Shown here: positions 1 through 64,000 of the stretch, piece after piece
Numbering within the stretch: the first letter of the stretch is position 1
Layout: every line of letters begins with the position of its first letter
Assembly (NCBI GenBank): GCA_043813255.1
Contig: JBDRLG010000126.1
Location: 2,882-66,881, forward strand
Length of the DNA stretch: 64,000 nt
Source: Candidatus Omnitrophota bacterium
Lineage (GTDB): Bacteria; Omnitrophota; Gorgyraeia; Gygaellales; Profunditerraquicolaceae
Reading direction: 5' to 3'
Notes under the pieces: generated by a model
Told to the model about the DNA's origin: nothing
Database searches by the model: none
The model's input: only the letters and a program-made list of their open reading frames with translations
Program-made: the position numbers and the translations under genes

Positions 1-882
1 TTTCCAAAGGCGCGAATAAACTGCGCGATAATAGATCGCATATTATCATGAATATCGCGGCAGCTATGCAGGATATAGGAATTAAAATCCTGTGATTTGG
101 CCCTACAATCAGGCGCATAATATGGGGAATAATTAGTCCTACAAAACCAATTACTCCTGATATACATACAATACTCGCGGTAATTAAAGATGTAGCAAAA
201 AATAAGATTTTTTTTACTGTTTCAGTATTTATGCCCAAATGAACAGCTTCTTCTTCTCCTATGCTTATCGCGTTTAAATCTTGAGAGAATATATATATTA
301 TAGTAATTCCAACAAAGACAATTACACTTACAATAAGAATAAGGCGCAGGTCATATACCTGAAGGCTTCCCCATAACCACCATGTTATACTGTGCAGGGT
401 TTCACTATTGGATATAGAAATCAGGAAAATAAGTAATCCTGACAGCGCTATTGAGATTACTACCCCGGAAAGAATAAGCGACTGCGCAGGGACTTTGTTT
501 GCCTGCCGCGATATATTATATACTAAGATAATGGTTAATATCGCGCCTGTAAATGCCGCTAATGGAAGATAAATAGTAAATATCCCTGTTAATATCGCTA
601 TTAGCGCGCCTAAACCCGCGCCGCTTGAAATTCCCAATAAATAAGGTTCAGCAAGGGGGTTTCTTAGAATTGCCTGCAGGGCTATCCCTGATACAGTTAA
701 TCCGCTGCCTACTACTATTGCTAAAAAAACACGCAGGATTCTTAAAGATAGGATATTTCGGTTGTTTTCACGCAGTAATTCTGCTATTGGAATATTACAG
801 GAGCCGTTAATTACTCCTATAAAAATGGCAATAAGTAATAATATTATTAGTATAAAGATTTTAATCGTAAAACTTCTATTCA
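1..882 (-). CDS. ABC transporter permease, FecCD/BtuC family (partial; C-terminus lies beyond window start)
   Basis: Minus-strand ORF absent from the track because it runs off the edge. My own translation from the ATG at 880-882 gives MNRSFTIKIFILIILLLIAIF...LLGISSGAGLGALIAIL... with about 8 predicted TM segments, typical of FecCD permeases. Its start overlaps the stop of the upstream binding-protein gene by 7 nt (operon coupling). Confidence 0.75.
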
Positions 883-1766
883 TTTTTTTCTTTTGGCGGT
901 TTCTTTGGATACAGCCGGGCGTGTATTTGTTTTAAGCCCTCTGTTAATCTCGGGCCCGGCCTTAAAAATAAGTCGGTATTTATATCGTTGTAAATCCGGT
1001 TATTTCTTACCGCTGGTATATTTTCCCATCCAAAACGGCCGGCAATTAATTTTATAGGCGTTTCTTTTTGCATGTAGCCGATAATAATACAGTCGGGTTT
1101 GCGTTCTATTACTGTTTCGGCGTTAAAGGAACTGTAAGTCTTTTTGGTATCATAGGCGATATTAATTCCTCCTGCTAAGGTAATTAATTCATTAATAAAA
1201 GAATTTTTTCCGGCGGCCATTAAAGGTTTGTTCCATATTTCCACAAACACTTTTGGCCTTGATTCCTCAGGAATATTTTTTATTGATGAATTGACTGTTT
1301 CAATATCATTTTGCATTTTTTGTATAAGTATTTCAGCATTTTTTTGTTTATTTGTAAGAGAACCAATTTCTCGTATAGATTCAAATAATTCTTTAATATT
1401 AGCAGGGGCATTGATATAAACCGAGAGTTTCAATTCTTTTAATTTTTGGGCAATAACAGATTGTTTAAGCCCTGTGCAAAAAATCAGGTCTGGTTTTAAG
1501 AAGATGATTTTTTCTATATCAGGACAGCTGAATGTCCCTATTTTTTCTTTATGCTTTGTTTGTTGGGGATAATTACAGAGTGAACTTATCCCTATAATTT
1601 CTTTCTCTAACCCAAGAGCAAATAATATTTCCGTGGTAGAAGGAGCAAGAGAAATTATCCTTAAACTTTCAGTAATCGGCTGGTTTTTATAATCCGCATA
1701 CGCCTGTTTAACCTGAGAACAAAGAAGTGAAAAAATAACAATAAAAATGTATTTTTTTGATAGCAT
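876..1766 (-). CDS. ABC transporter periplasmic substrate-binding protein, BtuF/FhuD class (cobalamin/siderophore type)
   Basis: 296 aa with an N-terminal signal peptide. The motif ISLAPSTTEILFALGL is typical of the BtuF/FhuD cluster-A binding-protein fold. It sits immediately downstream of a cobalamin riboswitch and upstream of the FecCD permease. Confidence 0.8.
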   Translation of the reverse strand: MLSKKYIFIVIFSLLCSQVKQAYADYKNQPITESLRIISLAPSTTEILFALGLEKEIIGISSLCNYPQQTKHKEKIGTFSCPDIEKIIFLKPDLIFCTGLKQSVIAQKLKELKLSVYINAPANIKELFESIREIGSLTNKQKNAEILIQKMQNDIETVNSSIKNIPEESRPKVFVEIWNKPLMAAGKNSFINELITLAGGINIAYDTKKTYSSFNAETVIERKPDCIIIGYMQKETPIKLIAGRFGWENIPAVRNNRIYNDINTDLFLRPGPRLTEGLKQIHARLYPKKPPKEKNE

Positions 1767-1779
1767 AGTAAATTGTATT

Positions 1780-2100
1780 TTACCCCGATGTCGCTTCCCG
1801 ATGCTTCGATCGGGACAGGTCGCTCTTCGGGGTCAAGTAAAATCCTTACGGATTTTCCTTGAAAATAAAAACCCCGATTATAGTACTTTTACAGCACTAT
1901 CTTCGGGGTTGCACCCTGTTTAAACTATGGCCCTTTCCGCGCGGAAATATTTATATAGGTTTGAGGTATTCTGACTTAAGGTTTCTATCTACTTACCGCG
2001 CCTTCCCGCCTTTTGGGCAGTGGCTTTATTTACGGCTTTCGTCTTCCTTTACAGCAGCGGGAACTGTGTCCGATTTCAACGGCCTTCCCTAAACCTATTA
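1780..2100 (-). promoter_or_regulatory. Cobalamin (B12) riboswitch with terminator-like expression platform, leader of the btuF-like/permease operon
   Basis: The reverse complement of 1985-2095 reads GGGAAGGCCGTTGAAATCGGACACAGTTCCCGCTGCTGTAAAGGAAGACGAAAGCCG...AAGCCACTGCCCAAAAGGCGGGAAGGCG. This matches the conserved cobalamin aptamer core block-for-block (compare the E. coli btuB leader: GGGAATCCAGTGCGAATCTGG...GCAGCGGTAAGGAAAGG...ACACTGCCATTCGGTGGGAAG). Downstream on the minus strand (~1905-1850) a GC stem CCCCGAAGATAGTGCTGTAAAAGTACTATAATCGGGG followed by TTTTTATTTT looks like an intrinsic terminator. A second hairpin lies just before the start codon at 1766. Confidence 0.8.
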
Positions 2101-2164
2101 TATAATTGTTTTGTATAAAGCTAATAATAATTCTAAATTTTTAGTTTGTCAAGGAAAATCCGCT

Positions 2165-2668
2165 TTAATACTCAATCCCTTTTCTTGCTTTTAAATTCTT
2201 ATTATAATAATGCTTTTTGTCTTCTATATAGCTTACCAAATCAGCGGATTTAATGATTTTATCATGAGCGTGGCGGCCGGTTAAGACCATTTCTGTTTTT
2301 TTAGGGGTACTTTTGATAATATCTAAAACATCATTTAGTTCTATGAGCTTAAAATGTAACGCCACATTGATTTCATCAAGAATTATTAAGTCATAGCGGT
2401 TATCTAAAATCGCTTTTCTTACTTTCTCCAGCCCTTTATTGGCTGATTCCATGTCTTTTTTGTTGGGTTTACGGTTAATGAAACATCCTCTGCCAAATTG
2501 TTCAATTGTTATATTTTTAATTTTTTTTAATATTTTTATTTCGCTGTAACAGCCTTTTTTTATGAATTGTCCTATATACACTTTCAAACCCGCGCCAGCC
2601 GCCCTTAAAGCCAGCCCTAAGCTTGCTGTTGTTTTGCCTTTCCCATTACCCGTGTATACTTGTATCAT
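2165..2668 (-). CDS. cobO: Cob(I)alamin adenosyltransferase, CobA/CobO/BtuR type
   Basis: 167 aa. The N-terminal P-loop-like motif YTGNGKGKTTASLGLALRAAGAG is followed by DEINVALHFKL...VLTGRHA, which is characteristic of the BtuR/CobO family. Size is typical. Confidence 0.8.
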   Translation of the reverse strand: MIQVYTGNGKGKTTASLGLALRAAGAGLKVYIGQFIKKGCYSEIKILKKIKNITIEQFGRGCFINRKPNKKDMESANKGLEKVRKAILDNRYDLIILDEINVALHFKLIELNDVLDIIKSTPKKTEMVLTGRHAHDKIIKSADLVSYIEDKKHYYNKNLKARKGIEY

Positions 2669-2682
2669 TTTATTAAATTCTT

Positions 2683-3264
2683 TTAAATGGTCAGTAAAAA
2701 AGCAGGAATTCTATGGTAGCCGCAAGCTTTAGCTTGCGTTTTATAACGCAGGCTGAAGCCTGCGGCTACCGGCTTTGATATTGCTTTATAGCCATTTATA
2801 CTCATAACGCATATTGCTGAAACAATAATGCCCGCGATAATAACTCCTGCTCCTATTGCCAACAGCGCGTTACGGAAGCGTATTTTAAATAAAGTAGCCG
2901 CCACTACTCCTGTCCATGCTCCAGTCATAGGCAGGGGGATAGCTACTAATAGTATTAATCCTAAAGTTTCGTATTTTTGTACTGTAGCTGCTTTTTTTTG
3001 GGTACGTTTAAACAGCCAGTCAAAAAATTTTGCCCATATTTTAAATTTCCTAAGGCGGGTAGAAATAGGCTCAAAAAGAAAAAGAGCAGGTATTATTATT
3101 GCCATATTTCCTATAACTGCCAGCAAAAATGCTTTTGTTACGGGCATTCCAAAAGATAATCCTAAAGGTATTGCTCCCCTTAATTCTGAGATTGGCAGGG
3201 CGCCAAGAATCATTATTAAATATTCTTTAGGTATGTCTTTAAGCCAATGAATTAGAATATCCAC
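2683..3264 (-). CDS. Small multidrug export protein family membrane protein (COG2426-like)
   Basis: 193 aa polytopic membrane protein. The motifs ISELRGAIPLGL and PLPMTGAWTGVVAA resemble the Sm_multidrug_ex family consensus (ELRGAIP...GTGAWTG). The C-terminal ~30 aa are encoded by a GC-rich palindrome and may not be real protein sequence. Confidence 0.5.
   Translation of the reverse strand: MDILIHWLKDIPKEYLIMILGALPISELRGAIPLGLSFGMPVTKAFLLAVIGNMAIIIPALFLFEPISTRLRKFKIWAKFFDWLFKRTQKKAATVQKYETLGLILLVAIPLPMTGAWTGVVAATLFKIRFRNALLAIGAGVIIAGIIVSAICVMSINGYKAISKPVAAGFSLRYKTQAKACGYHRIPAFLLTI
2715..2770. repeat. GC-rich imperfect palindrome (nested hairpin) embedded at the 3' end of the preceding CDS
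   Basis: GGTAGCCGCAAGC TTTAGCTTGCGTTTTATAACGCAGGCTGAAGC CTGCGGCTACC. The outer 12/13-bp stem is GGTAGCCGCA(A/G)GC and there is an inner stem. It is locally GC-rich against a ~30% GC background. On the minus strand it is followed by CTGCTTTTTT. Confidence 0.5.
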
Positions 3265-3280
3265 GTTTTCTTAATCCTTT

Positions 3281-3925
3281 CTAATCGCTTTTTATCCCAT
3301 ATTTTCCAAGCAAAGGAACAAACATGCATCCACAAATATCAGTTGTTATAATTTTACCTTGTTTTTTTTCTGCCAGAGTCAGCATTTGCCCTAAATTTAG
3401 CCCTAAAGGGAGGACAATTTTTCCGCCTTCCTTTAATTGGCCTATTAGAGGTAAAGGTATTCTTGGGCAGGCAGCAGTAATAATTATTCTGTCAAAAGGC
3501 GCTGCCTCTTCCCATCCTAAACTGCCATCGCCTAATTTTGTTTTTATATTTTTATAGCAGAGTTCTTTAAACAAATTTTCTGCTTTTTCCAGAAGATCCT
3601 TGAATCTTTCAATAGTATATACTTCTTGGGCCAACTCAGCTAATATTACGGTTTGATATCCGGAGCCGGTTCCGATTTCTAAGACTTTTTCTTTGCCGGT
3701 TAAACCTAAGGAATCGGTCATTAAAGCCACTATATAAGGCTGTGATATGGTTTGGCCTTCTCCTATAGGTAATGGATAGTCCGCGTAAGCGCTGGCTGTT
3801 AATTCTGCAGGTAGAAATTTATGCCGCTCTACTTTTTTAAAAACATCTAAAACTTGTTTATTACTTATGCCGCGGGAGAAAATTTGTTCTTCTACCATTC
3901 TTTCTCTGAGAATTTTTAAATCCAT
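3281..3925 (-). CDS. pcm: Protein-L-isoaspartate O-methyltransferase
   Basis: 214 aa. The SAM-binding motif VLEIGTGSGYQTVILAELA and overall similarity to Pcm (PIMT) are evident. Confidence 0.9.
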   Translation of the reverse strand: MDLKILRERMVEEQIFSRGISNKQVLDVFKKVERHKFLPAELTASAYADYPLPIGEGQTISQPYIVALMTDSLGLTGKEKVLEIGTGSGYQTVILAELAQEVYTIERFKDLLEKAENLFKELCYKNIKTKLGDGSLGWEEAAPFDRIIITAACPRIPLPLIGQLKEGGKIVLPLGLNLGQMLTLAEKKQGKIITTDICGCMFVPLLGKYGIKSD

Positions 3926-3945
3926 GGCAAATAGAACTTAAAAGG

Positions 3946-4617
3946 TTATTTGAATATATTTTTAGAAATAAATTTTATAAATCTAATAGTATCCAGAATA
4001 GGGTTTATTTTACTTTTTTCTCCCCTATATATGGTATTAACAGGTATGGATTCTATTTTGAATCCTAAACGGGAAGCTTTAATTAATAATTCCGATTCAG
4101 TCTCAAATTTAGCGGTATCAAATTTTATTTTTTCCAGAACCTCTTTTTTTATTAAACGGAATCCGCATTGAGAATCAGGAATATTTTGTTTGGCAATAAG
4201 CGATATCAGCCAAGACATAAATTTATTAGTGATGAATCTTATTTTGGGCATATTTTTGGGTTTGCTCATGCGGTTGCCGATAAAAATAGAACTGGTGGAA
4301 TATTTAGCCAAACGGGTAAAATAAGAGATGTCATTAGGATCATGCTGTCCATCCGCATCCATACTAATTACAGCATCAAAACCTTTAGATAATGCGTAAT
4401 TAAAACCTGCGCATAGAGATATCCCTTTGCCTTTATTTTCAGGGTTTACCAGAACAACCGCGTTATTATTTTGAGCTATTTTAGCAGTATTATCAATAGA
4501 GCCATCATCAATGATTAAAATATCCAAATTAAGTTGTTTTATTCCTTGTATTAAAGAAGCTATAGTTTTACTTTCATTATATGCGGGTATAATTACGCAA
4601 ATTTTCATGATATCCAA
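3946..4617 (-). CDS. GT2 glycosyltransferase, polyprenyl-phosphate sugar synthase type (DPM1/GtrB/ArnC-like), short form
   Basis: 223 aa. Contains ICVIIPAYNESKTI...IIDDGSIDNT...VISMDADGQHDP, the GT-A DXD and Q-HDP signature of dolichol-P / undecaprenyl-P hexose synthases. It lacks the C-terminal TM helices. Confidence 0.75.
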   Translation of the reverse strand: MDIMKICVIIPAYNESKTIASLIQGIKQLNLDILIIDDGSIDNTAKIAQNNNAVVLVNPENKGKGISLCAGFNYALSKGFDAVISMDADGQHDPNDISYFTRLAKYSTSSIFIGNRMSKPKNMPKIRFITNKFMSWLISLIAKQNIPDSQCGFRLIKKEVLEKIKFDTAKFETESELLIKASRLGFKIESIPVNTIYRGEKSKINPILDTIRFIKFISKNIFK

Positions 4618-5471
4618 AATCGTTTAAACATATACCATTGGTCAGGGTATTTTCGGATATAGTTTTCAAATATAACGTTATAACTATTGATGATTTTTAA
4701 TAAGTCAGCTTCATTTTTATCCGAATTGCCTGATTTTTCTGGATAGATAGGTTTTTCTATTCTTAAGGTAAATGTATCATCGGGATTCCTAACCATAAAT
4801 CCGGGAATAATACAAGTATTTGTTTTTAAAGAGAATGCCGCAGGGCCTAAAGGGAAAAGAGTTTTTTTACCAAAAAAATCAATTATAACTCCTTTTTCAC
4901 TGAAGTCTCTGTCTCCTACCAATGCCAGAAGCTTATTTTCTTTTAAGAGATTCAGGCATTGCCGGGCGGCCTTCCCAAAAGGAATAACCTGTATTCCTTT
5001 GCTTCCCCTCTGGTGGTTAAAAAAATCATCTACTTTCTTATTTTTATGCGGCAATGCCACTACCCATAAGGGGTATCCTAAAAGAGCAAGTATTATTCCT
5101 CCCAGTTCCCAGTTCCCTAGATGCGCCGTAAGGATAATTATGCCGTTGCCTTTTTTAATTTCCTGATCAAAATAGTGAAGGTTTTCTATATGGATATTTT
5201 TTTTGATACTTTCTAAGTCAAGTTTTGAAAACCTGAAAAAATCAACCAGGTATTTAGCGAAATTTCTAAACATTTTTCTGCGTATTGTATGAATTTCGCG
5301 GTTAGATTTATCAGGAAAAATAGTTTTCAGGTTGCCTTTTACTGCTTTTCTGTCCGAAAAAGAAATTATGTAGTTTAAATCGGAGATCAAGATTGCCAGT
5401 GTATAACCTAATTTTAGCGGCAGATTAAGGGAAATAAATTCTCCAATTCTGTATAATATATAATTAATCAT
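4605..5471 (-). CDS. Lysophospholipid/lipid A acyltransferase family protein (LpxL/HtrB-like)
   Basis: 288 aa with an N-terminal TM segment. ILTAHLGNWELGG matches the H-x4-NWE acyltransferase motif of the late lipid A acyltransferase family. The fold assignment is by eye. Confidence 0.6.
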   Translation of the reverse strand: MINYILYRIGEFISLNLPLKLGYTLAILISDLNYIISFSDRKAVKGNLKTIFPDKSNREIHTIRRKMFRNFAKYLVDFFRFSKLDLESIKKNIHIENLHYFDQEIKKGNGIIILTAHLGNWELGGIILALLGYPLWVVALPHKNKKVDDFFNHQRGSKGIQVIPFGKAARQCLNLLKENKLLALVGDRDFSEKGVIIDFFGKKTLFPLGPAAFSLKTNTCIIPGFMVRNPDDTFTLRIEKPIYPEKSGNSDKNEADLLKIINSYNVIFENYIRKYPDQWYMFKRFWIS

Positions 5472-6621
5472 TAGATAAATTTATAAGATATTTCGCGATA
5501 TCAAAACTTGCATTGGGTTTACTGATTTTTTCAGCGGAATCCGCGAGATGGCTTAATTTTTCTCTGTGTAATAATAAATCTTCAATTACAAGATTTACTT
5601 TTTTCGGGTCGTCAATCTTTATAGCCGCTTGTTTTTCTATCAAATACGCGGTATTGCTTGTTTCTTGTCCGGGAATAGGCTTAACGATTATCATGGGTAA
5701 TTTTTTACTAAGGGCTTCAGCAGAAGTGATCCCGCCGGGTTTAGTAATTATAATATCAGAAATAGCCATAAATTCTTCGATTTTATTGGAGTATCCAAAA
5801 GGGATAATCTTTTTTTTGCTTTTTTTTGCTTTCTTTTTTAAAGCTTTAAAAAGTTTTTTATTAGTGCCTGTTACAATGATTTCTTGAATATTTAAGGACA
5901 TTTTTTCCAGGGAGTTGACAATTGTTTTAATCGGCCCCAGGCCCTGTCCGCCTCCCATTATTAAAATAGTAAGTATTTGAGGGTTTAGTCCTAATTGTTT
6001 AAGGATTGTTCCTTTTGGAATAACGTTATTGAATTTAGGATCAAAAGGTATCCCTAAAGAAAGCACTTTTTGAGGCTCTACGCCTTTGTTTATCAGGCGC
6101 TGGGATATTTCTTCTGAAGGTGTTATATAGTAATCAACTGTATTATAAACCCAGTAAGAATGGGGAATATAATCAGTAAGTATTCCCACAAGTGGAATCT
6201 TGCAATTAGAGGATCTTTTGAAATCAGCTACCATGCCGCAGGGGAAAGCCTGGGTACAGGCTATTACATCGGGTTTATAACTGTCAAACAGTTTTTTAAG
6301 CTTAGGTGAATTAAATTTATGAACAGTATTTTTGATTCTTGTAAGTTTTTTTGCGACTTTAGGGTTATCATATAAATAATCCCATATGCCGGGGGTAGCT
6401 TTTATTATTCCAATATACAGGCGGTTTATTATTTTTTCTGAAATAGGGTTAGTGTAATTAAAAGTATTAATATTTAATACTTTAGTATCAGGAGACAATG
6501 TTTTTATCGCGTTTTCTACGGCTATAGTCGCGCTATGATGTCCGGAAACCTCAGAAATATACATTAAAATAATCCGTTTTGCTGGCATAAGTTTAAGTTT
6601 TATTTTCTTGATAGAGTTCAA
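5464..6621 (-). CDS. GT28 glycosyltransferase, MGDG synthase / UgtP-like diacylglycerol glycosyltransferase
   Basis: 385 aa. Shows the ordered blocks of the UgtP/MGD family: ILMYISEVSGHHSAT, KPDVIACTQAFP, GILTDYIPHSYW, IMGGGQGLG, ITKPGGITSAEAL and PIPGQETSNTAYL. Confidence 0.75.
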   Translation of the reverse strand: MNSIKKIKLKLMPAKRIILMYISEVSGHHSATIAVENAIKTLSPDTKVLNINTFNYTNPISEKIINRLYIGIIKATPGIWDYLYDNPKVAKKLTRIKNTVHKFNSPKLKKLFDSYKPDVIACTQAFPCGMVADFKRSSNCKIPLVGILTDYIPHSYWVYNTVDYYITPSEEISQRLINKGVEPQKVLSLGIPFDPKFNNVIPKGTILKQLGLNPQILTILIMGGGQGLGPIKTIVNSLEKMSLNIQEIIVTGTNKKLFKALKKKAKKSKKKIIPFGYSNKIEEFMAISDIIITKPGGITSAEALSKKLPMIIVKPIPGQETSNTAYLIEKQAAIKIDDPKKVNLVIEDLLLHREKLSHLADSAEKISKPNASFDIAKYLINLSND

Positions 6622-7756
6622 GGAAGGCTGAAACTACTTCTGGATTAAGTTGTTTGCCGTTGATCTCTTTAATTTGTTCAATAGCTTGTTCTTTAGAGAA
6701 GCCGTTACGGTATGGCCTGTCTGTAGTCATTGCGTCATAAGTATCTGCTACTGATATTATTGAAGCTATGAGAGGTATTTCATTGCCTTTTAGCCCTTCG
6801 GGATAACCAGAACCATCATAGTGCTCATGGTGGTATTTAACTCCCAAGATAGCATTTTTTAATTCTTTTATTGGTTGTAAAATCATTGCCCCTAATAAAG
6901 GGTGTTCTTGCATTTTAGCGCGTTCTGTATCAGTTAAAGGGCCTTGTTTATTTAATATAGATTCAGGAATTCCAATTTTTCCTATATCATGCAGTAATCC
7001 CGCTATATGAAGCTGTTCAAAAAAACTTTCGTTGAATATTTTTTCATTAGTTTGATAAAGTCTTTTGGCAATTTCTAAACTTAAAGATGTTACCCTTTCT
7101 GTATGCCCATGCGTGTAATGGTCTTTTGCGTCAATTGCCGCTGCCAGAGCTATAGTAGTATTAATAAAAAGATGTTGTTTTTTTTTCAGTTCCAGTTCTA
7201 ATTCATTAAAAAGCTGCGCGTTCTTTATCGCCATAGCTACGTCAGAAGCAAGGGCAGCAAAAAAATTCAGTTCATCTTCTTTGAAGTCTTTTGAATTTTT
7301 TTTCTTGCCAATCAGCAGAAGAGCTAAAAGATTATTCCTGTAATAACTGGGAATACATGCCACTGTATCAAAAATTTTCATCTGATGCAAAGCTTCGCTT
7401 AATACTTCCTTAGTTTCGTTATCAAAATTTTTGCGTAAAATCCTTTTTGCGTTGCTATAGAGTAAATAACTATTATTTAAAATCAGGTTATTATTTTTAT
7501 CCTGAAAGAGTTTAATAAGGGCATTATCTGTATCCATGCGGGCAAATCCCTGAGGTATTTTTAACCCGGCAGGGCCGCGGGAAACAGTTAATACATAGGA
7601 ATCTTTAATTGTATCATAGAGCAGTATACCAGCATGGCTTATTTTTACTTTTTGAATGAGCATGCGGATAATCAGTTTAATCAAAGTATCTGAATTATGT
7701 ACTAAGATCATTCTTTTAGCTGCTATTTCAAGCTCTTTTTTATAATTTAATGCCAT
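6593..7756 (-). CDS. GAF domain-containing HD-GYP phosphodiesterase (c-di-GMP signalling)
   Basis: 387 aa. The N-terminal half is GAF-like. The C-terminal half carries the HD-GYP motifs HTERVTSLSLEIA, GLLHDIGKIGIP, HHEHYDGSGYPEGLKG and VADTYDAMTTDRPYR. Confidence 0.85.
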   Translation of the reverse strand: MALNYKKELEIAAKRMILVHNSDTLIKLIIRMLIQKVKISHAGILLYDTIKDSYVLTVSRGPAGLKIPQGFARMDTDNALIKLFQDKNNNLILNNSYLLYSNAKRILRKNFDNETKEVLSEALHQMKIFDTVACIPSYYRNNLLALLLIGKKKNSKDFKEDELNFFAALASDVAMAIKNAQLFNELELELKKKQHLFINTTIALAAAIDAKDHYTHGHTERVTSLSLEIAKRLYQTNEKIFNESFFEQLHIAGLLHDIGKIGIPESILNKQGPLTDTERAKMQEHPLLGAMILQPIKELKNAILGVKYHHEHYDGSGYPEGLKGNEIPLIASIISVADTYDAMTTDRPYRNGFSKEQAIEQIKEINGKQLNPEVVSAFLELYQENKT

Positions 7757-7771
7757 GTTAAAGATAAAAGA

Positions 7772-8137
7772 TTAATTGGTTATTTGGGATAGTACTATTT
7801 TTTCTAATTCGTCCAGTTCTAGAGGTTTATGAATATAGTCGAGAGCCCCCAATTCTTTGCATTTGATAAAGGCATTTTCTTCTTCAGGTTTTCTGCCAGT
7901 TACCATAATGACTTTTATTTCATTGCTTTTTTGTTTTATCTGGCGTAAGGTTTCAATCCCATCAATTCCTTCCATTTTTATATCTAGTAAGACTAGTTGA
8001 GGTATTTCTTTTTCAATCAGGTTTAACGCTTCTTCTCCGCTAGACGCGGTTGTCACGCTGATTTTTCTTTTTTTAAAATAATTCGCGGCGAATTCCCTGA
8101 TATCTACTTCATCATCAACTATTAATAGTTTAGTCAT
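7772..8137 (-). CDS. Response regulator receiver domain protein (CheY-like, stand-alone)
   Basis: 121 aa. Contains LLIVDDEVDIREF with phospho-acceptor Asp context LLDIKMEGIDGIETL. No output domain. Confidence 0.85.
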   Translation of the reverse strand: MTKLLIVDDEVDIREFAANYFKKRKISVTTASSGEEALNLIEKEIPQLVLLDIKMEGIDGIETLRQIKQKSNEIKVIMVTGRKPEEENAFIKCKELGALDYIHKPLELDELEKIVLSQITN

Positions 8138-8192
8138 GGGGTCTCCTTAATGTAATAATTGGTAATAGACTGTTTCATATTCTTAATGGATA

Positions 8193-10088
8193 TTATTCAT
8201 AAGAGAGGCTGATCCTGAAAGTTTCTTCATCTTTTTCAAAATTTGGCAGCAACGGGAAAGGGGAAGCTTTTTTGATGCTTGTTACCGCGATTTCATCTAA
8301 ATTTTTATTATTTGAAGATAAAATATAGGGTTCATTTTTTAAATTCCCATTTTGGTTTAACGTGAAAGCTATGGTAGATTCTCCTTTTACAGACTCACCA
8401 GCTTTAATCAAATTAATGAATTGGGTTTTAATTTTATTAAAAATTATTGTTTTATAATCCTGAACAATAGTATTATTGAAAGTATCATTTTTTAATCGAT
8501 TAAATGATTCTTTTTGAATATTGTTTATGTCTTTGTCTTCTGTATTGCTATTATATTCTAAAGGTTCTTCACCTGTAATAATATGCGGGGTTATAAAAAT
8601 AACTAATTCTGTTTTTGAGGATTCACTTTTTACATTCCCAAATAGAGCCCCTAAATATGGGATATCTCCTAGAATAGGTATTCTTTGTGTTTCTTTGATA
8701 GTTTTATCTTTTTTAAGCCCGGCCATCATTATTGTTGTTCCGTCTTTAATCATAATAGTGCTCTCACTTTCTGATGTCGTAACAATAGGAATTTGAGTAT
8801 GCTGATCCTGCGAAGTAATCTCTTTTTGTTCAGATGAACTTATTTCAGGCCGAATTTTTATAGTGATAAAATTATCACGGTTAATAGTTGGTGTTACATA
8901 AAGTTTTATGCCCACATCAACAAAATTAACTGCTTGTGAAGTAACTGTTGTCCCTGTCCCCCCCTGAGAAGTTGTAGAAGTTATGTATGCTTCTTTTGTC
9001 CCGACTAATATTTTTGCTTCCTGATTGTTTAGAACCATAATCCGCGGGCTGGAGAGTATTTTTGTCTGTCCTATTACTCTAAGGGCTTCTACTACTGATT
9101 TGTATTGCCCTTGTTTATCTACTGCCGCATCTGGATCTGTTGCCGCAAGCCCAAAGGCTAATGAGTTGGCTATAGGAGCAGTAGCGCTGGTAAGCGCTGG
9201 AGCGGGCAAACTGCTGATTATACGGGTATTTTTTCTTATCCACCAATTCCAGTCTATCCCCATAGAAAATTCATCTTTTTTAGGAGAGACTTCTACTATT
9301 TGAGCGTCTATTAATACTTGCGGGGTTTTTTCATCGAAAGCAGCGATAATTTTTTCTATTTTAGCAATATTTTCAGGATAATCAGTTATTGCTACTTTAT
9401 TAGTCCTTTCATCAATTCTTATAGAACCAATGCCTTTTGTTATGGATTGCTGGAGTTTCTCATTGATTTTTTCCGCCTGAGCGTAATTCAGGCTAAATAC
9501 TTTACTTTCTAAAGGCCGGTCTAATTCTGAAATTAGTTCCGCTATACTTTTTAATTTTTCCGGTATATCTAAGATGATTACTGTATTTGTAGGTTCGTCA
9601 ACTACTACCCTGCCAATACTGGATTTCATTTGATTTAAAGCCTGAGATAATACTGTTGCTTTGGCATATTTTAGCGTAATATTCAAGATTTCTTTTTTAT
9701 CACCAAATTTATCGCCATAAGTCAACTCATAATCACGGGAAGTCATAATATTTACAATATCGCCTTTTATATCATAAGCAAGGTCATTTGCCGCTATAAT
9801 AATTTGAAAAGCATCGCTAATATTTACATCTTTTAAGAAAAGCGTAACTCTGCCAGTAACATTTTTTCCTATGACAACATTCATTCCTGAGCGGGTTGCC
9901 AGGATTTTTAACACATCGATTATATCCATCCCTTTTACATCGAGGGATATTTTTTCCTGGTTATTTAATATAGGGATAATAGTTGTTTCTGAAGGGCCAG
10001 CAAGAATTTCTTTTTCCGGGATAAATAACGGGATAGATAGTAATAAAAACAAAAAAACTGACAGAAAAAAAGATGATTTTTTTTTCAT
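8193..10088 (-). CDS. Secretin (GspD/PilQ family) with C-terminal TonB-C-like domain
   Basis: The secretin signature is RIPILGDIPYLGALFGNVKSESSKTELVIFITPHII. I place the start at MKKKSSFFLSVFLFLLL (ATG 10088), which has an RBS AAGGGGA and a signal peptide, rather than the track start 10154. The C-terminal ~120 aa (GESTIAFTLNQNGNLKNEPYILSSNNKNLDEIAVTSIKKASPFPLLP) resemble TonB C-terminal domain consensus. Confidence 0.8.
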   Translation of the reverse strand: MKKKSSFFLSVFLFLLLSIPLFIPEKEILAGPSETTIIPILNNQEKISLDVKGMDIIDVLKILATRSGMNVVIGKNVTGRVTLFLKDVNISDAFQIIIAANDLAYDIKGDIVNIMTSRDYELTYGDKFGDKKEILNITLKYAKATVLSQALNQMKSSIGRVVVDEPTNTVIILDIPEKLKSIAELISELDRPLESKVFSLNYAQAEKINEKLQQSITKGIGSIRIDERTNKVAITDYPENIAKIEKIIAAFDEKTPQVLIDAQIVEVSPKKDEFSMGIDWNWWIRKNTRIISSLPAPALTSATAPIANSLAFGLAATDPDAAVDKQGQYKSVVEALRVIGQTKILSSPRIMVLNNQEAKILVGTKEAYITSTTSQGGTGTTVTSQAVNFVDVGIKLYVTPTINRDNFITIKIRPEISSSEQKEITSQDQHTQIPIVTTSESESTIMIKDGTTIMMAGLKKDKTIKETQRIPILGDIPYLGALFGNVKSESSKTELVIFITPHIITGEEPLEYNSNTEDKDINNIQKESFNRLKNDTFNNTIVQDYKTIIFNKIKTQFINLIKAGESVKGESTIAFTLNQNGNLKNEPYILSSNNKNLDEIAVTSIKKASPFPLLPNFEKDEETFRISLSYE

Positions 10089-10125
10089 GCTAATCCCCTT
10101 TTTTGTCCTAAATGTATATTTGGTT

Positions 10126-10782
10126 TTATAAATAAAGTTCATATTTTTGTCCATTATTAGTTAGAACAATTTTACCTTCTTGTATATCAGTTATTTCATA
10201 TTCTTCTATAAACTGGCCTTTTTGCAGATAATATGTCTTTTGGGCTTTTTTGTCTTCAATAATAGCTTGTGGGTTTTCCCCTGCAATTATTCCTACTAAA
10301 TTAAGATTCTTTAATAAATCACTGGTTACTGCCGCGCTAGCCTTGTTTTCTTTAGCAGCAACCGGGCTATTGAAAATCTGGCGGTTCCCGGTTTCTTCCA
10401 AATAAAATTCCAAAGAAGGTGCTTCTTTTCTTTCTTGGGCCTTTTCTTCTTGTTGTGTCTTCTCTGATGAAACTATAACAGGCGTTTTGAATGTTTTAAC
10501 TAAAAACAGTGAATATACTAAAGAGTATATTAAATATATTAAAGATAATACTACTATAAATATGATTATATTACGAAGTGAGAATATAGTCAAATATTTA
10601 GCTTTAAAATCCAGTACAGTTATTTTTTTTACGGATTTTTTATCTATAATAGGAATTTCTGAAGATAAAACAGTATTTTTTTCTGAAGAAGAAACTTGTT
10701 TTGAAGAAGTTGCAATATTACGGTTTTTAGGAGTTTTTATTAAATGCAACAGCCTTTCTTCAGGAGAAATATCGTCTTTCAT
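10126..10782 (-). CDS. Secretin-associated bitopic membrane protein (GspB/GspC/PilP-like)
   Basis: 218 aa with a single TM helix. The C-terminal beta-rich segment NLVGIIAGENPQAIIEDKKAQKTYYLQKGQFIEEYEITDIQEGKIVLTNNGQKYEL resembles PilP/GspC HR domains. It lies between the ExeA-like ATPase and the secretin. Confidence 0.35.
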   Translation of the reverse strand: MKDDISPEERLLHLIKTPKNRNIATSSKQVSSSEKNTVLSSEIPIIDKKSVKKITVLDFKAKYLTIFSLRNIIIFIVVLSLIYLIYSLVYSLFLVKTFKTPVIVSSEKTQQEEKAQERKEAPSLEFYLEETGNRQIFNSPVAAKENKASAAVTSDLLKNLNLVGIIAGENPQAIIEDKKAQKTYYLQKGQFIEEYEITDIQEGKIVLTNNGQKYELYL

Positions 10783-11597
10783 AGAATTAAATCCCGTTGT
10801 ATTACATCTGTAATTATTTTTTCATCTATTGTTTGAGTGTCATTCATTATAAGTGTTTCTAACGCGTTATGACAAAGCATAGTTATCCGCCTAGGGCATC
10901 CGCTGCTATATTTATAAATCATTTTTATAGCATCTTCCATAAAAATTGAAGTTTGGTTTTTAAACCCTGCCTGTTTTAATCTGAATTCAATTAGTTGTTT
11001 TGTTTCATTTTCATCAAGAGGCGTAATAACATACTTTGCAGCAATACGGTCTAAAAAATTTCTTATTTTTTTTATACGAGGCACCAGTTCCAATTGCGCC
11101 ATAATCACTAATTGCAATAATTTATGTTCATTTGTTTCATAATTAAGCAGCATTCTGAGTATTTCCAGGTTTTCAGAAGATATTTTTTGGCCTTCATCAA
11201 CTATTAAAACAACAGTTTTATTCTCTTCTATAGCTTTTTGAAATAAATATTTTTCAATAGCCTCTTTGAAATCTAAACTTGATCTGGATTTAGGGGGAAT
11301 ATTAAATATTTTTACTAAATGGAGTAGAAATTGGAGTTCAGTTTTATGTCCGGCATCAAGTAAAAGATGCAGCACGAAATCATCTTCACCTTCAAATGTT
11401 TTTAATAATGCCCGTGAAAGAGTGGTTTTCCCTGTTCCAACATCACCTAAAACAAGGCATAATCCTCTGCGTAGACGGATAGCTATTTCAAGACGCTTAA
11501 GAATAGTGCCATGAGTATTAGAGCGGTATAGGAAATTAGGGTCAGGGCTGGTAGAGAACGGTTCTTTTTCTAAGCCTATAGTTTTATAATAACTCAT
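10779..11597 (-). CDS. ExeA/GspA-like AAA+ ATPase (secretin assembly factor)
   Basis: 272 aa. Walker A GDVGTGKTT and Walker B LIVDEGQ are present. The architecture is ExeA-like and the gene is next to a secretin. Confidence 0.75.
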   Translation of the reverse strand: MSYYKTIGLEKEPFSTSPDPNFLYRSNTHGTILKRLEIAIRLRRGLCLVLGDVGTGKTTLSRALLKTFEGEDDFVLHLLLDAGHKTELQFLLHLVKIFNIPPKSRSSLDFKEAIEKYLFQKAIEENKTVVLIVDEGQKISSENLEILRMLLNYETNEHKLLQLVIMAQLELVPRIKKIRNFLDRIAAKYVITPLDENETKQLIEFRLKQAGFKNQTSIFMEDAIKMIYKYSSGCPRRITMLCHNALETLIMNDTQTIDEKIITDVIQRDLIL

Positions 11598-11694
11598 TAT
11601 ATTTAATTCTTTAGAAATGCGTTAACTTATTTAAAGTATATAAGTTAAAAATAATCTCCTCTAACTAGAAAGTATATTAGTTTTGAATGGTTTG

Positions 11695-12678
11695 TCAAGC
11701 TAATTTACTTTTATTGATTAATTTTTTCTTTAAAATAATCCTTTTTTTAAGAATTGTTTTAAAAGGAACCGGCTGGAGATAAATTTTTTTGAATGATTTA
11801 AATTTGAAGAGTAATATATGAATTAAAGCTAATAAGTCATAAAAAGTAATAAATGGAGATAATAAGAATATCCTGAATAAGTTGTCATTTTTTAATATGC
11901 TAAGCTGCCTATTTTTAATTAGATGAAAAAGCAGCGTATCATTTATAGAGAAACGTGCGAATTTTATGATTTCAGTTTTATTTTTGCGAGCTGTCCCCCC
12001 TCTTTTGTGATAAACTACTGCTTCTGGAATAAAATAAGCCTTCCAGCCAAAATTATAAGCCCTCCACGCGATATCCAGGTCTTCATAATAAAAATGAAAA
12101 TCTGAATCGAAATACTCGGAATTTATTTTAATCTGTTCAAGCATCTGCCTGCGGTAGAATGCGGCCGCTCCGCTTACTCCGAATATATACCCTTGAGAGT
12201 CATATTGTTTTTTATCTAGTTTTCCATACCCTCTTTCTTTAGCAGTGCGCCAGATAGTAAGAAAAAGCCCGGTACTGTCTATGGTTTTTTTGTCAAAACG
12301 CAGAATCTTTCCGCTGATCATTCCTATCTTGGGGGATATATTGAATCCATTAACTGCTAAGGTGATAAAATTTTTATCCAGTATGATATCGTCATTAAGG
12401 CAGAGAATGAATTCCCCATTACTTAAAGATATTCCTTTATTCAGCGCATTGGAATAATATAGATTCTCAGTGCTGCTATACAACTTGATTTGTGGATAAA
12501 GTTTATTAAGATTCCTGCCGAAATTGGAATCGCATGAGTTAGCTATAACAATAGTTTCAAGATGAGGATAAGACTGATCTTTAACCGAATCCAGGCAATT
12601 GAGGAAATTGAGGATATAGTTATTGATTTCCGCAGTTACAATAATAATACTTACCAATTGATTTGACATTTTATCCAT
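11695..12678 (-). CDS. GT2 glycosyltransferase (rhamnosyl/hexosyl transferase type)
   Basis: 327 aa. Contains LVSIIIVTAEINNYILNFLNCLDSVKDQSY and a DXD region. The likely true start is MSNQLVSIII. It is divergent from the ligase-like gene, leaving only a 21-bp gap. Confidence 0.8.
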   Translation of the reverse strand: MDKMSNQLVSIIIVTAEINNYILNFLNCLDSVKDQSYPHLETIVIANSCDSNFGRNLNKLYPQIKLYSSTENLYYSNALNKGISLSNGEFILCLNDDIILDKNFITLAVNGFNISPKIGMISGKILRFDKKTIDSTGLFLTIWRTAKERGYGKLDKKQYDSQGYIFGVSGAAAFYRRQMLEQIKINSEYFDSDFHFYYEDLDIAWRAYNFGWKAYFIPEAVVYHKRGGTARKNKTEIIKFARFSINDTLLFHLIKNRQLSILKNDNLFRIFLLSPFITFYDLLALIHILLFKFKSFKKIYLQPVPFKTILKKRIILKKKLINKSKLA

Positions 12679-12699
12679 TTGAATTAAAATTATAACATA

Positions 12700-13818
12700 A
12701 TGTTTAATATACTTCTAATATTTATCTTTTTACGCCCCTTTATTTCTTCCGTGGCTTATCCTTTAGAAAACAGTATTTATTCAGTATTGTTATTTCTTTT
12801 TTTAGTTAGTTATCTTTTTCTAAAAAAGTTTGAATTAAATAAACTGCAAAGAATTAAATATCCTCTTATTTTCTTTTTGTTAAGTTTGATTATTTCTTTT
12901 ATTTTCTCTTCTTCAAAATTGAACAGCTCTTTGCGGATATTCGATTATATTTTAGGGTTATTATTGTTTTTTAGTATGTTTTCGATTTCTGCTGAAAATA
13001 AAATTCGGGTAATCCAGACAATTATTTTAAGCGGGTTGGTGGTAAGTTTTTTGGCAATTTATCAGTATTTTTTCGGCTTTCAACATTTGTCAGCTTATAT
13101 TGCTAAGAAAGGGATAGATAATTCTTTTATTATAGATTGTGTTAACCAAAAAAGAGTTTTTTTCCCTTTTATGACTCCGAATATCCTATCTGGATTTTTA
13201 GCTTTGAGCATAGTATTTATTCCTGTAATAAAACATAAAATAAAATGGTTATTTTTTCTTACAATGTTTATTGCGCTTATTCTTACTAGATCTTTAGGGG
13301 GAATCTTAAGTATCATTTTGGCAATTATAATATTAAACTTTATTCAGAGAAAATTATTCCGGAGATACTATTATTTAATAGTTATCTTTATTCTTTCTTT
13401 AGTTTCTATTTTTATATTAAGACAATTTTCTCTAAAAGAGCAATTTTTGCCTTTATTCTCTTTTTTAAGTAGGATAGAATATTGGAAAGAGACGATAGAT
13501 ATAATAAAACTTCATCCTTTTACAGGTATAGGTTTAGGTAATTTAAATTTATCTATGAGCCGTTATGCGCATAATCTATATTTACAGTTATGGGCAGAAA
13601 CAGGGATTTTGGGACTCTTTTCATTTCTATGGTTAGTTGGGGCTGTTTTGAAATACAATATAAAATATATCAAAGATTTTGGATGTAATTATATAAATCT
13701 AAATATATTACTTTTAGTAGCTGTTATACTTTTCTTAATAGACAATTTTATAAGTTTCAGCTTTTTTCTTCCGGAGGTTTCTTTTATTTGGTGGATAATA
13801 TTAGGTTTGAGTATATGA
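12700..13818 (+). CDS. O-antigen ligase/polymerase family membrane protein (WaaL/Wzy-like)
   Basis: 372 aa with about 10 TM helices, including a periplasmic loop with ...TGIGLGNL.... The topology is consistent with the O-antigen ligase domain family. It is one of only two plus-strand genes. Confidence 0.55.
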   Translation: MFNILLIFIFLRPFISSVAYPLENSIYSVLLFLFLVSYLFLKKFELNKLQRIKYPLIFFLLSLIISFIFSSSKLNSSLRIFDYILGLLLFFSMFSISAENKIRVIQTIILSGLVVSFLAIYQYFFGFQHLSAYIAKKGIDNSFIIDCVNQKRVFFPFMTPNILSGFLALSIVFIPVIKHKIKWLFFLTMFIALILTRSLGGILSIILAIIILNFIQRKLFRRYYYLIVIFILSLVSIFILRQFSLKEQFLPLFSFLSRIEYWKETIDIIKLHPFTGIGLGNLNLSMSRYAHNLYLQLWAETGILGLFSFLWLVGAVLKYNIKYIKDFGCNYINLNILLLVAVILFLIDNFISFSFFLPEVSFIWWIILGLSI

Positions 13819-14831
13819 AACTGAAAATTCTCGCGCATAAATATTTTAGTCTGTGCAGAGCTTTATTATATAAATTTAGGGTAGTTAATTTTTTGAAAAT
13901 GATATCCGCTTATTTAGTAAAGATAACTTATTTTCAAAGTTTGCCTTTTGTTATTCAAATAGAGCCTACAAATAGATGTAATTTGAAATGTTCTTTATGT
14001 ATTACCGGAACTGGAAAATTACGAAGATCCGCAGGAAATATGACTTTTGAGGAATTTGAAAAAATAATAAAAAAAATAGATAAAAATACTTTTTATTTAG
14101 GATTATATAATTTAGGAGAATCTCTCTTAAATCCTGATATATATAAAATGATCATTTACGCTAAGGAAAAGAGAATGTTTACAAGATTAAGTACGAATGC
14201 TTTTTTTGATAATGAAGAGAATATAGTTAAATTAATGAATTCCGGCATAGATGAATTAATTATCTCTTTGGATTGTGCCACCCCGCAAACATATACTAAA
14301 TATAAGGGAATAGATGGTTTCCAGAGAGTTATAAGAAATATAAAATTAATAATAAAAGAACGTGCTAATAAATTAAACCCCATTATTGTATTGCAATTAT
14401 TAATTATGAAAGAAACAGAGAATGAAATTAAAAAATTTAAAGAATTAGCGCATGAGTTAAAAGTAGATAAAACTGTGCTAAAAACATTGCGTATCAATTT
14501 TCCTGGAGTCCCTGGTGATAAAAGTTTTCTCCCAAATAACCTCAGATATATTCGAAAGGCATATATCAATAGAAATGATTCAAGTAACAAATGTTTTCGT
14601 CCATGGGTATCAGCAGTTATTTTATGGGATGGTAGTATTGTGCCGTGTTGTTTTGATATGGAAGGAGAATATAATTTTGGCAATATACATAATCAAACCT
14701 TTGAAGAAATTTGGAGAAATGAAAAATACGTTTCTTTTAGAAAAGAAATATTAAAGATAAATAACCGAATTGGTTTATGTAAAGAATGTAGTTTAAATCA
14801 TCTCTTGCACAATATTAAGCTATATTCATAA
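13815..14831 (+). CDS. Radical SAM protein with SPASM domain
   Basis: Cluster motif IEPTNRCNLKCSLCITG (Cx3Cx2C). The Cys-rich C-terminus is CFRPW...PCCFDMEG...GLCKECS. The start ATG at 13815 overlaps the ligase stop (ATGA coupling). Confidence 0.85.
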   Translation: MKLKILAHKYFSLCRALLYKFRVVNFLKMISAYLVKITYFQSLPFVIQIEPTNRCNLKCSLCITGTGKLRRSAGNMTFEEFEKIIKKIDKNTFYLGLYNLGESLLNPDIYKMIIYAKEKRMFTRLSTNAFFDNEENIVKLMNSGIDELIISLDCATPQTYTKYKGIDGFQRVIRNIKLIIKERANKLNPIIVLQLLIMKETENEIKKFKELAHELKVDKTVLKTLRINFPGVPGDKSFLPNNLRYIRKAYINRNDSSNKCFRPWVSAVILWDGSIVPCCFDMEGEYNFGNIHNQTFEEIWRNEKYVSFRKEILKINNRIGLCKECSLNHLLHNIKLYS

Positions 14832-14840
14832 AAAATTATT

Positions 14841-15542
14841 TTAATAATTTTTTATTTCTTTCCCGTTAATAATTGCTGACTTTAATTCAAGAAGTTTAAA
14901 GTGGAATGTATTATTATCTTTTTTAGTTTCTATGCAAAATTCTTTAATTTTTCCTATATTAGGAGCAAGCCAGATACTGCAATCATAGGTTTTGCATTTA
15001 TTGCCATCTTCTTCTTTATTGGAATAATTTTTAGTAAATTTTAGACAATCTTTAAATTTTCCAGCACTAACTTCTATATCTTCTATGGAATCTAATGTTA
15101 TTATGCCCGCGTCTATTTCTTTTATGCTATTATCATTAGCCCGCATTAAATTAGTGGAATATTCTATGCTTTTTCCTATTTCTATGTTGGGAAATAATAA
15201 CCGCGGGGGAGTATAAATGTAGGAAGTATTGTCATCAAGAACCTTGTATTCTTTTATTCCTTGTGAATCGATAGCTGTATATGTATATTCATCTTCTTCT
15301 GTTGAAGCCGTTATTTTTGTAACTTTAATCCTATTAAATAATTCAGTATTATCTACCGCGATTGTATTTTCTTCCACAATATTTTTTTCATCACTTATTA
15401 CATATGTCCAGCTATTCCCTTGTTCCAATGGATAATATTCTTTTAGGTTAAATGCTAGAGCAAAATTATTACATAAGAATATCATATTTGTTGTCAAAAT
15501 TATAATAGGAATAGTTTTTAAAGAAAGTTTCCTTGTATTCAT
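14841..15542 (-). CDS. Secreted hypothetical protein
   Basis: 233 aa with an N-terminal signal peptide and no recognisable motif. Confidence 0.4.
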   Translation of the reverse strand: MNTRKLSLKTIPIIILTTNMIFLCNNFALAFNLKEYYPLEQGNSWTYVISDEKNIVEENTIAVDNTELFNRIKVTKITASTEEDEYTYTAIDSQGIKEYKVLDDNTSYIYTPPRLLFPNIEIGKSIEYSTNLMRANDNSIKEIDAGIITLDSIEDIEVSAGKFKDCLKFTKNYSNKEEDGNKCKTYDCSIWLAPNIGKIKEFCIETKKDNNTFHFKLLELKSAIINGKEIKNY

Positions 15543-15627
15543 TTATTCTCCCCAGTTCTCAAAAGAAATATAAAATACTTTATTTTCTCAAGTTGTATTA
15601 TTATAACATATTTTTTTTGGAAAAGAA

Positions 15628-17232
15628 TTATAAATAGTGTTTTTGCCAAAAAATATTATCTGTTATTTTAACAATAAAAATATCTTTTTTTTCAAAGACC
15701 TTTTCAGATTTAGGTATTCTTATTAAAGCAAACTTAGGATTACTTGGTATTAAACTGTTTATATACTCATTAAAAGGATTGATATAGAAATTACCTGTTT
15801 TTAAATAATCCCCATTAAAATGAGGGGTATAAACAATAATATGCGTTATATTGTATCTTTTGCAAAAATTATATATTTCTTTAGGAGAGCATGAATAATA
15901 AGCTTTAAAGAAATCATAAGTGCGTTTTTTTATAATAGGGTAATAATTATTATAATATGGTTCAGATGTTTCTTCATTAATCAATACCTTGCGTTTAGCA
16001 AATGTAGGGATATTATCCATTAGGCTGGGATGGCCGGCGATAAGGATGTTTTTGGGCAAAGTTTGGAGGTAATTATAAAGTTCAGGTTGATTCGCTATGA
16101 TATAATATTTTTGTAAGCAAGGAATAAAGTATAGCCCAATTAGAGAAATAGAAATACACAAGATTATTAATTGTGCTTTTAAGGAGGCAGTGTTTTTTCT
16201 TATTATTGCGGCAATATGGGTGCTAATAAATAATATTAAAAAAAGAGGCAGGGAATACCTCATGAATCTTGAGGGGCCATAAAATTTGTACATAAAAATA
16301 TTTGAAATTATAAAAAAGAATAAAGATATAGTTATAAAATACCAGTATTCTTTAGGTAGTTTAATCAGTTTTTTTCTTAAAATAATAATAATAAAAATAG
16401 AAAGGCCTAAAAGAAAAGATAAAGATGAATCCATGGCTAAGCCGCTCTGGTAATTCGTTATTTGTTTTAAAAAAGAAGGGAAAAGAACAGGAGTCCGGCC
16501 TCCTTCGTAGAATTCTTGCATATTTTTCATGCTTTCCAGGCTTATTAGAGAAATATCTTTCAGGGAATAATTTTTTAATAAAATTATAGAAATTATTGAT
16601 GTTATAAATAATAATAACAATATATGTTTAATCTCCCCCTTTTTATTTTTGACTGTTTCTATTAAAAAATAAAATAAATATACAAAAAAACAAATTAGAA
16701 ATAAAGGAGGATAAAATAGAGAAAGTAAAATTAGAGTAAAACTTGACTTAAAAAATTTTCTGTTGGTAAAAAAATATAAGAACATAATAAAAAATAATAT
16801 ACCAAAGTCTGCCCCATCTCCTGTTCCAAAAACAGAAAAAATTTTTCTGCTCCAGCTAGTAAATATAAAAAGTATACTGGCTATTATAGCTGAATATAAG
16901 CCTGTTGAAAAAAAACACAATCTAAATATATAAAACACAGAAAGAGCACATAGAATAAATGGTAAAACTTTAGTTATGGGAATAGGCGAACAAAAAAAAC
17001 TGGTTATAAAGTAAAAAATATTTAATCCCCAGGGATTTTTAGCATAATAAAAATCAGTTATAATATCATTTTTAAAAAGTTCCTTATCCATATATTTTAG
17101 ATAGGGATAAATTGTTTGTCGTATATCATCATTTATTGCATAATTGTTTGAGAGCAAAGGATATTGGCAATATAAAGTAATTAAAAGAGAAAATAATAAA
17201 ATTATACTTAAAGCTATATTTATTTTTTTCAT
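15628..17232 (-). CDS. Polytopic membrane protein, putative GT-C-fold glycosyltransferase (paralog of 40915-42534)
   Basis: 534 aa. The N-terminal ~11 TM region has an acidic NDD motif in the first loop, and there is a C-terminal soluble domain. It shares long identical stretches with the 40915 gene: FAKRKVLINEETSEPYYNNYYPIIKKRTYDFFKAYY versus YSKRKVLINEETSQPMYANFYPVIKERTYNFFKAYY. Confidence 0.45.
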   Translation of the reverse strand: MKKINIALSIILLFSLLITLYCQYPLLSNNYAINDDIRQTIYPYLKYMDKELFKNDIITDFYYAKNPWGLNIFYFITSFFCSPIPITKVLPFILCALSVFYIFRLCFFSTGLYSAIIASILFIFTSWSRKIFSVFGTGDGADFGILFFIMFLYFFTNRKFFKSSFTLILLSLFYPPLFLICFFVYLFYFLIETVKNKKGEIKHILLLLFITSIISIILLKNYSLKDISLISLESMKNMQEFYEGGRTPVLFPSFLKQITNYQSGLAMDSSLSFLLGLSIFIIIILRKKLIKLPKEYWYFITISLFFFIISNIFMYKFYGPSRFMRYSLPLFLILFISTHIAAIIRKNTASLKAQLIILCISISLIGLYFIPCLQKYYIIANQPELYNYLQTLPKNILIAGHPSLMDNIPTFAKRKVLINEETSEPYYNNYYPIIKKRTYDFFKAYYSCSPKEIYNFCKRYNITHIIVYTPHFNGDYLKTGNFYINPFNEYINSLIPSNPKFALIRIPKSEKVFEKKDIFIVKITDNIFWQKHYL

Positions 17233-17234
17233 GT

Positions 17235-18002
17235 CTATGGATGAAATTTTAATTCTTTAATTAGATCCTTAGGGTTAAAGAAATCTTTTATTTTTTCATA
17301 ATTATTTCTGTACAAATAAGAAATATCTAAAATAACTCTTTTCATCCTTCCTAGTAGTCCGTAATGACTTTTTCCATGCCTTCTTTTATTACAAGATATT
17401 TTTACTTCAGTAATAGAGATTTTTTTACCTCTCATTAATAAAGGAATAAACCGGTGTGATTCCCCATATAATTTAATATCTTTAATTAATTCCTGGCGGT
17501 AAGCCCTAAAGCTACAACAAATTTCATGGAGTTCAGTATTAAATAGTATATTAATTATTTTATTAGCAATTAATGAAGGTAATATTTTATTCAGGAAATT
17601 ATCTTCTCTATGATTTTTCCATCCATTTACCAGATCATAGCCATATTCAATTTTCTCTAGGAATTTAGGAATATCATAAGGATTGTGTTGGAGGTCTCCA
17701 TCCATAGTTATAACTATTTCGCCTTTTGAAAAATAAAAACCGGCAGATAAACTGGCAGTCTGCCCATATTTTTTTATTAATTTAATAATATTTAGATTTT
17801 TATCTTTTTTATGAATTTCACATAGATATTGGTAAGTCTTATCATTGCTCCCATCATCTATAAAAATTATTTCATAAGTTTTATTTATAGTATTCAAAAC
17901 CTCCTTTAATTGAGTATAGAGCAAGATTATATTGTCCTCTTCATTATTAACGGGAATTATTATGGATAGGTATTTTTCAGGAGGATAAACAAATTTATTC
18001 AT
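17235..18002 (-). CDS. GT2 polyprenyl-phosphate glycosyltransferase (GtrB/CsbB/ArnC-like)
   Basis: 255 aa. Contains YLSIIIPVNNEEDNI...IIFIDDGSNDKT...ITMDGDLQHNP. Confidence 0.8.
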   Translation of the reverse strand: MNKFVYPPEKYLSIIIPVNNEEDNIILLYTQLKEVLNTINKTYEIIFIDDGSNDKTYQYLCEIHKKDKNLNIIKLIKKYGQTASLSAGFYFSKGEIVITMDGDLQHNPYDIPKFLEKIEYGYDLVNGWKNHREDNFLNKILPSLIANKIINILFNTELHEICCSFRAYRQELIKDIKLYGESHRFIPLLMRGKKISITEVKISCNKRRHGKSHYGLLGRMKRVILDISYLYRNNYEKIKDFFNPKDLIKELKFHP

Positions 18003-18868
18003 AGATCTTTAAAGGCAATTAATTTTATATTTGATTTTTTAATTAATTCTTTTAACTCGGGGCTAATTAAGGCATTTAACTCTGCTTCTCTGGAATTATT
18101 TAAATAGTATTTTTCTGTATTCAACGGGTAATTATCCCATTCCTCATCAATATATCCGGGATGGCACATTATTTCAATAGTCCCATTTTTTAAATCTAGC
18201 AAGACTTTTTTAAATTCAGAAATTATCGCATTGCTATCAATCCGGGAAATTCCGTAGAAAAAATCCGTAGTTTTTAAATCGCATTTCTGAATAGATAATC
18301 TATTTTGTTTAGAAAATATATTAAGAAATAAATTATTGTAAAATTTGTTTGTGAAAATTCCTGAAGCCCCCAAGATATTACGATAAGGAATTTTATTAAT
18401 ATATCTTACCTTAGAAATGCCATATTCTTTGGCTATTTTAATCGTGGTGTCAAATATGGGTTTTATCAGGTGTAAGTGCTTTTCGCTATCGAGATGAGTG
18501 ATTGAGATATTTTTTTTTAGTAGTTTCTCTATCTGGGCCCTGCATTCCGATTCTAATTCTTTGAAGTCTAAATTTCCAGCATAAATGGAATAGAGAAAGA
18601 TAAAAATATTATTGAAAAAAGAACCTTTTTTCGTAAGGCTTTTTAATTTCAAAGCAGGTAAAATAGGGTTGCCTCTAAATATATTCAAATGAATTCCTAC
18701 TGGTAATTGGGGATTCTCAGTTATTAAATCCACGGCATTATCAAACCCTGGCATATTTGGTAATAATGAGGTATTAGTTAATATACCTTCTTTAAAGGCT
18801 TTTATTATGCCTTTATTTATACTTTTGCTTAAGCCAAAATCATCAGCATTAATTATAATTTTCCGCAT
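17999..18868 (-). CDS. YdjC/ChbG/HpnK-family carbohydrate deacetylase
   Basis: 289 aa. The N-terminal motif is IINADDFGLSKSINKGIIKAFKEGILT, with a His-rich centre THLDSEKHLHL. This family deacetylates (Glc)NAc-containing substrates. Confidence 0.85.
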   Translation of the reverse strand: MRKIIINADDFGLSKSINKGIIKAFKEGILTNTSLLPNMPGFDNAVDLITENPQLPVGIHLNIFRGNPILPALKLKSLTKKGSFFNNIFIFLYSIYAGNLDFKELESECRAQIEKLLKKNISITHLDSEKHLHLIKPIFDTTIKIAKEYGISKVRYINKIPYRNILGASGIFTNKFYNNLFLNIFSKQNRLSIQKCDLKTTDFFYGISRIDSNAIISEFKKVLLDLKNGTIEIMCHPGYIDEEWDNYPLNTEKYYLNNSREAELNALISPELKELIKKSNIKLIAFKDL

Positions 18869-18897
18869 TATATAAGATCGATTTTAATTTGATGCCC

Positions 18898-20316
18898 TTA
18901 AGTATCATTTTTATTTGAGAATAACCATCTTAAAGCCACTTTAATATACCTAAAAAATTCATTTTTCGATTTTGAATTTATGACTCTTTTTAATATGTAT
19001 GATGGCCTAAAGTAAAATTCTCTATAAAATCTTCCAGCTAATTTTTCTATTTCATTTTGCGTTAATGTTGTCCATGGGGTTGGAAGGCGTTTTTTATCCA
19101 GGTCTATTTTATTTAAAATATATTCTTTCCAATAATCAATACCTGTTGTTTTAATTAATAATTCATTTAAATCGGTATTGGGCTTAGCGATAGTACGACA
19201 TACCTGAATGAAATCCAGTTTCATTTTTTTAGCAAAGTTTATTGAATTTAAAATATCTTTTTTTGTCTCTTCCGGGCTGCCAATAATAAAAAATCCCAAT
19301 GTCTTTATTTTATATTTGTAAGTCAGGTTTATAATCAGGGGTATTTTTTTTGTATCAATGCCTTTATTAATTGTATCCAGTATCTTTGTAGAAGCAGATT
19401 CTATCCCATAGTAAATTTTTTTGCATCCTGCTTCAGAAGCTTTCTTTAAAATATCCTCATCTACAACGTCTATCCTTGACCTGCATGACCATTCAATTTT
19501 TATATTTCGTTTTAATATCCCTTCGCATATTTTTATACCCCGTAATTTGTTTATAAAAAATGTGGCATCAAAAAAATCGATTTCTCTTGCGTTGTATTTA
19601 GTATAGCATTCTTCTATTTCATCTAAGATATTTTCTACACTTCTTTCCCTGTAAGGAATTTTAGAAATAGCGCAAAATTTGCATTTATGAGGGCATCCGG
19701 TGCTGGTAAGCATAATAGTATAATTTTTACGTTGAGACGTAAAAGAATAATAAAGATGATTTGGTAAAAGATGCCTGGCTGGAAAAGGGTATTCATCAAA
19801 GTTGATCGTTTCTTCAGAAGGAGGATTTATTATAAGCGTATTTTTGTCTTTATAAATAACCCCTTTTATATCTTTAAGGCTGAGCTTATTTTCTATTGCG
19901 GATATTAATTTTGGTAATGATTGATTTGCTTCCCCTATAATGCCATAATCAAAACAAGAGTAGGATAAAGATTCCTTTGGATATAAATTGATATTAATCC
20001 CTCCTGTTATTATCTTGACGTCCATATTTGTTTTGAAAAAACCAGCCCATTCAACTACTCTATGAAACCAATAAGTATCAGCCCGAAAGCCAATAATATG
20101 CGGATTGAAATCTTTCAAGATGTTTAAAGTTTCTTCTTTGGTTAGTTTTAAAGCATTGGCATCTATTATAATTACCTTATGCCCCGCTTTTTCTAATATA
20201 GCCGCGACATATGCTAAAATTATAGGCGGGGCTAAACAGAATTCTTCATCTACTATTTTTAAATTTTCGGAGAACTTCCGGTGTTCAAATGGGCAGTGAA
20301 TTAAGGCTATTCGCAT
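18898..20316 (-). CDS. B12-binding domain radical SAM enzyme (class B rSAM, methyltransferase/rearrangement type)
   Basis: 472 aa. The N-terminal Rossmann-like B12-binding region (RIALIHCPF...VIIIDANALK) is followed by a radical-SAM core LTSTGCPHKCKFCA (Cx3Cx2C). Confidence 0.85.
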   Translation of the reverse strand: MRIALIHCPFEHRKFSENLKIVDEEFCLAPPIILAYVAAILEKAGHKVIIIDANALKLTKEETLNILKDFNPHIIGFRADTYWFHRVVEWAGFFKTNMDVKIITGGININLYPKESLSYSCFDYGIIGEANQSLPKLISAIENKLSLKDIKGVIYKDKNTLIINPPSEETINFDEYPFPARHLLPNHLYYSFTSQRKNYTIMLTSTGCPHKCKFCAISKIPYRERSVENILDEIEECYTKYNAREIDFFDATFFINKLRGIKICEGILKRNIKIEWSCRSRIDVVDEDILKKASEAGCKKIYYGIESASTKILDTINKGIDTKKIPLIINLTYKYKIKTLGFFIIGSPEETKKDILNSINFAKKMKLDFIQVCRTIAKPNTDLNELLIKTTGIDYWKEYILNKIDLDKKRLPTPWTTLTQNEIEKLAGRFYREFYFRPSYILKRVINSKSKNEFFRYIKVALRWLFSNKNDT

Positions 20317-20337
20317 TATTTTTACCGTATTATTTAA

Positions 20338-21324
20338 TTAAAGAAGGTTGATTTTTATTATATTAAGGATAGTATCCAGGTTAAATTGAAATAAATAATT
20401 AAGTTCGATAAAAGATGCGCACCAGCATTCTTTGCAAGTAATATAATTTAATTTGTCAAAAGAATTTTTAAAACCAAGTTCTATAACATTAGGAACGTTC
20501 TTAGAAATTATAAAATTTCGGCCACAACCATACATATCTCCATTTGGTTGCAGCCGGCATATAATTAAGCTATTCACGCATTTGATTTTTGTAGGATTCG
20601 GCCAATTATAAAGATATTTTAATCCTGTAATAGAATTAACTATATAGTTATTCTTTTTTTTCTCTAAAATAAGATTATTAATTGTTCTTTTGTAGTCAGT
20701 TTCTTCAGAAATAACCGGATTCATTTCTAATCCTGCAAGTGTACGTAATCTCGCGGGTTGGAAACTAACAGGAATTTTAAACTCTTTTGCTTTATTTAAA
20801 ATAAATTCAATTTTATCAAGATTAAATTTAGATAAAACAGTATTAAACCTGAGTTTTAGTTTTTTCTTCTTAGCTATTTCTACGGCTTCCATTATATTAT
20901 TGTACGAGCCGTTTCCTCGTATAAAATCATGAATTTTCTCCGGCCCATCAAAACTTAAAGTTAATAGATCAAGTCCGGTTAGTTGGTTAATTTTTTCTTT
21001 TACGAGTGAACCGTTAGAATTTATGTCGATTACCACATTATTTTTTTTTGCATGTTCAATGATTGTTCCTATATCATCTCTTAAAAGGGGATTTCCTCCT
21101 GTGAGATGCAGTACCTGTGTACCCGACTGTTTCATCTCAGTTATTAAAGATAAAATTTTCTCTGTTTCCATTTCAGTCGTTTTCATTTTCCAGCTATCGC
21201 AATATAAACACCTTTGATTGCATCTATATGTCAGCAACCAGCTAACAATTACGGGAGATCTCTTCTTTAATAAATTTGCTTCTAATAGTTTAAATGCTAT
21301 TGATATTTTTTTAGTTGTTTTCAT
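20338..21324 (-). CDS. Radical SAM protein with SPASM/twitch domain (member of 4-paralog family)
   Basis: 328 aa. LLTYRCNQRCLYCDSW is followed by a C-terminal Cys cluster CVNSLIICRLQPNGDMYGC...CKECWC. It is paralogous to 24603, 42527 and 46017 (shared LTGGNPLLRDDIG / SFDGPE..HDFIRG blocks). Confidence 0.85.
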   Translation of the reverse strand: MKTTKKISIAFKLLEANLLKKRSPVIVSWLLTYRCNQRCLYCDSWKMKTTEMETEKILSLITEMKQSGTQVLHLTGGNPLLRDDIGTIIEHAKKNNVVIDINSNGSLVKEKINQLTGLDLLTLSFDGPEKIHDFIRGNGSYNNIMEAVEIAKKKKLKLRFNTVLSKFNLDKIEFILNKAKEFKIPVSFQPARLRTLAGLEMNPVISEETDYKRTINNLILEKKKNNYIVNSITGLKYLYNWPNPTKIKCVNSLIICRLQPNGDMYGCGRNFIISKNVPNVIELGFKNSFDKLNYITCKECWCASFIELNYLFQFNLDTILNIIKINLL

Positions 21325-23353
21325 TATTTTTTTTTATATATATAGCTAAATTAAGTATGTTTCTTTGATTTTCGCTAAGAGAATGCATCCTAAGGTAGTT
21401 ATTTTTTTTAATTCTATCAAGCTTTTTGAATTCTTTTAATTCAGTATTTTTAAAATGGAAATGTTCAGATGCGTATTTATAGTTAATTTTAGCGATATTA
21501 TTGAATTGTGATAAGGCTTGCTCAGGCATCCCTTTAATTAAATAAAGAGTTGCTAAATTTAGATGTGCGATAATGCAATTATGGTTAAGTTTTGTAGCGT
21601 CATTATAACTGCCAATAGCGGCAGATACATTGAAACCTTCGCCAAATCTTAAATAATCTTTATTATGTTCATAAAGATAGCCAAGAAAAAGATTTGAAAT
21701 ATATAAAAATATTTTGTCTTTAGTTAATCCAAGGGTTTTTTTAAGTTCTGCGATTGCTTTATTTTTAAAATCCATATTTGGATATTCAACTGCCAATTTG
21801 TTATAAAAAAAGGCGAGCAAAAAATGTTTCCAGTCATAATTATTGTTTAGATTATTAAGTCTTTGGATAATCCGAGGCACATAATTCTTGTCTATATTAT
21901 CTATTTCTAAAACATCTAAAATTTCTTTTATTTCTTTGTTTTGATTAAATGTTTTATATCTATTTAGGACTTCATCAGGGGCATCAAAACTAAAACAAGT
22001 AGTTAAAATATATAAAATATGAATTATTGTTTCATTTCTTTTTTCTTTTGTCAGATAATCTTCTATAGTATCAATATAGAACCCTTTTATGTCATAATCA
22101 GTGATACGCAGGATTGATTCTATCATCTGGATATCTAAAGTTTTTGGTGAATATACATATAAAGGCTCCATTTCAAAAAAATTTTCAGGTGTTATACCGT
22201 TTTCTATGGGTTTTATTTGATATAAGAATAAATATAACGCTAATTTCTCATTAAGGTTGATAAATTTTCTTTTAAAACTATTAATTATTTGTTTGAACTT
22301 AGCTATATTATTTAAATAATAACAGTCTGGAAATCCAAATTCTTTTATAGTGTTTCTAACAGTTGGCGATATTATAACTTGTATATCTTTTTGAGAATTT
22401 AATGTTTTCCAGTTTAATAATTTTCTTTTTTCTTTTTTTATGTCATTCTTTAACTTTTTACATATTTTAAGTAAATAATTGTCTTTGGCCTTTCGCGGTT
22501 TAGACGGCCATTTTAATCTACAGTTTCTTAAGCTGGATAAATATCGATAATATTGCTCAAAATTATACATTAAATTGTCTTTTCTTTCAATTAATAAATC
22601 TTTGTATTCAGCGCAGATAGATAGTGTTTTGAAACATCCATTATCTATATTTCGGATGTAGTTTATTAATTCAAAACTTTCGGCAAAATCAACAGGTATG
22701 TTTTTATTAATGTAGGCTTCCCAGAAACTACTATAATAATTCTCTTTATTTTTCGTGTTAAAGTCATTAATTAAGGTTTCATTTATATATTTAGATGAAA
22801 AAATATTATATTTATTAATACTAATAATCTTATCTTTGGTCAGCAAAAATTGGCTTGGGTCACATTCAAATATTTCTTCATCTGCAATCAGCCAATCAAT
22901 TATCTGCTGTTTTTGGATATAATTAATCTGTTTTTTGGAAAGGTTATTTATGCTAATAGTTGCTAAACTGTTCAGGGAAGGAATAAATTCTTGTATGATC
23001 CCTCTCTCTTTTTTTCCATTGACCGGTAACGTTATTTCATAGCATAAAGGCACTTTTTGTCCGCACAAGGATAACAGTTTGTATGTTTGGTCTAAGTTTG
23101 TATTTGATTTGCCGATTTTAAAGAACCACAATCTTTCATCTTCGCTCTTAAGTATGAATTTTGCGTTTTGTCCGCTCAGCATAGGTTGTTTATCAATTAA
23201 TGTGAAAGTCAATTTTTTAAATATTTTATCAGACAGGGATTTTTTTTCTAAAATTAAATTAATTGCTTCTTTTTCAAGCTGGGAATTGTCAATCCTATTA
23301 CAGCCAAAATTAGAAAACATAAGAATTAATATAAGTATTTGGATAATTTTCAT
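21311..23353 (-). CDS. Secreted/lipoprotein-like large hypothetical protein (possible atypical kinase-like N-domain, TPR-like C-terminus)
   Basis: 680 aa with a signal peptide ending ...FSNFGC. The segment GQNAKFILKSEDERLWFFKIGKS...IIQEFIP...IIDWLIADEEIF is reminiscent of protein-kinase-like folds (PI4K-II/CotH-type). This is a weak call by eye. Confidence 0.35.
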   Translation of the reverse strand: MKIIQILILILMFSNFGCNRIDNSQLEKEAINLILEKKSLSDKIFKKLTFTLIDKQPMLSGQNAKFILKSEDERLWFFKIGKSNTNLDQTYKLLSLCGQKVPLCYEITLPVNGKKERGIIQEFIPSLNSLATISINNLSKKQINYIQKQQIIDWLIADEEIFECDPSQFLLTKDKIISINKYNIFSSKYINETLINDFNTKNKENYYSSFWEAYINKNIPVDFAESFELINYIRNIDNGCFKTLSICAEYKDLLIERKDNLMYNFEQYYRYLSSLRNCRLKWPSKPRKAKDNYLLKICKKLKNDIKKEKRKLLNWKTLNSQKDIQVIISPTVRNTIKEFGFPDCYYLNNIAKFKQIINSFKRKFINLNEKLALYLFLYQIKPIENGITPENFFEMEPLYVYSPKTLDIQMIESILRITDYDIKGFYIDTIEDYLTKEKRNETIIHILYILTTCFSFDAPDEVLNRYKTFNQNKEIKEILDVLEIDNIDKNYVPRIIQRLNNLNNNYDWKHFLLAFFYNKLAVEYPNMDFKNKAIAELKKTLGLTKDKIFLYISNLFLGYLYEHNKDYLRFGEGFNVSAAIGSYNDATKLNHNCIIAHLNLATLYLIKGMPEQALSQFNNIAKINYKYASEHFHFKNTELKEFKKLDRIKKNNYLRMHSLSENQRNILNLAIYIKKNNENN

Positions 23354-23370
23354 GAAATAACTTTCTAAAA

Positions 23371-24597
23371 TTACCTAAAATTATTCAGTATATCAGCTAT
23401 ATACTTAATTTCTTTAGGATTTAAATAAGAATGAATAGGAATTTGTATGCTGTTTTCATATATTTGTTCACAAATAGGATATCTAGAAATATCACCATAA
23501 AGAGCAGCTACATTTCTCATGACATATTTGCCAGTATCAATTCCATTCTGCAATAGATATTTAGATAATTTATTCCTATTTTCAGATAAAAGGATATAAA
23601 AATAATAAATTGATCCCGGAATGCTTTTTATTTCTGTGTCTAATATGTCTTTTTTTAGGTATTTTTGTAATATTTTGATATTTTTAATTCTGTTTATATT
23701 TGAATAATCCAGTGATTTTAGTCTTAATAAAGCTATTGCCGCTTGCAGATTAGTTAAAAGCCTGATTTCAGTTTTTTTGTTCGTTATTTTTTTAAATGTT
23801 TTATTAAATGATATTAATAACAAATCTCTGTCACTGAAAAAAGAATTAATTAATAAAATAGGATAAATGAATAAACTGAAAATAAATTTATTGGCAGTTA
23901 TTGCTATTAGCCAAGTAATAAGTATTTCTTTTAACAAAATATTTAAACTGATTGGCTTACAGGAAGATAGATCTTTTTTTATTTTTTTAGCCGAGATTTC
24001 ATTATTACAAGCTACGCATCCTCCTCCGTAACTATGAAAATGTTTGGTAGAATTAAAGCTGAAATAAGAAAAATGCCCTAAGGAACCTGCTTTCCGTTTA
24101 TTATTTAATACTGCTCCCGGCGCGTGAGCACAATCTTCAATCACATAAATACCATGTTTATTACAGAATTCTAATAATTCTTCAATATCACAGATACTGC
24201 CGAAAATATGAGTGATTATAATTGCCTTTGTATTTGTAGTTATTTTTTTCCTTATCTGGTTTATATCAATGTTAAAGTCTTCTTTTCTGATATCACAAAA
24301 AACAGGTTTGAGCCCTTCATTGATAATTGCCCAAGGCACGCTTTCGTCAGTATAAGCAGGCAGTATTATTTCACTGTCTTGAGGAAAATTTAAAGTTTTT
24401 AGAATGAGGCGTAATGCAGACCTTCCGGAAGAAACTGCAAATACGTATTTTGTGCCTAAATAATCTGCAAATTGCTGTTCAAATAAAGCTGCATTTTGTC
24501 CTTTTATCGCTTTACCTGATAAAATAGTCCAGATAACTTTTTGTATTTCTCCTGTTATAATACTAATTTTTCTACGGGGAATTGGGTATATAAGCAT
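23371..24597 (-). CDS. DegT/DnrJ/EryC1/StrS-family PLP-dependent sugar aminotransferase
   Basis: 408 aa. The N-terminal region reads GKAIKGQNAALFEQQFADYLGTKYVFAVSSGRSAL. The PLP-lysine context is GSLGHFSYFSFNSTKHF (SFxxxK). Confidence 0.75.
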   Translation of the reverse strand: MLIYPIPRRKISIITGEIQKVIWTILSGKAIKGQNAALFEQQFADYLGTKYVFAVSSGRSALRLILKTLNFPQDSEIILPAYTDESVPWAIINEGLKPVFCDIRKEDFNIDINQIRKKITTNTKAIIITHIFGSICDIEELLEFCNKHGIYVIEDCAHAPGAVLNNKRKAGSLGHFSYFSFNSTKHFHSYGGGCVACNNEISAKKIKKDLSSCKPISLNILLKEILITWLIAITANKFIFSLFIYPILLINSFFSDRDLLLISFNKTFKKITNKKTEIRLLTNLQAAIALLRLKSLDYSNINRIKNIKILQKYLKKDILDTEIKSIPGSIYYFYILLSENRNKLSKYLLQNGIDTGKYVMRNVAALYGDISRYPICEQIYENSIQIPIHSYLNPKEIKYIADILNNFR

Positions 24598-24602
24598 ATA
24601 TT

Positions 24603-25598
24603 TTATGTTCTTCTATAAATTTGTTTTAATGAATTAAATATAGAATCAAATTTAAAGCTGTAAAGAAAATTGAGCTCTATCTGAGCCGCGATCCAGCAAT
24701 TTAAACAGCTATAAGGTTCTAAACTTAAAAAAGCATTTTTGATTCCTTGATGAGAAATATTAATATCTTTTTTATTGGTCTCATCACCGCAACTTTTTAT
24801 AAATCCGTTATTTTCTATTCTGCAATAAATTTTTCCTGCGGCGCATGGTATTTTTGTCGGTTCTGGCCAGTTTAAAAAATGTTTTAAACAAAGTAAGGAA
24901 TTTCCTATGTATGGATGTTTATTTAATTTATAATTAATTAAAGATTGAATAATTTTTTGGTAATTATTTCTTTTATTTAATAATATTTGATTGGTTCTCC
25001 CGCTGCCACGGTTTAATATCCTCGCGGGTTGAAATACAGTAGCAATTTCAAGTTTTTTTGCCAGTTTTAAAATAAATTCTATAAAATCAAGATTAATTTC
25101 TGATAATACTGATGTGAATTTTATTTCCCATCCTTTGTTTTTTGCTATTTTTATTGCTTCCATAGTGTTTTTGTAAGCTCCTTTCCCTCTTATGCTGTCA
25201 TGAACATCGGGTGGGCCGTCTAATGAAAGGACAATCCTGTCTAAACCGGTTATTTGTTTTGCCCTGTCTGATAACAGATATCCACTGGTATTAATACTGA
25301 CATAAATATTCTTTTCTTTGCAATAATTTAGGATTATCCCTATATCATTTCTTAACATGGGTTCTCCGCCTGTAAAATTTATAATCTTTGTTCCCGCCTT
25401 TGTAAGCTGGTCTATAAAGGAGAGAACAGCTTTGGTGTCTAAATCCTTAGTAGGAACTTCATTTACTCCGCAGTAAAGGCAATTATAATTGCAATGATAT
25501 GTTATAGCCCAGCTGACAAAAAAGGGGATTCTTTTTTGTAATAATTTAGTTTTGATAAACAAGTCATATCCGGCTTTTAAAATATCAAATTTTTTCAT
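24603..25598 (-). CDS. Radical SAM protein with SPASM/twitch domain (paralog family)
   Basis: 331 aa. ITYHCNYNCLYCG is followed by the C-terminal Cys set CAAGKIYCRIENNGFIKSC...CLNC. It is directly adjacent to the DegT aminotransferase. Confidence 0.85.
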   Translation of the reverse strand: MKKFDILKAGYDLFIKTKLLQKRIPFFVSWAITYHCNYNCLYCGVNEVPTKDLDTKAVLSFIDQLTKAGTKIINFTGGEPMLRNDIGIILNYCKEKNIYVSINTSGYLLSDRAKQITGLDRIVLSLDGPPDVHDSIRGKGAYKNTMEAIKIAKNKGWEIKFTSVLSEINLDFIEFILKLAKKLEIATVFQPARILNRGSGRTNQILLNKRNNYQKIIQSLINYKLNKHPYIGNSLLCLKHFLNWPEPTKIPCAAGKIYCRIENNGFIKSCGDETNKKDINISHQGIKNAFLSLEPYSCLNCWIAAQIELNFLYSFKFDSIFNSLKQIYRRT

Positions 25599-25607
25599 TA
25601 ATGATAA

Positions 25608-27092
25608 CTATTGTTTTGTTTGTTCTGGAAGCATAGCTTCGCAAATGGTATTAGCAGCATTTAATGCTATTAAGTAATAGCCTTTGGCATTACAATGTCC
25701 ATCAGGAATAAAATATTCACTGTAATGGCCGTATTTTAAAGCATCCTTAAATATTATCAAATTATCTATGAATAGAATGTCGCTATATTCCGCGCACATT
25801 TTTTTAATCCCCTCTATATCTGAAAGAGGGTAAGACATTAATAGCAGGGGTATATGTTTATTGTTTGTAATTTTATAAATAATATCGATATTACTGCGAA
25901 GAACTTTATTATTTGTATTTTGGATTTTCTGGATTTCTTCAAAATATTGTTTAGCCTGAGGGTACCTGTTTTGTTTTTTATAACAATTAACTAACTGCAG
26001 GTACGCAAAATCATTTTCCGGATTTAATTTTATCACATCTTTATATAAATTTTCTGCTTTTACATATTGTTTTGTTTCCATATATATATCTGCCAATTCA
26101 ACCCATGCTTTTTCTGCTGAAGGAGTAGATTCTAAATATTTCTTATAGCATATTTCTGCTTCATTATATTTTTTTTGGCATTTGTAACATCTTCCCAGAT
26201 TTTTATAAATTGTAATAGATTTTGGATAAAACGCCAGTACTTTTTTATAATATTCTTCAGCCCGGGAATAATTTTTTAAAAATACATAACAATCTCCTGT
26301 CATGCTATAAGCTTTCTTGGCATAAATTAAATTCAGGTTTGTTGCAGCAGTATACATTTTTATAGCTTTTAAATATTCACTATGGTGCCTGTATAAATCT
26401 CCTAAATTCATATAATCATTGGCATCTTTTGGACCTTTTTTAGATATTATTTTCATGCCTGGTTCTTCTTTAGAAGTATTCTCTTTTATTGTATCAGTTT
26501 TATGGGGAATTAAAGTAATACTTGTTTTTTTTGTTTTTAATTCATCTGTTTCGGTTTTTTTGTTCACAAAATTTGTCCATAACCATTTCGCTAGTTTATA
26601 TATTCTCATTTTAAATAAATAAAACCGTATTTTATTTATCGAAAAATATTTAGAAGATAATGAAGTATATTCACTTGTATTTGCCCATTCGTATTCATGT
26701 TGTCTTAGTAATAGAATTATCATGTCCGGAGAATATTCTTTAATAGCATTAATTATTGAATTTGGCAGTTCTGGAGAAGAATAGCCTCCGGGAATCCCTT
26801 TATTAATAATTTTAAAACTTTTTCCCGGGTATTTTTTATTTAATATCTTTTCAAGCTGGCTGGGATAATCTTTGCCTATAGGAGCTCCTACTCCATATGT
26901 AAAAGAATCTCCCAGACATAATATGCGGTATGCAGAAGTATCGGAGACTTTATTTTTGTATGATTGTACTTGTAAAAGAATATAACCTATTGTTCGTAAT
27001 CCAAATTCCAAAATAAATAAACTTAGTATTAATCCGAATAGGAATAAAACTATTTTTTCTTTATTTGATGTAAAAACCTTCTTTTTAGCCAA
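25608..27092 (-). CDS. SGNH/GDSL hydrolase-fold protein with embedded TPR repeats, membrane-anchored
   Basis: 494 aa. The N-terminal TM anchor is followed by GDSL block I (ILCLGDSFTYGVG). Several TPR-like repeats are inserted in the middle (YMNLGDLYRHH..., YKNLGRCYKCQKKYNEAE...). The C-terminal DGHCNAKGY matches the catalytic DxxH block. Confidence 0.55.
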   Translation of the reverse strand: MAKKKVFTSNKEKIVLFLFGLILSLFILEFGLRTIGYILLQVQSYKNKVSDTSAYRILCLGDSFTYGVGAPIGKDYPSQLEKILNKKYPGKSFKIINKGIPGGYSSPELPNSIINAIKEYSPDMIILLLRQHEYEWANTSEYTSLSSKYFSINKIRFYLFKMRIYKLAKWLWTNFVNKKTETDELKTKKTSITLIPHKTDTIKENTSKEEPGMKIISKKGPKDANDYMNLGDLYRHHSEYLKAIKMYTAATNLNLIYAKKAYSMTGDCYVFLKNYSRAEEYYKKVLAFYPKSITIYKNLGRCYKCQKKYNEAEICYKKYLESTPSAEKAWVELADIYMETKQYVKAENLYKDVIKLNPENDFAYLQLVNCYKKQNRYPQAKQYFEEIQKIQNTNNKVLRSNIDIIYKITNNKHIPLLLMSYPLSDIEGIKKMCAEYSDILFIDNLIIFKDALKYGHYSEYFIPDGHCNAKGYYLIALNAANTICEAMLPEQTKQ

Positions 27093-29152
27093 AATATGCC
27101 TCCTAAGGAACAGATTAGAATTATAAGAGAGATCCCCGCGCCTAACTTAAAAGAAAAAGGCGAATAGATAAAATTAACAGTATATTGTCCGGGTTTATCT
27201 ATATAAACAGCCCTGAAAAAATAATTAGCACGGTAAATCTCGGTGCGTTTATCGTTTATATAAGCTTTCCAGCCGGGATAATGTGTGTCTGAAAGTACTA
27301 AGAATCCTTTAGAATTAGTTTTTAAACTGATTGATACTTTGCCGGGCTGGTATTTAGTGATATACGTATCAGATTTTAATTCAAGGGAAATATCTACCGG
27401 ATTTAATCCGGTGATTTTTTTCTCTAATATAACCGTCTTTTTAAGGTCAAAAGCTTTATCTTTTAAAGTATCCAATATTTGCTGTTTATCTTTTATAAAC
27501 ATGGCTTGATTAACAAAGAATACTCTCTGTAAGCTGTTTTTAAATTGGTAGCATGCAATTATATTGTCTTCGTATATTTTTTCAAATAAAGGACTGTTTT
27601 CATAATAATTTTCTATTTCTGGAAGTATTTTTTTATTTTCTTCATCTTCCTCTTCTGGCTTATTTAATATCACATATTTAGTGCCGCTGGCTTTTAAGTA
27701 ATTAGGGTATAAAAGGAAATTATAATACGCCTCTTCTTTAATTAAGGATATATTCAGGTTTGTTTTAGTAAATTCAAGATAACGTAAAAGTATTAAATTG
27801 CTTTGTCCGCTTGAGAAATAAGATTTCCCTTTGATAAAATATGTGTACTCAGAGTTTAGAAAAATTCGGCTCCTATCTTTAATTTCTAGTTTATCTAGTA
27901 ATTTATTGACACTTAAGTAAATTTGAAGGTCATTATTATTGTTATATGAATCCTTATATTTCTCTGAATAATTTTTTTGCCATGACAAAGAGATTGAAAA
28001 CAAAACCAATGTCAATAAAATTAATTTTATTATTTTAAACTTTATTTTTTCAATTCCGAATCCGGATAGTAGCGCTATAGAAAAAATAAAAATGTAGCTG
28101 GCGCGGATAGGCTTTTTAAAAAAAGAGAAAAAAGGCAGGTTTAAATACAGATAATTTGTTATAAAGTTCCGGCTGCTTAAAACAAGAAAAAGAATTGTGA
28201 TACATAAGTAGAAGTAATAATATTTAGGCTTATGCTTATTGAATAACGGAAAAAATGCCAGTAAAACCGCTGTTAAGCCGATAAATATATCCGGTTTATC
28301 GGTATTTAAAAAAATTATGGCCTTTAGGTATTCTATATTTAAATAATTAGAGTTATACATTAAATTATAATCTTTAATATAATATCTGGCTGAATTTTGG
28401 GCTAATTCCATTGTAGGTAAAAACTGGATTGAAAATATCCCTATGGAAATCAATATGATGAGAATAAAGGCAAAAAGTAGATTCCTTATAGTATAAAAAT
28501 TCTTAGTATCTTTCATGATAAAAAAAGATTTTAAAATAAAATAAGCTGTAAATAACAGAAAAAAATAATAAGAATATTGAATCCCGCCGCCTAATAATTG
28601 CATGCCATAAAAAATTCCTGTTAAGATTGCATATTTCCAGTTGATTAGTTTATTTAATGCTTTATTAAGAAAGAATAAAATCAAAGGAAACCAAATATAA
28701 GTATTAAGTATATTTGGTTCATATAGTCTGATCATCGCGAATATTATGCCTGCCGTCAAAGCGCCGGTTATTTTTATATTAATACTGCGGGCATATATAT
28801 ACATAAAGAATCCCGCAGTTAAGAAATAAAAGATATACATAAAATTGCTTACGGCAATATTTGACAGCGGAGTGTAGAACGGTATATAGATTCTTAAAAG
28901 AGTAAACGGAGATAATAAATTATAATAGTCCATATCGGCGAATAAAGGGCACCCGCAGGAAAAATAAGGGTTCCATAAAAAATATGCGGATTTTATAAAG
29001 GAAGAAACTATGTGGGAATGTACAAAAAAAACATCTGCCGGAAGATTATCAGCAAAATATTTAGCTTTGAATATAATATCTTTGAATAAAAAAATAGATA
29101 CCGCTATAAAAAGCAAAAAAATCAGAAGTTTTTTGAAGTATTTATAAAGCAT
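27050..29152 (-). CDS. YfhO-family GT-C membrane glycosyltransferase (paralog 1 of 3 in tandem array)
   Basis: 700 aa with about 13 TM helices. The C-terminal periplasmic domain carries LVLSDTHYPGWKAYINDKRTEIYRANYFFRAVYI, the YfhO C-terminal signature. That terminus is nearly identical at DNA level to 33107-33700. Confidence 0.7.
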   Translation of the reverse strand: MLYKYFKKLLIFLLFIAVSIFLFKDIIFKAKYFADNLPADVFFVHSHIVSSFIKSAYFLWNPYFSCGCPLFADMDYYNLLSPFTLLRIYIPFYTPLSNIAVSNFMYIFYFLTAGFFMYIYARSINIKITGALTAGIIFAMIRLYEPNILNTYIWFPLILFFLNKALNKLINWKYAILTGIFYGMQLLGGGIQYSYYFFLLFTAYFILKSFFIMKDTKNFYTIRNLLFAFILIILISIGIFSIQFLPTMELAQNSARYYIKDYNLMYNSNYLNIEYLKAIIFLNTDKPDIFIGLTAVLLAFFPLFNKHKPKYYYFYLCITILFLVLSSRNFITNYLYLNLPFFSFFKKPIRASYIFIFSIALLSGFGIEKIKFKIIKLILLTLVLFSISLSWQKNYSEKYKDSYNNNNDLQIYLSVNKLLDKLEIKDRSRIFLNSEYTYFIKGKSYFSSGQSNLILLRYLEFTKTNLNISLIKEEAYYNFLLYPNYLKASGTKYVILNKPEEEDEENKKILPEIENYYENSPLFEKIYEDNIIACYQFKNSLQRVFFVNQAMFIKDKQQILDTLKDKAFDLKKTVILEKKITGLNPVDISLELKSDTYITKYQPGKVSISLKTNSKGFLVLSDTHYPGWKAYINDKRTEIYRANYFFRAVYIDKPGQYTVNFIYSPFSFKLGAGISLIILICSLGGIFWLKRRFLHQIKKK

Positions 29153-31023
29153 TATTTCATAAAAACTTTATGCCATGTTAAAAATGTATATATTGTCCAT
29201 AGCTTACGGCTGTTGTCGAATTTATTGTTAAGGTGGTCTTTTATTAATTGCTTGATATAATAAGGGTTAAAATATTTTGTTTTAATAGTATTTTGTTCCG
29301 ATAACACATCTAATATTATATTTTTCTTTTTCTGCCTTATCCAGATTTTATCCGGGCTGCTTAAGCCATGTTTGGATTTTTTAAGTATTTTTTGAGGTAA
29401 TTTTCCCCGCATCGCTTTTCTTAATATATATTTTGTTTTAAAGTTCTTAATTTTCATTTCCGCGGGAATCGCTGCCGCAAACTCCACTAAATCTGAATCT
29501 AAATACGGAGTTCTTACTCTAAAAGAATTCATTTTGTTTAATGAGTTTTCAAAAAATAATATATTATCAGCCAGGTTAATTTTTAAGTCATTATGCAAAG
29601 CAGCATCCAGCCCGTAATTGTTTTTAAATTTATTTTCAGCTATTTTATTTTTATAATTTAAAAAAGAATCTTTAAATATCCTGTCTTCCAATAAGGTATT
29701 TTTTAAAAGTTCTTTCTTGTCTTCTTCCGTGAATATTTCTCTCCAATGGTAATGCACCCTTTCCGCAGGAAGAGTTGAGCCGTAAATAAAGTCACGGATT
29801 TTATAATTAAGGCTGATCGGTTTATAAGAATCAGGTATTAATTGTGTTAAAGGAGAAACAATGTATTTTTTTAAAAAATCAGGTATATTTTTATAAAGCG
29901 GAATCAGGATATCTGCCAGATGAGTAAGATATCCTGCGAAAAGTTCATCTCCTCCTTCCCCTGAAAAAGATATGTCCACCTCTCTGCTTGTATAATTGAC
30001 TAGAAAATAATAAGGAATAATCGTAGATTCAGAAATGATATCTCCTAAATTCCAAATAATATCCTCATAGGAACTAAGCGGATTATCCGGCAATATGTAA
30101 TGACGATGTTTGGTATTATAATGTTTGGAGACAATTCCTGCATATTTTGTTTCATCGTAATATTTTTCTTTAAATCCGATACTAAAAGTATTTATTTGAG
30201 ATTTATACATTTCAGCTATGGTATGAGCGATACTGCTTGAATCTAATCCTCCGCTTAAAAAAAGGCCCCAAGGGCGGCTGTTGGGCAGCCTTCTCTTTAC
30301 AGCTTTGCATATTAAATCCAGCGAATTTTCTATGTAATATTCTTCTGAAAATGTTTTATTCTGATAATTAAAGTTATTCTGCCAGTATTCTTTTGTCTGT
30401 ACGCCGGCATTCGATATGGTTGCTAAATATCCTGGAGGAAGTTTATTGATATTATTAAATATTGTTTTAGGAGAAGGTACATAACCGAAAGATAAATAAT
30501 CATAAAAACTATTGACGTCCATTGTTTTTGAGTATTCTTTGTCTTGTAAGATGGCTTTTATATCAGAAGAAAAAATAATGCTGTTTTTACAGACAGCATA
30601 ATAAATTTGTTTTACTCCCAGTTTATCCCGGACCAAAGTTAAAATTCTCTTGTTATTATCCCAGATAGCCAGGGAAAATATGCCGTCTAATTTATTGAAA
30701 TTTTCAGTCCCTTCTTCATATAAATGTATAATAATTTCCATATCTGAGAAACTTTTAAAAGTATGGCCTTTTTTAACAAGGTTTTCTTTCAGCTCAGCAT
30801 GGTTGTAAATTTCACCTTCAGCGGCTAAATAAACAGAATTATTTTCATTATGTAAAAGTTCAGCGTTAATAGAATTGTATAAGCATAAGCCGATATTATT
30901 TTTAACAAGGACGTTTCTATCATGGTAACTATTTTTCAATTTTAATTTTTCAGACATATCTAAAAAAGATTCTTTGACAAGTTTTTGTTTAGGATCAAGG
31001 TTATATTTTCCATAAATCAGCAT
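29152..31023 (-). CDS. Asparagine synthetase B-family amidotransferase lacking the N-terminal catalytic cysteine
   Basis: 623 aa. The synthetase-domain PP-loop is FLSGGLDSSSIA. The glutaminase-domain blocks AAEGEIYNHAELKENL and LDGIFSLAIWD..LVRDKLGVKQIYYA are present. However the N-terminus is MLIYGKY rather than MCG(I), with a GGAGA RBS 8 nt upstream of this ATG, so the class-II GATase nucleophile Cys is absent. Confidence 0.8.
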   Translation of the reverse strand: MLIYGKYNLDPKQKLVKESFLDMSEKLKLKNSYHDRNVLVKNNIGLCLYNSINAELLHNENNSVYLAAEGEIYNHAELKENLVKKGHTFKSFSDMEIIIHLYEEGTENFNKLDGIFSLAIWDNNKRILTLVRDKLGVKQIYYAVCKNSIIFSSDIKAILQDKEYSKTMDVNSFYDYLSFGYVPSPKTIFNNINKLPPGYLATISNAGVQTKEYWQNNFNYQNKTFSEEYYIENSLDLICKAVKRRLPNSRPWGLFLSGGLDSSSIAHTIAEMYKSQINTFSIGFKEKYYDETKYAGIVSKHYNTKHRHYILPDNPLSSYEDIIWNLGDIISESTIIPYYFLVNYTSREVDISFSGEGGDELFAGYLTHLADILIPLYKNIPDFLKKYIVSPLTQLIPDSYKPISLNYKIRDFIYGSTLPAERVHYHWREIFTEEDKKELLKNTLLEDRIFKDSFLNYKNKIAENKFKNNYGLDAALHNDLKINLADNILFFENSLNKMNSFRVRTPYLDSDLVEFAAAIPAEMKIKNFKTKYILRKAMRGKLPQKILKKSKHGLSSPDKIWIRQKKKNIILDVLSEQNTIKTKYFNPYYIKQLIKDHLNNKFDNSRKLWTIYTFLTWHKVFMK

Positions 31024-33131
31024 AATTTATTCTCCAATTTGGTTTTATTTTTAAGATAAAGGATACTTATTATACAACAAATTAGGGTTATAATAGAAAT
31101 AATAGCACCTAGTTTAAAAGCAAAAGGCGAATAGATAAAGCTAATAGTATATTCACCGGGTTTGTCTATATAAATAGCCCTGAAAAGATAGTTAGCCCGG
31201 TAAATCTCGGCTTGTTTATTGTTTACATAGGTTTTCCATCCGGGATAATAAGTATCTGAGAGCACCAAAAATCCCCTGGAGTTGGTTTTAAGGCTGATTG
31301 ATATTTTGCCGGGCTGGTAATCAGTAATCTGTGTATTGGATTCTAATTTAAGAGAGGTATCTTTTTGACTTAATCCAGAAATTTCTTTTTCCAATATAAC
31401 TGTTTCTTTGGGGTTAAAAGCTTTATCTTTAAAAGTATCCAGTATTTCCTGCTTATTTTTTATAAATAAGACTTGATTAACAAAGAATGCTCTTTGCATG
31501 CTGTCTCTGAATTGATAGCCAATGATTGCAGCATCTTCATATATTTTCTTAAATAACCGGTTGTTATCATAATAATTTATTATTTTCAGCAGTATCTGCT
31601 TGTTTTCATTATCCTCTTCTTCTGTTTTATTTAATACTATATATTTGGTATTACTAGCTTTTAAATAATTAGGATACAAAAGAAAATCATAATATAAGTT
31701 ATCTTGTATTTTATCAATATTGATGATAGAAGTCTTACTGAATTCAATATTCCTGGCGGGAATAAGATCACTTTGTCCTCCTAAAAAATAAGGGATATGA
31801 TTTAATAAATAAATACTTTTTTCATCAAAATCCAGATATACCCTGTATTTGTCTATGTCTGGAATGTCTTTTAATAAATTGTTAATATCATCGTAAAAAA
31901 TAAAAGAATCTTCAGATTGAGATTTAGAATATAAGGATGAAAATTCTGTTGAATGGAATATATTCCAAGCATAATAAATAGATATAATAACCGAAAGAAA
32001 TAATATCAATTTTATTATTTTATTCCTGATATTTTGTAGTCCTATCCCTGCCATAATTGAGACAGAAAAAATAAAAAATAAAGTAGACCTTATTGGAGAA
32101 ATAAAAAATGAGAAAGAAGGCAGATGGTTATATAAGAACCTGGTTAATATACTGGGAATGCTGATAAAAATAAAAAATATCGCAATTGAAAGATAAAAAT
32201 AATAGAATTTATTTTTATTTTTGTGTAATAATGGAGTTAAAGCAAGAATAATAGTAGGAATACCGGTAAAACTGAACATTTCACCTTTTCTTCCAGAGAA
32301 AAATATTTTTGATAAATTATTTAGTGTTTCTTGACTGTAACTTATATTAAAATCTTTTAAATAAAATCTAACTGAATGTATTGTTAATTCTATTGTGGGT
32401 AAAAGCTGAATAGCGGCTATACTTATGCCAGTTAAGAAAATAGTCAAAAATAAGAAACAAGATTGTTTTAAGTATGTCATATTTAAAGGAATATTCTTGA
32501 ATTTTGAAAAATATCTGAAAATAAAATATAGTATAAAAAATACAGAAAAATAATATGAATATTGCGGCAGACTAGTTGCAATTAAAATGCCGTATAATAA
32601 ACCCGTAATTATGCCATATTTCCAGTTTATTTTTTTCTCTGCTATGGATTTTTCAAACATAAAAAGAATGATAGGTATATAAATATATCCATTAACTGAA
32701 GGAATTTTATATCTGCGTATAATACCGAAAATAACAGCACTAAGGAAAGCGGATAATTTATTCAAACCTATATTTTTAGCATATAAATACATAAAAAGGC
32801 AGCATAGCGGATAAGAAATAATATAAGCTAAATTAAATGCTATGAAAGTAAATGAAGGGAAAAAATGTTGTATAAATACTCTTAAGATCGTAAAAGGACT
32901 TAATAAACAATAACATATATCAGCAAATAAAGGAAAACCGCAAAAATAATAAGGATTCCATAAAAAAAATGAATGTTTTATTAGAATTAAAGGGATATAA
33001 CAATGTGCATAAGGATCTGCGCTTGGCATAAGATTCCTATATAGCATGCTTTTTGACAGAATATCTTTAAATATAAAAATGCCAATAATGAAAAAAAACA
33101 GAAATATCAGCCAGTTTTCTTTTTTAGCCAA
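31017..33131 (-). CDS. YfhO-family GT-C membrane glycosyltransferase (paralog 2)
   Basis: 704 aa. The C-terminus reads LVLSDTYYPGWKTYVNNKQAEIYRANYLFRAIYI. The N-terminal WNPYYFCGFPLFAD block is shared with the other YfhO paralogs. Confidence 0.7.
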   Translation of the reverse strand: MAKKENWLIFLFFFIIGIFIFKDILSKSMLYRNLMPSADPYAHCYIPLILIKHSFFLWNPYYFCGFPLFADICYCLLSPFTILRVFIQHFFPSFTFIAFNLAYIISYPLCCLFMYLYAKNIGLNKLSAFLSAVIFGIIRRYKIPSVNGYIYIPIILFMFEKSIAEKKINWKYGIITGLLYGILIATSLPQYSYYFSVFFILYFIFRYFSKFKNIPLNMTYLKQSCFLFLTIFLTGISIAAIQLLPTIELTIHSVRFYLKDFNISYSQETLNNLSKIFFSGRKGEMFSFTGIPTIILALTPLLHKNKNKFYYFYLSIAIFFIFISIPSILTRFLYNHLPSFSFFISPIRSTLFFIFSVSIMAGIGLQNIRNKIIKLILFLSVIISIYYAWNIFHSTEFSSLYSKSQSEDSFIFYDDINNLLKDIPDIDKYRVYLDFDEKSIYLLNHIPYFLGGQSDLIPARNIEFSKTSIINIDKIQDNLYYDFLLYPNYLKASNTKYIVLNKTEEEDNENKQILLKIINYYDNNRLFKKIYEDAAIIGYQFRDSMQRAFFVNQVLFIKNKQEILDTFKDKAFNPKETVILEKEISGLSQKDTSLKLESNTQITDYQPGKISISLKTNSRGFLVLSDTYYPGWKTYVNNKQAEIYRANYLFRAIYIDKPGEYTISFIYSPFAFKLGAIISIITLICCIISILYLKNKTKLENKLC

Positions 33132-35188
33132 AATATGCCTCCTAAGGAACAGATTAGAGTTATAAGAGATATCCCTGCGCCTAATTTAAAAGAAAAAGGC
33201 GAATAAATGAAATTAACAGTATATTCGCCGGGTTTATCAATGTAAACAGCCCTAAAGAGATAATTAGCGCGGTAAATTTCAGCGGCGTTACCGTTTATAT
33301 AAGCCTTCCAGCCGGGATAATAGGTATCGGAAAGCACAAGAAAGCCTTTAGAGTTGGTTTTAAGGTTAATTGATACTTTTCCGGGTTGATAATCAGTAAT
33401 ATATGTTTTAGATTCTAATTTAAAAGGATTGTTTATTGAATTCAATCCGGCGGGTATTTGCTTTTCCAGTATAACTGCTTCTTTGGGTTCAAACATATTG
33501 TCTTTTAGAGTATCTAGTATTTGCTGTTTGTCTTTTATAAGTACAGCTTTATTGACAAGCACTACCCTTGCCATGCTGTCTTTAAAAGAATATCCTTTGA
33601 TTAAATTATCTTCATATATTTTTTCAAATAAAGGACTGTTTTCATAATAATTTTCTATCTTTGGTGTCATTCCTTCATTTTTCGCGTTCCCTTCTTCTAT
33701 TTTATCAAATATTATATATTTAGTGCCGCTAACTTTTAAGTAATTAGGGTATAACAGAAAATTATAATAAGCATATGCTCTCAATTTATCAATATTGCAA
33801 GTATTGGTTTTACTGAATTCCAGATAATGAGAAAGAACTAAATCACTAGAACCGCAAGAAAGATAAAATTTATATTTGGCCCAATTAACATCGTCTTGAT
33901 TTATAAATATCCTATAGTTCGTCAGAATCGGCTCTACAGTGTATAATTTTTTACTAAGTGCCTGATATCGTTTTTGGTTTGCGGAAAATTCAGTTATTTT
34001 ATTATAATGCCTGTCATATATACCGATTTTCCAAAAAGGATATATTTGCAATAAAAAAATGAATAATAGTAATATTTTTAAAGAAGTTGATTTTAATTTT
34101 TCTATCCCTGCCCCTGCTAAGATAGCAACTGAAAAAATACAAATATAGAATGCCCGTAAGTGTTTTTGTAAAAAGTTAAATGCCGGCAGATGATAGTATA
34201 AAAATTGAGAGACCGGGTGTTTACTGCTGATAATAAAAAAAATAAAGATAATAGACAGATAAAAGTAATAATAAGGAGTCTTTTTTCTGTAAAACACAGG
34301 TATTAAAGATAACATAATAGTCATTATTCCTAAGAAAACACGTGATCGGGAATAGTCAAATAATATTATGCTTTTTAAATAATCAAGGTTTAAATACTGG
34401 TAAGCATAGGATAAGTTGAATTTATTTAAATAAAACCGGGAAGATTCTTTTGCCAGTTCAATTGTCGGCAGTATTTGTACTGCGCTTATGCCAAACCCAA
34501 TAATAAAAATAAGAAAAAGCTTCAATATCTTTAGGTCAATTTTTTTAAATTGTAAGTAGAACCTGAAGATAAAATAAATACAGAGAAAAATTGAAAAATA
34601 ATATAATTCTTGTGTGGCTCCGCTTAAAAATTGCAAGGCATAAAAAATACCGGCTAAAATAATGTAATAAGTATTAAGGCATGTTTTTTGGAAAGACTTT
34701 TCGATGAAAAACAATATTATGCCGACCCAAACCCGTGCGGCAAATTCATGTGTCCCGCCTGCATCGGTACAGAAAAAAATATTATAAGTATAGATTAAAC
34801 CGCTTAATACAGCCCCTATCTTTCCTATGTTTATAGCTCTGGCATATAAATAAAGAAAGAATCCCGCTAGAGAAAAATGTAAAATATATATAAAATTAAA
34901 AGCAATAAAATTAGGTATATGAAATAGATATTGCAGAAGGAATATTAAAATCGTAAAGATATTTAAGAAATGTTTTCTATTAATTTCAGCTAAGTGAGGA
35001 AATCCGCAATATATATAAGGGTTCCAGAGTAAAGAACCTTGTTCTTCTAATTCGACTATAGTTCTTGGATAAATATAGTTTTTTTGTGAATTATTATTAA
35101 GGGTAATAAAAAAATCCTTATTAAAGAATATTACTGATATTAATACGAAAAATATAAAAATTAATATATTTTGATGAAGATTTTTCAT
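33107..35188 (-). CDS. YfhO-family GT-C membrane glycosyltransferase (paralog 3)
   Basis: The C-terminus LVLSDTYYPGWKAYINGNAAEIYRANYLFRAVYI is about 85-90% identical to the 27050 paralog. I chose the start at MKNLHQNILIF (35188) because the track start 35269 would overlap the carbamoyltransferase by 85 nt. Confidence 0.7.
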   Translation of the reverse strand: MKNLHQNILIFIFFVLISVIFFNKDFFITLNNNSQKNYIYPRTIVELEEQGSLLWNPYIYCGFPHLAEINRKHFLNIFTILIFLLQYLFHIPNFIAFNFIYILHFSLAGFFLYLYARAINIGKIGAVLSGLIYTYNIFFCTDAGGTHEFAARVWVGIILFFIEKSFQKTCLNTYYIILAGIFYALQFLSGATQELYYFSIFLCIYFIFRFYLQFKKIDLKILKLFLIFIIGFGISAVQILPTIELAKESSRFYLNKFNLSYAYQYLNLDYLKSIILFDYSRSRVFLGIMTIMLSLIPVFYRKKTPYYYFYLSIIFIFFIISSKHPVSQFLYYHLPAFNFLQKHLRAFYICIFSVAILAGAGIEKLKSTSLKILLLFIFLLQIYPFWKIGIYDRHYNKITEFSANQKRYQALSKKLYTVEPILTNYRIFINQDDVNWAKYKFYLSCGSSDLVLSHYLEFSKTNTCNIDKLRAYAYYNFLLYPNYLKVSGTKYIIFDKIEEGNAKNEGMTPKIENYYENSPLFEKIYEDNLIKGYSFKDSMARVVLVNKAVLIKDKQQILDTLKDNMFEPKEAVILEKQIPAGLNSINNPFKLESKTYITDYQPGKVSINLKTNSKGFLVLSDTYYPGWKAYINGNAAEIYRANYLFRAVYIDKPGEYTVNFIYSPFSFKLGAGISLITLICSLGGIFWLKKKTG

Positions 35189-36885
35189 TTTTTTAGCATG
35201 TAATTTCCTAATACTAATATATCTATCCGGCTGTTTAAATAACAGTTTATCGCATCTGCCGGCGAACAAACAATGGGCTCATCGCCTCTGTTAAAAGAAG
35301 TATTTAATACCATAGGAATTCCTGTTAAACGGTAAAATTCATTAATCAATTTCCGGAATTTAGGGTTGTTTTGTTCATCGATGCATTGAACTCTAATAGA
35401 GTTATCTATGTGGATAACTGCCGGAATCTTTCTTTTCTTTGTTTTACATACTTTGTAAACAAATTGCATATATGGAGAACCGGAAGGACTGTTAAAATAT
35501 TCCTGAAGGTATTCTGATAATATAGTTACCGCGAAGGGATTAAATTCTCTGCGGTTTTTTATCTCTAACAGAACATTTTTTAAATGCAGGTTTCCGGGAT
35601 GGGCTAATATGCTTCTATTGCCCAGTGCCCGCGGGCCAAACTCCATCCTTTCCTGAAACCAGCCTATGATTTTATTCAAAGATAATAATTCAGCCGTTGT
35701 TTTTTCAATGTTTTTACAATATGTATAATTTAATCCGGATGAATTTATGGCTTTTTGTATCTCTATATCAGCGTAATCCGGTCCGAGAAAGTCTGTTTGA
35801 GGCAGAAGTATTCTTTTTGCAGAAGTTTTTTTATAATAGTAATACAGAGCTCCTCCTATAGAACAGCCTGCATCTGAAGGGTTCGGCTGAATATATATAT
35901 TCTTAAAAGGGGTATTTTCTTTCAATTTGCCATTCATAACAGCATTCAGCATTATCCCACCGGAAAGACATAAATTATCAATTTTAGTTTCTTGGTAAAA
36001 ATAATTAGTCATATATAGAACAATGTCCTCTAGCCTCTTTTGTAAACTCGCGGCGATATTATATTCTTTTGTTGTTATTGGTGTATTATTGATTCTGGGA
36101 TAACCAAAAATTCCGGTGAGTTTTTTAGAAGAAAAGGTTGTTTTATTGGGATAATTTAACCGGCCGTTTTTATAATCGAAGTAATCCAAATCTAAATAAA
36201 ACCCTCCCTTGGAAGATAATCTAATGATTTTTTTAAATTCATTATAATATTCAGGCTGCCCAAAGGCAGCTAATGCCATAATTTTAGATTCATCTTTTCC
36301 CGGCCGAAAACCTAAAAATGAGGTAAAAAGGGAATATACAAAACCTAAAGAATGCGGCACCCGTATTCTTTTCCAAGGGAATATTTTATTATCTTTGCCT
36401 ATCCATAATCCGCAGGAGTCTAATTCCCCGCGTCCATCAAGAGTAACTATGTTGGCTTTTTTATAGGGAGATTGAAAAAACGCGCCAGCGGCATGCGCTA
36501 TATGATGTTCTACGCAGGCAAATTCGCTTTTTGTCGCCAAAGATAAAAGATTATTGAAACGGCGTTTTATTTTTAAACTATTATGCTTAAATTCATCCCG
36601 GTTATTAAGATAAAAAAATATTGAATCAGGAAATAATCGTAATCCAAGGTAAATTTTTGCTAAAGTATTAAGCCATATACTATAGGGATAGATAATAAAG
36701 TCTATTTCGGATGGGGCTATCCCGCTTTTTTTAAAACAAAATTCAACGGACTTTTCCGGAAAAATATCAGTATATTTTATTCTGTTTAATCGTTCTTCCT
36801 GTACCGCGGCTAATATTCGGCCGTCTGAAATAATTGCGGCGGCAGAAGGCAATTCACTTTCAAAGATGATACCTAATATATTCAT
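35185..36885 (-). CDS. NodU/CmcH/TobZ-family O-carbamoyltransferase
   Basis: 566 aa. The N-terminal ASKHA-like motif is MNILGI...AAIISDGRILAAVQEERLNRIKYT. Also present: HHIAHAAGAFFQSPYKKANIVTLDGRGE. The C-terminus has a YrdC-like domain. Confidence 0.85.
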   Translation of the reverse strand: MNILGIIFESELPSAAAIISDGRILAAVQEERLNRIKYTDIFPEKSVEFCFKKSGIAPSEIDFIIYPYSIWLNTLAKIYLGLRLFPDSIFFYLNNRDEFKHNSLKIKRRFNNLLSLATKSEFACVEHHIAHAAGAFFQSPYKKANIVTLDGRGELDSCGLWIGKDNKIFPWKRIRVPHSLGFVYSLFTSFLGFRPGKDESKIMALAAFGQPEYYNEFKKIIRLSSKGGFYLDLDYFDYKNGRLNYPNKTTFSSKKLTGIFGYPRINNTPITTKEYNIAASLQKRLEDIVLYMTNYFYQETKIDNLCLSGGIMLNAVMNGKLKENTPFKNIYIQPNPSDAGCSIGGALYYYYKKTSAKRILLPQTDFLGPDYADIEIQKAINSSGLNYTYCKNIEKTTAELLSLNKIIGWFQERMEFGPRALGNRSILAHPGNLHLKNVLLEIKNRREFNPFAVTILSEYLQEYFNSPSGSPYMQFVYKVCKTKKRKIPAVIHIDNSIRVQCIDEQNNPKFRKLINEFYRLTGIPMVLNTSFNRGDEPIVCSPADAINCYLNSRIDILVLGNYMLKK

Positions 36886-37083
36886 TTTAATTTTTTTTAA
36901 AATTCAGCAGAATTAAGCCATTTTTATTTGCTATATTATCAATTTCATCCTTATGCTTTTTTTATTGGACCCTATATCTAAATCTGAATGCCCAGCATAT
37001 TTTTAAAAAATAAAAATAATAACTGTTTTTATTATAAAGGCATTTTTTCATAGTGGATAAGTACTTTATCTCTTATAAATATA

Positions 37084-38970
37084 TTATTTGTTATTTAGTA
37101 CTAAGTATACATATATAGCAATAATTCCTAATAGACTGCCTATTAATCCAATTAATAAATTATGCGGGAAATAAGTTAATTTTATTAATCCAGCTGTTTT
37201 TTTATCCATATCAATAGATAGTAATCCGGTATAATTACCTATTTTTCCTTTATTGCTTTTCCATCCGGTATGATAATTTTGGTTAATAATCAATTTATCA
37301 GGGGTGGTTATTTTAGTATCTATAATTATTTTATTGGGGCTAAAATATAATAGATTAGCTTGGTTTTGTTCTTGTAGAAAGTATATTTCACCTTTATATT
37401 GAGAGTTAATTTTTAATTCAGGCATTATTTTATTGAAATCCATGATATGGTTAAAGACGGTATCGGCCTGTTGCTTGTTAATAAAATACTTTGGGAGAGT
37501 ATAGTGGTCTATGTCTATTGTTGGATAGAAATTAACTATCCCTATATTTTGTTGAAATAACGGATAAAACCAAAAGTCATCATTTTGCTTTTTATTTAAA
37601 TGATTGATCTCGTCCGGCCTTTTATAAAATTCTATTTGGAAAAAATCAGCATTATTTGTTTTATATATCTTTTCTTTTGGTAAATAACTGATTCTATTAA
37701 GGATTGAATAACTTAGTCTGCTTACTTCATAAATGGAGATTATTGCAAGTAGGATAAATATATATTTTAAAATATTTGTTTTTTTGATTTTATCGGTTAA
37801 TGAAAAACTTTGCCCGGCAATAAGAGCTATAAGGAAAAAAATATAAGGTAAAAAATATTTATCCGGTTTTACTATGCCGCGTGTAAAATTATTAATATTC
37901 CATAAAGGTTTATATATATCTATTAAACTATTGGGCCCGAACATTAAAATAGTAAAAAACAATAAAAGGATAAAATAGATGATACTTCTTTTAAAGTAAG
38001 TCAATAATGACACGAACAATAAAAAAATAGTTATATAGCCAAAATATATAGACAGGTATTCCGGTTGGATGTTTTTCTTAAATAAGCTATCGTATAATTT
38101 TTTTACAGTAAAACATCTTTCTGGAAGTGTCTCTTCTATCCTTCCTTCTTTATCTATTGCGGTTATCCCGTAAGATTTCTCTACTTCAGGAGAATTATGG
38201 AAATATTGATAATTTCTGGAATGTAATAAATCAATCATGGGGATAATTTTAATACTGCTTATTAATAGAGAAAATATTATTAATAAGATAAACTTTTTGA
38301 AATATCTATAGTTTAAAAATGAGCTATCCGTATGAGTAAAATTAAATGTTTTTAAAACTACAAATAGCAGGATAAATAAACATACGATAATAAAATTTAG
38401 GCCGGCGGACAATATATAAAAACTTAAAAAAATTGAAGCAAGCGGCAGATATTTAGGCCTTGAAAATGATTTAATAAAAAAAGAGATAAGAAATGGTAAA
38501 AAACAAATAGATAAATAATATATGTCACTGTCAATTATTCTATAAGCGAACCAGGGGCAAATTATAAATAAAACGGAAGAATAAATAGCTCCCAAATAAT
38601 TATATTTAAGTAAGTTTTTTGTTAAATAAAACATTCCAAGGGCTCCGATTAGAAGATAAGCTATTACAATCAATTTCACCCCGATAATTTCTTTAAATAA
38701 TCCTATGAATATGCCAAATGGATTTAAATTCCAGCCTTCAATGTCTCCTATGACTGGATATCCTCCTGAAAAAAGATAGGTTCTAAAAGGGAGTTGATGA
38801 AAATTTGATAGTGATTGGCTTAGTGGGATTGCTAAAGTATAATAGCGTCCCCATCCTTGTAGAGGTTGTTCGATATTTCTAATAAGCGGGAAATAAGTGA
38901 ATATTAATATAGTTATTAAGAGTAAATAACTTATCGTGTTAATTTTAGTTATATGTAGTTTTTTTAACAT
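37084..38970 (-). CDS. YfhO-like GT-C polytopic membrane protein (paralog pair A)
   Basis: 628 aa, polytopic. The C-terminus LIINQNYHTGWKSNKGKIGNY resembles the YfhO C-terminal motif. It is paralogous to 38945-40906, sharing YHQLPLRT...SGGYP near the N-terminus. Confidence 0.55.
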   Translation of the reverse strand: MLKKLHITKINTISYLLLITILIFTYFPLIRNIEQPLQGWGRYYTLAIPLSQSLSNFHQLPFRTYLFSGGYPVIGDIEGWNLNPFGIFIGLFKEIIGVKLIVIAYLLIGALGMFYLTKNLLKYNYLGAIYSSVLFIICPWFAYRIIDSDIYYLSICFLPFLISFFIKSFSRPKYLPLASIFLSFYILSAGLNFIIVCLFILLFVVLKTFNFTHTDSSFLNYRYFKKFILLIIFSLLISSIKIIPMIDLLHSRNYQYFHNSPEVEKSYGITAIDKEGRIEETLPERCFTVKKLYDSLFKKNIQPEYLSIYFGYITIFLLFVSLLTYFKRSIIYFILLLFFTILMFGPNSLIDIYKPLWNINNFTRGIVKPDKYFLPYIFFLIALIAGQSFSLTDKIKKTNILKYIFILLAIISIYEVSRLSYSILNRISYLPKEKIYKTNNADFFQIEFYKRPDEINHLNKKQNDDFWFYPLFQQNIGIVNFYPTIDIDHYTLPKYFINKQQADTVFNHIMDFNKIMPELKINSQYKGEIYFLQEQNQANLLYFSPNKIIIDTKITTPDKLIINQNYHTGWKSNKGKIGNYTGLLSIDMDKKTAGLIKLTYFPHNLLIGLIGSLLGIIAIYVYLVLNNK

Positions 38971-40906
38971 TGATTAAATAGATTATTAAAGCTGTTATGC
39001 TGAATATACTTATCCATAGTCCCACAAAAAAATCTAAAGGCTTATATTTTAGGTTTATTATATAACTACCGGTAATATTTAATTTGATTCCTAATAGTCC
39101 TTGATAATTGAATATTTCCCCATTATCTGTTTTCCAGCTTTTATGGTAATTTTGGTTTATAATTAAAGTATCAGGCTGTTTAAGAGTTATTTTTATTTTT
39201 ATATCGTTAGGACTAAAATATAAAAGTTCTGTTTTATTTTTCTGGTTAAGAGTATATATCTCTCCTTTATATGCAGGATTAATTGTCCCGGATAGAGTTA
39301 AATCAACAGATTCATTTTTTGGTAAATCATAAAAATTTTCAACGTAAACACATTCTTTTTTTAATCCGCCCGTTTTAATAAAGTATTTAGGTACAGCGTA
39401 TTCCCCGATATTTATTATTCCATGTTGTATAAAATTTACCAATCCTATATTTTGATTTAATAATATCCAAAAAGGCTGATATGAACGAATGTCTTTAAAT
39501 CCATTATAACCGGGCAGATCTCTTGGTTCTTCTTTTTTAAAGATTTCAGCCTGGAAAAAAGAAGGATATTTCTTGCATATAGGGATTTTTTCATAGACTA
39601 AGTCACGGAATAATAACCTGCTATGGTAAAATATATTAGTTATGCCGGCTATAAGCGTTAATAGTATTAAAAATTTAATAAATTTTTGTTTTATATGCAG
39701 TTCATTTAAAAAATTTCCCGAAATAATGGATATTAAAAATGGGGGAAAAAAACCAAAATATTTATTAAGTCTCCACATGCTGTAATCAAATGGTATCAAT
39801 CGCGATAAGTATTTAAATAAGTCAATAGGGCTGTTTGGTCCAAATTGTATAAGCAGGAATATAAAAAAAATAACAACATAATTCAACACGCGTTTTGAAT
39901 AAAAAATAGAAATAATAAAAATCAATAAAGGTATATAACCTAAATACATTGTTGAATACCCTCTAAAATTAGGATCAAGCAAAGAATCTTTTAATTGAGA
40001 AAGATTTAAGCAGGCCCCAAAGCCTTTAATAGAAGCAGAAATAAAGGTGTATGAATCTTTATATGGAGTGATATCAGAGGGAATTTTTTGAGAAAACAGC
40101 TGTAAAAAAGGCAATGTTTTAACAGAGCTGACTAATAGTGAACAAATAACAGTTATAAAAAAAATAGAAATATAAAAAAAACTTATATTGATTTTTCGCT
40201 TATTAGTTATTGTTATGATATTTAAACAAGAAAAAAGAAATAAAAATAGTAAAATGGGAAATAATATTAAAGGGTTAGAAAGAAAAATTAAGCTTAACGT
40301 TAGAACTAAATATATTATGGATTTTTTATCAGTCTTACATTTTATAAAAAAAGCCATCAGCCAAGGTAGTAAATAAAAAAACAATTTTTCTAAATTACCA
40401 TCAATAGCTTCGTATGCTCCCCAATTGCATAGAATGAATAATAAACTTGAAAACATCGTGCTTATAAGAGAATATTTTAAGACGTGTCTAGTTAGATAAA
40501 ACATGCCTGACGCGCCGATAATAAATATCAGGAAGGCCATAAGCCTTATCCCTGTTATTTCTCCAAATAACAGAATTAAAATAAAAAAAGGGGTCAGGCA
40601 AAAATTAGATGGATGTGCGATAAAAGGATATCCACCGCTTAAATATGGTGTTCGTAGCGGTAATTGATGGTATTCTAATATAGTTGTTTTAGAAAGTGCC
40701 GCGTAATAATAATTTCTCCACCAGTCGTTTTCATTTATGGTTGTGTTAGGAATATTCTTCAGAAGAGGCAGATAAAACATGGCTGTAATAATAATAATAA
40801 GTAAAATGCAGAGCAGTTCTTTTTTTGAAGACAAAAAATTTTTAGGTCCTTTGTCCTGATAATAATTTTGGCAGCTATTTATTAAGCTTGTTTTGTTTAT
40901 TGCCAT
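38945..40906 (-). CDS. YfhO-like GT-C polytopic membrane protein (paralog pair B)
   Basis: 653 aa. The C-terminus LIINQNYHKSWKTDNGEIFNY is paralogous to the 37084 gene. Confidence 0.55.
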   Translation of the reverse strand: MAINKTSLINSCQNYYQDKGPKNFLSSKKELLCILLIIIITAMFYLPLLKNIPNTTINENDWWRNYYYAALSKTTILEYHQLPLRTPYLSGGYPFIAHPSNFCLTPFFILILLFGEITGIRLMAFLIFIIGASGMFYLTRHVLKYSLISTMFSSLLFILCNWGAYEAIDGNLEKLFFYLLPWLMAFFIKCKTDKKSIIYLVLTLSLIFLSNPLILFPILLFLFLFSCLNIITITNKRKINISFFYISIFFITVICSLLVSSVKTLPFLQLFSQKIPSDITPYKDSYTFISASIKGFGACLNLSQLKDSLLDPNFRGYSTMYLGYIPLLIFIISIFYSKRVLNYVVIFFIFLLIQFGPNSPIDLFKYLSRLIPFDYSMWRLNKYFGFFPPFLISIISGNFLNELHIKQKFIKFLILLTLIAGITNIFYHSRLLFRDLVYEKIPICKKYPSFFQAEIFKKEEPRDLPGYNGFKDIRSYQPFWILLNQNIGLVNFIQHGIINIGEYAVPKYFIKTGGLKKECVYVENFYDLPKNESVDLTLSGTINPAYKGEIYTLNQKNKTELLYFSPNDIKIKITLKQPDTLIINQNYHKSWKTDNGEIFNYQGLLGIKLNITGSYIINLKYKPLDFFVGLWISIFSITALIIYLINVKKTTYN

Positions 40907-40914
40907 ATAATTCC

Positions 40915-42534
40915 TTATATATTTGTATGCTGAAAAGAGGAATCTTTTATTTTAATAACAAAAATATCTCCATCGTCAAATAGAATTTCATTTTTTGGAG
41001 TATCCATTAAAATAAATTTTTTTCTACCGGCTATTAAACTTTTAATATAAGTATTAAAAGGATTAAGATAGAACTCGGCATTGGCTAAATAATCTTTGGA
41101 AAAATGCCTTCTTTCGACTATCAAATGAGTAATATGGTATTTTTTGCAGAAGTTATAAACTTCTGCAGCTGAATTTGAATAATAGGCTTTAAAGAAATTA
41201 TAGGTTCTTTCTTTTATTACAGGGTAAAAATTAGCATACATCGGCTGAGATGTTTCTTCATTAATTAAAACCTTCCTTTTTGAATATACTGGAATATAAT
41301 CCATTGATGTGGGATGGCCGGCAATAAGTATATCTTTCGGCAGTGTTTGTAAGAAGTTATATAGTTTGGGCTTAGGCGCAATACTATAGTCACTATATAA
41401 AGTAGGAATAAATAAAACAGCAGAAAAAAATAAAAAGCTTATTAATATGAAAAATCTTACGTTTATATTCTTTATTTTTCCTAAAACGTTAGCAATATTA
41501 ATAGACACAAGAATCGTTAATATAGTAGGCAGAGAATATCTTATATATCTGGCAGGCCCATAGAGTTTATAAAGCATAATTGTTGCAAATATATATAAGA
41601 TAAATGACGCAATAATAAAATAACAAAGCTTTTTTGGTGCTTCGAAAGAGTGCCTTTTTAAAAATAATAGTAAGAATAACAATGCCAGTATAAGAAATTT
41701 TACAGGAAATGTAATGGCAAAGCCTGTTTCTGCATTAACCAATTGTTCTAATAATGAGGGATAAAATAATACCTTTCTGCCTCCGGGATAAAACTCAGGC
41801 ATGCCGGATATATTATTGAATCCGAATAATTGAAGCTGACTGTTTGATGCTTTTAGAATAACTAAAAAAGAGATAATTAGTACCAAGAATAATAAATAAT
41901 ATATTTCAGCTTTTTTAATCTTTTTATACTTATAGAAAATATCCCAGATATAGGCCAGAAGACATATAAGAAATGTGGGTGGATAGAAAAATATCAATTG
42001 AAAAATCAAAGAAAGGCCCATCCGCAAGATATTTTTTTTTAAAAAATAGTATAAGAAAATAATAAAAAATATCATCGCGAAATTCATGACTCCCCCAGCC
42101 CCCATAAATTCATATTTATTATCGGACCATATTATAAAAATATATAGTACTCCGGACAAAATACCAGCGATATTCCCTTTTAAAAGCTTTCCGATTTTAA
42201 ACATATATAAGGATGATATAAAACAGAGAAAAAAAGGCAGGATTTTAGTGAATTGTATCGGGTCGTAAAACAGGCTTATTATAGAATAAAAAATATTAAC
42301 TCCCCAAGGGCTCCATTTTGAGTAAAAATCAGTTATAAAATCATTATTAAAGAGGCTCTTATCCTGGTTCTTTAAAAAAATATATATATTCTGTCTTACA
42401 TCGTCATTTAAGGCGTATTTATTGATTAATAACGGATATTGGCAGTATAAAGTAATTAAAAAAGAGGCCAGAATTAGAAAAATAATTATTTTATTTTCTG
42501 AAATTTTCTCGATATCAAACATGGTTTTAATCAA
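40915..42534 (-). CDS. Polytopic membrane protein, putative GT-C-fold glycosyltransferase (paralog of 15628-17232)
   Basis: 539 aa. The NDDVRQNIYIFL / SPWGVNIFYSII blocks and a long C-terminal block are shared with the 15628 gene. Confidence 0.45.
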   Translation of the reverse strand: MIKTMFDIEKISENKIIIFLILASFLITLYCQYPLLINKYALNDDVRQNIYIFLKNQDKSLFNNDFITDFYSKWSPWGVNIFYSIISLFYDPIQFTKILPFFLCFISSLYMFKIGKLLKGNIAGILSGVLYIFIIWSDNKYEFMGAGGVMNFAMIFFIIFLYYFLKKNILRMGLSLIFQLIFFYPPTFLICLLAYIWDIFYKYKKIKKAEIYYLLFLVLIISFLVILKASNSQLQLFGFNNISGMPEFYPGGRKVLFYPSLLEQLVNAETGFAITFPVKFLILALLFLLLFLKRHSFEAPKKLCYFIIASFILYIFATIMLYKLYGPARYIRYSLPTILTILVSINIANVLGKIKNINVRFFILISFLFFSAVLFIPTLYSDYSIAPKPKLYNFLQTLPKDILIAGHPTSMDYIPVYSKRKVLINEETSQPMYANFYPVIKERTYNFFKAYYSNSAAEVYNFCKKYHITHLIVERRHFSKDYLANAEFYLNPFNTYIKSLIAGRKKFILMDTPKNEILFDDGDIFVIKIKDSSFQHTNI

Positions 42535-43507
42535 ATAATTTCTTTATATTTAAAAACTCATCCAGATTAAATTTTAGGAAACAATTCATTTCCAATGTGC
42601 TGGTGCACCAGCAGCCTTCACATTTTGAAACAGGTAAATTAAGATGCGTTTCTTCGAGAAAAGGAGTTAAACAATTAGGGGCTTTCGTTTTCTCCATCAG
42701 CATCGTGCACGGGTATAAATCTCCTTCGGAAGAAATACAATAAGTTAATCTTCCTCCATAACAGGTCATTTTATTATAAGAAGGCCAGTCATATAAATAC
42801 TTTAACGCTGTTAAAGAATTTATGATGTATTTATTGTTTTTTTTTAATAAAATTAGTTTTTTAATTGTTTTTCTATAATTCTCTTTATCAGGAAAAAGGT
42901 GATTAATATTTGCCTCTCCGGAATGAACGTAACTCAAGGGTTGAAATTTTACTTTTACATTTAGTTCTCCGGCCTTTTCTAAGATAAAATCAACAGAATC
43001 CAAATTATATTTTGATAAAGTAGTATTAAATTTCGTGACTAAGCAATGCCTTTGTGCCAATTTTACAGCAGCTATTGTATCTTTATACGAGCCTTTCCCT
43101 CTGATAAAATCATGTATATCTTCCGGCCCGTCAAAACTCAGCTTAAGAATATCTAAATGTTGTAATTCTTCTATCTTAAGAGGCAATAATGAACCATTAG
43201 ATGTTATTCCGGTAAAAATATTCTTACTGTGACAGTAATTTATAATCTCTCCTATATCTTCTCGTAATAAAGGTTCCCCTCCGCTGAATATGATTATTTT
43301 TGTTCCTTTTTTAGAAAATGTATTAATAATTGATAATATTTCTTTAGTGTTTAGTTCTTTGCAGGGCGTATTCCATCTAGAGCAGTATTTACATTGCCGA
43401 TTGCATCTGTTAAGCAGATGCCAGCTGATAATTAAAGGTATCTTTTTGTTAAACAGCTTTACTTTGATGACTGCTTTTAATGAATCCCATTTAATTCTTA
43501 AGTTCAT
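42527..43507 (-). CDS. Radical SAM protein with SPASM/twitch domain (paralog family)
   Basis: 326 aa. LLNRCNRQCKYCSRW is followed by the C-terminal Cys set CYGGRLTYCISSEGDLYPC...CEGCWC. Confidence 0.85.
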   Translation of the reverse strand: MNLRIKWDSLKAVIKVKLFNKKIPLIISWHLLNRCNRQCKYCSRWNTPCKELNTKEILSIINTFSKKGTKIIIFSGGEPLLREDIGEIINYCHSKNIFTGITSNGSLLPLKIEELQHLDILKLSFDGPEDIHDFIRGKGSYKDTIAAVKLAQRHCLVTKFNTTLSKYNLDSVDFILEKAGELNVKVKFQPLSYVHSGEANINHLFPDKENYRKTIKKLILLKKNNKYIINSLTALKYLYDWPSYNKMTCYGGRLTYCISSEGDLYPCTMLMEKTKAPNCLTPFLEETHLNLPVSKCEGCWCTSTLEMNCFLKFNLDEFLNIKKLFD

Positions 43508-44579
43508 TTTTTATTACCTCAAAAATTCCATCCGCAATTATTTGATTTTGTTTTTCTCCTACATGGCAATAATCTATAAAATAAGTTCCTGATTTATTAT
43601 CAAAAAGATGAGAAAGATTATGGAATTTTGGCCTGTTTAATCTGTCTGCCAAGGTGTATGTATAAAAATAAATTCTTTCTAATTCTTTATTTTTAAAAGC
43701 AAGTGCTGTTATTTCTTCATTTGTTTTTGGATTGACCATGAAAAGCACGGGCTGCCAAAAGAAACTGTATTTAAAACCATATGCTTGAGACAGCCTTTCA
43801 ATTAAATCCATATTTTTTTTATAATCTTTTATGATTTGATACGCTAGATTTTCCAAAGCAGTTTCATCATACATATTGTTCTTTTTAAAAACGTTATTCA
43901 AATAGGAAAATAAATAAATAAATTTGGAATTAGTTAAAAGTGCCTCTTCGCTCAGTTTATTAAATATTCTGGGTTCTAATCCCAGTTTCATTTTCCATCT
44001 GTTATAATTATAGATAAGCCCTGCTTCCCTGTTTTGTAATGCTGCCAGTACATCATTAACCCCGTCGTAAAAAATTACATAATCGGGGATGTTGCCTTTT
44101 TTTAACTGAGTAATTAAAAGAATGATTTCTTGAGTTAGGACATAGCCGGCTTCTCCAAAGTTAGTCACAGAATACGACTCTGTGTTTTTATTTATATTTT
44201 TTGAAAGCAAAGAAGCTATGGTAAAGTTATCTCTTACGCCTGTACCCCAAACAGTAGATCCGCCAAAAATAAAAACTTTATTTAATTTTTTTGTATCTTT
44301 AGGGTTCCAGGTCTTTCTTATGCCCTCATCTGATATATTAATAAATTTACCCGCATAACCCTGTCTTCTCCATTCATAGAAAGGATAATAATTTTTTTTA
44401 AGTTGATCGAATTCCATAAAATACTGTTTTGCCCAAGGGGAATCTTTGTAGATAGATGATTCGTAGCGTTTATTTTTATTCCAAGAATAAACATCTTTTA
44501 TAAAAAAATAAAATCTGGCGCTTAATTCAAGCCCCGCTAATAAAATAATAAAAAATATTATTTTTAGTATTAATTTCAT
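43491..44579 (-). CDS. SGNH-hydrolase-fold protein, membrane-anchored
   Basis: 362 aa with an N-terminal TM helix. Block I is VFIFGGSTVWGTG (a putative Ser nucleophile in GGST), block III is VIFYDGVNDV, and block V is IDYCHVGE (DxxH). Confidence 0.5.
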   Translation of the reverse strand: MKLILKIIFFIILLAGLELSARFYFFIKDVYSWNKNKRYESSIYKDSPWAKQYFMEFDQLKKNYYPFYEWRRQGYAGKFINISDEGIRKTWNPKDTKKLNKVFIFGGSTVWGTGVRDNFTIASLLSKNINKNTESYSVTNFGEAGYVLTQEIILLITQLKKGNIPDYVIFYDGVNDVLAALQNREAGLIYNYNRWKMKLGLEPRIFNKLSEEALLTNSKFIYLFSYLNNVFKKNNMYDETALENLAYQIIKDYKKNMDLIERLSQAYGFKYSFFWQPVLFMVNPKTNEEITALAFKNKELERIYFYTYTLADRLNRPKFHNLSHLFDNKSGTYFIDYCHVGEKQNQIIADGIFEVIKNELKN

Positions 44580-46015
44580 TTTAAATTTTGTTTTCTAAAC
44601 ATGGAAATTAATAATTTTGTTCCATTCCAATAAAAATTCATCAGTTTTAAAAAATAATTATTCTTGATAGATTTAATAATAAATGACGGGTTTAAATAAA
44701 ATTTAATATAAGCTTTTTTAATTAAAAATTTTAAATCTTGAGAACTTAAATCCGGTGTATTTAGTACCGGATTTTCGGGAAGAAATGTCCAGTTTGACCA
44801 GTTTTGATGATGCGGGATATATCCTTTTTCTAATGATAATCTATAAAACTCTGTTCCTACTAATGGAAGAGCTATGTAAAAATCAGCGGCAGTGGGTTTA
44901 ATTACATTTAGAAATCTTAAAGTCTCTTTGAAAGTTTGTTTAGTTTCTCCCGGGTAGCCTATAATAACACATGCCGTTGCGGCTATCCCTATTTTGTGCG
45001 TTAATCTGAAGGCCTCTTTAATTTGAGCCAGAGTAAATTGTTTATTCATGGCATTTAAAATTTGTTGAGACCCTGATTCTACTCCAAAGCGTAATAAGCG
45101 GAATTTCGCTTTTTTTAGTTTTTTTAATATGGGTTCATCAACAGAATCGACCCGCAGCATGCAGGTAAGATTAAGATTGTAATCTCTTTCTATTAAGCCA
45201 TCCAGTATTTTAAATAGCCGGGGTTTATTGGCTAATAAGCAGCTGTCGCTTATCTCAATGCATTTTATATTGTGTTTTTTGACTAATAAATCAATTTCAC
45301 TTAATATATACTCCGCGCTTTTAAAATAAATACAATTACCCCAAACACTTCTTATTCCGCAAAAAGTACAATTATAACGGCATCCTCTGGATGTAAATAA
45401 ATTTGTATACGGGCTCAACTCAATTTCTTCGTAAGACCAAAAATGATGTAATTTGATTCCGTATTTGTTCATTGGTAAAAGGTGATAAGCTGGAAAAGGC
45501 AATTTATCCAGATTTGTTATTCTTTCTCTTACTGGATTAAATTTCATATGTCCGTTATCTCTATAAACAAGCCCTTTTACTTTAGAAATATCTTTATTAT
45601 TTTGCAATGTTTCTAAGAGTTCAAATAATGTTATTTCTCCTTCTCCGATTATCCCAAAATCAATGACTTTGTATCCAGCCATAGTTTCTAATGGCAGAGC
45701 GGAAAAATGAGGCCCTCCCATAATACTTATGCATTTAGGGTTTATTGCTTTTGCTATTTTTAGGATATCTATTGTTTGAAGGAAGGTAGGAGTCAATGAA
45801 CTAACTGCAATTGCGTCAAAATCTTTAGGAAGATATTTATGTAAATCTTCCAAGAGAATATTATCAACTGCTGGATCAAATATTTGGACTTCAAACCCTT
45901 TATCTAATAAAAAAGCAGCTAATCCCGCCAGATTTACTGGAGGCGTTTTTCCAAATGATTTACTAATCTTCGAGTATAGATAATGATGAGGTATACCGAC
46001 AAAAAGAATTTTCAT
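44576..46015 (-). CDS. B12-binding domain radical SAM enzyme (second copy)
   Basis: 479 aa. The N-terminal B12-binding Rossmann-like domain is followed by the rSAM core FTSRGCRYNCTFCG. It is paralogous to 18898-20316. Confidence 0.85.
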   Translation of the reverse strand: MKILFVGIPHHYLYSKISKSFGKTPPVNLAGLAAFLLDKGFEVQIFDPAVDNILLEDLHKYLPKDFDAIAVSSLTPTFLQTIDILKIAKAINPKCISIMGGPHFSALPLETMAGYKVIDFGIIGEGEITLFELLETLQNNKDISKVKGLVYRDNGHMKFNPVRERITNLDKLPFPAYHLLPMNKYGIKLHHFWSYEEIELSPYTNLFTSRGCRYNCTFCGIRSVWGNCIYFKSAEYILSEIDLLVKKHNIKCIEISDSCLLANKPRLFKILDGLIERDYNLNLTCMLRVDSVDEPILKKLKKAKFRLLRFGVESGSQQILNAMNKQFTLAQIKEAFRLTHKIGIAATACVIIGYPGETKQTFKETLRFLNVIKPTAADFYIALPLVGTEFYRLSLEKGYIPHHQNWSNWTFLPENPVLNTPDLSSQDLKFLIKKAYIKFYLNPSFIIKSIKNNYFLKLMNFYWNGTKLLISMFRKQNLK

Positions 46016-46016
46016 T

Positions 46017-47033
46017 TTAAAGTAATATTTTTCTTATTAAATGTAAAATATCCAGCTTAAAAGCCATTAAATAATTTAATTCTATTGTGCCGCAAAATCC
46101 ACAACCGCTACATGGCGGCAAATCAGGTAGATTATTAAATGCCTCTTTGAAGCCAACCTCTGCGCAATTGGGAATTTTAGTATCATATTTAAGGCGGTCA
46201 CAAGGAGAAATTTCTCCATTTGCTGCAATCATGCAAAATATCTTGCCTCCCCAGCATTTTAATTTTTCATATTGAGGCCAGTTATATATATGATGAAGGC
46301 CGCGTAAAGAATTCCTTAATAGAAAATTATTTTGTTTTTTATAGGAGATAAGCTTATTTATTGTTTGTTTAAAAAGAGATTCCAAAGGTTCTATCGAATC
46401 TAATTTTCCTGTCGTATTCTTGTACTCTATTTCTTTTAAAGGTTGAAAAGCTACAATGGTATTAAACTTTTTTGCAATAGCGAGAATATCATCAATATAT
46501 TTAATATTAAATTTAGTTAAAGTAGTAGTAAAAATAAAAAATATTTTATTAGTTTGTGCGCATGAAGCAGCATTTATTGCCCAATTATAGCTTTCTTTTT
46601 TTCCTCTTACTAATTCATTAATATCTGCAGGGCCATCTAAACTTATTTTGAGTAAATCCAAAGCTTTTAGTTCTTTTGCTTTTTTTTCAAAAAGATAACC
46701 GGTGGAATTCATCTCGGGAGAAATCCCTAATCTTTTGCAATAGGTTATAATATCTCCTATATCTTCTCTTAGTAAAGGTTCTCCTCCGCTAAAGGAAATT
46801 TTTTTAGTTCCACACCTTTTGATTTCTTCTAAAAGTTTAAAAATTATTTTTGTTGGAAGCTCTTTTTCACTGGGTGATTTCCAGATTTTACAATACTCGC
46901 ATTTAGAAGGGCATTTTTCCGTAAGCTGCCAGCGTATTGCCAAAGGGGTCCTTTTATTAAAAAGTTTAACTTTAAAAATTATATTTAAAGCTTCTAATTG
47001 TTTTTTGTAATTTAATCTTGTTTTTTTTCTCAT
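46017..47033 (-). CDS. Radical SAM protein with SPASM/twitch domain (paralog family, divergent cluster motif)
   Basis: 338 aa. The cluster motif here is LTEKCPSKCEYCKIW (Cx3Cx2C). The C-terminal Cys set is CWGGKIFCMIAANGEISPC...CSGCGFC. Confidence 0.8.
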   Translation of the reverse strand: MRKKTRLNYKKQLEALNIIFKVKLFNKRTPLAIRWQLTEKCPSKCEYCKIWKSPSEKELPTKIIFKLLEEIKRCGTKKISFSGGEPLLREDIGDIITYCKRLGISPEMNSTGYLFEKKAKELKALDLLKISLDGPADINELVRGKKESYNWAINAASCAQTNKIFFIFTTTLTKFNIKYIDDILAIAKKFNTIVAFQPLKEIEYKNTTGKLDSIEPLESLFKQTINKLISYKKQNNFLLRNSLRGLHHIYNWPQYEKLKCWGGKIFCMIAANGEISPCDRLKYDTKIPNCAEVGFKEAFNNLPDLPPCSGCGFCGTIELNYLMAFKLDILHLIRKILL

Positions 47034-47120
47034 TAATTTTCCCCCGTAATTAATTATTTATTATAATCCAAAAATATTCAATTTATCTTATAAAATTATA
47101 CTATTAAAATCTACGTGGAA

Positions 47121-48672
47121 TTAATTTTCCCTACTAATTATTACTGGAGGAATAATACATTTATATATATTAACGCCATTAAATTGTTTCTGCTCTATAA
47201 GCTGGTAGAATGTAGTTATATACTCTTTTATGCCATTTGCAGTACCTTCATAAACTGCCCATCGGCTAAGAAAAATCCAAGCGCAGGTATTCTTTTTAAT
47301 GTTTTGAAGTTTTATTAATTGTTTTAATTGTTCAGTATTATTTATCCCCAATATCTTATTAGGCGCCTCATTATATTCAAAACCTCCCAGGATTAATTGT
47401 ACGCCTATTTTTTTATCAATATCCAACTTGCTTGTTTTTAAATATTTTAACCCATTTTTACCATAATATCCTAATAATCTGGCTTGTTTAGCTAAAGCGA
47501 TAATTATTATATCATCTTTTTTTTATATTTTCATTAATATAACCTATAGCTTCCTCCCAGTTTATTTTTAATTCTTTAGTGAAATAATAAATTAAAGAAT
47601 TAATAGTTAATAATAATATAGTGAAAATTACAATTTTTTTAAATTTTAATTTATTTATACCTGCCGCAATAATAATAAGGAATGGGGGTAACGCATAAAT
47701 AATATATCTAATAACATATATAGGAAAAAAAATAATTGAAATAAAGAAAGGGATGAAAATTGAGCTTAACCATAAAATAATCAATTTTAGATTATTTTTA
47801 TACTGGGGTTGTTTTAATAAGGATAAACCAAATAGAAACAATATTCCAAACACATAGACTAGATAATGGGGTATTAATAGAAACTTAGAATTTATTTGTA
47901 AATCATTACCCCCGTAATTTTCTGCACCATAACAAAAAGTCTTAAAAGTTTCTATTAGAGTGTTTAATCCAGGCCTTTTAATCCAATTGGTACTGGTTCT
48001 AATCCAAGGGTCATTAATTAATGCAAAAAATATTGGTATAGCCCAAAGCAGGAAGAATGATAACAGAATTAATTGTGATATTATCCAACGCCTATTTTTT
48101 TCTTGTTTATGTATGATAAAAAAGAAAATATTTTGTATAAATATGACTAATATCCCAAAAGAAAATGTATATAGTAATAAAATATTAATTAAAATAATAA
48201 GGAGATACTGTTTTATTCTATTTTCTTTAATTAGTTTTATAAATATAAGCATAGAACATAAAGATAAAAACAAGAAAAGACTGTAGTTTCTTATTTCTTG
48301 GGAATAGAATATATGAATAGGTGAGATGGATAGCAAAAAAGCGCTGATTAAGCCTATTTTTTGATTAAATAAGATTCTAGCGATTTTATATATTAAGAAG
48401 ATGGAACATATCCCAAAAATAGCTGATAAATATCTTAGTGCGGCTTCAGATAGCCCGAAGCACTTAATCCAGTATTTGAGCGCCCAAAAATAAAAAAAAG
48501 AATTATGAAATTTAGTAAATACTTCTATCGGGTTCCTCATCGCTAGATTAATAGAACCAGCTTCATCAAACCACAAACTTTCTTTATCTAAATTGTAAAT
48601 ACGCAGAATAGTGCCTAATAATAAAATAAAAAACAAACTAAAGAATATAGCTTTTGTATTTTTCATGCCCAT
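47121..48672 (-). pseudogene. GT39/ArnT-like GT-C glycosyltransferase interrupted by a frameshift in an A8 homopolymer
   Basis: The 386-aa ORF 47512-48672 carries LWFDEAGSINLAMRNPIEVF...SQEIRNYSL (first-loop DE motif, PMT_2-like) and ends NENIKKR-stop at 47512. If the A8 run at 47517-47524 were A7, the frame reads NENIKKDDIIIIALAKQARLLGYYGKNG... and continues directly into the downstream 101-aa ORF (47121-47426). That ORF therefore looks like the displaced C-terminal domain. Confidence 0.6.
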
Positions 48673-48674
48673 TA

Positions 48675-50339
48675 TTATATATGCCGCAAGATCATATAAG
48701 AACCAAATTTTTTCTCAATTTTATAGTTTGTTTTAATGAAATTATCAAAATCTAAAGCGCCGCTACTTTTACTGCTTGCATTTGGTTCATTTATTTCTTC
48801 TGCTCCTTCCCAGAGTATTACATAAGGTACGTAAATTTGTCTAAATTTATTAATTATTTCTCTTTGGACCTCGTTAGTATTTATTAGACCAGGATGTAAT
48901 TCGTGATATCTAATTGCGCAGTTTCTATCAGAAAAGAAATAAAAAATTATATCATTATAAACTATTTTGTCATGCCTTAAATTACCAACAAATATTTTAT
49001 CATTTGGTTTTGTGTTTTTTTGAATATATTGAATAACTTGATTTTGTGAATGAGAAAATTCAGAATTATCACAGTACATCCCTATAGCCCTGCTGTGCAT
49101 ACATATCGAATGATTTTTTATGGAGTATTTTGGAGGCAGATTATTAAATTTTATCATGCCAGGGAATATTAATAAAATAACTGTTAAAAAACAGGCTAAA
49201 TGAGCAGTAATCTTTTTTATGTTGTTTTTATCCGCGTCAAAGCTTCTTTTAAATAAGTTGTTTAATACTACAAAAAATAAAATTATAACTAAAGTTAGAG
49301 TAGATAAAAGATGTTCTATGTCTGCTCGCAGGCTAGAGTAAAAGAATAAATATAACAAAAATAGAGATAGAAACGATATTAGCCATAGATAAATATCTTT
49401 ATTTTTTCTTTTTAAATATATATATAAGTTAAAACCGGTTAAGAGAAAAATAAAAATAGGAAAATAAAAAATTAGATTATCTAATTGAAACTTTGGAAAA
49501 GGCAAATCTCTGACTTTAGGGTATATAAATATTGGAAAGAGCAGAGTATCTTTAATGAAATCATTAAAAGCTGAATTAAACATAAAATAAACTAAGAGAG
49601 GTAAAATAATAGATAAAAAGCCTAAAAACAGTAATATTTTTGTTTTAAAAATCTTAATAATTAATTTATTATTTGGTGTTATATTTTGACAATGATTTAA
49701 TTGTTGAAAAAAAATAGTAATAAATAATGAAATAAAACAAAAAAAACCAAAATCTTGCCTAAATAGGGTAATGATGCCGGATAATGTCCCGCAGATAAAC
49801 AGCCATAGTTTTCTATTAGAGGTTAAAAAGTTACAAAAGCTGATAGCGCATAAAATAAAAAATAATAAAGCTAACTGCGTAGGGCGGTTAAAAACTATAT
49901 AAAACCTTAAACAAATTAGAAGAAGTATAGATGTAAAAAAAGCGGGTATTCTTGAGTATAATTTTTTAATAAAAAAATATGCAGCGCATATTATTGAACT
50001 TAAGATTGTAATTGAAAATAATCTTTCTGTCTTTATGCTTATCCCGAATATTTTAAAAATCGCGGCAATTGTGTAAAATTCTGCCGGCCCATAAAGTGTC
50101 CAGAAGTCTTTATAAGGGATATCGCCATTTAATATTCGAAGAGCGCCATATGTAATTATTCCTTCATCATAAGGGTACGTTCTAAAATCAAGATATTGAT
50201 ATCCATATAAAAAACATATAAAAGATACAAAAAATAACAAAAAAATTATACTTTTATCAAAAAAGCAGTTTTTTTGCAGGAAAGTTGTTTTTGGTAAAAG
50301 ATCCCCCTTCTTTTTTATAATGAAATATTTAAAAATCAT
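48675..50339 (-). CDS. GT39/ArnT-like GT-C polytopic membrane glycosyltransferase
   Basis: 554 aa. The early periplasmic loop reads YPYDEGIITYGALRILNG...DFWTLYGPAEFY, with an acidic DE motif. About 12 TM helices are followed by a C-terminal soluble domain. Confidence 0.55.
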   Translation of the reverse strand: MIFKYFIIKKKGDLLPKTTFLQKNCFFDKSIIFLLFFVSFICFLYGYQYLDFRTYPYDEGIITYGALRILNGDIPYKDFWTLYGPAEFYTIAAIFKIFGISIKTERLFSITILSSIICAAYFFIKKLYSRIPAFFTSILLLICLRFYIVFNRPTQLALLFFILCAISFCNFLTSNRKLWLFICGTLSGIITLFRQDFGFFCFISLFITIFFQQLNHCQNITPNNKLIIKIFKTKILLFLGFLSIILPLLVYFMFNSAFNDFIKDTLLFPIFIYPKVRDLPFPKFQLDNLIFYFPIFIFLLTGFNLYIYLKRKNKDIYLWLISFLSLFLLYLFFYSSLRADIEHLLSTLTLVIILFFVVLNNLFKRSFDADKNNIKKITAHLACFLTVILLIFPGMIKFNNLPPKYSIKNHSICMHSRAIGMYCDNSEFSHSQNQVIQYIQKNTKPNDKIFVGNLRHDKIVYNDIIFYFFSDRNCAIRYHELHPGLINTNEVQREIINKFRQIYVPYVILWEGAEEINEPNASSKSSGALDFDNFIKTNYKIEKKFGSYMILRHI

Positions 50340-50364
50340 CTGGTTCTTTTAAGTTTTTCTTCTA

Positions 50365-51411
50365 CTACTTGGATATTTTTATTAAAAAAGAGTTTATAAA
50401 AAAAAGCCCTATGAATACAGGTATCATATACTCTATAAAAAAAATTAAAATGCCTAGACTTAAAAGTTCTTCTCGTGTTCCATAAGTATAAAAAAATAAA
50501 AGTATTGCTGATTCTCTGATGCCTATACCGGAAATACTTATTGGCAGATTCGATATTAAAATCACTAGTGGAATGAATAAAATAATTATATAAAAGTGAA
50601 TATTAAGCCCCAAACTTTTGCATAAAATATAACATATAAAAATTTCAGAAAATTGAAGAATAATAGAATATATCCATAAGAAAATAATTTTCTTATTTTC
50701 AAGGTTATTATATATCGATACGAATTTTAAAAAAGTGCCGCATAGTTTTTTGTTTATATTATTTAAAAAATATAAAATCTTATTTTGTGTTCCCCCCGAT
50801 TTTATAACTAAAAAAAATAGTAAAATAAATATACTACTAATAAAAAGGGCATAGAAGATATAGCTAAACTCTCGCAATAAACCAGAGTTCTTAAATAAAA
50901 AATAAAAGATTGATCCTATAGAAATAAAAGTTAATAATGCTAATATATTTAATATAAGGCCAAATATTACCGCATTAATGCCAAATAAAAAGGAAAAATT
51001 TTTATATTTTTTCAAATAGATAATTTGGCTGAATAAATTTATTTTAGATGAAGGCAGAATTTTTAACGGGGTGCTCCCCATTTTCATTAAAAATACTTCT
51101 TTAAAGGATATATCGCAATTTAACGCGTTTAATATGCGTTTAATTCTTTCTGTGGCTATTATCATATTAGTAACCATGGATAGAATTATTGCTGCAACTA
51201 CTAGTCTTAAATCTATTTGCTGTATATTTTTCCCAAGTTTAAAGATATTTACGTTTGAAAATAATAAAATGATTATAAAACATGTAATCATTAAAGAAAA
51301 AATATTCTTTAAAAAAACGATATTTTTTTTAAAGAATAAATACGGATTTGCCTTTCGAGGATTATCTGAATTGTTGTTGACAGGGATAATTATCTTATTT
51401 GTGGTTTCCAT
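50365..51411 (-). CDS. Flippase-like / lysylphosphatidylglycerol-synthase-TM-domain family membrane protein (UPF0104)
   Basis: 348 aa, polytopic. The C-terminal ISGIGIRESAIL matches the conserved GxGxRE motif of this family. Such proteins often partner polyprenyl-P-sugar GT2 enzymes. Confidence 0.55.
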   Translation of the reverse strand: METTNKIIIPVNNNSDNPRKANPYLFFKKNIVFLKNIFSLMITCFIIILLFSNVNIFKLGKNIQQIDLRLVVAAIILSMVTNMIIATERIKRILNALNCDISFKEVFLMKMGSTPLKILPSSKINLFSQIIYLKKYKNFSFLFGINAVIFGLILNILALLTFISIGSIFYFLFKNSGLLREFSYIFYALFISSIFILLFFLVIKSGGTQNKILYFLNNINKKLCGTFLKFVSIYNNLENKKIIFLWIYSIILQFSEIFICYILCKSLGLNIHFYIIILFIPLVILISNLPISISGIGIRESAILLFFYTYGTREELLSLGILIFFIEYMIPVFIGLFFINSFLIKISK

Positions 51412-51529
51412 TGTAGTTTTTAATAGATCTTGTATCAGGGTTTAAAATAAAATAAAAACAGATGTTATAAATAAAATATTAATTGTCATGATTTGTTTGA
51501 ATTGATAATTTTTTAAATTGGTTATCATT

Positions 51530-52414
51530 CTAGTTAGATATTATTTTATTTTTTATTATCTTAGAGGATAATTTTGCTATTTCATAATAGGCTTTTACGC
51601 AATACTTAGTGTTTGTTAAAAGCATAAATAAATTTCTCCATAAATCATAAACGAAAAAAGCAATAAATAAATTAAACAATCCTGAAAAAGATTCATTTTT
51701 TAACAGCATTAGATATCTGTTTTTCATATTCAGGTATTGCGAGAACCTATCTTTTTTTTGAGATATACCTCTATTGTGCAAACATGCAGCTGCCGGAAAA
51801 TATAAGGTCCGCCATTTCTTTTTCTTCAGCCTCCAGCTTAAATCCACGTCTTCAACTAAACAAAAAAAGTCCTGATCAAAATATTGTTCATTTTGTTTTA
51901 TAGAATCTAGCGCTTGTTTTCTATATAGGGCCGCGGCCGCGCAGGCGCCAAATATATACCGGCACCTGTTAAATTTATCCTGGTTTTGTTTACCCGCGCC
52001 TATGTCATAAAATCTCCTTAAGAAAGAAAGATGTATGCCTGCTGTATCAATCTTATCACCGGATATATTCAATACTTTAGGCTGTATAGCCCCTATTTTA
52101 TCATTTAAAGTAATGGCTTGCCTTATTTGGGCTAAAAAACCCTTAGTTAACGTTATATCGTGATTTAAACATAAAATATAGCTGCCTTTTGCTTTGTTAA
52201 TGCCTTGGTTATATGCTTTGCTAAAACCAGAATTTGTTTCATTCTCTATTAGAGCAATCCCGTGGTAATCTCGTAGAATTTCCTTGGTATTATCTTTGGA
52301 GTTATTATCTACAATTATAATCTCATAGTTTTTGAAATCTTGAGAAAAGATTGATTCTAAACATTCTTTAATAAAATTTCCGGAATTGTATGTTGTTATA
52401 ACTATAGAAATCAT
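51530..52414 (-). CDS. GT2 glycosyltransferase
   Basis: 294 aa. Contains ISIVITTYNSGNFIKECLESIFSQDF...IIIVDNNSKDNT and a DXD region. Confidence 0.8.
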   Translation of the reverse strand: MISIVITTYNSGNFIKECLESIFSQDFKNYEIIIVDNNSKDNTKEILRDYHGIALIENETNSGFSKAYNQGINKAKGSYILCLNHDITLTKGFLAQIRQAITLNDKIGAIQPKVLNISGDKIDTAGIHLSFLRRFYDIGAGKQNQDKFNRCRYIFGACAAAALYRKQALDSIKQNEQYFDQDFFCLVEDVDLSWRLKKKKWRTLYFPAAACLHNRGISQKKDRFSQYLNMKNRYLMLLKNESFSGLFNLFIAFFVYDLWRNLFMLLTNTKYCVKAYYEIAKLSSKIIKNKIISN

Positions 52415-52606
52415 AATATATTAAGAAAAATTGCTACAAAGATTGTATATCTTTATTTTTGTAATAAATTGTGTCTGATTTTATCCGCGTATTAATTTAT
52501 ATACCGTTGTAATATTTTGTAAAGATAATTGACCACTACAAGATACCTTTTTGTACTAAGATGCTAACAATCAAATCAAGAAGGGTCATTTAAACGATAT
52601 ATGAAA

Positions 52607-52711
52607 AAATTTAAAATTTAACAAAGTACCTAACTAAAGCATTAATAAAATAATAGACGGATATATTTCATGTTTGAATTACGACAGTACTTTGTTAAAT
52701 TTTAAATTTGA
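52607..52711. repeat. Perfect 20-bp inverted repeat pair flanking a 58-bp spacer in an intergenic region
   Basis: TTTAAAATTTAACAAAGTAC at ~52609-52628 and its exact reverse complement GTACTTTGTTAAATTTTAAA at ~52689-52708. It lies in the 340-bp gap between the GT2 gene and the 3' end of the 1296-aa GT gene. Confidence 0.6.
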
Positions 52712-52753
52712 TTTATTCCGTAAGATTTTTCCAAATACTGTTATTGGCGAAAT

Positions 52754-55700
52754 TTATCTATTGTATATTTGTTCAATTCTATTCTTCATTTCATTGCCAA
52801 TTTTACTAAAATTAAGATTTTTTTTAATATCCGAAGCAGCAATATTTCCCATTGCTTCAGCTTTGGCTTTATTTTCATAAACATACCGCATCAATTCCGT
52901 AGCATGTTCAATACTTGGCTCTGCCCAAATATTTCCTTTGGTGTAAGGGCCTGAGTTTTTTTGAATTTCTTTAATTTTATAATTTACTAAGTAGCTGTTA
53001 TTAGAATTCATAAAATCAAGATTTCCTGAATAGTTAGTTGCTATAACCGGCTTGCCTAAATACATCGCTTCCGCCATTGTCAGGCCAAATCCTTCAGAGC
53101 GATGCAAAGACACATACGCATTGCAATGTAAAAGCAAAGCATTGATTTCATCTCTATAAAGATATTTATCAAGTATGCTTATCTTCATCATCTCAGATTC
53201 TTTTTTCATTTTTCTGAATGAATGTGGGGCAAAAGCAGAATTGGAACATTTAATCACTAGGCGAATATTGTCATTAGCGGAAAAGGCCTGTTTAAATGCC
53301 TTGATAATCGCCAAGGGGTTTTTTCTTTCAAAATAACTAAAGAAATCAAACATAAATAAGAAAATAAACTCATTTTCCTGCAAAGAAAAATACTCTCTTT
53401 TTACTTGTTTTATTGTTTTGATTTCCACGGCATGAGGAATTACTTTTACAGGAATAGGCGATTTCATGGATATTGCCTTATAAGCAAATTTACTGGGAGT
53501 CCATATTTCATCGCAATAAGAAAAACTTTTTTCCCATTTATCCGGAAAATTATTCAGTTCCCACACCCAATATCCAATATTGTATTTATTGTTAAAATAA
53601 CTGGTCCCTTTTTCCGTTACAAGTTTACTAAACATATCCGCGTTTATGTGAATAAGGTTAATGGGATAAGGATTGATTTTAGATAATTTTGAGACAAAGA
53701 AAAAATCACTCTGGCGGCTGGGGGAATGATTATCGATATTAATAATGGCTAAATTTGTGCCTACTGCCTCAAAACATTTTGCACTTGCTCGAGCACCTTC
53801 ACCTATTCCTAACTCAGTTGTTAGGTAACCGATAAGATTTATTCCATTTGGTTTATTAAACTTTTTATTTCGGGATTCGGATTTTTTTGATGAAACGCGG
53901 CTAAAAATTTCCAGCTTTTTATATAAATTCAACTCTATAATTTTTAGATTATTGATTCTCCATGAATTATTACGAAGAATAGCTTTAAGTATTTTTTTTA
54001 AAACTTCTCTAGTTTTATGGAAAAAGCTTATTTTTAAGATCGACAGATAACCATTATTATACATATTTGTGAAAGGATAAAATTTATTGATAAACGATTC
54101 ATCCAGTTTATATTCATTAATAGCATTTGATAAAAACCATCCCACAAATTTTTTTCGATCAACCCCAAATAAATTTGGATAAACAATCTGTAGATCGCTT
54201 CTTTTTTTGTATATCGCATACATAAACCTATTAAGGGTTGGTTTTTGATTATCCAGCCGCTCATTAAGCCAGTTAAAAAAACTTCTCCCTTCCGTTTTAA
54301 ACGGATTTGTAAATTTTTCGTTTTCATCATATAAATTCCAATACAGCCTTCTAATGAAATCTGGTATTTGTACACCGTTGTCAAAATAATTAAGAACACA
54401 AGGCCAATTCTTAGTTTCATCATAATTATGTGTTTTAAGCTTATTCCGATATAATTCAAAAACGCCAATCATATATTCTAAATCAACCAAAGTGAATCTA
54501 TCTTGATGTTTAGATATAACTTTCAAATCATCAGGGTTAAATCCACTAAAGTGCATAAATTTAACCTGAATACCGTCGACAGATAGATTTTCTTCGTTTA
54601 TTAAGACCTTGCGATAATGAAAATTCCAATATGCGATATTATAAGTTTTATCCCTAAGAATATGTACGCCTTCGAAAAATCCGGGAACCAGATCAATCCA
54701 TTTCTGGTCTACAAATAGCCCTTTTTCAACATCTGAAATACAATAACGTTTGAGGCGTTCTTTCCACCAAGAAAGAAGAGTTCTTGTAGTTTGATTATTT
54801 GCAAGAGCAATAAACCCTAAATTATATACACCGCTTTTTAATATTTCGATTTCTGATGGTCTTCGGGTATCTTGATAAGGCTGAGTTATATGCGGGATAA
54901 GAATAATAGAATATTTTCCTAATAAGTTTGATAATTCATTAAGATTACTAGTTATAAGTATATCCGGATCAAGAAAAATAATATCTTTTGGTTTATAGAT
55001 ATCAAAAATAAATTCTAAGAAGAAAGGTTTAACTGCTGTATTTAACTCAGTAGGATTATATTGGAAACAAAATTTATCAAACGCTGGTATTCTTTTTTTA
55101 ATTGTTTCTAATTCTATCAGAATAAATTTTTCCTTTGTAGGATCAAAATAATCGTCAATCCTGTCGGTTAAGAGAACGAAAACCCGTCCTTGATTATGTT
55201 TTAGGAATGATTCTGTAAGTACCCGTGCGTAACTTAAATAGTTTTTAGAGATAATAGTACAAATAGTTAAATAACTGTTTGAGGTATCCTCTTTCTTTAT
55301 TTCTGGTAAAGTTAATGATGCCTTATTGATTGGTTGGTGGATAAACCCCTGAATCTGTTTTATTTTCCAGAGAATTGACCATAGCGGACGCACTAAAAAT
55401 CTAAAAGCTGTAGAATTATAATAATCATTTATTTCGTGATTTTTTTTAGTTAACTCAATATTTAAATTAGCAATTTGCTCAGATAAAGTTTTAAAAAGAT
55501 TGTCTGCATAATCGTTTTTTTCTTTTAAAGCTAAGTCCCTTCTAGTAATTTCTTGATTAAGATTGTCTGCATAATCGTCTTTTTCTTTTAAAGCTAAGTC
55601 CCTTCTGGTAATTTCTTGATTAAGATTGATAAGATGTGTATCTTTAGATTTTATTATGAAATTTAGGGATCCAATTGTTTTTAATAATTCCGGTATCTTT

Positions 55701-56644
55701 TCTATTGAAATACTGTTTTCATGATTTTCAATTTTTTTTACCTCTTTAAATAGATCCCCCAAAACATCTTTAACAATATTAATTTTATGATGTTTTATTA
55801 ATTTGAGTACCAAATCAACTAATAGGGGGTATATATTTCTTTGCGCCTTAAAATTCCCTTGAGTAGTAAAATAACCATTCTCCAATAAAGCTTCGCATAT
55901 TTTTTTAGGATAATATTTAACGATTAGCAATAAACGATTTTTTTCCGTATAGAATAGGGGTAAATCTTCTTTAGTCGTACCATGATGAATATGATAGACG
56001 AAACTTTTAGGAGCACAAAAGAGTTTCCATCCTTTTCTTACCATTCTCAGAGAAATATCCACATCTTCCATATACATATTAAAATCTTCATCAAAATATC
56101 CAACGTTTTCCATAGCACTTTTTCGATAAAGAACTGCACAGCCACAAAGGCTTGTAACTTCTTTAGGATTATTAAGTGGGTTAGTATTGTCAAATGTTTG
56201 ATCAACCCAGTAAAAATTAGATAATTCTTGATGCCCCAAGCTCTCTATGGAGCCATCCATAAATAAAATTCTGCTTCCTACAGCTCCAATGGTAGAATCT
56301 ATCTGTAAACATTTCAGAAGATAAATAAGCCATTTTTTATCAACCTTGACATCATTATTAAGTAAAGCGACATACTTACCCTTTGTGGCCTTTATTCCCA
56401 GATTATTAGCTCTACAATAATTGTTAACATCATTTTTTAAAATTTTAACTTTGGAGAATTTATCTCTTACATACTCTATCGAACCATCGTCTGAACCGTT
56501 ATCGACCATAATTATTTCTATCTTGTCTTGTGGATAATCAAGTATTAATAAAGAATCAAAGCAACCTTTTAATAAATGTTTGCCATTATAGTTAACAATA
56601 ATTATGCTTACTAGAGGCAATTCTTTTGTCATTTTATCTCCCAT
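52754..56644 (-). CDS. Multidomain glycosyltransferase (GT2 - coiled coil - GT-A-like - GT4), WbbB/WbdA-like polymerase candidate
   Basis: 1296 aa. The N-terminal GT2 domain reads LVSIIIVNYNGKHLL...IIMVDNGSDDGS...LNNDV. A coiled-coil linker contains repeated NLNQEITRRDLALKEK(D/N)DYAD units. A central nucleotide-sugar-transferase-like domain reads TICTIISKNYLSYARVL...FLDPDI. The C-terminal GT4 domain has EGFGLTMAEAMYLGKPVIATNYSGNLDF. The alternative start MTKELPL at 56632 avoids overlap with the Wzt gene. Confidence 0.75.
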   Translation of the reverse strand: MGDKMTKELPLVSIIIVNYNGKHLLKGCFDSLLILDYPQDKIEIIMVDNGSDDGSIEYVRDKFSKVKILKNDVNNYCRANNLGIKATKGKYVALLNNDVKVDKKWLIYLLKCLQIDSTIGAVGSRILFMDGSIESLGHQELSNFYWVDQTFDNTNPLNNPKEVTSLCGCAVLYRKSAMENVGYFDEDFNMYMEDVDISLRMVRKGWKLFCAPKSFVYHIHHGTTKEDLPLFYTEKNRLLLIVKYYPKKICEALLENGYFTTQGNFKAQRNIYPLLVDLVLKLIKHHKINIVKDVLGDLFKEVKKIENHENSISIEKIPELLKTIGSLNFIIKSKDTHLINLNQEITRRDLALKEKDDYADNLNQEITRRDLALKEKNDYADNLFKTLSEQIANLNIELTKKNHEINDYYNSTAFRFLVRPLWSILWKIKQIQGFIHQPINKASLTLPEIKKEDTSNSYLTICTIISKNYLSYARVLTESFLKHNQGRVFVLLTDRIDDYFDPTKEKFILIELETIKKRIPAFDKFCFQYNPTELNTAVKPFFLEFIFDIYKPKDIIFLDPDILITSNLNELSNLLGKYSIILIPHITQPYQDTRRPSEIEILKSGVYNLGFIALANNQTTRTLLSWWKERLKRYCISDVEKGLFVDQKWIDLVPGFFEGVHILRDKTYNIAYWNFHYRKVLINEENLSVDGIQVKFMHFSGFNPDDLKVISKHQDRFTLVDLEYMIGVFELYRNKLKTHNYDETKNWPCVLNYFDNGVQIPDFIRRLYWNLYDENEKFTNPFKTEGRSFFNWLNERLDNQKPTLNRFMYAIYKKRSDLQIVYPNLFGVDRKKFVGWFLSNAINEYKLDESFINKFYPFTNMYNNGYLSILKISFFHKTREVLKKILKAILRNNSWRINNLKIIELNLYKKLEIFSRVSSKKSESRNKKFNKPNGINLIGYLTTELGIGEGARASAKCFEAVGTNLAIINIDNHSPSRQSDFFFVSKLSKINPYPINLIHINADMFSKLVTEKGTSYFNNKYNIGYWVWELNNFPDKWEKSFSYCDEIWTPSKFAYKAISMKSPIPVKVIPHAVEIKTIKQVKREYFSLQENEFIFLFMFDFFSYFERKNPLAIIKAFKQAFSANDNIRLVIKCSNSAFAPHSFRKMKKESEMMKISILDKYLYRDEINALLLHCNAYVSLHRSEGFGLTMAEAMYLGKPVIATNYSGNLDFMNSNNSYLVNYKIKEIQKNSGPYTKGNIWAEPSIEHATELMRYVYENKAKAEAMGNIAASDIKKNLNFSKIGNEMKNRIEQIYNR
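55496..55621. repeat. Direct tandem duplication, 2 x 63 bp (2 mismatches), inside the coiled-coil coding region of the 1296-aa glycosyltransferase
   Basis: The unit AAGATTGTCTGCATAATCGT(T/C)TTTTTCTTTTAAAGCTAAGTCCCTTCT(A/G)GTAATTTCTTGATT is repeated head-to-tail. A third partial copy starts at 55622. It encodes two 21-aa units NLNQEITRRDLALKEK(D/N)DYAD. Confidence 0.9.
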
Positions 56645-58278
56645 TTATGTGCTAAATAAACTGTCCCATGGTCTTGCTTGTTAAAAACCATTTGAAATGA
56701 ATAAATTCCATGCTGGCAGATTATGAATTTTTTATTTAGTTTGTCCCAAATTCCTGCTGAAATATTATATTTACCCGGCAACAAAGCTAATTTAGGGAAA
56801 AATATTTGGGAATTTTTATTATTGTTAATTCTATGGGTTATGCTTTGGCAATAAATTCCGTCATCTCTATAAATCCCTATCCAGAAATAAAGCTTTTTTT
56901 GATAAAGCAGGGTTATTTTACTAAAGTTAACAAGCATTCTGACAGGTTCGTTAGTTAAAAAAGTGTTTTTTTCTTTGTTAGCGCTGTTAAAGCATTTTAA
57001 AGAAATAGTTCCTGTTTTTTTAGGCTCAGGCGGATTGTCATTTCTGCGGTATGAGTTTTTGGCATAAGATATTTTGGCTGGAATGTTTAATAGCTCTTTT
57101 GGGTTATTTTCGCGGCCTTTTATAGTTAATTTGTAGCATCCATTATGATAATCATAGGCTATAGTTTCGTTTTTATCCCATACCGCTATGGATAGTTTAT
57201 ATTCTCCCGGAGCTAAAAGAATTTTTTTGTATTTTAAAATAAAATGTCTTTCTCCCGCGGTTATTTTGTTGATTTTATATCCATCAAATTCCGTATTAGG
57301 GCCGTAACAATATACCCCGTCATCCCTGAATATCGCGATTCCAAAATGGGGCTCTTTAATTTCATCTCTTACAGTAAAACGTACTTTAATACTTAAAGGT
57401 TCATGGCTTTTGATACTATATGTTTTGATCCCGAATTTATTAATGAATTCTACCGAGTTTATAATGGTTTCTTTAGTGCCGAATTTTTTGTTAAAATCAG
57501 AGATATCATCGGCCCATTTTTTTGTATTATCAAACAAAACAATATTATTAGATGCGGGACCTACAAAAAATTTTTCCGTATTAAGTAATCCGCGATACTT
57601 ATTTATCCCTTCAGCGGGACCTCCGTGGAATAATAATTTCCCATGGTCAAAAAGAGCGACATTGTCACATAGCCGTTCAATTAAATCCATGCTTTGCGTG
57701 GTTATTACGAGTGTTTTACCTGAATGTTTAAAGTCCATTAAGCGTTCATAACATTTACTTTGAAAGAGAGCGTCTCCTACGGCTAATATTTCATCAAGGA
57801 CTAAAATATCAAAGTCCAAATTAGCAATGATGCTAAATCCTAATCTAAGCCTCATTCCTTGTGAATAGCTGCCTAAGGGCATATTAATAAAATTTCCCAA
57901 TTCTGAAAATTCAATTATTGAATTTAGCTTATTTTCTAATTCTTCCCTTAAAGCCCCAAGTATAGCGCCGTTAAGGAATATATTTTCTTTACCTGTAAGT
58001 TCATCATGGAACCCAACACCTAAGTTGAATAATCCAATAATCTTGCCGTTAAGTTGAATTTCTCCTTGAGTAGGCGTCAGCACACCCGCAATAATATTCA
58101 AAAGAGTGGTTTTACCCGCGCCATTTCGGCCTATTATTCCTAGAATTTTTCCTTTATTCACTTCTAATGTTATATCTTTTAAAGCCCAGAAGTCTTTAAA
58201 TTGTTCTTTTATCTTTTTTTCTTCTGGTTTAACAATAGGATATTTTTTACTGATAGACTGGATTTTGATCATTTTCAA
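56629..58278 (-). CDS. wzt: Glycan-export ABC transporter ATP-binding protein Wzt with extended C-terminal carbohydrate-binding region
   Basis: 549 aa. The NBD has Walker A GRNGAGKTT, the signature region and Walker B ILVLDE. The ~300-aa C-terminal extension contains two similar modules: IAIFRDDGVYCYGPNTEFDGYKI...LAPGEYKLSIAVWDK and IGIYRDDGIYCQSITHRI...LLPGKYNISAGIWDK. Confidence 0.85.
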   Translation of the reverse strand: MKMIKIQSISKKYPIVKPEEKKIKEQFKDFWALKDITLEVNKGKILGIIGRNGAGKTTLLNIIAGVLTPTQGEIQLNGKIIGLFNLGVGFHDELTGKENIFLNGAILGALREELENKLNSIIEFSELGNFINMPLGSYSQGMRLRLGFSIIANLDFDILVLDEILAVGDALFQSKCYERLMDFKHSGKTLVITTQSMDLIERLCDNVALFDHGKLLFHGGPAEGINKYRGLLNTEKFFVGPASNNIVLFDNTKKWADDISDFNKKFGTKETIINSVEFINKFGIKTYSIKSHEPLSIKVRFTVRDEIKEPHFGIAIFRDDGVYCYGPNTEFDGYKINKITAGERHFILKYKKILLAPGEYKLSIAVWDKNETIAYDYHNGCYKLTIKGRENNPKELLNIPAKISYAKNSYRRNDNPPEPKKTGTISLKCFNSANKEKNTFLTNEPVRMLVNFSKITLLYQKKLYFWIGIYRDDGIYCQSITHRINNNKNSQIFFPKLALLPGKYNISAGIWDKLNKKFIICQHGIYSFQMVFNKQDHGTVYLAHKWEIK

Positions 58279-59096
58279 TTAAAAAGGTATTCGTTTATCT
58301 TGTTTTTATATTTATTGTACAGGTAAAATCCTGTTAAAAATAAAAAAAGAGAAAAAACAATCGGCACAATAATTAGGCTAAAAATATTTATTTCTTTGCT
58401 TATTAAAGGAAAAAATCCTTTTAAAAGAGTACATCTATATAAATTCAGAATTCCCACAAAAGGATTATTTATGTATATGGAATATAAAAAAGGCGAAAAA
58501 GTAGTTTTAACTAGAGAAAGCGAATAAAAAACGGGTGTTAAATAGAATAAAAATAATAATAAAAATTCTATTATATATTTTGTATCACGCCATTTTAGAT
58601 ATAAAAGGGAAAAAATTAATGCCAAGCCTGTTATAATGGTTAAATGAATAAGTATCACCAATGGCAGGAATATTAAAAAAAGAGGCAGCCCTTTTAACAT
58701 TATCAGAGAAATAATTATTAAAATAGGCAAAGATGGGAGAAAAATAATCAAATTTGCCAGTATAATAGAAATAGGTATAAAATAATATGGAAATCTTGCT
58801 TCTTTTATTAAATTTTTATTATCTATCAGGCATGAAGTCGAACTTGTTATAGAGTCTTGAAAAAAACGCCAGGGAAATGTCGCGCTCATTAAATATAGAA
58901 TAAATGGCATCTCTTTGATTTGTATATTCAAAAACAAAGAAAAGACTAAATAAAAAATTATCGCGGTAAAAAATGGCGACAAAAATGCCCAAAGAAATCC
59001 TAAAAAAGGCCTTGAGTAACGCAGTTTTATATCTTTTAGGACTAACTCATAGATTAAATTTTTTCTTTCAAATATTTCTTGTATAATAGAAAACAT
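58275..59096 (-). CDS. wzm: ABC-2 type transporter permease Wzm
   Basis: 273 aa with 6 TM helices. The layout is ABC-2 permease-like. It is translationally coupled to wzt (4-nt overlap). Confidence 0.8.
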   Translation of the reverse strand: MFSIIQEIFERKNLIYELVLKDIKLRYSRPFLGFLWAFLSPFFTAIIFYLVFSLFLNIQIKEMPFILYLMSATFPWRFFQDSITSSTSCLIDNKNLIKEARFPYYFIPISIILANLIIFLPSLPILIIISLIMLKGLPLFLIFLPLVILIHLTIITGLALIFSLLYLKWRDTKYIIEFLLLFLFYLTPVFYSLSLVKTTFSPFLYSIYINNPFVGILNLYRCTLLKGFFPLISKEINIFSLIIVPIVFSLFLFLTGFYLYNKYKNKINEYLFN

Positions 59097-59104
59097 AATA
59101 GACC

Positions 59105-60409
59105 TTATTTAGTGAATAGTTTAGAAACGTTTAAGCCTTCATAGATAGCGTCTTCCATTGACATGTATTTCCACGCCCCATAACGTCCGCAGGAGATAAT
59201 ATTATTTTTTTTAAGAAAATTAAGTATTATTTTCCTTGAAGCCGAATAATTACTGTCATAAACAGGGTAACCATATTTTATTTCATTCGCGTCTTGCGCG
59301 CAAATCCTATCATTTTTATATAGTATCCCAATTTTTTGTAAGTCTTTTTTAATAGAATTAGCCAATTCAGGTTTATTTATTAAAGAATGCCCGGGGCAAG
59401 CTGCCTCCGCGTATAGAGACATTTTTCCATTAGGTACAACACTAGAGGAAAAGTTATGATGGAAACCAACTCTAAAGAAAGAAATATCTTTTTGGGGAAA
59501 ATATACCCAATGTTTGTTTTCTAAACCGGCTTTCCTATCTATCCCTATGTTTAAATTAAAAATTGAGTTCCATTTTAATTTATTAAAAGCCATTCGTATC
59601 ATTGGAGGAATATCTTTAATTAAATGGGATAATTCCGGTAAAGGCATAGTACTAATTAAATAATCAAATTTTTCAGTATTGCCGGAGGCAGTTTTTATTT
59701 GTTTTTTTATTAGGTTAATTTCTGTTACCGGAGAGTTTGTTTTAATATGTTTTATTCTACGGCTTAAGGCCTGTGGGACACAGTTTATACCGCCGGTTTT
59801 AGGGTACCAAAAAACAGCATTGTAACCGTATTCTGTGCTATTTTTTTTTATAGCTCCTGCGATAATCTGTGTTAATGAAGGAACGGGTATATAATTCTCT
59901 AGCCATTCACAGGTCATATCTTTTAGAGGAACAGTCCAAAATTTATGATTATAGGGAATCATAAAATGTTTGGCTATTCCATTGCCTAAGGTATTATTTA
60001 TCCAATTTAAAAAATTATCACTATTTTTACCAGCCCGTTCCTCCCTTTTTGCATTAATAAATCCTGACAGGCATTCATTTTTAGCAGAAAGAGGTAATCC
60101 ATAAAGATTGGCTTGAAATGGATAAGGAATATATTCGCCTTCAAAATAAACAAAAGCATTCCTTTTGTGCTTAATCAGATTACTTTTAAGCAGGCTTTTG
60201 ATTAAGTTAAATGCGCGGCGATTCTTAAAATGCAATAGATGCCCGTCAAAGTCAAATATAAAGTTATTTATTTTTTTGGATCTGCATAGGCCCCCAACTT
60301 CTTCTTCTTTCTCAAAAATAAGGTAATTAAGTTTTTTATTTTGCAGCTCTCTTGCCAGAGTTAATCCGGTAAGCCCTGCGCCTATGATCAGTATTTTCTT
60401 TTTATGCAT
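59105..60409 (-). CDS. FAD-dependent oxidoreductase, UDP-galactopyranose mutase (Glf)-like
   Basis: 434 aa. The N-terminal dinucleotide-binding motif is KILIIGAGLTGLTLARELQ...FEKEEEVGGLCRS. The later FDFDGHLLHF resembles the Glf GPHIFH block. It sits in an ABC-transporter-dependent glycan context. Confidence 0.5.
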   Translation of the reverse strand: MHKKKILIIGAGLTGLTLARELQNKKLNYLIFEKEEEVGGLCRSKKINNFIFDFDGHLLHFKNRRAFNLIKSLLKSNLIKHKRNAFVYFEGEYIPYPFQANLYGLPLSAKNECLSGFINAKREERAGKNSDNFLNWINNTLGNGIAKHFMIPYNHKFWTVPLKDMTCEWLENYIPVPSLTQIIAGAIKKNSTEYGYNAVFWYPKTGGINCVPQALSRRIKHIKTNSPVTEINLIKKQIKTASGNTEKFDYLISTMPLPELSHLIKDIPPMIRMAFNKLKWNSIFNLNIGIDRKAGLENKHWVYFPQKDISFFRVGFHHNFSSSVVPNGKMSLYAEAACPGHSLINKPELANSIKKDLQKIGILYKNDRICAQDANEIKYGYPVYDSNYSASRKIILNFLKKNNIISCGRYGAWKYMSMEDAIYEGLNVSKLFTK

Positions 60410-61388
60410 TTAGATTTGTTTTTAGCATTTTATTGGCTAAAAATATGCTTAATAAAATTACTATTATGATTAATATAGCTGCCTGTAAATTAGAAATTTT
60501 AGTTATAATTACTCCGGAAATTGAAAAAAAAAGGCACCAGCCAAGCATAATTAAAAGCGTCTTTCTTTTTGAATAGTTAAAAGTGAGAAATCTTAATGCT
60601 AAATGGTCATTACTTTTTTTAAACGGTAATATATTTTTACTGGAGCGTATTAGTATTAAAAAAGCAGTATCAATGATAGGAAAACCCAGAATTACTAAAG
60701 GGCTAAAAATAGCTATGGAGTTATTTAAAGAAGCATAACTTATTTTTAAAGCTATAGCTGATAATACGAACCCTAAAAAATGGCTGCCGGAATTCCCCAT
60801 ATATATTTTGGCTGGAGGAAAATTAAAAATAAAAAATGCCAAAGTAGCTGCTGTTAAACATAGAGATAAGATCAGGGTGGTTATATTGATATTTAATATG
60901 GAAAGAATATAGAATGCTACGCATATAATAATTGCATTACCTGCTGTTAATCCGTCTAGTATGTCTAAATGGTTAAAAGCATTTGTAATCCCGATTATCC
61001 AGATATAAGTAATTATGATATTGATAGGCGCGCTGAAATAAATTATTTGTGTTTTAACCCCGAAAAATATCAAGAACGATGCCGCGATAAATTGTGAAAT
61101 AAACTTTACGGATATGGATAATTCATGAAAATCATCAATTATGCCAAAAACAAGCATTAGAAAAGAAGCAAATAATATCCCTAATATATCTTTATTTAAA
61201 GGCACATAAAAATTATTCGCATACAGGCAGCCTATAAGAAAAGACAAACAGATACTTATGCCTCCTATTAATGGAATGCCTTTGGAAATTAAGAGGTTAT
61301 ATTTTAAGGATATTTTTCTAAGTAAAATAACTAAAAAAATCCCTGAAAAGAAACTAATTATAATACTGCAAAGAAGATTAATTGGCAT
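60402..61388 (-). CDS. Polyprenyl-phosphate N-acetylhexosamine-1-phosphate transferase (WecA/WbpL/TagO family, GT4 MraY-like)
   Basis: 328 aa with about 10 TM helices. NAFNHLDILDGLTAGNAII matches the NAxNxxDGxDGL motif. An FIFNFPPAKIYMGNSGS region is also present. Confidence 0.8.
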   Translation of the reverse strand: MPINLLCSIIISFFSGIFLVILLRKISLKYNLLISKGIPLIGGISICLSFLIGCLYANNFYVPLNKDILGILFASFLMLVFGIIDDFHELSISVKFISQFIAASFLIFFGVKTQIIYFSAPINIIITYIWIIGITNAFNHLDILDGLTAGNAIIICVAFYILSILNINITTLILSLCLTAATLAFFIFNFPPAKIYMGNSGSHFLGFVLSAIALKISYASLNNSIAIFSPLVILGFPIIDTAFLILIRSSKNILPFKKSNDHLALRFLTFNYSKRKTLLIMLGWCLFFSISGVIITKISNLQAAILIIIVILLSIFLANKMLKTNLNA

Positions 61389-62523
61389 ATTGGGTTATTA
61401 ATTTATCATATAGTTCTTGGTTAGCTTTAATCATATTTTGGAGTTGAAAATCAGTATTTAAATAATTTTTTGCATTTTCCCCCATAGCCTCTCTTAGTTC
61501 TTTATTTTTCAATAAAGCAATTAATATTTCCACCATATTTTTTATGTCATGGGGTTTAACTAAAAAACCGGTTTTAGTTTGTTTTATTACTTCTTTTATC
61601 CCTCCTGTGTCAGTTGCTATAACAGGTTTAGACATCAACATTGCTTCTAATACTGATATGGGAAGGCCTTCCCATAATGATGTTAAAACAAAGATATCCA
61701 TGCTAGAAAGTATCTCCGGGATATCATGCCGCCATCCGGTTAATATTATGTTTTTCTCTAATTTGAATCTAGTGATTTCTTTATGTACTTTTTTTAATAA
61801 AATCCCATCCCCTACTAAAATAAATTTTATATTAGGTACTAATTTGAGCGTCAGATAAGCGAGTTTAATAAAATCTTGAGGGCATTTTTGTGGTTTCAGG
61901 CAGCTAATTGTACCTACAACAAGTTCATTGTCTTTTATCGCATTATTTGTTCTAAAAGATGATTCTTTGTTATTGAATTCGTTGAAATTAATGCCATAAC
62001 GGATAACTTGATATTTGTTGTCTTCTCCTATCTTATTATTCAGCCCCGTTTGTTTGTCGTGGTGAGAAACAACTATTATTTTATGGCTGAATTTAGCCAT
62101 AGCTTTTTCCAGATAAATATATATTTTTTTAGTTATAGAATGCTGAAAATCATTAAAACTCCATCCATGAACAGTATGGATAATAATTTTAACTTTAGCT
62201 AATTTTGCCGCTAAGCGGCCTAATATCCCTGCTTTTGAACTATGGGTATGAATTAATGTTATTTTATTTGTTTTGATAAAAAAATATAATTCAATTAAAG
62301 CCAATAGATCTTTAATAGGATGTATTGGCCGATCCAGGAAAATAGATCTTCTTATAATTATTTCTTTTCTTGTGATATGTTTTGAAAGTAATAATCCTTT
62401 TTGAGCGGTAAATATAAATATTTTATATTTATTCTTATCTAAATTATCTATTAAATTTAATACATGTTTTTGAGCCCCGCCCAATTCTAATTTAGTAATT
62501 ACAAAGAGTATATTAATCAACAT
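61378..62523 (-). CDS. GT4 glycosyltransferase (GT-B, group 1)
   Basis: 381 aa. The N-terminal GGAQKHVLNL and the C-terminal EGLPISVLEAMLMSKPVIATDTGGIKEVI (the E-x7-E region) are present. Confidence 0.85.
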   Translation of the reverse strand: MLINILFVITKLELGGAQKHVLNLIDNLDKNKYKIFIFTAQKGLLLSKHITRKEIIIRRSIFLDRPIHPIKDLLALIELYFFIKTNKITLIHTHSSKAGILGRLAAKLAKVKIIIHTVHGWSFNDFQHSITKKIYIYLEKAMAKFSHKIIVVSHHDKQTGLNNKIGEDNKYQVIRYGINFNEFNNKESSFRTNNAIKDNELVVGTISCLKPQKCPQDFIKLAYLTLKLVPNIKFILVGDGILLKKVHKEITRFKLEKNIILTGWRHDIPEILSSMDIFVLTSLWEGLPISVLEAMLMSKPVIATDTGGIKEVIKQTKTGFLVKPHDIKNMVEILIALLKNKELREAMGENAKNYLNTDFQLQNMIKANQELYDKLITQYAN

Positions 62524-62557
62524 ATGTATTATTATTATAATATTTAAATTTAAAAAT

Positions 62558-63685
62558 TCAAGTTATTATGGCCGGTTCAAGTAACATTTTTTCTCTGGCA
62601 TGAGCTACTTCGCAAAAATAATCAACCGGCATATCTAATGCTCCTGTTTCTAAATAAGAATGTGCGGGGCACCAGATACAGAGATTGAATAAAGGGCATA
62701 CATGGCATTTTTTTAGGAAATCTTTTTTTGTGGAACGGTTGTTTCTAACCTGCGGAACAAAATATTGCCAGGCTTGAAGAAGCGTCTCTTTTTTAAGATC
62801 AAGAATACAATCCGGGTGGCAAAGCGAAGAGCAGAGTTTAAAATAACCGTCATAACTTATTGTAAAACTTTTGGTTCCCGCGTCGCAATGAAAAATATGA
62901 TTACAGTTAAGATTAGCTAATTCAGGAATAATAAGATTATTACAATCTTTTTTTAAGGCTTGTTTACGTTCCGGATCATTTTGTTCTATAGTGATGATTT
63001 TTTTAGAATCCAGCCTTTCAGATTGTATCTCAGCGTTTCTTTTTTTATCTCCGTCAAAACGCATATGTAAAAAAGGATCAAAACGGAAATAGTCTTTAGT
63101 TCTTTTACGGCAAAATGCGCTAATTCTTGGTAATTCGTTAACATTTGAGCGTAAAGCCATCGCTTTAAAACGCGTTTTTATGCCGTTGCTAAGCAAAAGA
63201 TTTACTCCGGATAAAAAAGCATTGAAAGAACCTTTATTCCTGGTGACCTTTTCGTATGTTTCTTTAGTGGTGCCATATACAGTTATTTCAATATCTCTGG
63301 GAGGATACTTTTTAAAAAATTCTATATGTTTTGCAGTGAGCAAGGTGGCATTGGTAAAAACCGAGATCAGTAATCCTTTTTTCTTTAAATAAAGATAAAT
63401 ATCAAAAAAATCCTCTCTTAACAATGGCTCTCCCCCGGTAAGAAGGCACCATAATGCCCCTAAATCTACAGTTTGATCAACTATATTTTTTATCTCGAGC
63501 AATGTAAGTTCTTTCTTTTTTACTTGTTTATCATTTGACGGCAGGTTAATATAGCAATGCCGGCAATTATTATTACACCGCGCGGTTAATTCCAGATCAA
63601 AAGAAATAAGCTGTCTTTTATTATGGATTGGTTTTAAAAAATCTGATTTTGGTAATTTAATTTGTTTTACGAAAGAAACCGGCAT
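62558..63685 (-). CDS. Radical SAM protein with full SPASM domain (distinct from the 4-paralog family)
   Basis: 375 aa. ELTARCNNNCRHCYINL is followed by the C-terminal SPASM Cys pattern CNHIFHCDAG...CSSLCHPDC...CHVCPLFNLCIWCP. Confidence 0.85.
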   Translation of the reverse strand: MPVSFVKQIKLPKSDFLKPIHNKRQLISFDLELTARCNNNCRHCYINLPSNDKQVKKKELTLLEIKNIVDQTVDLGALWCLLTGGEPLLREDFFDIYLYLKKKGLLISVFTNATLLTAKHIEFFKKYPPRDIEITVYGTTKETYEKVTRNKGSFNAFLSGVNLLLSNGIKTRFKAMALRSNVNELPRISAFCRKRTKDYFRFDPFLHMRFDGDKKRNAEIQSERLDSKKIITIEQNDPERKQALKKDCNNLIIPELANLNCNHIFHCDAGTKSFTISYDGYFKLCSSLCHPDCILDLKKETLLQAWQYFVPQVRNNRSTKKDFLKKCHVCPLFNLCIWCPAHSYLETGALDMPVDYFCEVAHAREKMLLEPAIIT

Positions 63686-64000
63686 TTGATAAATCTCCTT
63701 AGAGAATACGGGATTAATTGACTCAAAGAATGCAGTAAAGATAAAACTCCTATTTTGCTTAAAAAAGCAATAAATACTCGTTCCGGGCCTAATCCTAAAA
63801 GTATAGTTTTATTGTTTCTCTTTATTAATGTTACGCAGCCTAAAATATGCCTTTTGTCGATAAGAAAATCAGGTTTAGTGATATTATCGCCTTTTATCAA
63901 GTAATAGCTTTTTTTTCTTGCTACTATACGATGTAATAATAGTTTTTTATGCGTAGGACAGACGCAAGCCACAACTTTGCCTAACCCGAGCGATGAATGC
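63667..64000 (-). CDS. S26 signal-peptidase-I-like protein (partial; N-terminus beyond window end)
   Basis: The ORF continues past 64000; the track's M at 63972 is a GTG. YYLIKGDNITKPDFLIDKRHILGCV resembles SPase I box D (GDNRxxSxDSRxxGxV). KVVACVCPTHKKLLL aligns to box B (SGSMxPTL) but with Cys in place of Ser. Confidence 0.35.
   Translation of the reverse strand, partial: HSSLGLGKVVACVCPTHKKLLLHRIVARKKSYYLIKGDNITKPDFLIDKRHILGCVTLIKRNNKTILLGLGPERVFIAFLSKIGVLSLLHSLSQLIPYSLRRFIKCRFLS

What the first reader, a model, noticed from the sequence alone, without database searches (positions are those of the whole stretch)
8193..10088. Secretin with a C-terminal TonB-C-like domain
After the canonical secretin domain (RIPILGDIPYLGALFGNVKS...ITPHII) the protein continues for ~130 aa. 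The segment GESTIAFTLNQNGNLKNEPYILSSNNKNLDEIAVTSIKKASPFPLLP closely resembles the TonB C-terminal domain consensus (G-V-V-F-I---G-V-----SSG---LD-AA--AV-K---F-P-P).

Secretin C-terminal extensions are normally pilotin-binding S-domains. A TonB-C-type domain would be unusual and could mediate peptidoglycan contact or contact with a partner outer-membrane protein. This would fit with the adjacent ExeA-like peptidoglycan-binding assembly ATPase.
Basis: partly seen in the sequence, partly recalled or inferred. Interest (0 to 1): 0.5.

Follow-up and report, generated by a model that had tools for sequence, protein, structure and literature searches.

The report
Secretin fused to a TonB/TolA-type domain
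This outer-membrane secretion pore from an uncultured Omnitrophota bacterium really does end in a domain borrowed from TonB, and most of its relatives in that phylum do too, which points to an undescribed way of docking such pores in the cell envelope.

Summary
The gene at 8193-10088 (- strand, 631 aa) encodes a complete secretin: signal peptide, N0/STN, two Secretin_N domains and the secretin core. A 127-aa tail follows.

The last ~90 residues of the tail are a real TolA/TonB C-terminal domain (CTD):
- Pfam TonB_2 scores above its gathering cut-off.
- NCBIfam tonB_Cterm scores above its cut-off.
- A family profile hits the TonB CTD structures 6sly/5lw8 at E~1e-6.

The fusion is conserved, not a one-off. 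71 of 80 species-level Omnitrophota loci carry it, usually at the end of a T2SS-like operon. One variant has three tandem CTDs. The closest paralogue is the phylum's own membrane-anchored TonB, encoded next to a TonB-dependent receptor.

The neighbouring ATPase is a 272-aa AAA_22-only protein (MshM-like) with no peptidoglycan-binding domain.

The domain lacks TonB's membrane anchor and rod, so it cannot transduce energy. The most likely role is a passive periplasmic docking module that works by beta-strand addition and sits where the pilotin-binding S-domain usually is. This role is inferred, and the partner is unknown.

I found no paper describing it. Databases mislabel some members as "energy transducer TonB". 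It is a new variant of a known kind, of moderate interest.

The parts
8193..10088 (-). Secretin::TonB/TolA-CTD fusion gene (631 aa plus stop). The longest ORF extends to 10154, but 10088 is the supported start.
   Evidence: P0001 is 100% identical and 631 aa; Shine-Dalgarno AAGGGG upstream of the ATG at 10088.
9999..10088 (-). Predicted cleavable signal peptide (aa 1-30, MKKKSSFFLSVFLFLLLSIPLFIPEKEILA). It has no lipobox cysteine.
   Evidence: Read directly from the sequence. The AF2 full-length model shows a helix at aa 2-16 followed by a disordered stretch.
9741..9953 (-). N0 / STN-like domain (aa 46-116).
   Evidence: Pfam STN 27.7 bits and type_II_gspD_N0 19.8 bits, both below their cut-offs. 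The AF2 fold has pLDDT ~90 here.
9336..9692 (-). Two Secretin_N (N1/N3-type) domains (aa 133-251).
   Evidence: Pfam PF03958, E 6e-27, two stretches. AF2 model.
8577..9320 (-). Secretin core (aa 257-504), ending in ...VIFITPHII.
   Evidence: Pfam PF00263, E 3e-47. Foldseek matches to PulD, GspD, ExeD, InvG and PilQ at E 1e-22 to 1e-26.
8469..8576 (-). Linker (aa 505-540): the conserved motif TGEEPLEYxSxTxDKDI followed by a variable helical segment.
   Evidence: Alignment A1. The motif is kept even in relatives that lack the CTD. AF2 gives pLDDT 61-77 here.
8196..8468 (-). TolA/TonB-type C-terminal domain (aa 541-631) with alpha-beta-beta-alpha-beta topology. Invariant residues are Y545, G569, F575, G581, P615 and F624.
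10126..10782 (-). GspC-like protein (218 aa): one TM helix plus a C-terminal HR (T2SSC) domain, no PDZ. It is a conserved upstream neighbour.
   Evidence: Pfam T2SSC, E 7e-9. NCBIfam GspC models score weakly. Synteny in most of the 80 loci.
10779..11597 (-). AAA_22 ATPase (272 aa) resembling MshM or the ExeA N-terminal part. It is soluble and has no peptidoglycan-binding domain.
7772..8137 (-). Stand-alone receiver (REC) protein, a conserved downstream neighbour.
   Evidence: Pfam Response_reg, E 4e-30. Synteny.
6593..7756 (-). HD-GYP (HD_5) protein with a weak GAF-like N-terminus, a conserved downstream neighbour.
   Evidence: Pfam HD_5, E 8e-39. Synteny.

Best explanation
**What the gene is.** It encodes the outer-membrane secretin of an Omnitrophota type II secretion-like machine. 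The partner genes are an MshE-type ATPase, GspF, GspG/J/K-like pseudopilins, a PilM-PilN fusion, a GspM/PilO-like protein, an AAA_22 ATPase and a GspC-like protein. In many relatives these lie directly upstream; in this genome only the last two do.

**What is attached.** After the secretin core and a short conserved linker comes one copy of a TolA/TonB domain-III fold. It was most likely duplicated from the phylum's own TonB.

**What it cannot do.** The domain hangs on the C-terminus of an outer-membrane protein. It lacks the TonB/TolA membrane helix and periplasm-spanning rod, so it cannot be an energy transducer.

**Inferred mechanism.** Secretins typically assemble with C13-C15 symmetry, so about 13-15 copies would hang from the periplasmic outer wall of the barrel, where the S-domain of T2SS/T3SS secretins sits. 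There the domain acts as a passive docking module. It would capture an extended strand (a TonB-box-like or TolB-box-like peptide) of another envelope protein by beta-strand addition. This would tether or position the secretin, or help assemble it, in place of the S-domain/pilotin, AMIN or GspA/B-type anchors.

**Shown versus inferred.**
- Shown: domain identity, conservation, genomic context and origin.
- Inferred: periplasmic location, the beta-addition binding mode, the anchoring role and the identity of the partner.
For: **Domain identity.**

**Conservation.**
- All 119 full-length top homologues keep a 123-173 aa tail.
- 71 of 80 GTDB species-level loci encode the CTD, 68 of them in frame and 3 split by a stop or frameshift.
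- Mean column identity is 39% across the tail alignment, with six invariant positions. This indicates purifying selection.

**The domain behaves as a module.**
- One secretin (P0121) carries three tandem CTDs.
- Omnitrophota also have proteins made of 3-5 tandem CTDs, for example P0122.
- Seven relatives lost the CTD but kept the linker, and their nearest relatives (51-72% identical in the secretin part) carry it.

**Origin.** Stand-alone TM-anchored TonBs sit next to a Plug+barrel TonB-dependent receptor in the same syntenic block. They score 62-72 bits against the secretin-CTD HMM and are 30% identical to the window CTD over 100 aa.

**T2SS-like context.**

**Binding mode.** Beta-strand addition is the established binding mode of TolA and TonB domain III (PMC12204202).

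**Position.** The S-domain of GspD packs on the outer barrel surface and binds the pilotin (PMC12531336). T2SS and T3SS secretin C-termini were not detected on the cell surface (PMC4453517).
Against: - No partner was identified.
- No conserved TonB-box-like motif exists in the secretin's own mature N-terminal tail.
- No neighbouring gene co-varies cleanly with CTD presence or absence.
- The CTD is dispensable in some lineages.
- Location and stoichiometry are inferred from other secretins. T4P secretins have been reported to expose their C-termini on the cell surface (PMC4453517).
- The monomer AF2 model says nothing about how the domain packs in the multimer.
Confidence: 0.55

Rival explanations
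1. Peptidoglycan anchor. The CTD binds the cell wall directly and fixes the secretin to it, as AMIN domains do for PilQ or as GspA/GspB do for T2SS secretins.
For: - Tandem repetition of the module, in the 3xCTD secretin P0121 and the 3-5xCTD proteins, is typical of cell-wall-binding modules.
- The neighbouring ATPase lacks the periplasmic PG-binding part that ExeA has, so a wall anchor in cis would fill a gap.
- PG anchoring of secretins is a known theme (PMC10653833; title and abstract of PMC9239104).
Against: - None of the sequence or fold searches returned a PG-binding family for the tail, whether LysM, AMIN, OmpA_C, SPOR or PG_binding_1.
- The recent TonB review read here assigns PG binding to ExbD, not to the TonB CTD (PMC11658791).
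- The established ligand type of this fold is a peptide strand (PMC12204202).
Confidence: 0.15
2. Built-in clamp or chaperone. The CTD binds a strand of the same or a neighbouring secretin subunit, either the conserved linker or an unfolded barrel strand. It would then act as an in-cis pilotin or S-domain analogue that stabilises monomers before assembly or staples the ring.
For: - The CTD occupies the position of the S-domain, whose helix packs on the outer barrel.
- T4aP pilotins are proposed to bind the unfolded beta-lip transiently (PMC10653833).
- The secretin is not a lipoprotein, and no pilotin-like gene was recognised among the genes flanking it that were scanned.
- A conserved linker motif lies directly upstream of the CTD.
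Against: - The linker stays conserved in relatives that have lost the CTD, so it is not maintained as a CTD ligand.
- The same CTD type occurs in many non-secretin proteins.
- CTD-less secretins apparently persist as intact genes.
Confidence: 0.2
3. Coupling to the Ton system. The secretin CTDs either bind the TonB boxes of TonB-dependent receptors or pair with the CTD of the membrane-anchored TonB. Secretion, gating or localisation would then be linked to the proton-motive-force-driven Ton motor.
For: - The closest paralogue is a bona fide TonB, with a TM helix carrying an S..H motif, encoded next to a TBDT whose TonB box reads DPIVVTPT.
- That TBDT-TonB pair lies 8-10 kb downstream of the secretin in the same syntenic block in several genomes.
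- TonB_C domains in non-import machines have been proposed to pull on outer-membrane partners in the Myxococcus Glt system (bioRxiv 10.1101/2020.07.22.216333).
Against: - The secretin CTD is not itself attached to a motor.
- The TBDT-TonB pair is absent from the corresponding position in this window.
- The synteny may only reflect a conserved chromosomal neighbourhood.
- There is no direct evidence of any interaction.
Confidence: 0.07
4. Artefact or decaying remnant. The fusion would be an assembly or gene-calling error, or a non-functional relic.
For: - A few loci show the CTD split from the secretin: L054, L059, and L079 at an A9 run.
- Some lineages lack the CTD altogether.
Against: - The in-frame fusion appears in 68 independent species-level assemblies and more than 100 protein clusters.
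- The domain has invariant core residues and a confidently predicted fold.
Confidence: 0.02

Closest known systems
T2SS secretins GspD/PulD/ExeD with a C-terminal S-domain and pilotin (PulS/AspS)
   Same: - The N0 plus Secretin_N plus secretin-core architecture is shared. Foldseek E is 1e-23 to 1e-26 against 6hcg, 6i1x, 5zdh and 5wq8.
- There is a GspC-like HR-domain partner and a T2SS-type pseudopilin set in syntenic operons.
- Both have a C-terminal accessory segment after the barrel.
   Different: - The accessory segment is an alpha/beta TolA/TonB domain of about 90 aa, not a two-helix S-domain.
- The protein scores below the GspD equivalog cut-off, 254.8 against 351.
- It has one fewer N-domain than GspD.
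- No pilotin gene was recognised nearby.
TonB and TolA C-terminal domains (domain III; Pfam PF03544/PF13103/PF06519)
   Same: - Profile matches are found.
- The sequence motifs closely match the Omnitrophota stand-alone TonB: YxxxIxxKI..., GxVxxxFxL, ASPFPxFP.
   Different: - There is no N-terminal TM helix with an SHLS motif and no Pro/Glu-rich rod.
- The domain is attached to the C-terminus of an outer-membrane protein.
- It therefore cannot couple to ExbBD or TolQR in the canonical way.
PilQ AMIN domains, TsaP (LysM) and GspA/GspB (ExeA/ExeB, OutB): envelope anchors of secretins
   Same: They are accessory modules or partners that position or anchor a secretin in the envelope. Module number varies, as with 1-3 AMIN domains, compared with 0, 1 or 3 CTDs here.
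   Different: - The fold is different.
- The CTD is at the C-terminus rather than the N-terminus.
- The ligand of the CTD is unknown.
- The local AAA_22 ATPase lacks ExeA's PG-binding domain.
MSHA-pilus MshL secretin with MshM ATPase
   Same: An AAA_22 MshM-like ATPase is encoded next to the secretin, and an MshEN-type assembly ATPase occurs in syntenic operons. JGI labels some homologues MshL.
   Different: The protein scores below the MshL equivalog cut-off, 191.8 against 250.2. The pseudopilin set is GspG/J/K-like and a GspC-like protein is present. Whether MshL proteins carry such a CTD was not examined here.
Myxococcus GltG/GltJ (TonB_C domains in a non-import envelope machine)
   Same: This is a precedent for TonB_C domains being reused in a motility or secretion apparatus to contact outer-membrane partners.
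   Different: GltG and GltJ are inner-membrane, motor-associated proteins. Here the domain is on the outer-membrane component.

Membership tests
Secretin superfamily (Pfam PF00263) | C-terminal secretin core domain | tested here: met
   PF00263 scores E 3.2e-47, 160.7 bits against a cut-off of 27.5. Foldseek matches solved secretins at E<=1e-22.
Secretin superfamily (Pfam PF00263) | Periplasmic N0 and N-domains, and a signal peptide | tested here: met
   Secretin_N is found twice (94 bits). STN/N0 is just below its cut-off, but the fold is predicted with pLDDT ~90. The signal peptide is seen in the sequence.
Secretin superfamily (Pfam PF00263) | 12-15-mer gated outer-membrane channel | not testable with these tools
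   Only monomer prediction was available.
GspD equivalog (TIGR02517) | Score at or above the curated cut-off of 351.35 | tested here: not met
   254.8 bits.
PilQ subfamily (TIGR02515) | Score at or above the curated cut-off of 284.35 | tested here: not met
   265.1 bits. No AMIN domain was found.
MshL equivalog (TIGR02519) | Score at or above the curated cut-off of 250.2 | tested here: not met
   191.8 bits.
TolA/TonB C-terminal domain (PF13103 TonB_2) | Profile score at or above the gathering cut-off of 22 | tested here: met
   25.5 bits in the full protein and 29.3 bits on the tail, covering profile positions 2-82 of 85.
TolA/TonB C-terminal domain (PF03544 TonB_C) | Profile score at or above the gathering cut-off of 24.6 | tested here: not met
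   21.6-23.8 bits for this protein. However, 35 of 38 homologous tails match at E<=0.01, with a best E of 7e-10, and TIGR01352 is passed on the tail at 29.3 against 27.1.
TolA/TonB C-terminal domain (fold) | Alpha-beta-beta-alpha-beta domain-III fold | tested here: met
   [not shown]
TonB / TolA energy transducer (the label NCBI gives some homologues) | N-terminal inner-membrane helix with an SHLS motif that binds ExbBD or TolQR | tested here: not met
   The N-terminus is a cleavable signal peptide followed by the secretin N0 domain. The stand-alone Omnitrophota TonB does have such a helix.
TonB / TolA energy transducer | Periplasm-spanning Pro-rich or helical domain II | tested here: not met
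   Only a ~36-aa linker separates the secretin core from the CTD.
TonB / TolA energy transducer | Binds a TonB box or TolB box by beta-strand addition | not testable with these tools
   This needs binding assays or multimer modelling.
S-domain secretins (pilotin-dependent) | C-terminal two-helix S-domain that binds a lipoprotein pilotin | tested here: inconclusive
   The tail is a TolA/TonB fold, not a helix-turn-helix. The short conserved linker could still pack on the barrel. No pilotin gene was recognised nearby, but pilotins are poorly conserved.
ExeA/GspA (neighbouring gene 10779-11597) | AAA+ ATPase plus a TM segment plus a periplasmic PG_binding_1 domain | tested here: not met
   Only AAA-type hits were found in 272 aa. 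There is no PG-binding hit at E<=1 and no hydrophobic segment.

The most novel reading that the evidence does not exclude
The ring of about 13-15 TonB-type domains per secretin (three times as many in the triple-CTD variant) is an active interface rather than a static anchor. One possibility is that it captures the TonB boxes of TonB-dependent receptors or other outer-membrane proteins, or pairs with the membrane-anchored TonB. The T2SS-like pore would then be physically coupled to the proton-motive-force-driven Ton machinery, giving energised gating or assembly. The other possibility follows from reports that T4P secretin C-termini are surface-exposed: the domains would lie outside the cell and bind host or prey structures of these epibiotic nanobacteria.
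Probability: 0.1. Interest if true: 0.8.

Novelty: new variant of a known kind. Interest (0 to 1): 0.45.

Why it matters
Nearly everything known about how secretins are targeted, assembled and anchored comes from Proteobacteria: S-domain plus pilotin, AMIN domains, TsaP, GspA/B. Here a whole uncultured phylum has replaced the usual C-terminal element with a strand-capturing domain copied from TonB.

If the domain docks the pore to another envelope component, that would be a fourth, unrelated solution to the secretin anchoring problem. It would also give a handle for finding the partners of T2SS-like machines in Omnitrophota. Those machines are repeatedly found next to the giant putative effector genes of these host-dependent nanobacteria (bioRxiv 10.64898/2026.06.07.730766).

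There is also a practical point. Some members are named 'energy transducer TonB' or 'TonB family protein' in public databases. That label is wrong for a secretin and can distort metabolic reconstructions that count Ton systems.

Tried and rejected
1. **TonB box in the secretin's own N-terminal tail.** I looked for a conserved TonB-box-like strand there; the window has ETTIIPI. The tail is variable and low-complexity across 120 homologues, so I rejected this.
2. **ExeA-type peptidoglycan-binding neighbour.** Rejected, because the protein has only an AAA_22 domain.
3. **A second CTD or stand-alone TonB elsewhere in the 64-kb window.** None was found.
4. **Co-variation of CTD loss with loss of AAA_22, GspC-like or other neighbours.** No clean pattern emerged.
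5. **Similarity of the secretin's conserved IPIVTTSE strand to the TBDT TonB box DPIVVTPT.** To my knowledge related motifs occur in secretins generally, and the strand would be buried in the assembled core. I treat the similarity as coincidental. This was not tested.
6. **Searches that failed.**
   - The search for related loci with the CTD-only alignment found no stretch conserved enough to search with.
   - The exact window protein is not on record in the contig index.
   - The afdb50 fold library was unavailable, so the fusion could not be surveyed in UniProt/AFDB across phyla.
7. **Literature.** Searches for a described secretin-TonB/TolA fusion found nothing relevant. The 2025 MBE survey of TolA/TonB evolution mentions neither secretins nor Omnitrophota.
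Full report
**1. What is in the sequence**

A 653-codon ORF lies on the minus strand at 8193-10154.
- An AAGGGG Shine-Dalgarno sits 7-10 nt upstream.
- A typical signal peptide, MKKKSSFFLSVFLFLLLSIPLF..., begins there.
- The upstream gene's stop is at 10126.
- The identical database protein P0001 ('MAG: secretin N-terminal domain-containing protein [Candidatus Omnitrophota bacterium]') is 631 aa.

The tail after ...VIFITPHII is 127 aa.

**2. Is the tail a TonB-type domain?**

Yes.
- In the whole protein, Pfam finds Secretin (E 3e-47), two Secretin_N domains, a sub-threshold STN/N0, TonB_2 PF13103 (25.5 bits, cut-off 22) and TonB_C PF03544 (21.6 bits, cut-off 24.6).
- On the tail alone, TonB_2 reaches 29.3 bits (E 9e-7, profile positions 2-82 of 85) and TonB_C reaches 23.8 bits.
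- NCBIfam tonB_Cterm TIGR01352 reaches 29.3 bits on the tail (cut-off 27.1). The C-terminus of the TolA model reaches 22 bits.
- Of 38 aligned homologous tails (A1), 35 hit both Pfam models at E<=0.01.
- The A1 profile finds the solved H. pylori TonB CTD (6sly, 5lw8) at E 1-2e-6 and HasB at 7e-4.
- An AlphaFold2 model of the tail is confident over the domain (10-residue-block mean pLDDT 89-97). Its topology is helix, two strands, helix, strand.

One refinement is needed: the best-fitting model is TonB_2, and the fold is as close to TolA-III as to TonB.

**3. The fusion is a conserved family trait**

- The homologue search returned more than 100 clusters at 50-86% identity, nearly all 600-690 aa. 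Source names, where given, were mostly Omnitrophota, and many hits carried precomputed TonB_C/TonB_2 domains.
- All 119 full-length hits keep a 123-173 aa tail.
- A scan of one genome per GTDB species found 229 relatives. The 80 retained loci are almost all titled Omnitrophota. A few carry other MAG labels, which I take as labelling or binning noise; I did not verify this.
- An HMM of the tail finds the CTD in 71 of the 80 loci. It is in frame in 68 and split by a stop or frameshift in L054, L059 and L079. The L079 split lies at an A9 homopolymer.
- Of the nine loci without a CTD, one is cut by a contig end. Seven have short tails of 16-43 aa, six of which keep the conserved linker motif. One has an unrelated acidic tail.
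- The CTD-less genes' closest relatives, 51-72% identical in the secretin part, carry the CTD. This indicates repeated secondary loss.
- The tail alignment averages 39% column identity against 51% for the whole protein. It has six invariant positions (window Y545, G569, F575, G581, P615, F624).

**4. Context**

In the window the gene order on the minus strand is AAA_22 ATPase (10779-11597), GspC-like protein (10126-10782), the secretin, REC (7772-8137) and HD-GYP (6593-7756).

In most relatives the same block is preceded by a fuller operon: an MshEN-type GspE ATPase, GspF, GspG, minor pseudopilins including a T2SSJ-type, a GspK-like protein, a PilM-PilN fusion and a GspM/PilO-like protein. This is a T2SS-like member of the type IV filament superfamily.

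In this genome a glycosyltransferase gene lies upstream of the ATPase instead, as in several other loci (for example L007 and L015). The inner-membrane components must therefore be encoded elsewhere.

The secretin scores below the curated cut-offs of the PilQ, GspD and MshL models. Its full-length model matches solved T2SS, T3SS and T4P secretins about equally well.

The ATPase is 272 aa and matches only AAA-type models. It has no PG_binding_1 hit and no hydrophobic segment.

**5. Where the domain came from**

In L015, L017, L036 and L085 the same syntenic block continues downstream with MGDG synthase, LpxL-like acyltransferase, GT2, PCMT, a small exporter and CobA. It ends with a TonB-dependent receptor (Plug plus barrel, TonB box DPIVVTPT) followed by a 206-250 aa TonB. 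That TonB has an N-terminal membrane helix carrying an S..H motif.

A profile search of 1.8 billion cluster representatives found 924 hits at E<=1e-10. The top 150 split as follows:

| Architecture | Count |
|---|---|
| Secretin fusions (one, P0121, with three tandem CTDs) | 42 |
| Non-secretin proteins with two or more CTDs (3-5 tandem copies in those scanned with Pfam; a few carry TPR or metallopeptidase domains) | 40 |
| Single-CTD non-secretin proteins, mostly about 170-320 aa | 30 |
| Fragments or short proteins (<160 aa) | 38 |

The two named examples checked are from Omnitrophota. The CTD is therefore a reused module in this phylum.

**6. Mechanism**

Shown: a TolA/TonB domain III is covalently attached to the C-terminus of a secretin, is under selection, varies in copy number (0, 1 or 3) and derives from TonB.

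Inferred:
- (a) It cannot be an energy transducer. It lacks the membrane helix with the motor-binding motif and the periplasm-spanning rod that define TonB and TolA (PMC12204202).
- (b) It is probably periplasmic and sits on the outside of the barrel. That is where the C-terminal S-domain of T2SS and T3SS secretins lies (PMC12531336). The C-termini of those secretins were not detected on the cell surface (PMC4453517).
- (c) The established activity of this fold is to bind an extended peptide by beta-strand addition. The most likely role is therefore to dock the secretin ring, typically C13-C15, to another envelope protein. It would stand in for the S-domain/pilotin, AMIN or GspA/B-type anchors.

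The partner is unknown. I rate this reading at about 0.55.

Rival readings:
- Direct peptidoglycan binding, about 0.15. No PG-binding family was detected, and the TonB review read here assigns PG binding to ExbD.
- An in-cis clamp or chaperone acting on secretin strands, about 0.2. This is weakened because the linker stays conserved without the CTD.
- Coupling to the Ton system through TonB boxes or TonB-CTD pairing, about 0.07.
- Artefact, about 0.02.

**7. Comparison with what is known, and novelty**

The protein is a secretin by every testable criterion. Its tail is a member of the TolA/TonB CTD superfamily: it passes PF13103 and TIGR01352 and has the fold, while narrowly failing PF03544 itself. 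It is not a TonB or TolA protein. The NCBI names 'energy transducer TonB' and 'TonB family protein' given to homologues such as P0040, P0050 and P0068 mislabel what are secretins.

Full-text searches found no description of a secretin with a TonB/TolA CTD. The recent evolutionary survey of TolA/TonB mentions neither secretins nor Omnitrophota. A 2026 preprint on Omnitrophota genomes notes 'TonB C-terminal domain' hits flanking giant-protein loci rich in T2SS/T4P genes, without interpreting them. Those hits may be this family.

I classify the finding as a new variant of a known kind. The domain combination is visible to automated annotation but, as far as I could find, is undescribed and functionally unexplored.

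**8. Limits**

- The genome scan used peptide patterns specific to this clade, so fusions in other phyla would have been missed.
- The AFDB fold library was unavailable.
- Only monomer structure prediction was possible.
- No interaction was tested.

Noticed in passing
window 6593-8137 (- strand); L003 283-1998 and 11963-13507: A stand-alone receiver protein and an HD-GYP (HD_5) protein directly follow the secretin in the window and in many relatives. The assembly ATPase of the syntenic operons carries an MshEN domain. To my knowledge HD-GYP proteins are typically c-di-GMP phosphodiesterases and MshEN binds c-di-GMP. Together this suggests c-di-GMP control of the T2SS-like machine.
   Followed up: partly
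window 10779-11597 (- strand): The AAA_22 ATPase next to the GspC-like gene has as its best NCBIfam hit the XrtA/PEP-CTERM system-associated ATPase (184 bits, below the 324.5 cut-off). It lacks any TM or peptidoglycan-binding part, so it is MshM-like rather than ExeA-like.
   Followed up: partly
L086 693-3248 (protein P0121): A secretin of the same family carries three tandem TonB/TolA-type CTDs after the secretin core (851 aa).
   Followed up: partly
proteins P0122, P0125, P0139, P0140, P0169, P0261: There are non-secretin proteins built of 3-5 tandem TonB_2 domains. P0122 is an Omnitrophota 'TonB family protein'. P0169 adds TPR repeats and P0261 adds a metallopeptidase-like region. This suggests the CTD is a general binding module in this lineage.
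   Followed up: partly
L079 11729-11737 (complete chromosome CP070797.1): A run of nine A's separates the secretin reading frame from the frame that encodes the CTD. This may be a homopolymer sequencing error or a possible phase-variable switch between CTD-plus and CTD-minus secretin.
   Followed up: partly
L015 11246-14037; L085 3876-6621; compare window 876-2668: In several relatives a TonB-dependent receptor plus a bona fide TonB follow CobA in the conserved block downstream of the secretin. In the window that position holds only a Peripla_BP_2 gene (876-1766). The genes look like a cobalamin-uptake set.
   Followed up: partly
window ~11695-63685: Most of the rest of the window is one long, mostly minus-strand cluster of envelope-glycan genes. 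It includes many glycosyltransferases (one of them 1296 aa and two-domain), YfhO-like membrane proteins, asparagine synthase and carbamoyltransferase. Five ORFs of 539-704 aa have no Pfam hit at E<=1e-5: 21311-23353, 31017-33131, 37084-38970, 38945-40906 and 40915-42534.
   Followed up: no
proteins P0040, P0050, P0068, P0014, P0028, P0041: Public annotations name full-length secretins of this family 'energy transducer TonB' or 'TonB family protein' because of the C-terminal domain. These are systematic misannotations.
   Followed up: yes
L001 9178-9978: In one sub-lineage (L001, L002, L008) the gene directly upstream of the secretin is a 266-aa protein with a weak PP-binding (acyl-carrier-like) hit instead of the GspC-like gene. 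The GspC-like gene sits 6-7 kb further upstream, behind amine-oxidase and histidine-kinase genes.
   Followed up: no

What the first reader, a model, noticed from the sequence alone, without database searches (positions are those of the whole stretch)
15628..47033. Radical-SAM-rich tailoring toolkit embedded in a surface-glycan locus, partly as two duplicated cassettes
Within about 31 kb there are four paralogous ~330-aa radical-SAM proteins with a short SPASM/twitch-type C-terminal Cys cluster (20338, 24603, 42527, 46017) and a fifth at 13815. There are also two paralogous B12-binding radical-SAM enzymes (18898, 44576).

The gene order rSAM-SPASM -> B12-rSAM -> hydrolase (YdjC at 17999 / SGNH at 43491) -> ... 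-> ~535-aa GT-C-like membrane paralog (15628 / 40915) occurs twice. All of this is interleaved with GT-C glycosyltransferases rather than with any precursor-peptide gene.

SPASM/twitch radical-SAM enzymes are best known as peptide maturases. Their occurrence as a multi-copy family inside an ABC-transporter-dependent glycan locus suggests O2-independent carbohydrate chemistry (dehydrogenation, C-methylation) decorating a cell-surface polymer. I am not aware that this has been characterised as a system.
Basis: partly seen in the sequence, partly recalled or inferred. Interest (0 to 1): 0.8.

Follow-up and report, generated by a model that had tools for sequence, protein, structure and literature searches.

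The report
Radical-SAM sugar-tailoring toolkit in glycan locus
An uncultured Omnitrophota bacterium carries a lipopolysaccharide-type surface-sugar locus packed with oxygen-independent radical enzymes that most likely modify sugars rather than peptides, an uncharacterised but widespread way for anaerobes to diversify their cell surface.

Summary
The window (Candidatus Omnitrophota MAG) holds four paralogous ~330-aa radical-SAM proteins ("rTw", 36-42% identical), each with CX3CX2C plus four invariant C-terminal Cys, i.e. a one-cluster twitch pattern.

Comparative evidence favours sugar chemistry. rTw domains are fused to DegT sugar aminotransferases in both orders, and once to a B12-rSAM. The B12-rSAM ortholog is fused to a polyprenyl-P GT2 domain in Elusimicrobiota. 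In 31 related loci, B12-rSAM (23), GT-C (13), GT2, flippase-like and DegT genes recur.

Caveat: a sister subfamily (3/31 loci) lies in a genuine PqqD/ScmC/precursor cassette.

The "duplicated cassettes" are old parallel modules, not recent copies. The SGNH call is only weakly supported.

Verdict: an uncharacterised variant of three-component glycan decoration with radical tailoring. Chemistry is inferred, not shown.

The parts
12700..13818 (+). O-antigen ligase family (Wzy_C) membrane protein
   Evidence: Pfam Wzy_C E 5e-20. A 47%-identical ortholog lies in locus L001.
13788..14831 (+). Radical-SAM protein with a SPASM/twitch C-terminal domain. It belongs to a different family from the four paralogs. 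The likely start is the ATG at 13815.
   Evidence: Pfam Radical_SAM E 5e-18 and SPASM E 6e-19. NCBIfam twitch-domain hit. Only 22-27% identical to the rTw proteins. A 49%-identical ortholog lies in the Omnitrophota locus L008.
15628..17232 (-). memX-1: GT-C-fold membrane glycosyltransferase, the last gene of module A
17235..18002 (-). Short GT2, polyprenyl-phosphate glycosyltransferase-like
   Evidence: Pfam Glycos_transf_2 E 5e-30. The best NCBIfam hits are ArnC (131 bits) and PgfS (119 bits), both below cut-off.
17999..18868 (-). YdjC-family carbohydrate deacetylase
   Evidence: Pfam YdjC E 4e-62. NCBIfam chitin disaccharide deacetylase 170 bits (<227) and HpnK 155 bits (<233). The order rTw-YdjC-GT2-memX is syntenic in L088.
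18898..20316 (-). B12-binding radical-SAM enzyme (class B), type 1
   Evidence: Pfam B12-binding E 1e-15 plus Radical_SAM E 6e-20. The best curated family is HpnJ, 173 bits against a cut-off of 578. Orthologs at 47-56% identity lie next to rTw genes in L003, L008, L009, L011, L091, L093 and L095, and are fused to GT2 in L009 and L011.
20338..21324 (-). rTw_A: twitch-type radical-SAM paralog
21311..23353 (-). 680-aa protein with an N-terminal lipoprotein-like signal and weak C-terminal TPR; role unknown
   Evidence: The sequence shows ...FSNFGC near the N-terminus. Only sub-threshold TPR hits. A 678-aa counterpart sits at the same position in L088.
23371..24597 (-). DegT/DnrJ/EryC1-family sugar aminotransferase, directly downstream of rTw_B
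   Evidence: Pfam E 1e-67. NCBIfam hits PseC, WecE-like, RfbH and DesI are all sub-threshold. It is 31-37% identical to the DegT domains fused to rTw in P0146 and P0177.
24603..25598 (-). rTw_B: twitch-type radical-SAM paralog
   Evidence: Pfam Radical_SAM E 8e-25. 42% identical to rTw_A.
25608..27092 (-). Protein with TPR repeats and a weak N-terminal GDSL-like region
   Evidence: Pfam TPR families pass; Lipase_GDSL_2 scores 27 bits, below the cut-off. Counterparts occur in 11 of 31 related loci.
27050..29152 (-). YfhO-like GT-C membrane protein (paralog 1 of 3)
   Evidence: Pfam YfhO E 2e-19. 48% identical to the 31017 and 33107 proteins.
29152..31023 (-). AsnB-like glutamine amidotransferase
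   Evidence: Pfam Asn_synthase E 4e-75 plus GATase_7. NCBIfam XrtA/PEP-CTERM amidotransferase 357 bits, below its 817-bit cut-off; asparagine synthase TIGR01536 340 bits, above its 267-bit cut-off.
31017..33131 (-). YfhO-like GT-C membrane protein (paralog 2)
   Evidence: 48% identical to the 27050 protein. It belongs to alignment A4.
33107..35269 (-). YfhO-like GT-C membrane protein (paralog 3)
   Evidence: Pfam YfhO E 8e-14.
35185..36885 (-). NodU/CmcH-type carbamoyltransferase
   Evidence: Pfam Carbam_trans_N E 5e-65 and Carbam_trans_C E 3e-63. NodU 154 bits, sub-threshold.
37084..38970 (-). memY-1: membrane protein related to the YfhO-like GT-C family
   Evidence: 34% identical to the 38945 protein. 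The family profile matches the YfhO-like profile at hhalign 99.5%, E 2e-22.
38945..40906 (-). memY-2: membrane protein related to the YfhO-like GT-C family
   Evidence: Orthologs lie in L003, L008, L086 and L093.
40915..42534 (-). memX-2: GT-C-fold paralog, the last gene of module B
   Evidence: 46% identical to memX-1 over 523 aa. It belongs to alignment A2.
42527..43507 (-). rTw_C: twitch-type radical-SAM paralog
   Evidence: Pfam Radical_SAM E 1e-24. 42% identical to rTw_A.
43491..44579 (-). 362-aa N-terminally anchored protein, possibly an SGNH/GDSL-like hydrolase (not confirmed)
   Evidence: No hit at default thresholds. Lipase_GDSL_2 E 0.017, 16 bits, from profile position 1. PDB: only CgnD at E 0.015.
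44576..46015 (-). B12-binding radical-SAM enzyme (class B), type 2
   Evidence: Pfam B12-binding E 2e-17 plus Radical_SAM E 1e-21. HpnJ is the best family at 191 bits, below its 578-bit cut-off. 31% identical to the 18898 protein.
46017..47033 (-). rTw_D: twitch-type radical-SAM paralog
   Evidence: Pfam Radical_SAM E 2e-19; SPASM 19.8 bits, sub-threshold. Orthologs at 45-51% identity follow the type-1 B12-rSAM in L008, L009, L093 and L095.
47512..50339 (-). Two PMT_2 (ArnT/PMT-like) GT-C glycosyltransferases (47512-48672 and 48675-50339)
   Evidence: Pfam PMT_2 E 3e-14 and 8e-7.
50365..51411 (-). LPG_synthase_TM / flippase-like membrane protein (same Pfam family as HpnL and AglD)
   Evidence: Pfam E 3e-29. 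NCBIfam flippase-like domain 36.8 bits, below the 43.2 cut-off. Homologs lie next to rTw or B12-rSAM genes in 9 of 31 loci.
51530..52414 (-). GT2 glycosyltransferase
   Evidence: Pfam E 1e-33.
52754..56644 (-). 1296-aa two-domain glycosyltransferase (GT2 plus GT1/GT4-type), a candidate backbone polymerase
   Evidence: Pfam Glycos_transf_2 at residues 13-181 and Glycos_transf_1 at residues 1089-1269.
56629..59096 (-). Wzt (ABC ATPase with a Wzt_C carbohydrate-binding domain) and Wzm (ABC-2 permease)
   Evidence: Pfam Wzt_C E 2e-30, ABC_tran and ABC2_membrane. NCBIfam galactan/teichoic-acid export ATPases 175-180 bits.
59105..62523 (-). FAD oxidoreductase (weak resemblance to UDP-galactopyranose mutase), WecA-like phosphoglycosyltransferase, and a GT4 glycosyltransferase
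   Evidence: Pfam Amino_oxidase, Glycos_transf_4 and Glycos_transf_1. NCBIfam WecA 84 bits. The same order WecA-oxidoreductase-Wzm-Wzt occurs in L087.
62558..63685 (-).
   Evidence: Pfam Radical_SAM E 2e-22; SPASM 16.6 bits, sub-threshold. It has 11 Cys after residue 248.

Best explanation
The region is the decoration part of an ABC-transporter-dependent O-polysaccharide (LPS-type) locus. Its radical-SAM enzymes tailor sugars, not peptides.

**Proposed flow**
1. A backbone is built on undecaprenyl phosphate by the WecA-like enzyme, the GT4 and the 1296-aa dual glycosyltransferase. Wzm/Wzt exports it.
2. In parallel, short DPM1/ArnC/PpgS-like GT2 enzymes load single sugars onto polyprenyl phosphate at the cytoplasmic face.
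3. Cytoplasmic enzymes remodel these sugars, either on the lipid carrier or just before loading.
   - YdjC removes an N-acetyl group.
   - The twitch-type rSAMs (rTw) abstract a sugar hydrogen and, using their fully Cys-ligated auxiliary cluster as electron sink, oxidise a C-OH to a ketone. DegT then transaminates it. This is the BtrN/aminotransferase logic. The DesI/DesII-type order, amine first and then radical deamination, is the alternative.
   - The B12-rSAMs add a methyl group or perform an HpnJ-like rearrangement.
   - The AsnB-like and NodU-like enzymes amidate and carbamoylate.
4. The flippase-like LPG_synthase_TM protein exposes the lipid-linked donors to the periplasm.
5. The nine GT-C enzymes transfer them to the polymer. 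Each module ends in its own memX GT-C. GDSL-like proteins may add or remove acyl groups.

**Shown:** gene content, folds, paralogy, synteny, fusions.
**Inferred:** substrate identity, order of steps, every chemical reaction.
For: **Window content**
- The window holds a glycan export and assembly core plus nine GT-C-type genes.
- GT-C enzymes use lipid-phosphate-linked donors (established knowledge; PMC11127046).
- It holds no RRE or precursor. Gaps are <=198 nt and tblastn with PqqD, ScmC and the peptide finds nothing.

**Fusion (Rosetta-stone) proteins**
- P0146 is DegT(24-398)-rTw(410-731).
- P0177 is rTw(1-322)-DegT(362-727).
- P0212 is B12-rSAM-rTw.
- L009 (733 aa) and L011 (727 aa) are B12-rSAM orthologs (47-52% identical) fused to a GT2 domain.
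- L011 (875 aa) and L087 (636 aa) are GT2-rSAM fusions.
- The fused GT2 domain and the window GT2s at 3946 and 17235 match best to AglJ, PpgS, Dol-P-hexose transferase and ArnC, i.e. polyprenyl-P sugar synthases.

**Adjacency and census**
- DegT lies directly beside an rTw gene in the window (rTw_B/DegT) and in L006, L007, L092, L093 and L098; in L022 a DegT-like ORF overlaps the rTw-like one.
- The window holds no SDR, 4,6-dehydratase or Gfo-type dehydrogenase to supply DegT with a keto sugar.
- Among 31 loci of >=6 kb with a family member: B12-rSAM 23, GT-C-like 13, GT2 11 (+2 fused), LPG_synthase_TM 9, DegT 9, PqqD 3.

**Structure of rTw_A**
- There is no N-terminal RRE domain; CX3CX2C starts at residue 35.
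- Four invariant C-terminal Cys give a fully ligated auxiliary cluster, as in the dehydrogenase BtrN (PMC9012708).

**Precedents for remodelling a lipid-linked sugar**
- YdjC + GT2 + B12-rSAM + an LPG_synthase_TM protein are the same families as HpnK/HpnI/HpnJ/HpnL.
- ArnC/ArnD and PpgS are further precedents (own knowledge).
Against: - No biochemical or glycan-structure data exist for this organism or family.
- Three related loci (L001, L089, L090) place rTw and B12-rSAM genes in a PqqD + ScmC + conserved ~50-aa peptide cassette. Peptide substrates are therefore used somewhere in the family.
- A GT2-rSAM association also exists in mycofactocin, a RiPP-derived cofactor (own knowledge).
- Whether tailoring happens on the lipid carrier or on nucleotide sugars is undetermined.
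- The single flippase-like gene lies 3-30 kb from the rSAM modules in this window.
- Fusion proteins come from metagenome gene calls and could in principle be frameshift artefacts. Two opposite domain orders argue against that.
Confidence: 0.6

Rival explanations
1. Peptide (RiPP-like) maturation. The twitch and B12 rSAMs modify a ribosomal peptide or protein encoded elsewhere, and the glycan genes are merely neighbours or glycosylate that peptide.
For: - A sister subfamily (P0045, P0040, P0032; ~40% identical) always lies in a cassette of PqqD + a conserved ~50-aa ORF + ScmC + B12-rSAM(s) + rTw + SPASM-rSAM + an ABC-2 transporter.
- The closest solved sequences are SkfB and CteB.
- NCBIfam hits include many RiPP maturases, all sub-threshold.
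Against: - The window has no PqqD, ScmC or peptide homolog and no space for one (Pfam).
- There is no fused RRE domain.
- Only 3 of 31 family loci carry PqqD.
- The fusions to DegT and to polyprenyl-P GT2 domains are hard to explain for a peptide enzyme.
- rTw_A orthologs (L088) sit in glycan context.
Confidence: 0.1
2. Membrane glycolipid head-group tailoring, like the HpnI/J/K hopanoid pathway. The GT2 + YdjC + B12-rSAM + rSAM + LPG_synthase_TM set builds a modified, possibly cyclitol-type head group on a membrane lipid. That lipid is the end product rather than a donor for a polymer.
For: - The best curated families are HpnJ (173-191 bits) and HpnK (155 bits).
- HpnL is an LPG_synthase/AglD-family protein.
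- The conserved core GT2/B12-rSAM/rTw/LPG_synthase_TM stands without GT-C or export genes in Elusimicrobiota and Myxococcota loci L009, L011 and L013.
- SHC occurs at a low level in Omnitrophota.
Against: - All Hpn scores are far below the equivalog cut-offs.
- The GT2 matches ArnC, AglJ and PpgS, not HpnI.
- The window holds no shc or hpn genes.
- In Omnitrophota loci each module ends in a GT-C enzyme, which implies that the lipid-linked sugar is a donor.
Confidence: 0.15
3. Same radical sugar chemistry, but on soluble nucleotide sugars (a classical NDP-sugar pathway as in antibiotic deoxysugar biosynthesis). The products are used by Leloir GTs or loaded afterwards onto the lipid carrier. The acceptor could also be a protein rather than LPS.
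For: - DegT-family enzymes and the nearest sugar rSAMs (BlsE, DesII) act on nucleotide- or nucleoside-linked sugars (PMC3715490; PMC11434129).
- PMT_2, YfhO and TPR proteins could also glycosylate proteins.
Against: - B12-rSAM is fused directly to polyprenyl-P sugar synthase domains.
- YdjC is placed between the B12-rSAM and the GT2 as in ArnC/ArnD-type logic.
- The window holds no nucleotidyltransferase or NDP-sugar dehydratase.
- Wzt_C and a Wzy_C-family ligase point to LPS.
Confidence: 0.15

Closest known systems
Three-component periplasmic glycan modification systems (GtrA/GtrB/Gtr*; CsbB/GtcA/YfhO; C. youngae PPPRS/MATE/GT136 with an auxiliary epimerase; ArnC/ArnD/ArnEF/ArnT)
   Same: - A polyprenyl-phosphate sugar synthase (GT2), a flippase-type membrane protein and GT-C transferases attached to an O-polysaccharide pathway.
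- Auxiliary enzymes that alter the lipid-linked sugar before transfer (PMC11127046; ArnD from own knowledge).
- YfhO, PMT_2 and GT-C folds are present.
   Different: - Here there are nine GT-C genes.
- The flippase candidate is of the LPG_synthase_TM type, not GtrA, MATE or ArnEF.
- The auxiliary enzymes are eight radical-SAM proteins (twitch, SPASM and B12 classes), which no characterised three-component system contains.
Hopanoid side-chain tailoring HpnH/HpnI/HpnJ/HpnK/HpnL
   Same: The same five protein families: rSAM, GT2, B12-rSAM, YdjC and an LPG_synthase_TM membrane protein. HpnI, HpnK and HpnJ glycosylate a lipid, deacetylate the sugar and rearrange it radically (own knowledge).
   Different: - Scores are far below the HpnJ, HpnK and HpnH cut-offs.
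- The GT2 is ArnC/AglJ/PpgS-like.
- There are no hopanoid genes.
- The set is embedded in GT-C and Wzm/Wzt glycan genes.
Radical-SAM sugar tailoring in antibiotic pathways: BtrN (+ aminotransferase), DesI/DesII, BlsE, AprD4, GenK
   Same: - A small rSAM without an RRE domain.
- A twitch-type 4-Cys auxiliary site as in BtrN (PMC9012708).
- Pairing with a DegT-family aminotransferase.
- AprD4 is the best PDB sequence match of the B12-type protein.
   Different: - Sequence identity is only 13-20%.
- The context is primary cell-surface glycan assembly in uncultured anaerobes, not secondary metabolism.
- The family is multi-copy per locus.
SPASM/twitch RiPP maturases (SkfB, CteB, PqqE; SynChlorMet cassette ScmC/ScmE/ScmF)
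   Same: - The rSAM core plus a C-terminal Cys-cluster domain.
- The closest solved sequences.
- A sister subfamily lies in PqqD/ScmC/precursor cassettes.
   Different: - The window has no RRE, precursor or ScmC.
- The auxiliary site has four Cys rather than seven.
- The fusion partners are sugar enzymes.

Membership tests
Radical SAM superfamily (PF04055) | CX3CX2C cluster motif and a partial TIM-barrel core | tested here: met
SPASM domain rSAM (PF13186 / TIGR04085) | A C-terminal ~7-Cys motif binding two auxiliary clusters | tested here: not met
   This applies to the four paralogs. Three have no SPASM hit and rTw_D scores 19.8 < 21.5 bits. Only four C-terminal Cys are invariant. The feature is met or near-met only for the separate proteins at 13788 (68.6 bits) and 62558 (Cys-rich, 16.6 bits).
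Twitch-domain rSAM | A truncated SPASM domain binding one auxiliary Fe-S cluster (definition in PMC9012708) | tested here: inconclusive
   The invariant pattern C249-x17-C267-x~29-C297-x2-C300 and a beta-hairpin plus helix C-terminal module in the model fit.
Class B (cobalamin-dependent) rSAM | An N-terminal B12-binding Rossmann domain followed by an rSAM core | tested here: met
   PF02310 scores 57.8 and 63.8 bits (cut-off 32.1), together with PF04055, in both proteins. Actual cobalamin use was not tested; AprD4, the best PDB sequence match, is a B12-domain protein.
HpnJ / HpnK / HpnH (hopanoid side-chain enzymes) | Score above the NCBIfam equivalog cut-off, and a hopanoid (shc) genomic context | tested here: not met
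   HpnJ 173 and 191 bits < 577.6. HpnK 155 < 232.6. HpnH 59-75 < 225. The window holds no shc or hpn genes.
GT-C glycosyltransferases | A multi-span GT-C fold with an acidic residue in the first periplasmic loop, and a lipid-phosphate-sugar donor | tested here: met
ABC-transporter-dependent O-polysaccharide pathway | Wzm/Wzt pair, a polyisoprenyl-phosphate initiating transferase, cytoplasmic GTs and a ligase | tested here: met
   ABC2_membrane plus ABC_tran with Wzt_C. WecA-like PF00953 and GT4. The dual-domain GT. Wzy_C. LpxL-like acyltransferase at 4605.
rSAM-dependent RiPP system | A precursor peptide gene plus an RRE (PqqD-like domain, free or fused) next to the rSAM | tested here: not met
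   No Pfam PqqD or ScmC in any of ~49 window proteins. tblastn with PqqD, ScmC and the peptide from L001 gives nothing below E 0.3. Gaps are <=198 nt. The feature is met in the related loci L001, L089 and L090.
SGNH/GDSL hydrolase (for the 43491 protein) | Conserved blocks I-V with a Ser-Gly-Asn-His catalytic set, and a Pfam score above threshold | tested here: inconclusive
   Lipase_GDSL_2 scores 16.1 bits (cut-off 32.9), E 0.017, over residues 104-182. GGS, GxND-like and DxxH-like strings are visible in the sequence. No structure was predicted.

The most novel reading that the evidence does not exclude
Anaerobic uncultured bacteria (Omnitrophota, Elusimicrobiota, Myxococcota, Planctomycetota, Desulfobacterota) share an undescribed pathway in which radical-SAM enzymes remodel sugars while these are carried on polyprenyl phosphate.

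- A twitch-type rSAM dehydrogenase coupled to a DegT transaminase would give an NAD- and O2-independent route to amino or deoxy sugars.
- An HpnJ-like B12-rSAM, physically fused to the lipid-sugar synthase in some lineages, would C-methylate the sugar or contract its ring to a carbocycle.
- The products would then be flipped by an LPG_synthase_TM-type protein and installed on LPS by dedicated new GT-C families (memX, memY).

This would add a radical tailoring layer to three-component glycosylation and could explain how unusual branched or carbocyclic residues enter surface polymers.
Probability: 0.3. Interest if true: 0.85.

Novelty: new variant of a known kind. Interest (0 to 1): 0.66.

Why it matters
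- **Scope of radical sugar chemistry.** Radical-SAM sugar chemistry is so far known almost only from antibiotic pathways and the hopanoid side chain. A conserved, multi-copy rSAM toolkit wired into LPS-type glycan decoration would show that strict anaerobes use radical chemistry routinely to diversify their surface.
- **Family size.** More than 150 clusters at 50% identity score above 317 bits.
- **New functions for unannotated families.** The result would give functions to the rTw family and to two unannotated GT-C families.
- **A testable role for a puzzling protein class.** It suggests a concrete role for LPG_synthase_TM/HpnL-type proteins, whose function in hopanoid clusters is still unknown.
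- **Tractable experiments.** The DegT-rTw and B12-rSAM-GT2 fusion proteins are ready-made starting points for biochemistry.
- **A caution for genome mining.** Twitch/SPASM rSAMs next to B12-rSAMs are not automatically RiPP clusters.

Tried and rejected
- **Exact-sequence look-up** of rTw_A in the assembly index found nothing. The source was identified instead from a 100% NCBI hit.
- **HpnI/J/K membership** was considered because HpnJ and HpnK are the best curated hits. It was rejected because the scores are 2-3 fold below the cut-offs and the GT2 is ArnC/AglJ/PpgS-like.
- **Recent tandem duplication of the cassettes** was rejected. Paralog identities are 31-46%, each paralog has closer orthologs elsewhere, and the hydrolases are unrelated.
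- **A RiPP system in this window** was rejected. It is retained as a rival because of L001, L089 and L090.
- **PDB sequence searches.** memX gave no hit. The 43491 protein gave only CgnD at E 0.015.
- **The 101-aa ORF at 47121** was tested as the detached C-terminus of the short PMT_2 gene. It shows no similarity to the longer paralog, so it is left unexplained.
- **The promoter/terminator scan** of the 198-nt gap at 36.9 kb was no better than shuffles.
- **Literature searches.** Searches for rSAM enzymes in O-antigen or undecaprenyl-linked glycan pathways found no description of such a system.
- **Limits of the scans.** The metagenome scan used a generic GGEPLL pattern and returned only 11 true family loci. 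The BLAST-based census undercounts divergent families and fused domains.

Full report
**Source and layout**

The window has ~29% G+C, and nearly all genes lie on the minus strand. rTw_A is 100% identical to a protein of a Candidatus Omnitrophota MAG, on a 67.5-kb contig. I scanned about 49 ORFs against Pfam and NCBIfam. Read in the direction of transcription (high to low coordinates), the genes are:

| Coordinates | Gene |
|---|---|
| 62558 | rSAM with a Cys-rich SPASM-like tail |
| 61378 | GT4 |
| 60402 | WecA-like |
| 59105 | FAD oxidoreductase |
| 58275 / 56629 | Wzm / Wzt, with Wzt_C |
| 52754 | 1296-aa GT2+GT1-type enzyme |
| 51530 | GT2 |
| 50365 | LPG_synthase_TM flippase-like protein |
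| 48675, 47512 | two PMT_2 GT-C enzymes |
| 46017 to 40915 | module B: rTw_D, B12-rSAM, a 362-aa anchored protein, rTw_C, memX-2 |
| 38945, 37084 | memY-2, memY-1 |
| 35185 | carbamoyltransferase |
| 33107, 31017 | two YfhO-like proteins |
| 29152 | AsnB-like amidotransferase |
| 27050 | YfhO-like protein |
| 25608 | GDSL(weak)/TPR protein |
| 24603 | rTw_B |
| 23371 | DegT |
| 21311 | 680-aa lipoprotein-like protein |
| 20338 to 15628 | module A: rTw_A, B12-rSAM, YdjC, GT2, memX-1 |
| 14841 | 233-aa protein |
| 12700, 13788 (plus strand) | Wzy_C ligase-family gene and a SPASM/twitch rSAM |

**Checking the observation**

- The four ~330-aa proteins are true paralogs, 36-42% identical over their full length.
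- In an alignment with 15 homologs the invariant cysteines are C35/C39/C42 and C249/C267/C297/C300. This is the radical-SAM site plus one fully Cys-ligated auxiliary site. It matches the definition of a twitch domain, a truncated SPASM domain with one cluster (PMC9012708). It does not match a 7-Cys SPASM domain, and Pfam SPASM is absent or sub-threshold.
- The two B12-rSAMs carry both Pfam domains and are 31% identical.
- YdjC is solid. The SGNH assignment of the 43491 protein rests on a 16-bit sub-threshold hit.
- memY is related to the YfhO-like family (hhalign 99.5%). That gives nine GT-C-type genes between 15.6 and 50.3 kb.
- The repeated gene order is real, but the modules are ancient. 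rTw_A has orthologs at 54-87% identity elsewhere, against <=42% to its paralogs.

**Peptide or sugar?**

In the window there is no PqqD, ScmC or precursor. The intergenic gaps are too short to hide one, and tblastn with such genes from a related locus finds nothing. rTw proteins have no N-terminal RRE domain; the rSAM motif begins at residue 35 after a single helix.

**Comparative genomics**

A profile search of 1.84 billion cluster representatives shows the family is large. More than 150 representatives score above 317 bits over their full length.

Three of these are fusions:
- P0146 is DegT-rTw.
- P0177 is rTw-DegT.
- P0212 is B12-rSAM-rTw.

The DegT domains are 31-37% identical to the window's DegT. 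The rTw domains keep the seven Cys. Two opposite domain orders argue for genuine functional coupling between the twitch rSAM and a sugar aminotransferase.

I collected 37 loci with true family members, from Omnitrophota, Elusimicrobiota, Myxococcota, Planctomycetota, deltaproteobacterial and DPANN-labelled MAGs and from metagenomes. Findings:
- DegT lies directly beside rTw in the window and in at least five other loci.
- The ortholog of the 18898 B12-rSAM (47-56% identical) precedes an rTw gene in L008, L009, L011, L091, L093 and L095, and follows one in L003.
- In two Elusimicrobiota loci that ortholog is fused to a C-terminal GT2 domain.
- GT2-rSAM fusions occur in L011 and L087.
- The fused GT2 domain, and the window GT2s at 3946 and 17235, match best to AglJ, PpgS, Dol-P-hexose transferase and ArnC. 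All of these are polyprenyl-phosphate sugar synthases. The scores are sub-threshold, so this indicates a class, not an ortholog.
- LPG_synthase_TM genes sit next to the rSAM pair in nine loci.

Census of the 31 loci of >=6 kb:

| Neighbour | Loci |
|---|---|
| B12-rSAM | 23 |
| GT-C-like | 13 |
| GT2 | 11 (+2 fused) |
| GDSL/TPR | 11 |
| LPG_synthase_TM | 9 |
| DegT | 9 |
| PqqD + ScmC + peptide | 3 |

L088 reproduces module A (rTw, YdjC, GT2, memX, a DUF3108-like protein) without the B12-rSAM. L087 reproduces the WecA, oxidoreductase, Wzm, Wzt core followed by rSAMs.

**The caveat**

Three loci (L001, L089, L090) hold a sister subfamily. There, rTw and B12-rSAM genes follow PqqD, a conserved ~50-aa ORF and ScmC, and precede an ABC-2 transporter. 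The small ORF is conserved across all three loci (...KPE..K..L.(T/S)PE..T... then a hydrophobic Gly/Ala-rich stretch and a (T/S)P(A/V)KS end). Some members of the family therefore very probably work on a peptide. This keeps a peptide rival alive at about 10% for the window.

**Mechanism**

The best-supported model is three-component glycan decoration with a radical tailoring layer.
1. GT2 enzymes load sugars on polyprenyl phosphate.
2. YdjC deacetylates, analogous to HpnK, ArnD or the step after PpgS (own knowledge).
3. rTw enzymes oxidise a sugar carbinol, with the 4-Cys auxiliary cluster as electron acceptor, as proposed for BtrN (PMC9012708).
4. DegT aminates the ketone. The window holds no conventional dehydrogenase or dehydratase to make that ketone.
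5. The DesI/DesII order, transamination followed by radical deamination (PMC11434129), is an equally carbohydrate-based alternative.
6. The B12-rSAMs methylate or rearrange. HpnJ is the nearest curated family and AprD4 the nearest solved sequence.
7. The flippase-like protein exposes the donors, and the dedicated GT-C enzymes install them on the Wzm/Wzt-exported polymer.

Gene content, folds, synteny and fusions are shown. Substrates, order of steps and reactions are inferred.

**Comparison with known systems and novelty**

The system works like:
- Gtr, Arn, CsbB-YfhO and the C. youngae three-component systems (PMC11127046);
- the HpnI/J/K hopanoid pathway, which uses the same protein families, including the still-unexplained HpnL type;
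- antibiotic sugar rSAMs.

It is not a member of the Hpn equivalogs, whose cut-offs are missed two- to three-fold, nor of SPASM RiPP systems. Six literature searches found no description of rSAM enzymes in lipid-linked surface-glycan decoration (the sixth, on Hpn genes, served only to compare with the hopanoid system).

I class it as a new variant of a known kind, with moderately high interest. The fusion proteins make the hypothesis directly testable.

Noticed in passing
window 876-2668 (riboswitch at 1948-2132, minus strand): A cobalamin riboswitch (RF00174, 76 bits) lies upstream of a BtuF-like periplasmic binding protein gene (876-1766). A CobO/BtuR corrinoid adenosyltransferase gene follows at 2165-2668. 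These are corrinoid salvage genes, ~15 kb from the first of the two B12-rSAM genes.
   Followed up: partly
L001:6995-7159; L089:~4560-4710; L090:3795-3950: A conserved ~50-aa ORF lies between PqqD and ScmC in three Omnitrophota loci that also hold rTw and B12-rSAM genes. Two of the three peptides end in a lipobox-like LAGC(T/S)PAKS, which would leave a six-residue lipopeptide. This looks like an undescribed RiPP-like or lipopeptide system next to WecG and PMT_2 genes.
   Followed up: partly
A partial ORF at the window edge (63667-63972) has weak similarity (E 6e-4) to the S24/GNAT protein of the L001 cassette. The cluster probably continues beyond the window.
   Followed up: partly
window 47121-47426 and 47512-48672: A 101-aa ORF with no family hit follows a PMT_2 gene that is short (386 aa, against 554 aa for its neighbour). 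I tested it as a detached C-terminus, and it shows no similarity to the longer paralog.
   Followed up: yes
window 3946-6621: A short AglJ/PpgS-like GT2 (3946), a lipid A-type lauroyl/myristoyl acyltransferase homolog (4605) and an MGDG-synthase/GT28-like enzyme (5464) lie in a row. This GT2 is the closest window relative of the GT2 domain fused to B12-rSAMs in Elusimicrobiota.
   Followed up: partly
window 8193-10154: A type II secretion-like secretin carries a C-terminal TonB_C-like domain (TonB_2 E 1.5e-5). It follows the T2SS-C-like and AAA_22 ATPase genes in transcription order.
   Followed up: no
L011:10900-12432; L095:6090-7460: Further fusions occur in related loci: LPG_synthase_TM fused to a SAM methyltransferase domain (L011), and a polyprenyl-P-type GT2 fused to a methyltransferase (L095). 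This hints that methylation of the lipid-linked sugar is part of the conserved core.
   Followed up: no
L019 (Woesearchaeota-labelled MAG); P0105 (Nanoarchaeota-labelled MAG): An rTw homolog and a memX homolog also occur in contigs binned as DPANN archaea. This may be horizontal transfer or mis-binning.
   Followed up: no
window 35185-35269 and 27050-27092: The listed ORFs overlap by 85 nt (carbamoyltransferase against YfhO-like 33107) and by 43 nt (GDSL/TPR 25608 against YfhO-like 27050). The true starts are probably further downstream. NCBI calls memX-1 at 487 aa, against 534 aa for the ORF.
   Followed up: no

Follow-up and report, generated by a model that had tools for sequence, protein, structure and literature searches.

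A predicted module for a lipid-linked amino sugar, with radical-SAM enzymes, in a Candidatus Omnitrophota bacterium

Results

A four-gene block with a conserved three-gene string

Four contiguous genes in the 64,000-nucleotide stretch of Candidatus Omnitrophota DNA that we analysed (the window) most likely build and tailor a lipid-linked amino sugar and attach it to a surface polysaccharide outside the membrane. We give slightly better than even chances to the reading that they form a periplasmic glycosylation module of the 'three-component type', which handles an amino sugar on polyprenyl phosphate. All four open reading frames are present:

15628-17232, minus strand: GT-C-fold polytopic membrane glycosyltransferase, 534 aa, with a C-terminal periplasmic domain
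17235-18002, minus strand: short ArnC/GtrB/DPM1-type GT2, 255 aa (PF00535, 105 bits)
17999-18868, minus strand: YdjC-family deacetylase, 289 aa (PF04794, 211 bits)
18898-20316, minus strand: B12-binding radical-SAM enzyme (B12-rSAM), 472 aa (PF02310 and PF04055)

The spacing along the block is 2 nt, then -4 nt (i.e. the GT2 and YdjC genes overlap by 4 nt), then 29 nt, and the exact four proteins were found annotated in a 67.5-kb Candidatus Omnitrophota MAG contig. The relative L144 has an identical ten-gene order, with the four proteins 75-84% identical to those of the window; because this order is the same in L144, the arrangement is not an accident of assembly. Profile matches, folds and conserved residues bear out the identities that a first-pass annotation had given to the four genes.

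Among the Omnitrophota relatives examined, the YdjC-GT2-GT-C string is contiguous in L144, L145, L085 and L086 and rearranged in L088; L088 and L089 both contain all three genes. In other lineages (L147, L148 and L150) the string occurs with PMT_2-type GT-Cs, and the four-gene order is also found in L150, a distant metagenome contig. This conservation supports the ArnC/ArnD/ArnT-type logic proposed earlier, i.e. a GT2 that makes a lipid-linked sugar, de-N-acylation of that sugar and its transfer outside by a GT-C enzyme, although the exact precedent is not the unrelated ArnD but NaxD, a YdjC enzyme whose substrate is undecaprenyl-P-GalNAc (PMC11279074).

Radical-SAM partners of the block

The surrounding genes that bear on the block are:

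3946-4617, minus strand: second short GT2, 223 aa, AglJ/PpgS-like
13788-14831, plus strand: radical-SAM/SPASM enzyme, 347 aa (PF04055 and PF13186)
14841-15542, minus strand: exported 233-aa protein with an N-terminal hydrophobic segment, DUF3108-like in orthologues
20338-21324, minus strand: small radical-SAM enzyme, 328 aa (PF04055)
21311-23353, minus strand: 680-aa protein with an N-terminal signal-like segment and orthologues in L144, L145 and L085
23371-25598, minus strand: DegT-type sugar aminotransferase (408 aa) and second small radical-SAM enzyme (331 aa)
40915-47033, minus strand: paralogous sub-module of a GT-C paralogue (539 aa, 46% identical), a small radical-SAM enzyme (326 aa), an unknown protein (362 aa), a second B12-rSAM (479 aa) and a radical-SAM/SPASM enzyme (338 aa)
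50365-51411, minus strand: LPG_synthase_TM ('flippase-like') membrane protein (PF03706, 103 bits)

In the B12-rSAM of the block, C208, C212 and C215 are invariant, and the nearest structures to its AF2 model (pLDDT 91.3) are MgmA, OxsB, AprD4 and TsrM. Among curated families it scores highest with HpnJ (173 bits; cut-off 577.6), and it lies in a clade separate from HpnJ; the parallel with HpnI/HpnK/HpnJ drawn in the first-pass annotation thus fails for this particular enzyme, which is no HpnJ orthologue. Its family is widespread and HpnJ-like yet distinct, with more than 796 homologues, many of them fused to a GT2. We predict that it tailors a polyprenyl-P-linked sugar.

Our survey of orthologues of the B12-rSAM covered 64 loci, with a YdjC gene counted if it lay within 10 kb. 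Such a gene was present in only three, and within this B12 family the two genes are adjacent only in the window and in its close relative L144, so that the conserved linkage to YdjC expected earlier was not found. Linkage to a GT2 was strong: an AglJ/PpgS-like GT2 was fused to the orthologue in 17 loci and co-located with it in 17, one or the other being seen in 31 of the 64. The PpgS and AglJ models match this B12-associated GT2 subfamily, which differs from that of the GT2 in the block. In L085 and L145, moreover, the B12 orthologue lies downstream of the GT-C gene as a B12-rSAM::GT2 fusion, which suggests a separate donor branch, and the slot upstream of YdjC is filled by a SPASM or small radical-SAM enzyme.

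These counts and arrangements speak for an alternative in which the B12-rSAM has no functional tie to YdjC, GT2 or GT-C. It would then belong to a second donor branch, with its own AglJ/PpgS-like GT2 (the second short GT2 of the window, at 3946-4617, is a candidate partner) and the small radical-SAM enzymes, and its adjacency to YdjC would stem from rearrangement in this lineage. We consider this somewhat unlikely. The 29-nt gap on the same strand is kept in L144; within the window, a profile of B12-associated GT2s matches the GT2 at 17235 best (166.7 bits); and other HpnJ-like B12-rSAMs adjoin YdjC in L150 and L148 or, in L064, form a fusion with it, which upholds the HpnI/HpnK/HpnJ parallel at the level of families. 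Fusions of the types B12-rSAM::YdjC, B12-rSAM::GT2 and GT2::GT-C were all found. Within the module reading, it is about an even call whether the B12-rSAM acts on the same sugar as the other three enzymes or on a second lipid-linked sugar.

The radical-SAM enzyme that usually accompanies the YdjC-GT2-GT-C string is instead the SPASM enzyme at 13788-14831, which the first-pass annotation had left out of its gene set. Orthologues (365-419 bits) lie directly upstream of YdjC in L145, L086, L088, L146 and L020, and the gene is displaced and inverted in the window, as it is in L144. SPASM enzymes are more familiar as maturases of peptides or cofactors, which counts against a role in sugar tailoring. 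Homologues of the small radical-SAM enzyme at 20338-21324 are the commonest neighbours of B12-rSAM orthologues (30 of 64 loci), and a DegT enzyme was found in 12 of these loci. The 680-aa protein, conserved beside the small radical-SAM enzyme, gave no Pfam match and no family assignment. In L088, the gene set of the paralogous sub-module adjoins the YdjC module.

The GT-C enzyme, export and the acceptor

The GT-C enzyme is a member of a large family that no Pfam model covers and is, by sequence, not an ArnT/PMT_2 protein. When we counted neighbours in 56 loci that carry a GT-C of this family with 1 kb or more of flank, we found a DPM1/ArnC-like GT2 next to it in 15 and present in 26; one protein, P0410, is a GT2::GT-C fusion. 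Orthologues of the exported protein at 14841-15542 follow the GT-C gene in L144 and L085 and are also present in L145 and L086. No flippase of the GtrA, ArnE/F or MATE type adjoins the module, which counts against the module reading. The LPG_synthase_TM gene lies 30 kb off; its product scores 36.8 bits with TIGR00374 (cut-off 43.2), and its family occurs in 14 of the 64 B12-rSAM loci and adjoins the GT-C gene in L145 and L089.

Further genes of the window encode a WecA-like transferase, Wzm, Wzt with a C-terminal domain, a lipid A acyltransferase, a 1296-aa GT2-GT1 protein and a Wzy_C/ligase-like protein. The acceptor would most likely be the O-polysaccharide or LPS of this ABC-transporter pathway. 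It is unlikely to be a protein or another envelope polymer, as in OST- or PMT-like protein glycosylation with a monosaccharide donor.

The GT2 and the deacetylase

The best curated families of the GT2 were ArnC (130.8 bits, under the cut-off of 529) and PgfS (119 bits), and its best match in the PDB was ArnC (7.5e-32, residues 6-220), followed by GtrB and DPMS. No TM-like segment was found, i.e. it is without the C-terminal membrane hairpin of ArnC and GtrB, another point against the module reading. Relatives in L148 and L150 (224-234 bits) are longer, at 330-338 aa, and the one in L148 aligns with ArnC end to end. From these matches, the GT2 is predicted to be a polyprenyl-phosphate HexNAc synthase.

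The YdjC enzyme keeps the N-terminal NADDFG stretch, which is among the residues invariant across homologues, and D9, D10, H60, H125, H133 and H236 are invariant in 19 homologues including a true HpnK. Its curated matches, ChbG (169.8 bits, cut-off 227) and HpnK (154.8 bits, cut-off 232.6), both fall short. By analogy with NaxD, we predict that it is an N-deacetylase of lipid-linked HexNAc. That ChbG is the top match, and that the GT2 has no membrane segment, would also fit a soluble or polymeric YdjC substrate (a chitooligosaccharide, as for ChbG, or the product after transfer) and a GT2 that is an ordinary polymer-building transferase. This is very unlikely, however: no signal peptide and no TM-like segment was found in the YdjC enzyme, which therefore cannot act after periplasmic transfer, the best alignments of the GT2 are with three solved polyprenyl-P glycosyltransferases, and its order with GT-C enzymes is conserved, to the point of fusion.

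A true hopanoid side-chain module, in which HpnI/HpnK/HpnJ orthologues would make bacteriohopanetetrol glucosamine and cyclitol ether, is largely refuted: the top curated matches do include HpnJ and HpnK and true hpnI-J-K-L is similar in family composition with an identical J-K order, but all the proteins score below the cut-offs of the HpnJ, HpnK and ArnC families, the ArnC-like GT2 does not have HpnI among its matched curated families, the small radical-SAM enzymes reach only 58-69 bits with HpnH (cut-off 225), the Hpn pathway has no role for a GT-C transferase, and the neighbouring genes are those of LPS and O-polysaccharide.

Discussion

Proposed pathway

The substrates, step order, radical-SAM chemistry and acceptor that we infer for the glycosylation module would be as follows. 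At the cytoplasmic face, the GT2 would load polyprenyl phosphate with HexNAc taken from a nucleotide sugar, and the YdjC enzyme would then strip off the N-acetyl group in the manner of NaxD in Francisella. At least one cytoplasmic radical-SAM enzyme may next tailor the lipid-linked HexN with the anomeric phosphate kept; C-methylation, deoxygenation or epimerisation would fit later transfer better than HpnJ-type ring contraction. Candidates for this step are the SPASM enzyme, as the string's conserved partner, and perhaps, in this lineage, the neighbouring B12-rSAM. A flippase, for which the LPG_synthase_TM protein is a candidate, would move the donor outward, and the GT-C enzyme would pass the sugar to its periplasmic acceptor.

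Comparison with known systems

The strategy itself is known; its repeated coupling to radical-SAM enzymes is not yet described. The YdjC-GT2-GT-C string is closer to the FlmF2/NaxD/FlmK logic of Francisella than to ArnC/ArnD/ArnT. FlmF2 and LgmA are ArnC-like GT2s, and FlmK and LgmB are ArnT-like GT-Cs. NaxD, a YdjC-superfamily deacetylase known in Francisella and also in Acinetobacter, turns undecaprenyl-P-HexNAc into undecaprenyl-P-HexN ahead of its addition in the periplasm (PMC11279074), and lgmABC is required for the hexosamine modification of lipid A in Bordetella (LgmA/LgmC/LgmB; PMC4993483). The string of the window holds the same three enzyme classes but differs in its GT-C, which has no Pfam match, in its hairpin-less GT2, in the radical-SAM enzymes embedded in it, in its acceptor, which is probably not a lipid A phosphate, and in its host, an uncultivated Omnitrophota bacterium.

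ArnD is a polysaccharide-deacetylase-type deformylase rather than a YdjC enzyme. The module differs further from the ArnC/ArnD/ArnT system of E. coli and Salmonella (L-Ara4N on lipid A) in the low ArnC score of its GT2 and in having no adjacent equivalents of ArnA, ArnB, ArnE or ArnF. With HpnI/HpnJ/HpnK(/HpnL), whose logic is GlcNAc addition, deacetylation and a radical-SAM step (PMC13459092), it shares a GT2, a B12-binding radical-SAM enzyme, a YdjC enzyme, an LPG-synthase-type membrane protein and the order of radical-SAM then YdjC; true hpnJ and hpnK share a 4-nt overlap, and next after them comes an LPG-synthase-domain gene, of a family that recurs in the loci studied here. The GT2 subfamily and the B12-rSAM clade are different, a GT-C is present, and the carrier is predicted to be polyprenyl phosphate, not bacteriohopanetetrol.

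The mycobacterial and corynebacterial PpgS/Rv3632/Rv3779 system, which decorates arabinogalactan with galactosamine, combines a short TM-less polyprenyl-P-GalNAc synthase, deacetylation on the carrier by a still unidentified deacetylase, and GT-C transfer (PMC9671496). It resembles our loci in the GT2 subfamily that accompanies the B12-rSAM, and is without radical-SAM enzymes. The module would resemble the Gtr-type and GT136 three-component systems (GtrA/B/C, CsbB/YfhO and the Citrobacter pentofuranose system) in combining a polyprenyl-P-sugar synthase, a flippase and a GT-C with auxiliary enzymes by which the carrier-bound donor is diversified (PMC11127046), and the window also holds YfhO and PMT_2 paralogues. 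Unlike those systems, the module has no adjacent GtrA- or MATE-type flippase, and for auxiliary enzymes it has a deacetylase and radical-SAM proteins in place of epimerases.

Gene layout and glycan setting

The window is ~29% GC, and its proteins are identical to those encoded on a 67.5-kb contig that belongs to a Candidatus Omnitrophota MAG. From ~14.8 to 63.7 kb nearly all ORFs of at least 120 aa lie close-packed on the minus strand, and successive intergenic gaps across 14841-29152 are 85, 2, -4, 29, 21, -14, 17, 5, 9 and -43 nt. Scanning 11.5-29.5 kb for promoters and terminators was uninformative, because the counts matched the shuffled expectation in 29% GC DNA. The first-pass annotation, made from the sequence alone, had proposed that four of these ORFs form a module resembling both ArnC/ArnD/ArnT and HpnI/HpnK/HpnJ; the four ORFs proved to be as it gave them:

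15628-17232 (-), GT-C membrane protein
17235-18002 (-), short GT2
17999-18868 (-), YdjC-family deacetylase
18898-20316 (-), B12-binding radical-SAM enzyme (B12-rSAM)

Three further features enter the analysis:

13788-14831 (+), SPASM radical-SAM enzyme (SPASM rSAM), beyond a small exported protein, inverted and displaced relative to its relatives
40915-47033 (-), paralogous sub-module: GT-C paralogue, small radical-SAM enzyme, 362-aa protein, second B12-rSAM, rSAM-SPASM
52754-62523 (-), ABC-transporter O-polysaccharide set: 1296-aa GT2...GT1 protein, Wzt, Wzm, WecA-like GT4, GT1

In the last of these sets Wzt carries a C-terminal domain, the WecA-like protein is an initiating transferase, and a flavin amine oxidase-like gene is also present. 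The window additionally encodes a Wzy_C/ligase-like protein and a lipid A acyltransferase; together with the WecA-like, GT1, GT2-GT1, Wzm and Wzt genes these constitute an ABC-transporter O-polysaccharide/LPS locus, and the polymer made by 52754-62523 is the likely acceptor for the module. Around nine polytopic GT-C-like proteins are encoded in the window (two of the unmodelled family described below, two YfhO, two PMT_2 and three without a family). Short GT2s of the polyprenyl-P type number only two, and radical-SAM genes ten or more; DegT, AsnB-like and carbamoyltransferase genes are also present. Further GT-C enzymes may be encoded at 31017-33131, 37084-38970 and 38945-40906 (all -), where three polytopic proteins (628-704 aa, 8-11 TM-like segments) have no Pfam match and interleave with the YfhO, AsnB-like and carbamoyltransferase genes. 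The glycan locus is followed closely downstream by 8193-11597 (-), which encodes a secretin whose tail is TonB-C-like, a T2SS-C-like protein and an AAA ATPase.

The GT2, the deacetylase and the GT-C enzyme

The short GT2 matched PF00535 with 105 bits, and its top curated families were ArnC, at 130.8 bits against an equivalog cut-off of 529 (NF007986), and then PgfS. Its sole strong PDB matches were the polyprenyl-phosphate glycosyltransferases ArnC (9hwj, 7.5e-32 over residues 6-220), GtrB and DPMS, whose solved catalytic domains its GT-A domain resembles end to end. The protein (255 aa) has no hydrophobic segment and lacks the C-terminal transmembrane hairpin. A relative in L148, one of the compared loci and contigs of other genomes or metagenomes (L-numbers), (338 aa, 234 bits) aligns end to end with ArnC. 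Homology, together with adjacency and fusion to GT-C genes, leads us to predict that the GT2 uses a nucleotide sugar to glycosylate polyprenyl phosphate.

The profile check on the deacetylase confirmed YdjC family membership (PF04794, 211 bits against a gathering cut-off of 29.7), although the score lay under both equivalog cut-offs, at 154.8 against 232.6 bits for HpnK (TIGR03473) and 169.8 against 227 for ChbG (NF002559). Residues D9, D10, H60, H125, H133 and H236 are kept in all 19 homologues compared, a bona fide HpnK among them, and the protein retains the NADDFG stretch at its N-terminus as well as the His residues common to true HpnK. The conserved strings in which YdjC stands with GT2 and GT-C genes point to NaxD-type deacetylation of a polyprenyl-P-linked N-acetylated hexosamine (HexNAc) as its probable activity.

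The 15628-17232 protein has the GT-C membrane fold, with N34-D35-D36 just after TM1 placing an acidic residue in the first extracytoplasmic loop; among 37 homologues D36 is invariant and R38 at least 90% conserved. Neither this protein nor its paralogue nor any of seven family members matched a Pfam or NCBIfam model, and it gave no profile match to the ArnT/PMT_2 (PF02366, PF13231) or YfhO (PF09586) families. The family is large, with 2889 clusters (50% identity) at E<=1e-3 and 1473 under the stricter E<=1e-30. We took a census of 56 metagenomic or assembly loci in which a family GT-C has 1 kb or more of flank: a GT2 of DPM1/ArnC type was beside the GT-C gene in 15 and in the locus in 26. The two are fused in the database protein P0410. 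The family members P0410, P0421 and P0328 carry an N-terminal glycosyltransferase domain, which is GT2 in the proteins of 788 and 852 aa and GT4 in that of 1084 aa. NCBI starts the window gene later (487 aa, P0121), which would remove TM1 and the invariant D36; the homologues and a confident model support the 534-aa ORF as the probable form.

No dedicated flippase (GtrA, ArnE/F, MATE or equivalent) adjoins the GT2 and GT-C genes in the window. A 'flippase-like' LPG_synthase_TM protein is encoded at 50365-51411 (PF03706, 103 bits; TIGR00374, 36.8 bits against a cut-off of 43.2), and a gene of this kind adjoins the GT-C gene in L145 and L089. Identity of these proteins with HpnL was rejected, the generic flippase-like TIGR00374 being the only model matched.

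Conserved gene strings and their radical-SAM partner

In L144, a relative, the four module proteins are 75-84% identical to those of the window and stand in the same ten-gene order. At 48-56% identity, YdjC, the short GT2 and GT-C are contiguous in L145, L085 and L086, and in L088 and L089 all three are there but rearranged. Among remoter YdjC homologues (40-49% identity) an ArnC-like GT2 again follows YdjC, and in L147, L148 and L150 a PMT_2-type GT-C comes after the two; PMT_2 lies two genes upstream in L146, and L149 has none. The module also occurs in an Aminicenantales MAG (L148), whose gene set is YdjC, GT2, an HpnJ-like radical-SAM enzyme and PMT. In L150, a distant metagenome contig, B12-rSAM, YdjC (4-nt overlap), ArnC-like GT2 and PMT_2 GT-C follow in the order of the window. 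L148 and L150, with the L064 fusion and the hopanoid block described below, lend independent support to the association of the four families.

Orthologues of the SPASM rSAM (365-419 bits) lie directly upstream of YdjC in five loci (L145, L086, L088, L146 and L020), and its displaced position in the window is shared with L144. The conserved radical-SAM partner of the YdjC-GT2-GT-C string is the SPASM rSAM and not the B12-rSAM. The paralogous sub-module, whose GT-C is 46% identical to that of the main module and whose second HpnJ-like B12-rSAM is 31% identical to the first, is kept as a set beside the YdjC module in L088. A 680-aa protein at 21311-23353 (-), with a signal-like N-terminus and no family match, is always paired with the small radical-SAM enzyme (20338-21324, -) and has orthologues in L144, L145 and L085.

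The B12-binding radical-SAM family

The B12-rSAM has class B radical-SAM architecture (PF02310, 57.8 bits; PF04055, 72.5 bits), with the CxxxCxxC cysteines C208, C212 and C215 invariant. Its best curated match was HpnJ (TIGR03471), but at 173.2 bits it fell far short of the cut-off of 577.6. In a neighbour-joining tree of 31 B12-rSAMs the window family formed its own clade apart from HpnJ, which joined a Lawsonia plasmid protein and L146_464 (75-78% bootstrap), and the YdjC-associated B12 enzymes were polyphyletic inside a poorly resolved HpnJ-like radiation. Since the deep nodes had less than 20% bootstrap, the tree gives the family no positive placement. Foldseek's top matches to the model of the enzyme were MgmA, OxsB, AprD4, TsrM, CysS and TokK; methylases (MgmA, TsrM, TokK, CysS), the ring-contracting OxsB and the diol dehydratase AprD4 scored alike, and the chemistry is therefore not readable from the fold.

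The family has more than 796 homologues, and the lineages with MAG records that contain it include Omnitrophota, Elusimicrobiota, Planctomycetota, Myxococcota and DPANN archaea. We counted its neighbours in 64 loci:

Features within 10 kb of B12-rSAM orthologues (at least 400 bits; 64 loci from different genomes)
YdjC: 3/64
GT-C of the window family: 2/64
Small radical-SAM: 30/64
LPG_synthase_TM: 14/64
DegT: 12/64
B12-rSAM::short GT2 fusion: 17/64
Separate gene of the same short GT2 family: 17/64
Short GT2, fused or separate: 31/64

The separate GT2 is often the next gene downstream, and the B12-associated GT2s match AglJ, PpgS and dolichyl-P-hexose synthase models. These counts therefore tie the B12-rSAM family firmly to polyprenyl-P-sugar synthases and not specifically to YdjC, so that of the linkage to YdjC and GT2 genes originally envisaged the GT2 half stands and the YdjC half does not. 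In L085 and L145 the orthologue is itself a GT2 fusion downstream of the GT-C gene. A single 785-aa ORF with B12-binding, radical-SAM and YdjC domains was found at L064:6294-8651 (YdjC part against HpnK, 201.7 bits; cut-off 232.6); this fusion occurs in two MAG records, L064 and L072, which have the same sequence and may share source data.

Fusions of ~740 aa between B12-rSAM and an AglJ/PpgS-like GT2 are many (P0084-P0119; L001:10001-12238; L085:12554-14767; L145:12635-14863) and are annotated merely as 'glycosyltransferase' or 'YgiQ'. Related B12-rSAMs also occur in plasmid-borne glycan loci of cultured organisms: the 27-kb plasmid of Lawsonia intracellularis (L153; short GT2s, DUF2304 proteins, a second radical-SAM enzyme and many SAM methyltransferases) and a Solidesulfovibrio plasmid (L152; glycosyltransferase, acyltransferase and epimerase). 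Both could be experimentally tractable models.

Proposed pathway and its implications

The most likely pathway, for which NaxD (PMC11279074), the Arn system, PpgS/Rv3779 (PMC9671496) and the three-component systems (PMC11127046) served as analogues, would have five steps. The GT2 would make polyprenyl-P-HexNAc, which YdjC would convert to the free-amine polyprenyl-P-HexN; cytoplasmic radical-SAM enzymes would then edit this intermediate, the lipid-linked sugar would be flipped across the membrane, and the GT-C enzyme would move it onto the O-polysaccharide. Substrates and chemistry throughout are predicted by the same reasoning. The GT-C enzyme requires an anomeric phosphate donor, and ring contraction of the HpnJ or Cds type (PMC13459092) therefore seems less compatible with the pathway than C-methylation, deoxygenation or epimerisation.

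A wider reading, which we hold to be plausible but somewhat short of probable, is that radical-SAM enzymes, both HpnJ-like B12 types and the SPASM type, tailor polyprenyl-P-bound amino sugars before GT-C transfer to the envelope, and do so across many lineages that are uncultivated and mostly anaerobic. If true, this 'on-carrier radical editing' would add a new biochemical layer, yielding many donor sugars from few lipid-linked precursors; it would explain the excess of GT-C-like proteins and radical-SAM genes over short GT2s in the window, with the B12-rSAM::GT2, B12-rSAM::YdjC and GT2::GT-C fusions as its Rosetta stones. Should these enzymes act on the lipid-linked sugar, they would provide the first case of radical-SAM chemistry on polyprenyl-phosphate sugars and a source of unknown surface sugars. 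The analysis offers candidate functions for the hundreds of B12-rSAM family members now annotated merely as 'radical SAM protein', 'YgiQ' or 'BchE', and, by pointing to YdjC-type enzymes, may aid the search for the missing mycobacterial GalN-pathway deacetylase.

Our literature searches found no paper on the combination of radical-SAM, YdjC and glycosyltransferase genes, nor any on radical SAM with undecaprenyl phosphate and GT-C; a preprint on Omnitrophota genomes names radical SAM only as a domain of giant proteins.

Comparison with known systems

The curated cut-offs and genomic context led us to reject the strict hopanoid reading. A Mycetohabitans plasmid carries a genuine hopanoid block, in which hpnI, hpnJ and hpnK (4-nt overlap) are followed by an LPG-synthase-domain protein. 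In the 64-kb window we found no shc, hpnH, hpnG or hpnI; its small radical-SAM enzymes score 58-69 bits against HpnH (cut-off 225).

The route of GT2, deacetylase and GT-C enzyme to cationic amino-sugar decorations is familiar from a few pathogens, in which it drives polymyxin resistance and immune signalling. What is new here is that this logic is widespread across uncultivated phyla, that it is repeatedly coupled to radical-SAM enzymes by conserved gene order and three kinds of fusion, and that it draws on a large GT-C family (~2,900 clusters at 50% identity) matched by no Pfam model tested. Because the curated thresholds are missed, the triad falls outside the ArnC, HpnK, ChbG, HpnJ and ArnT sequence families; in kind, it is a new member of the NaxD/Arn-type systems of lipid-linked amino-sugar transfer.
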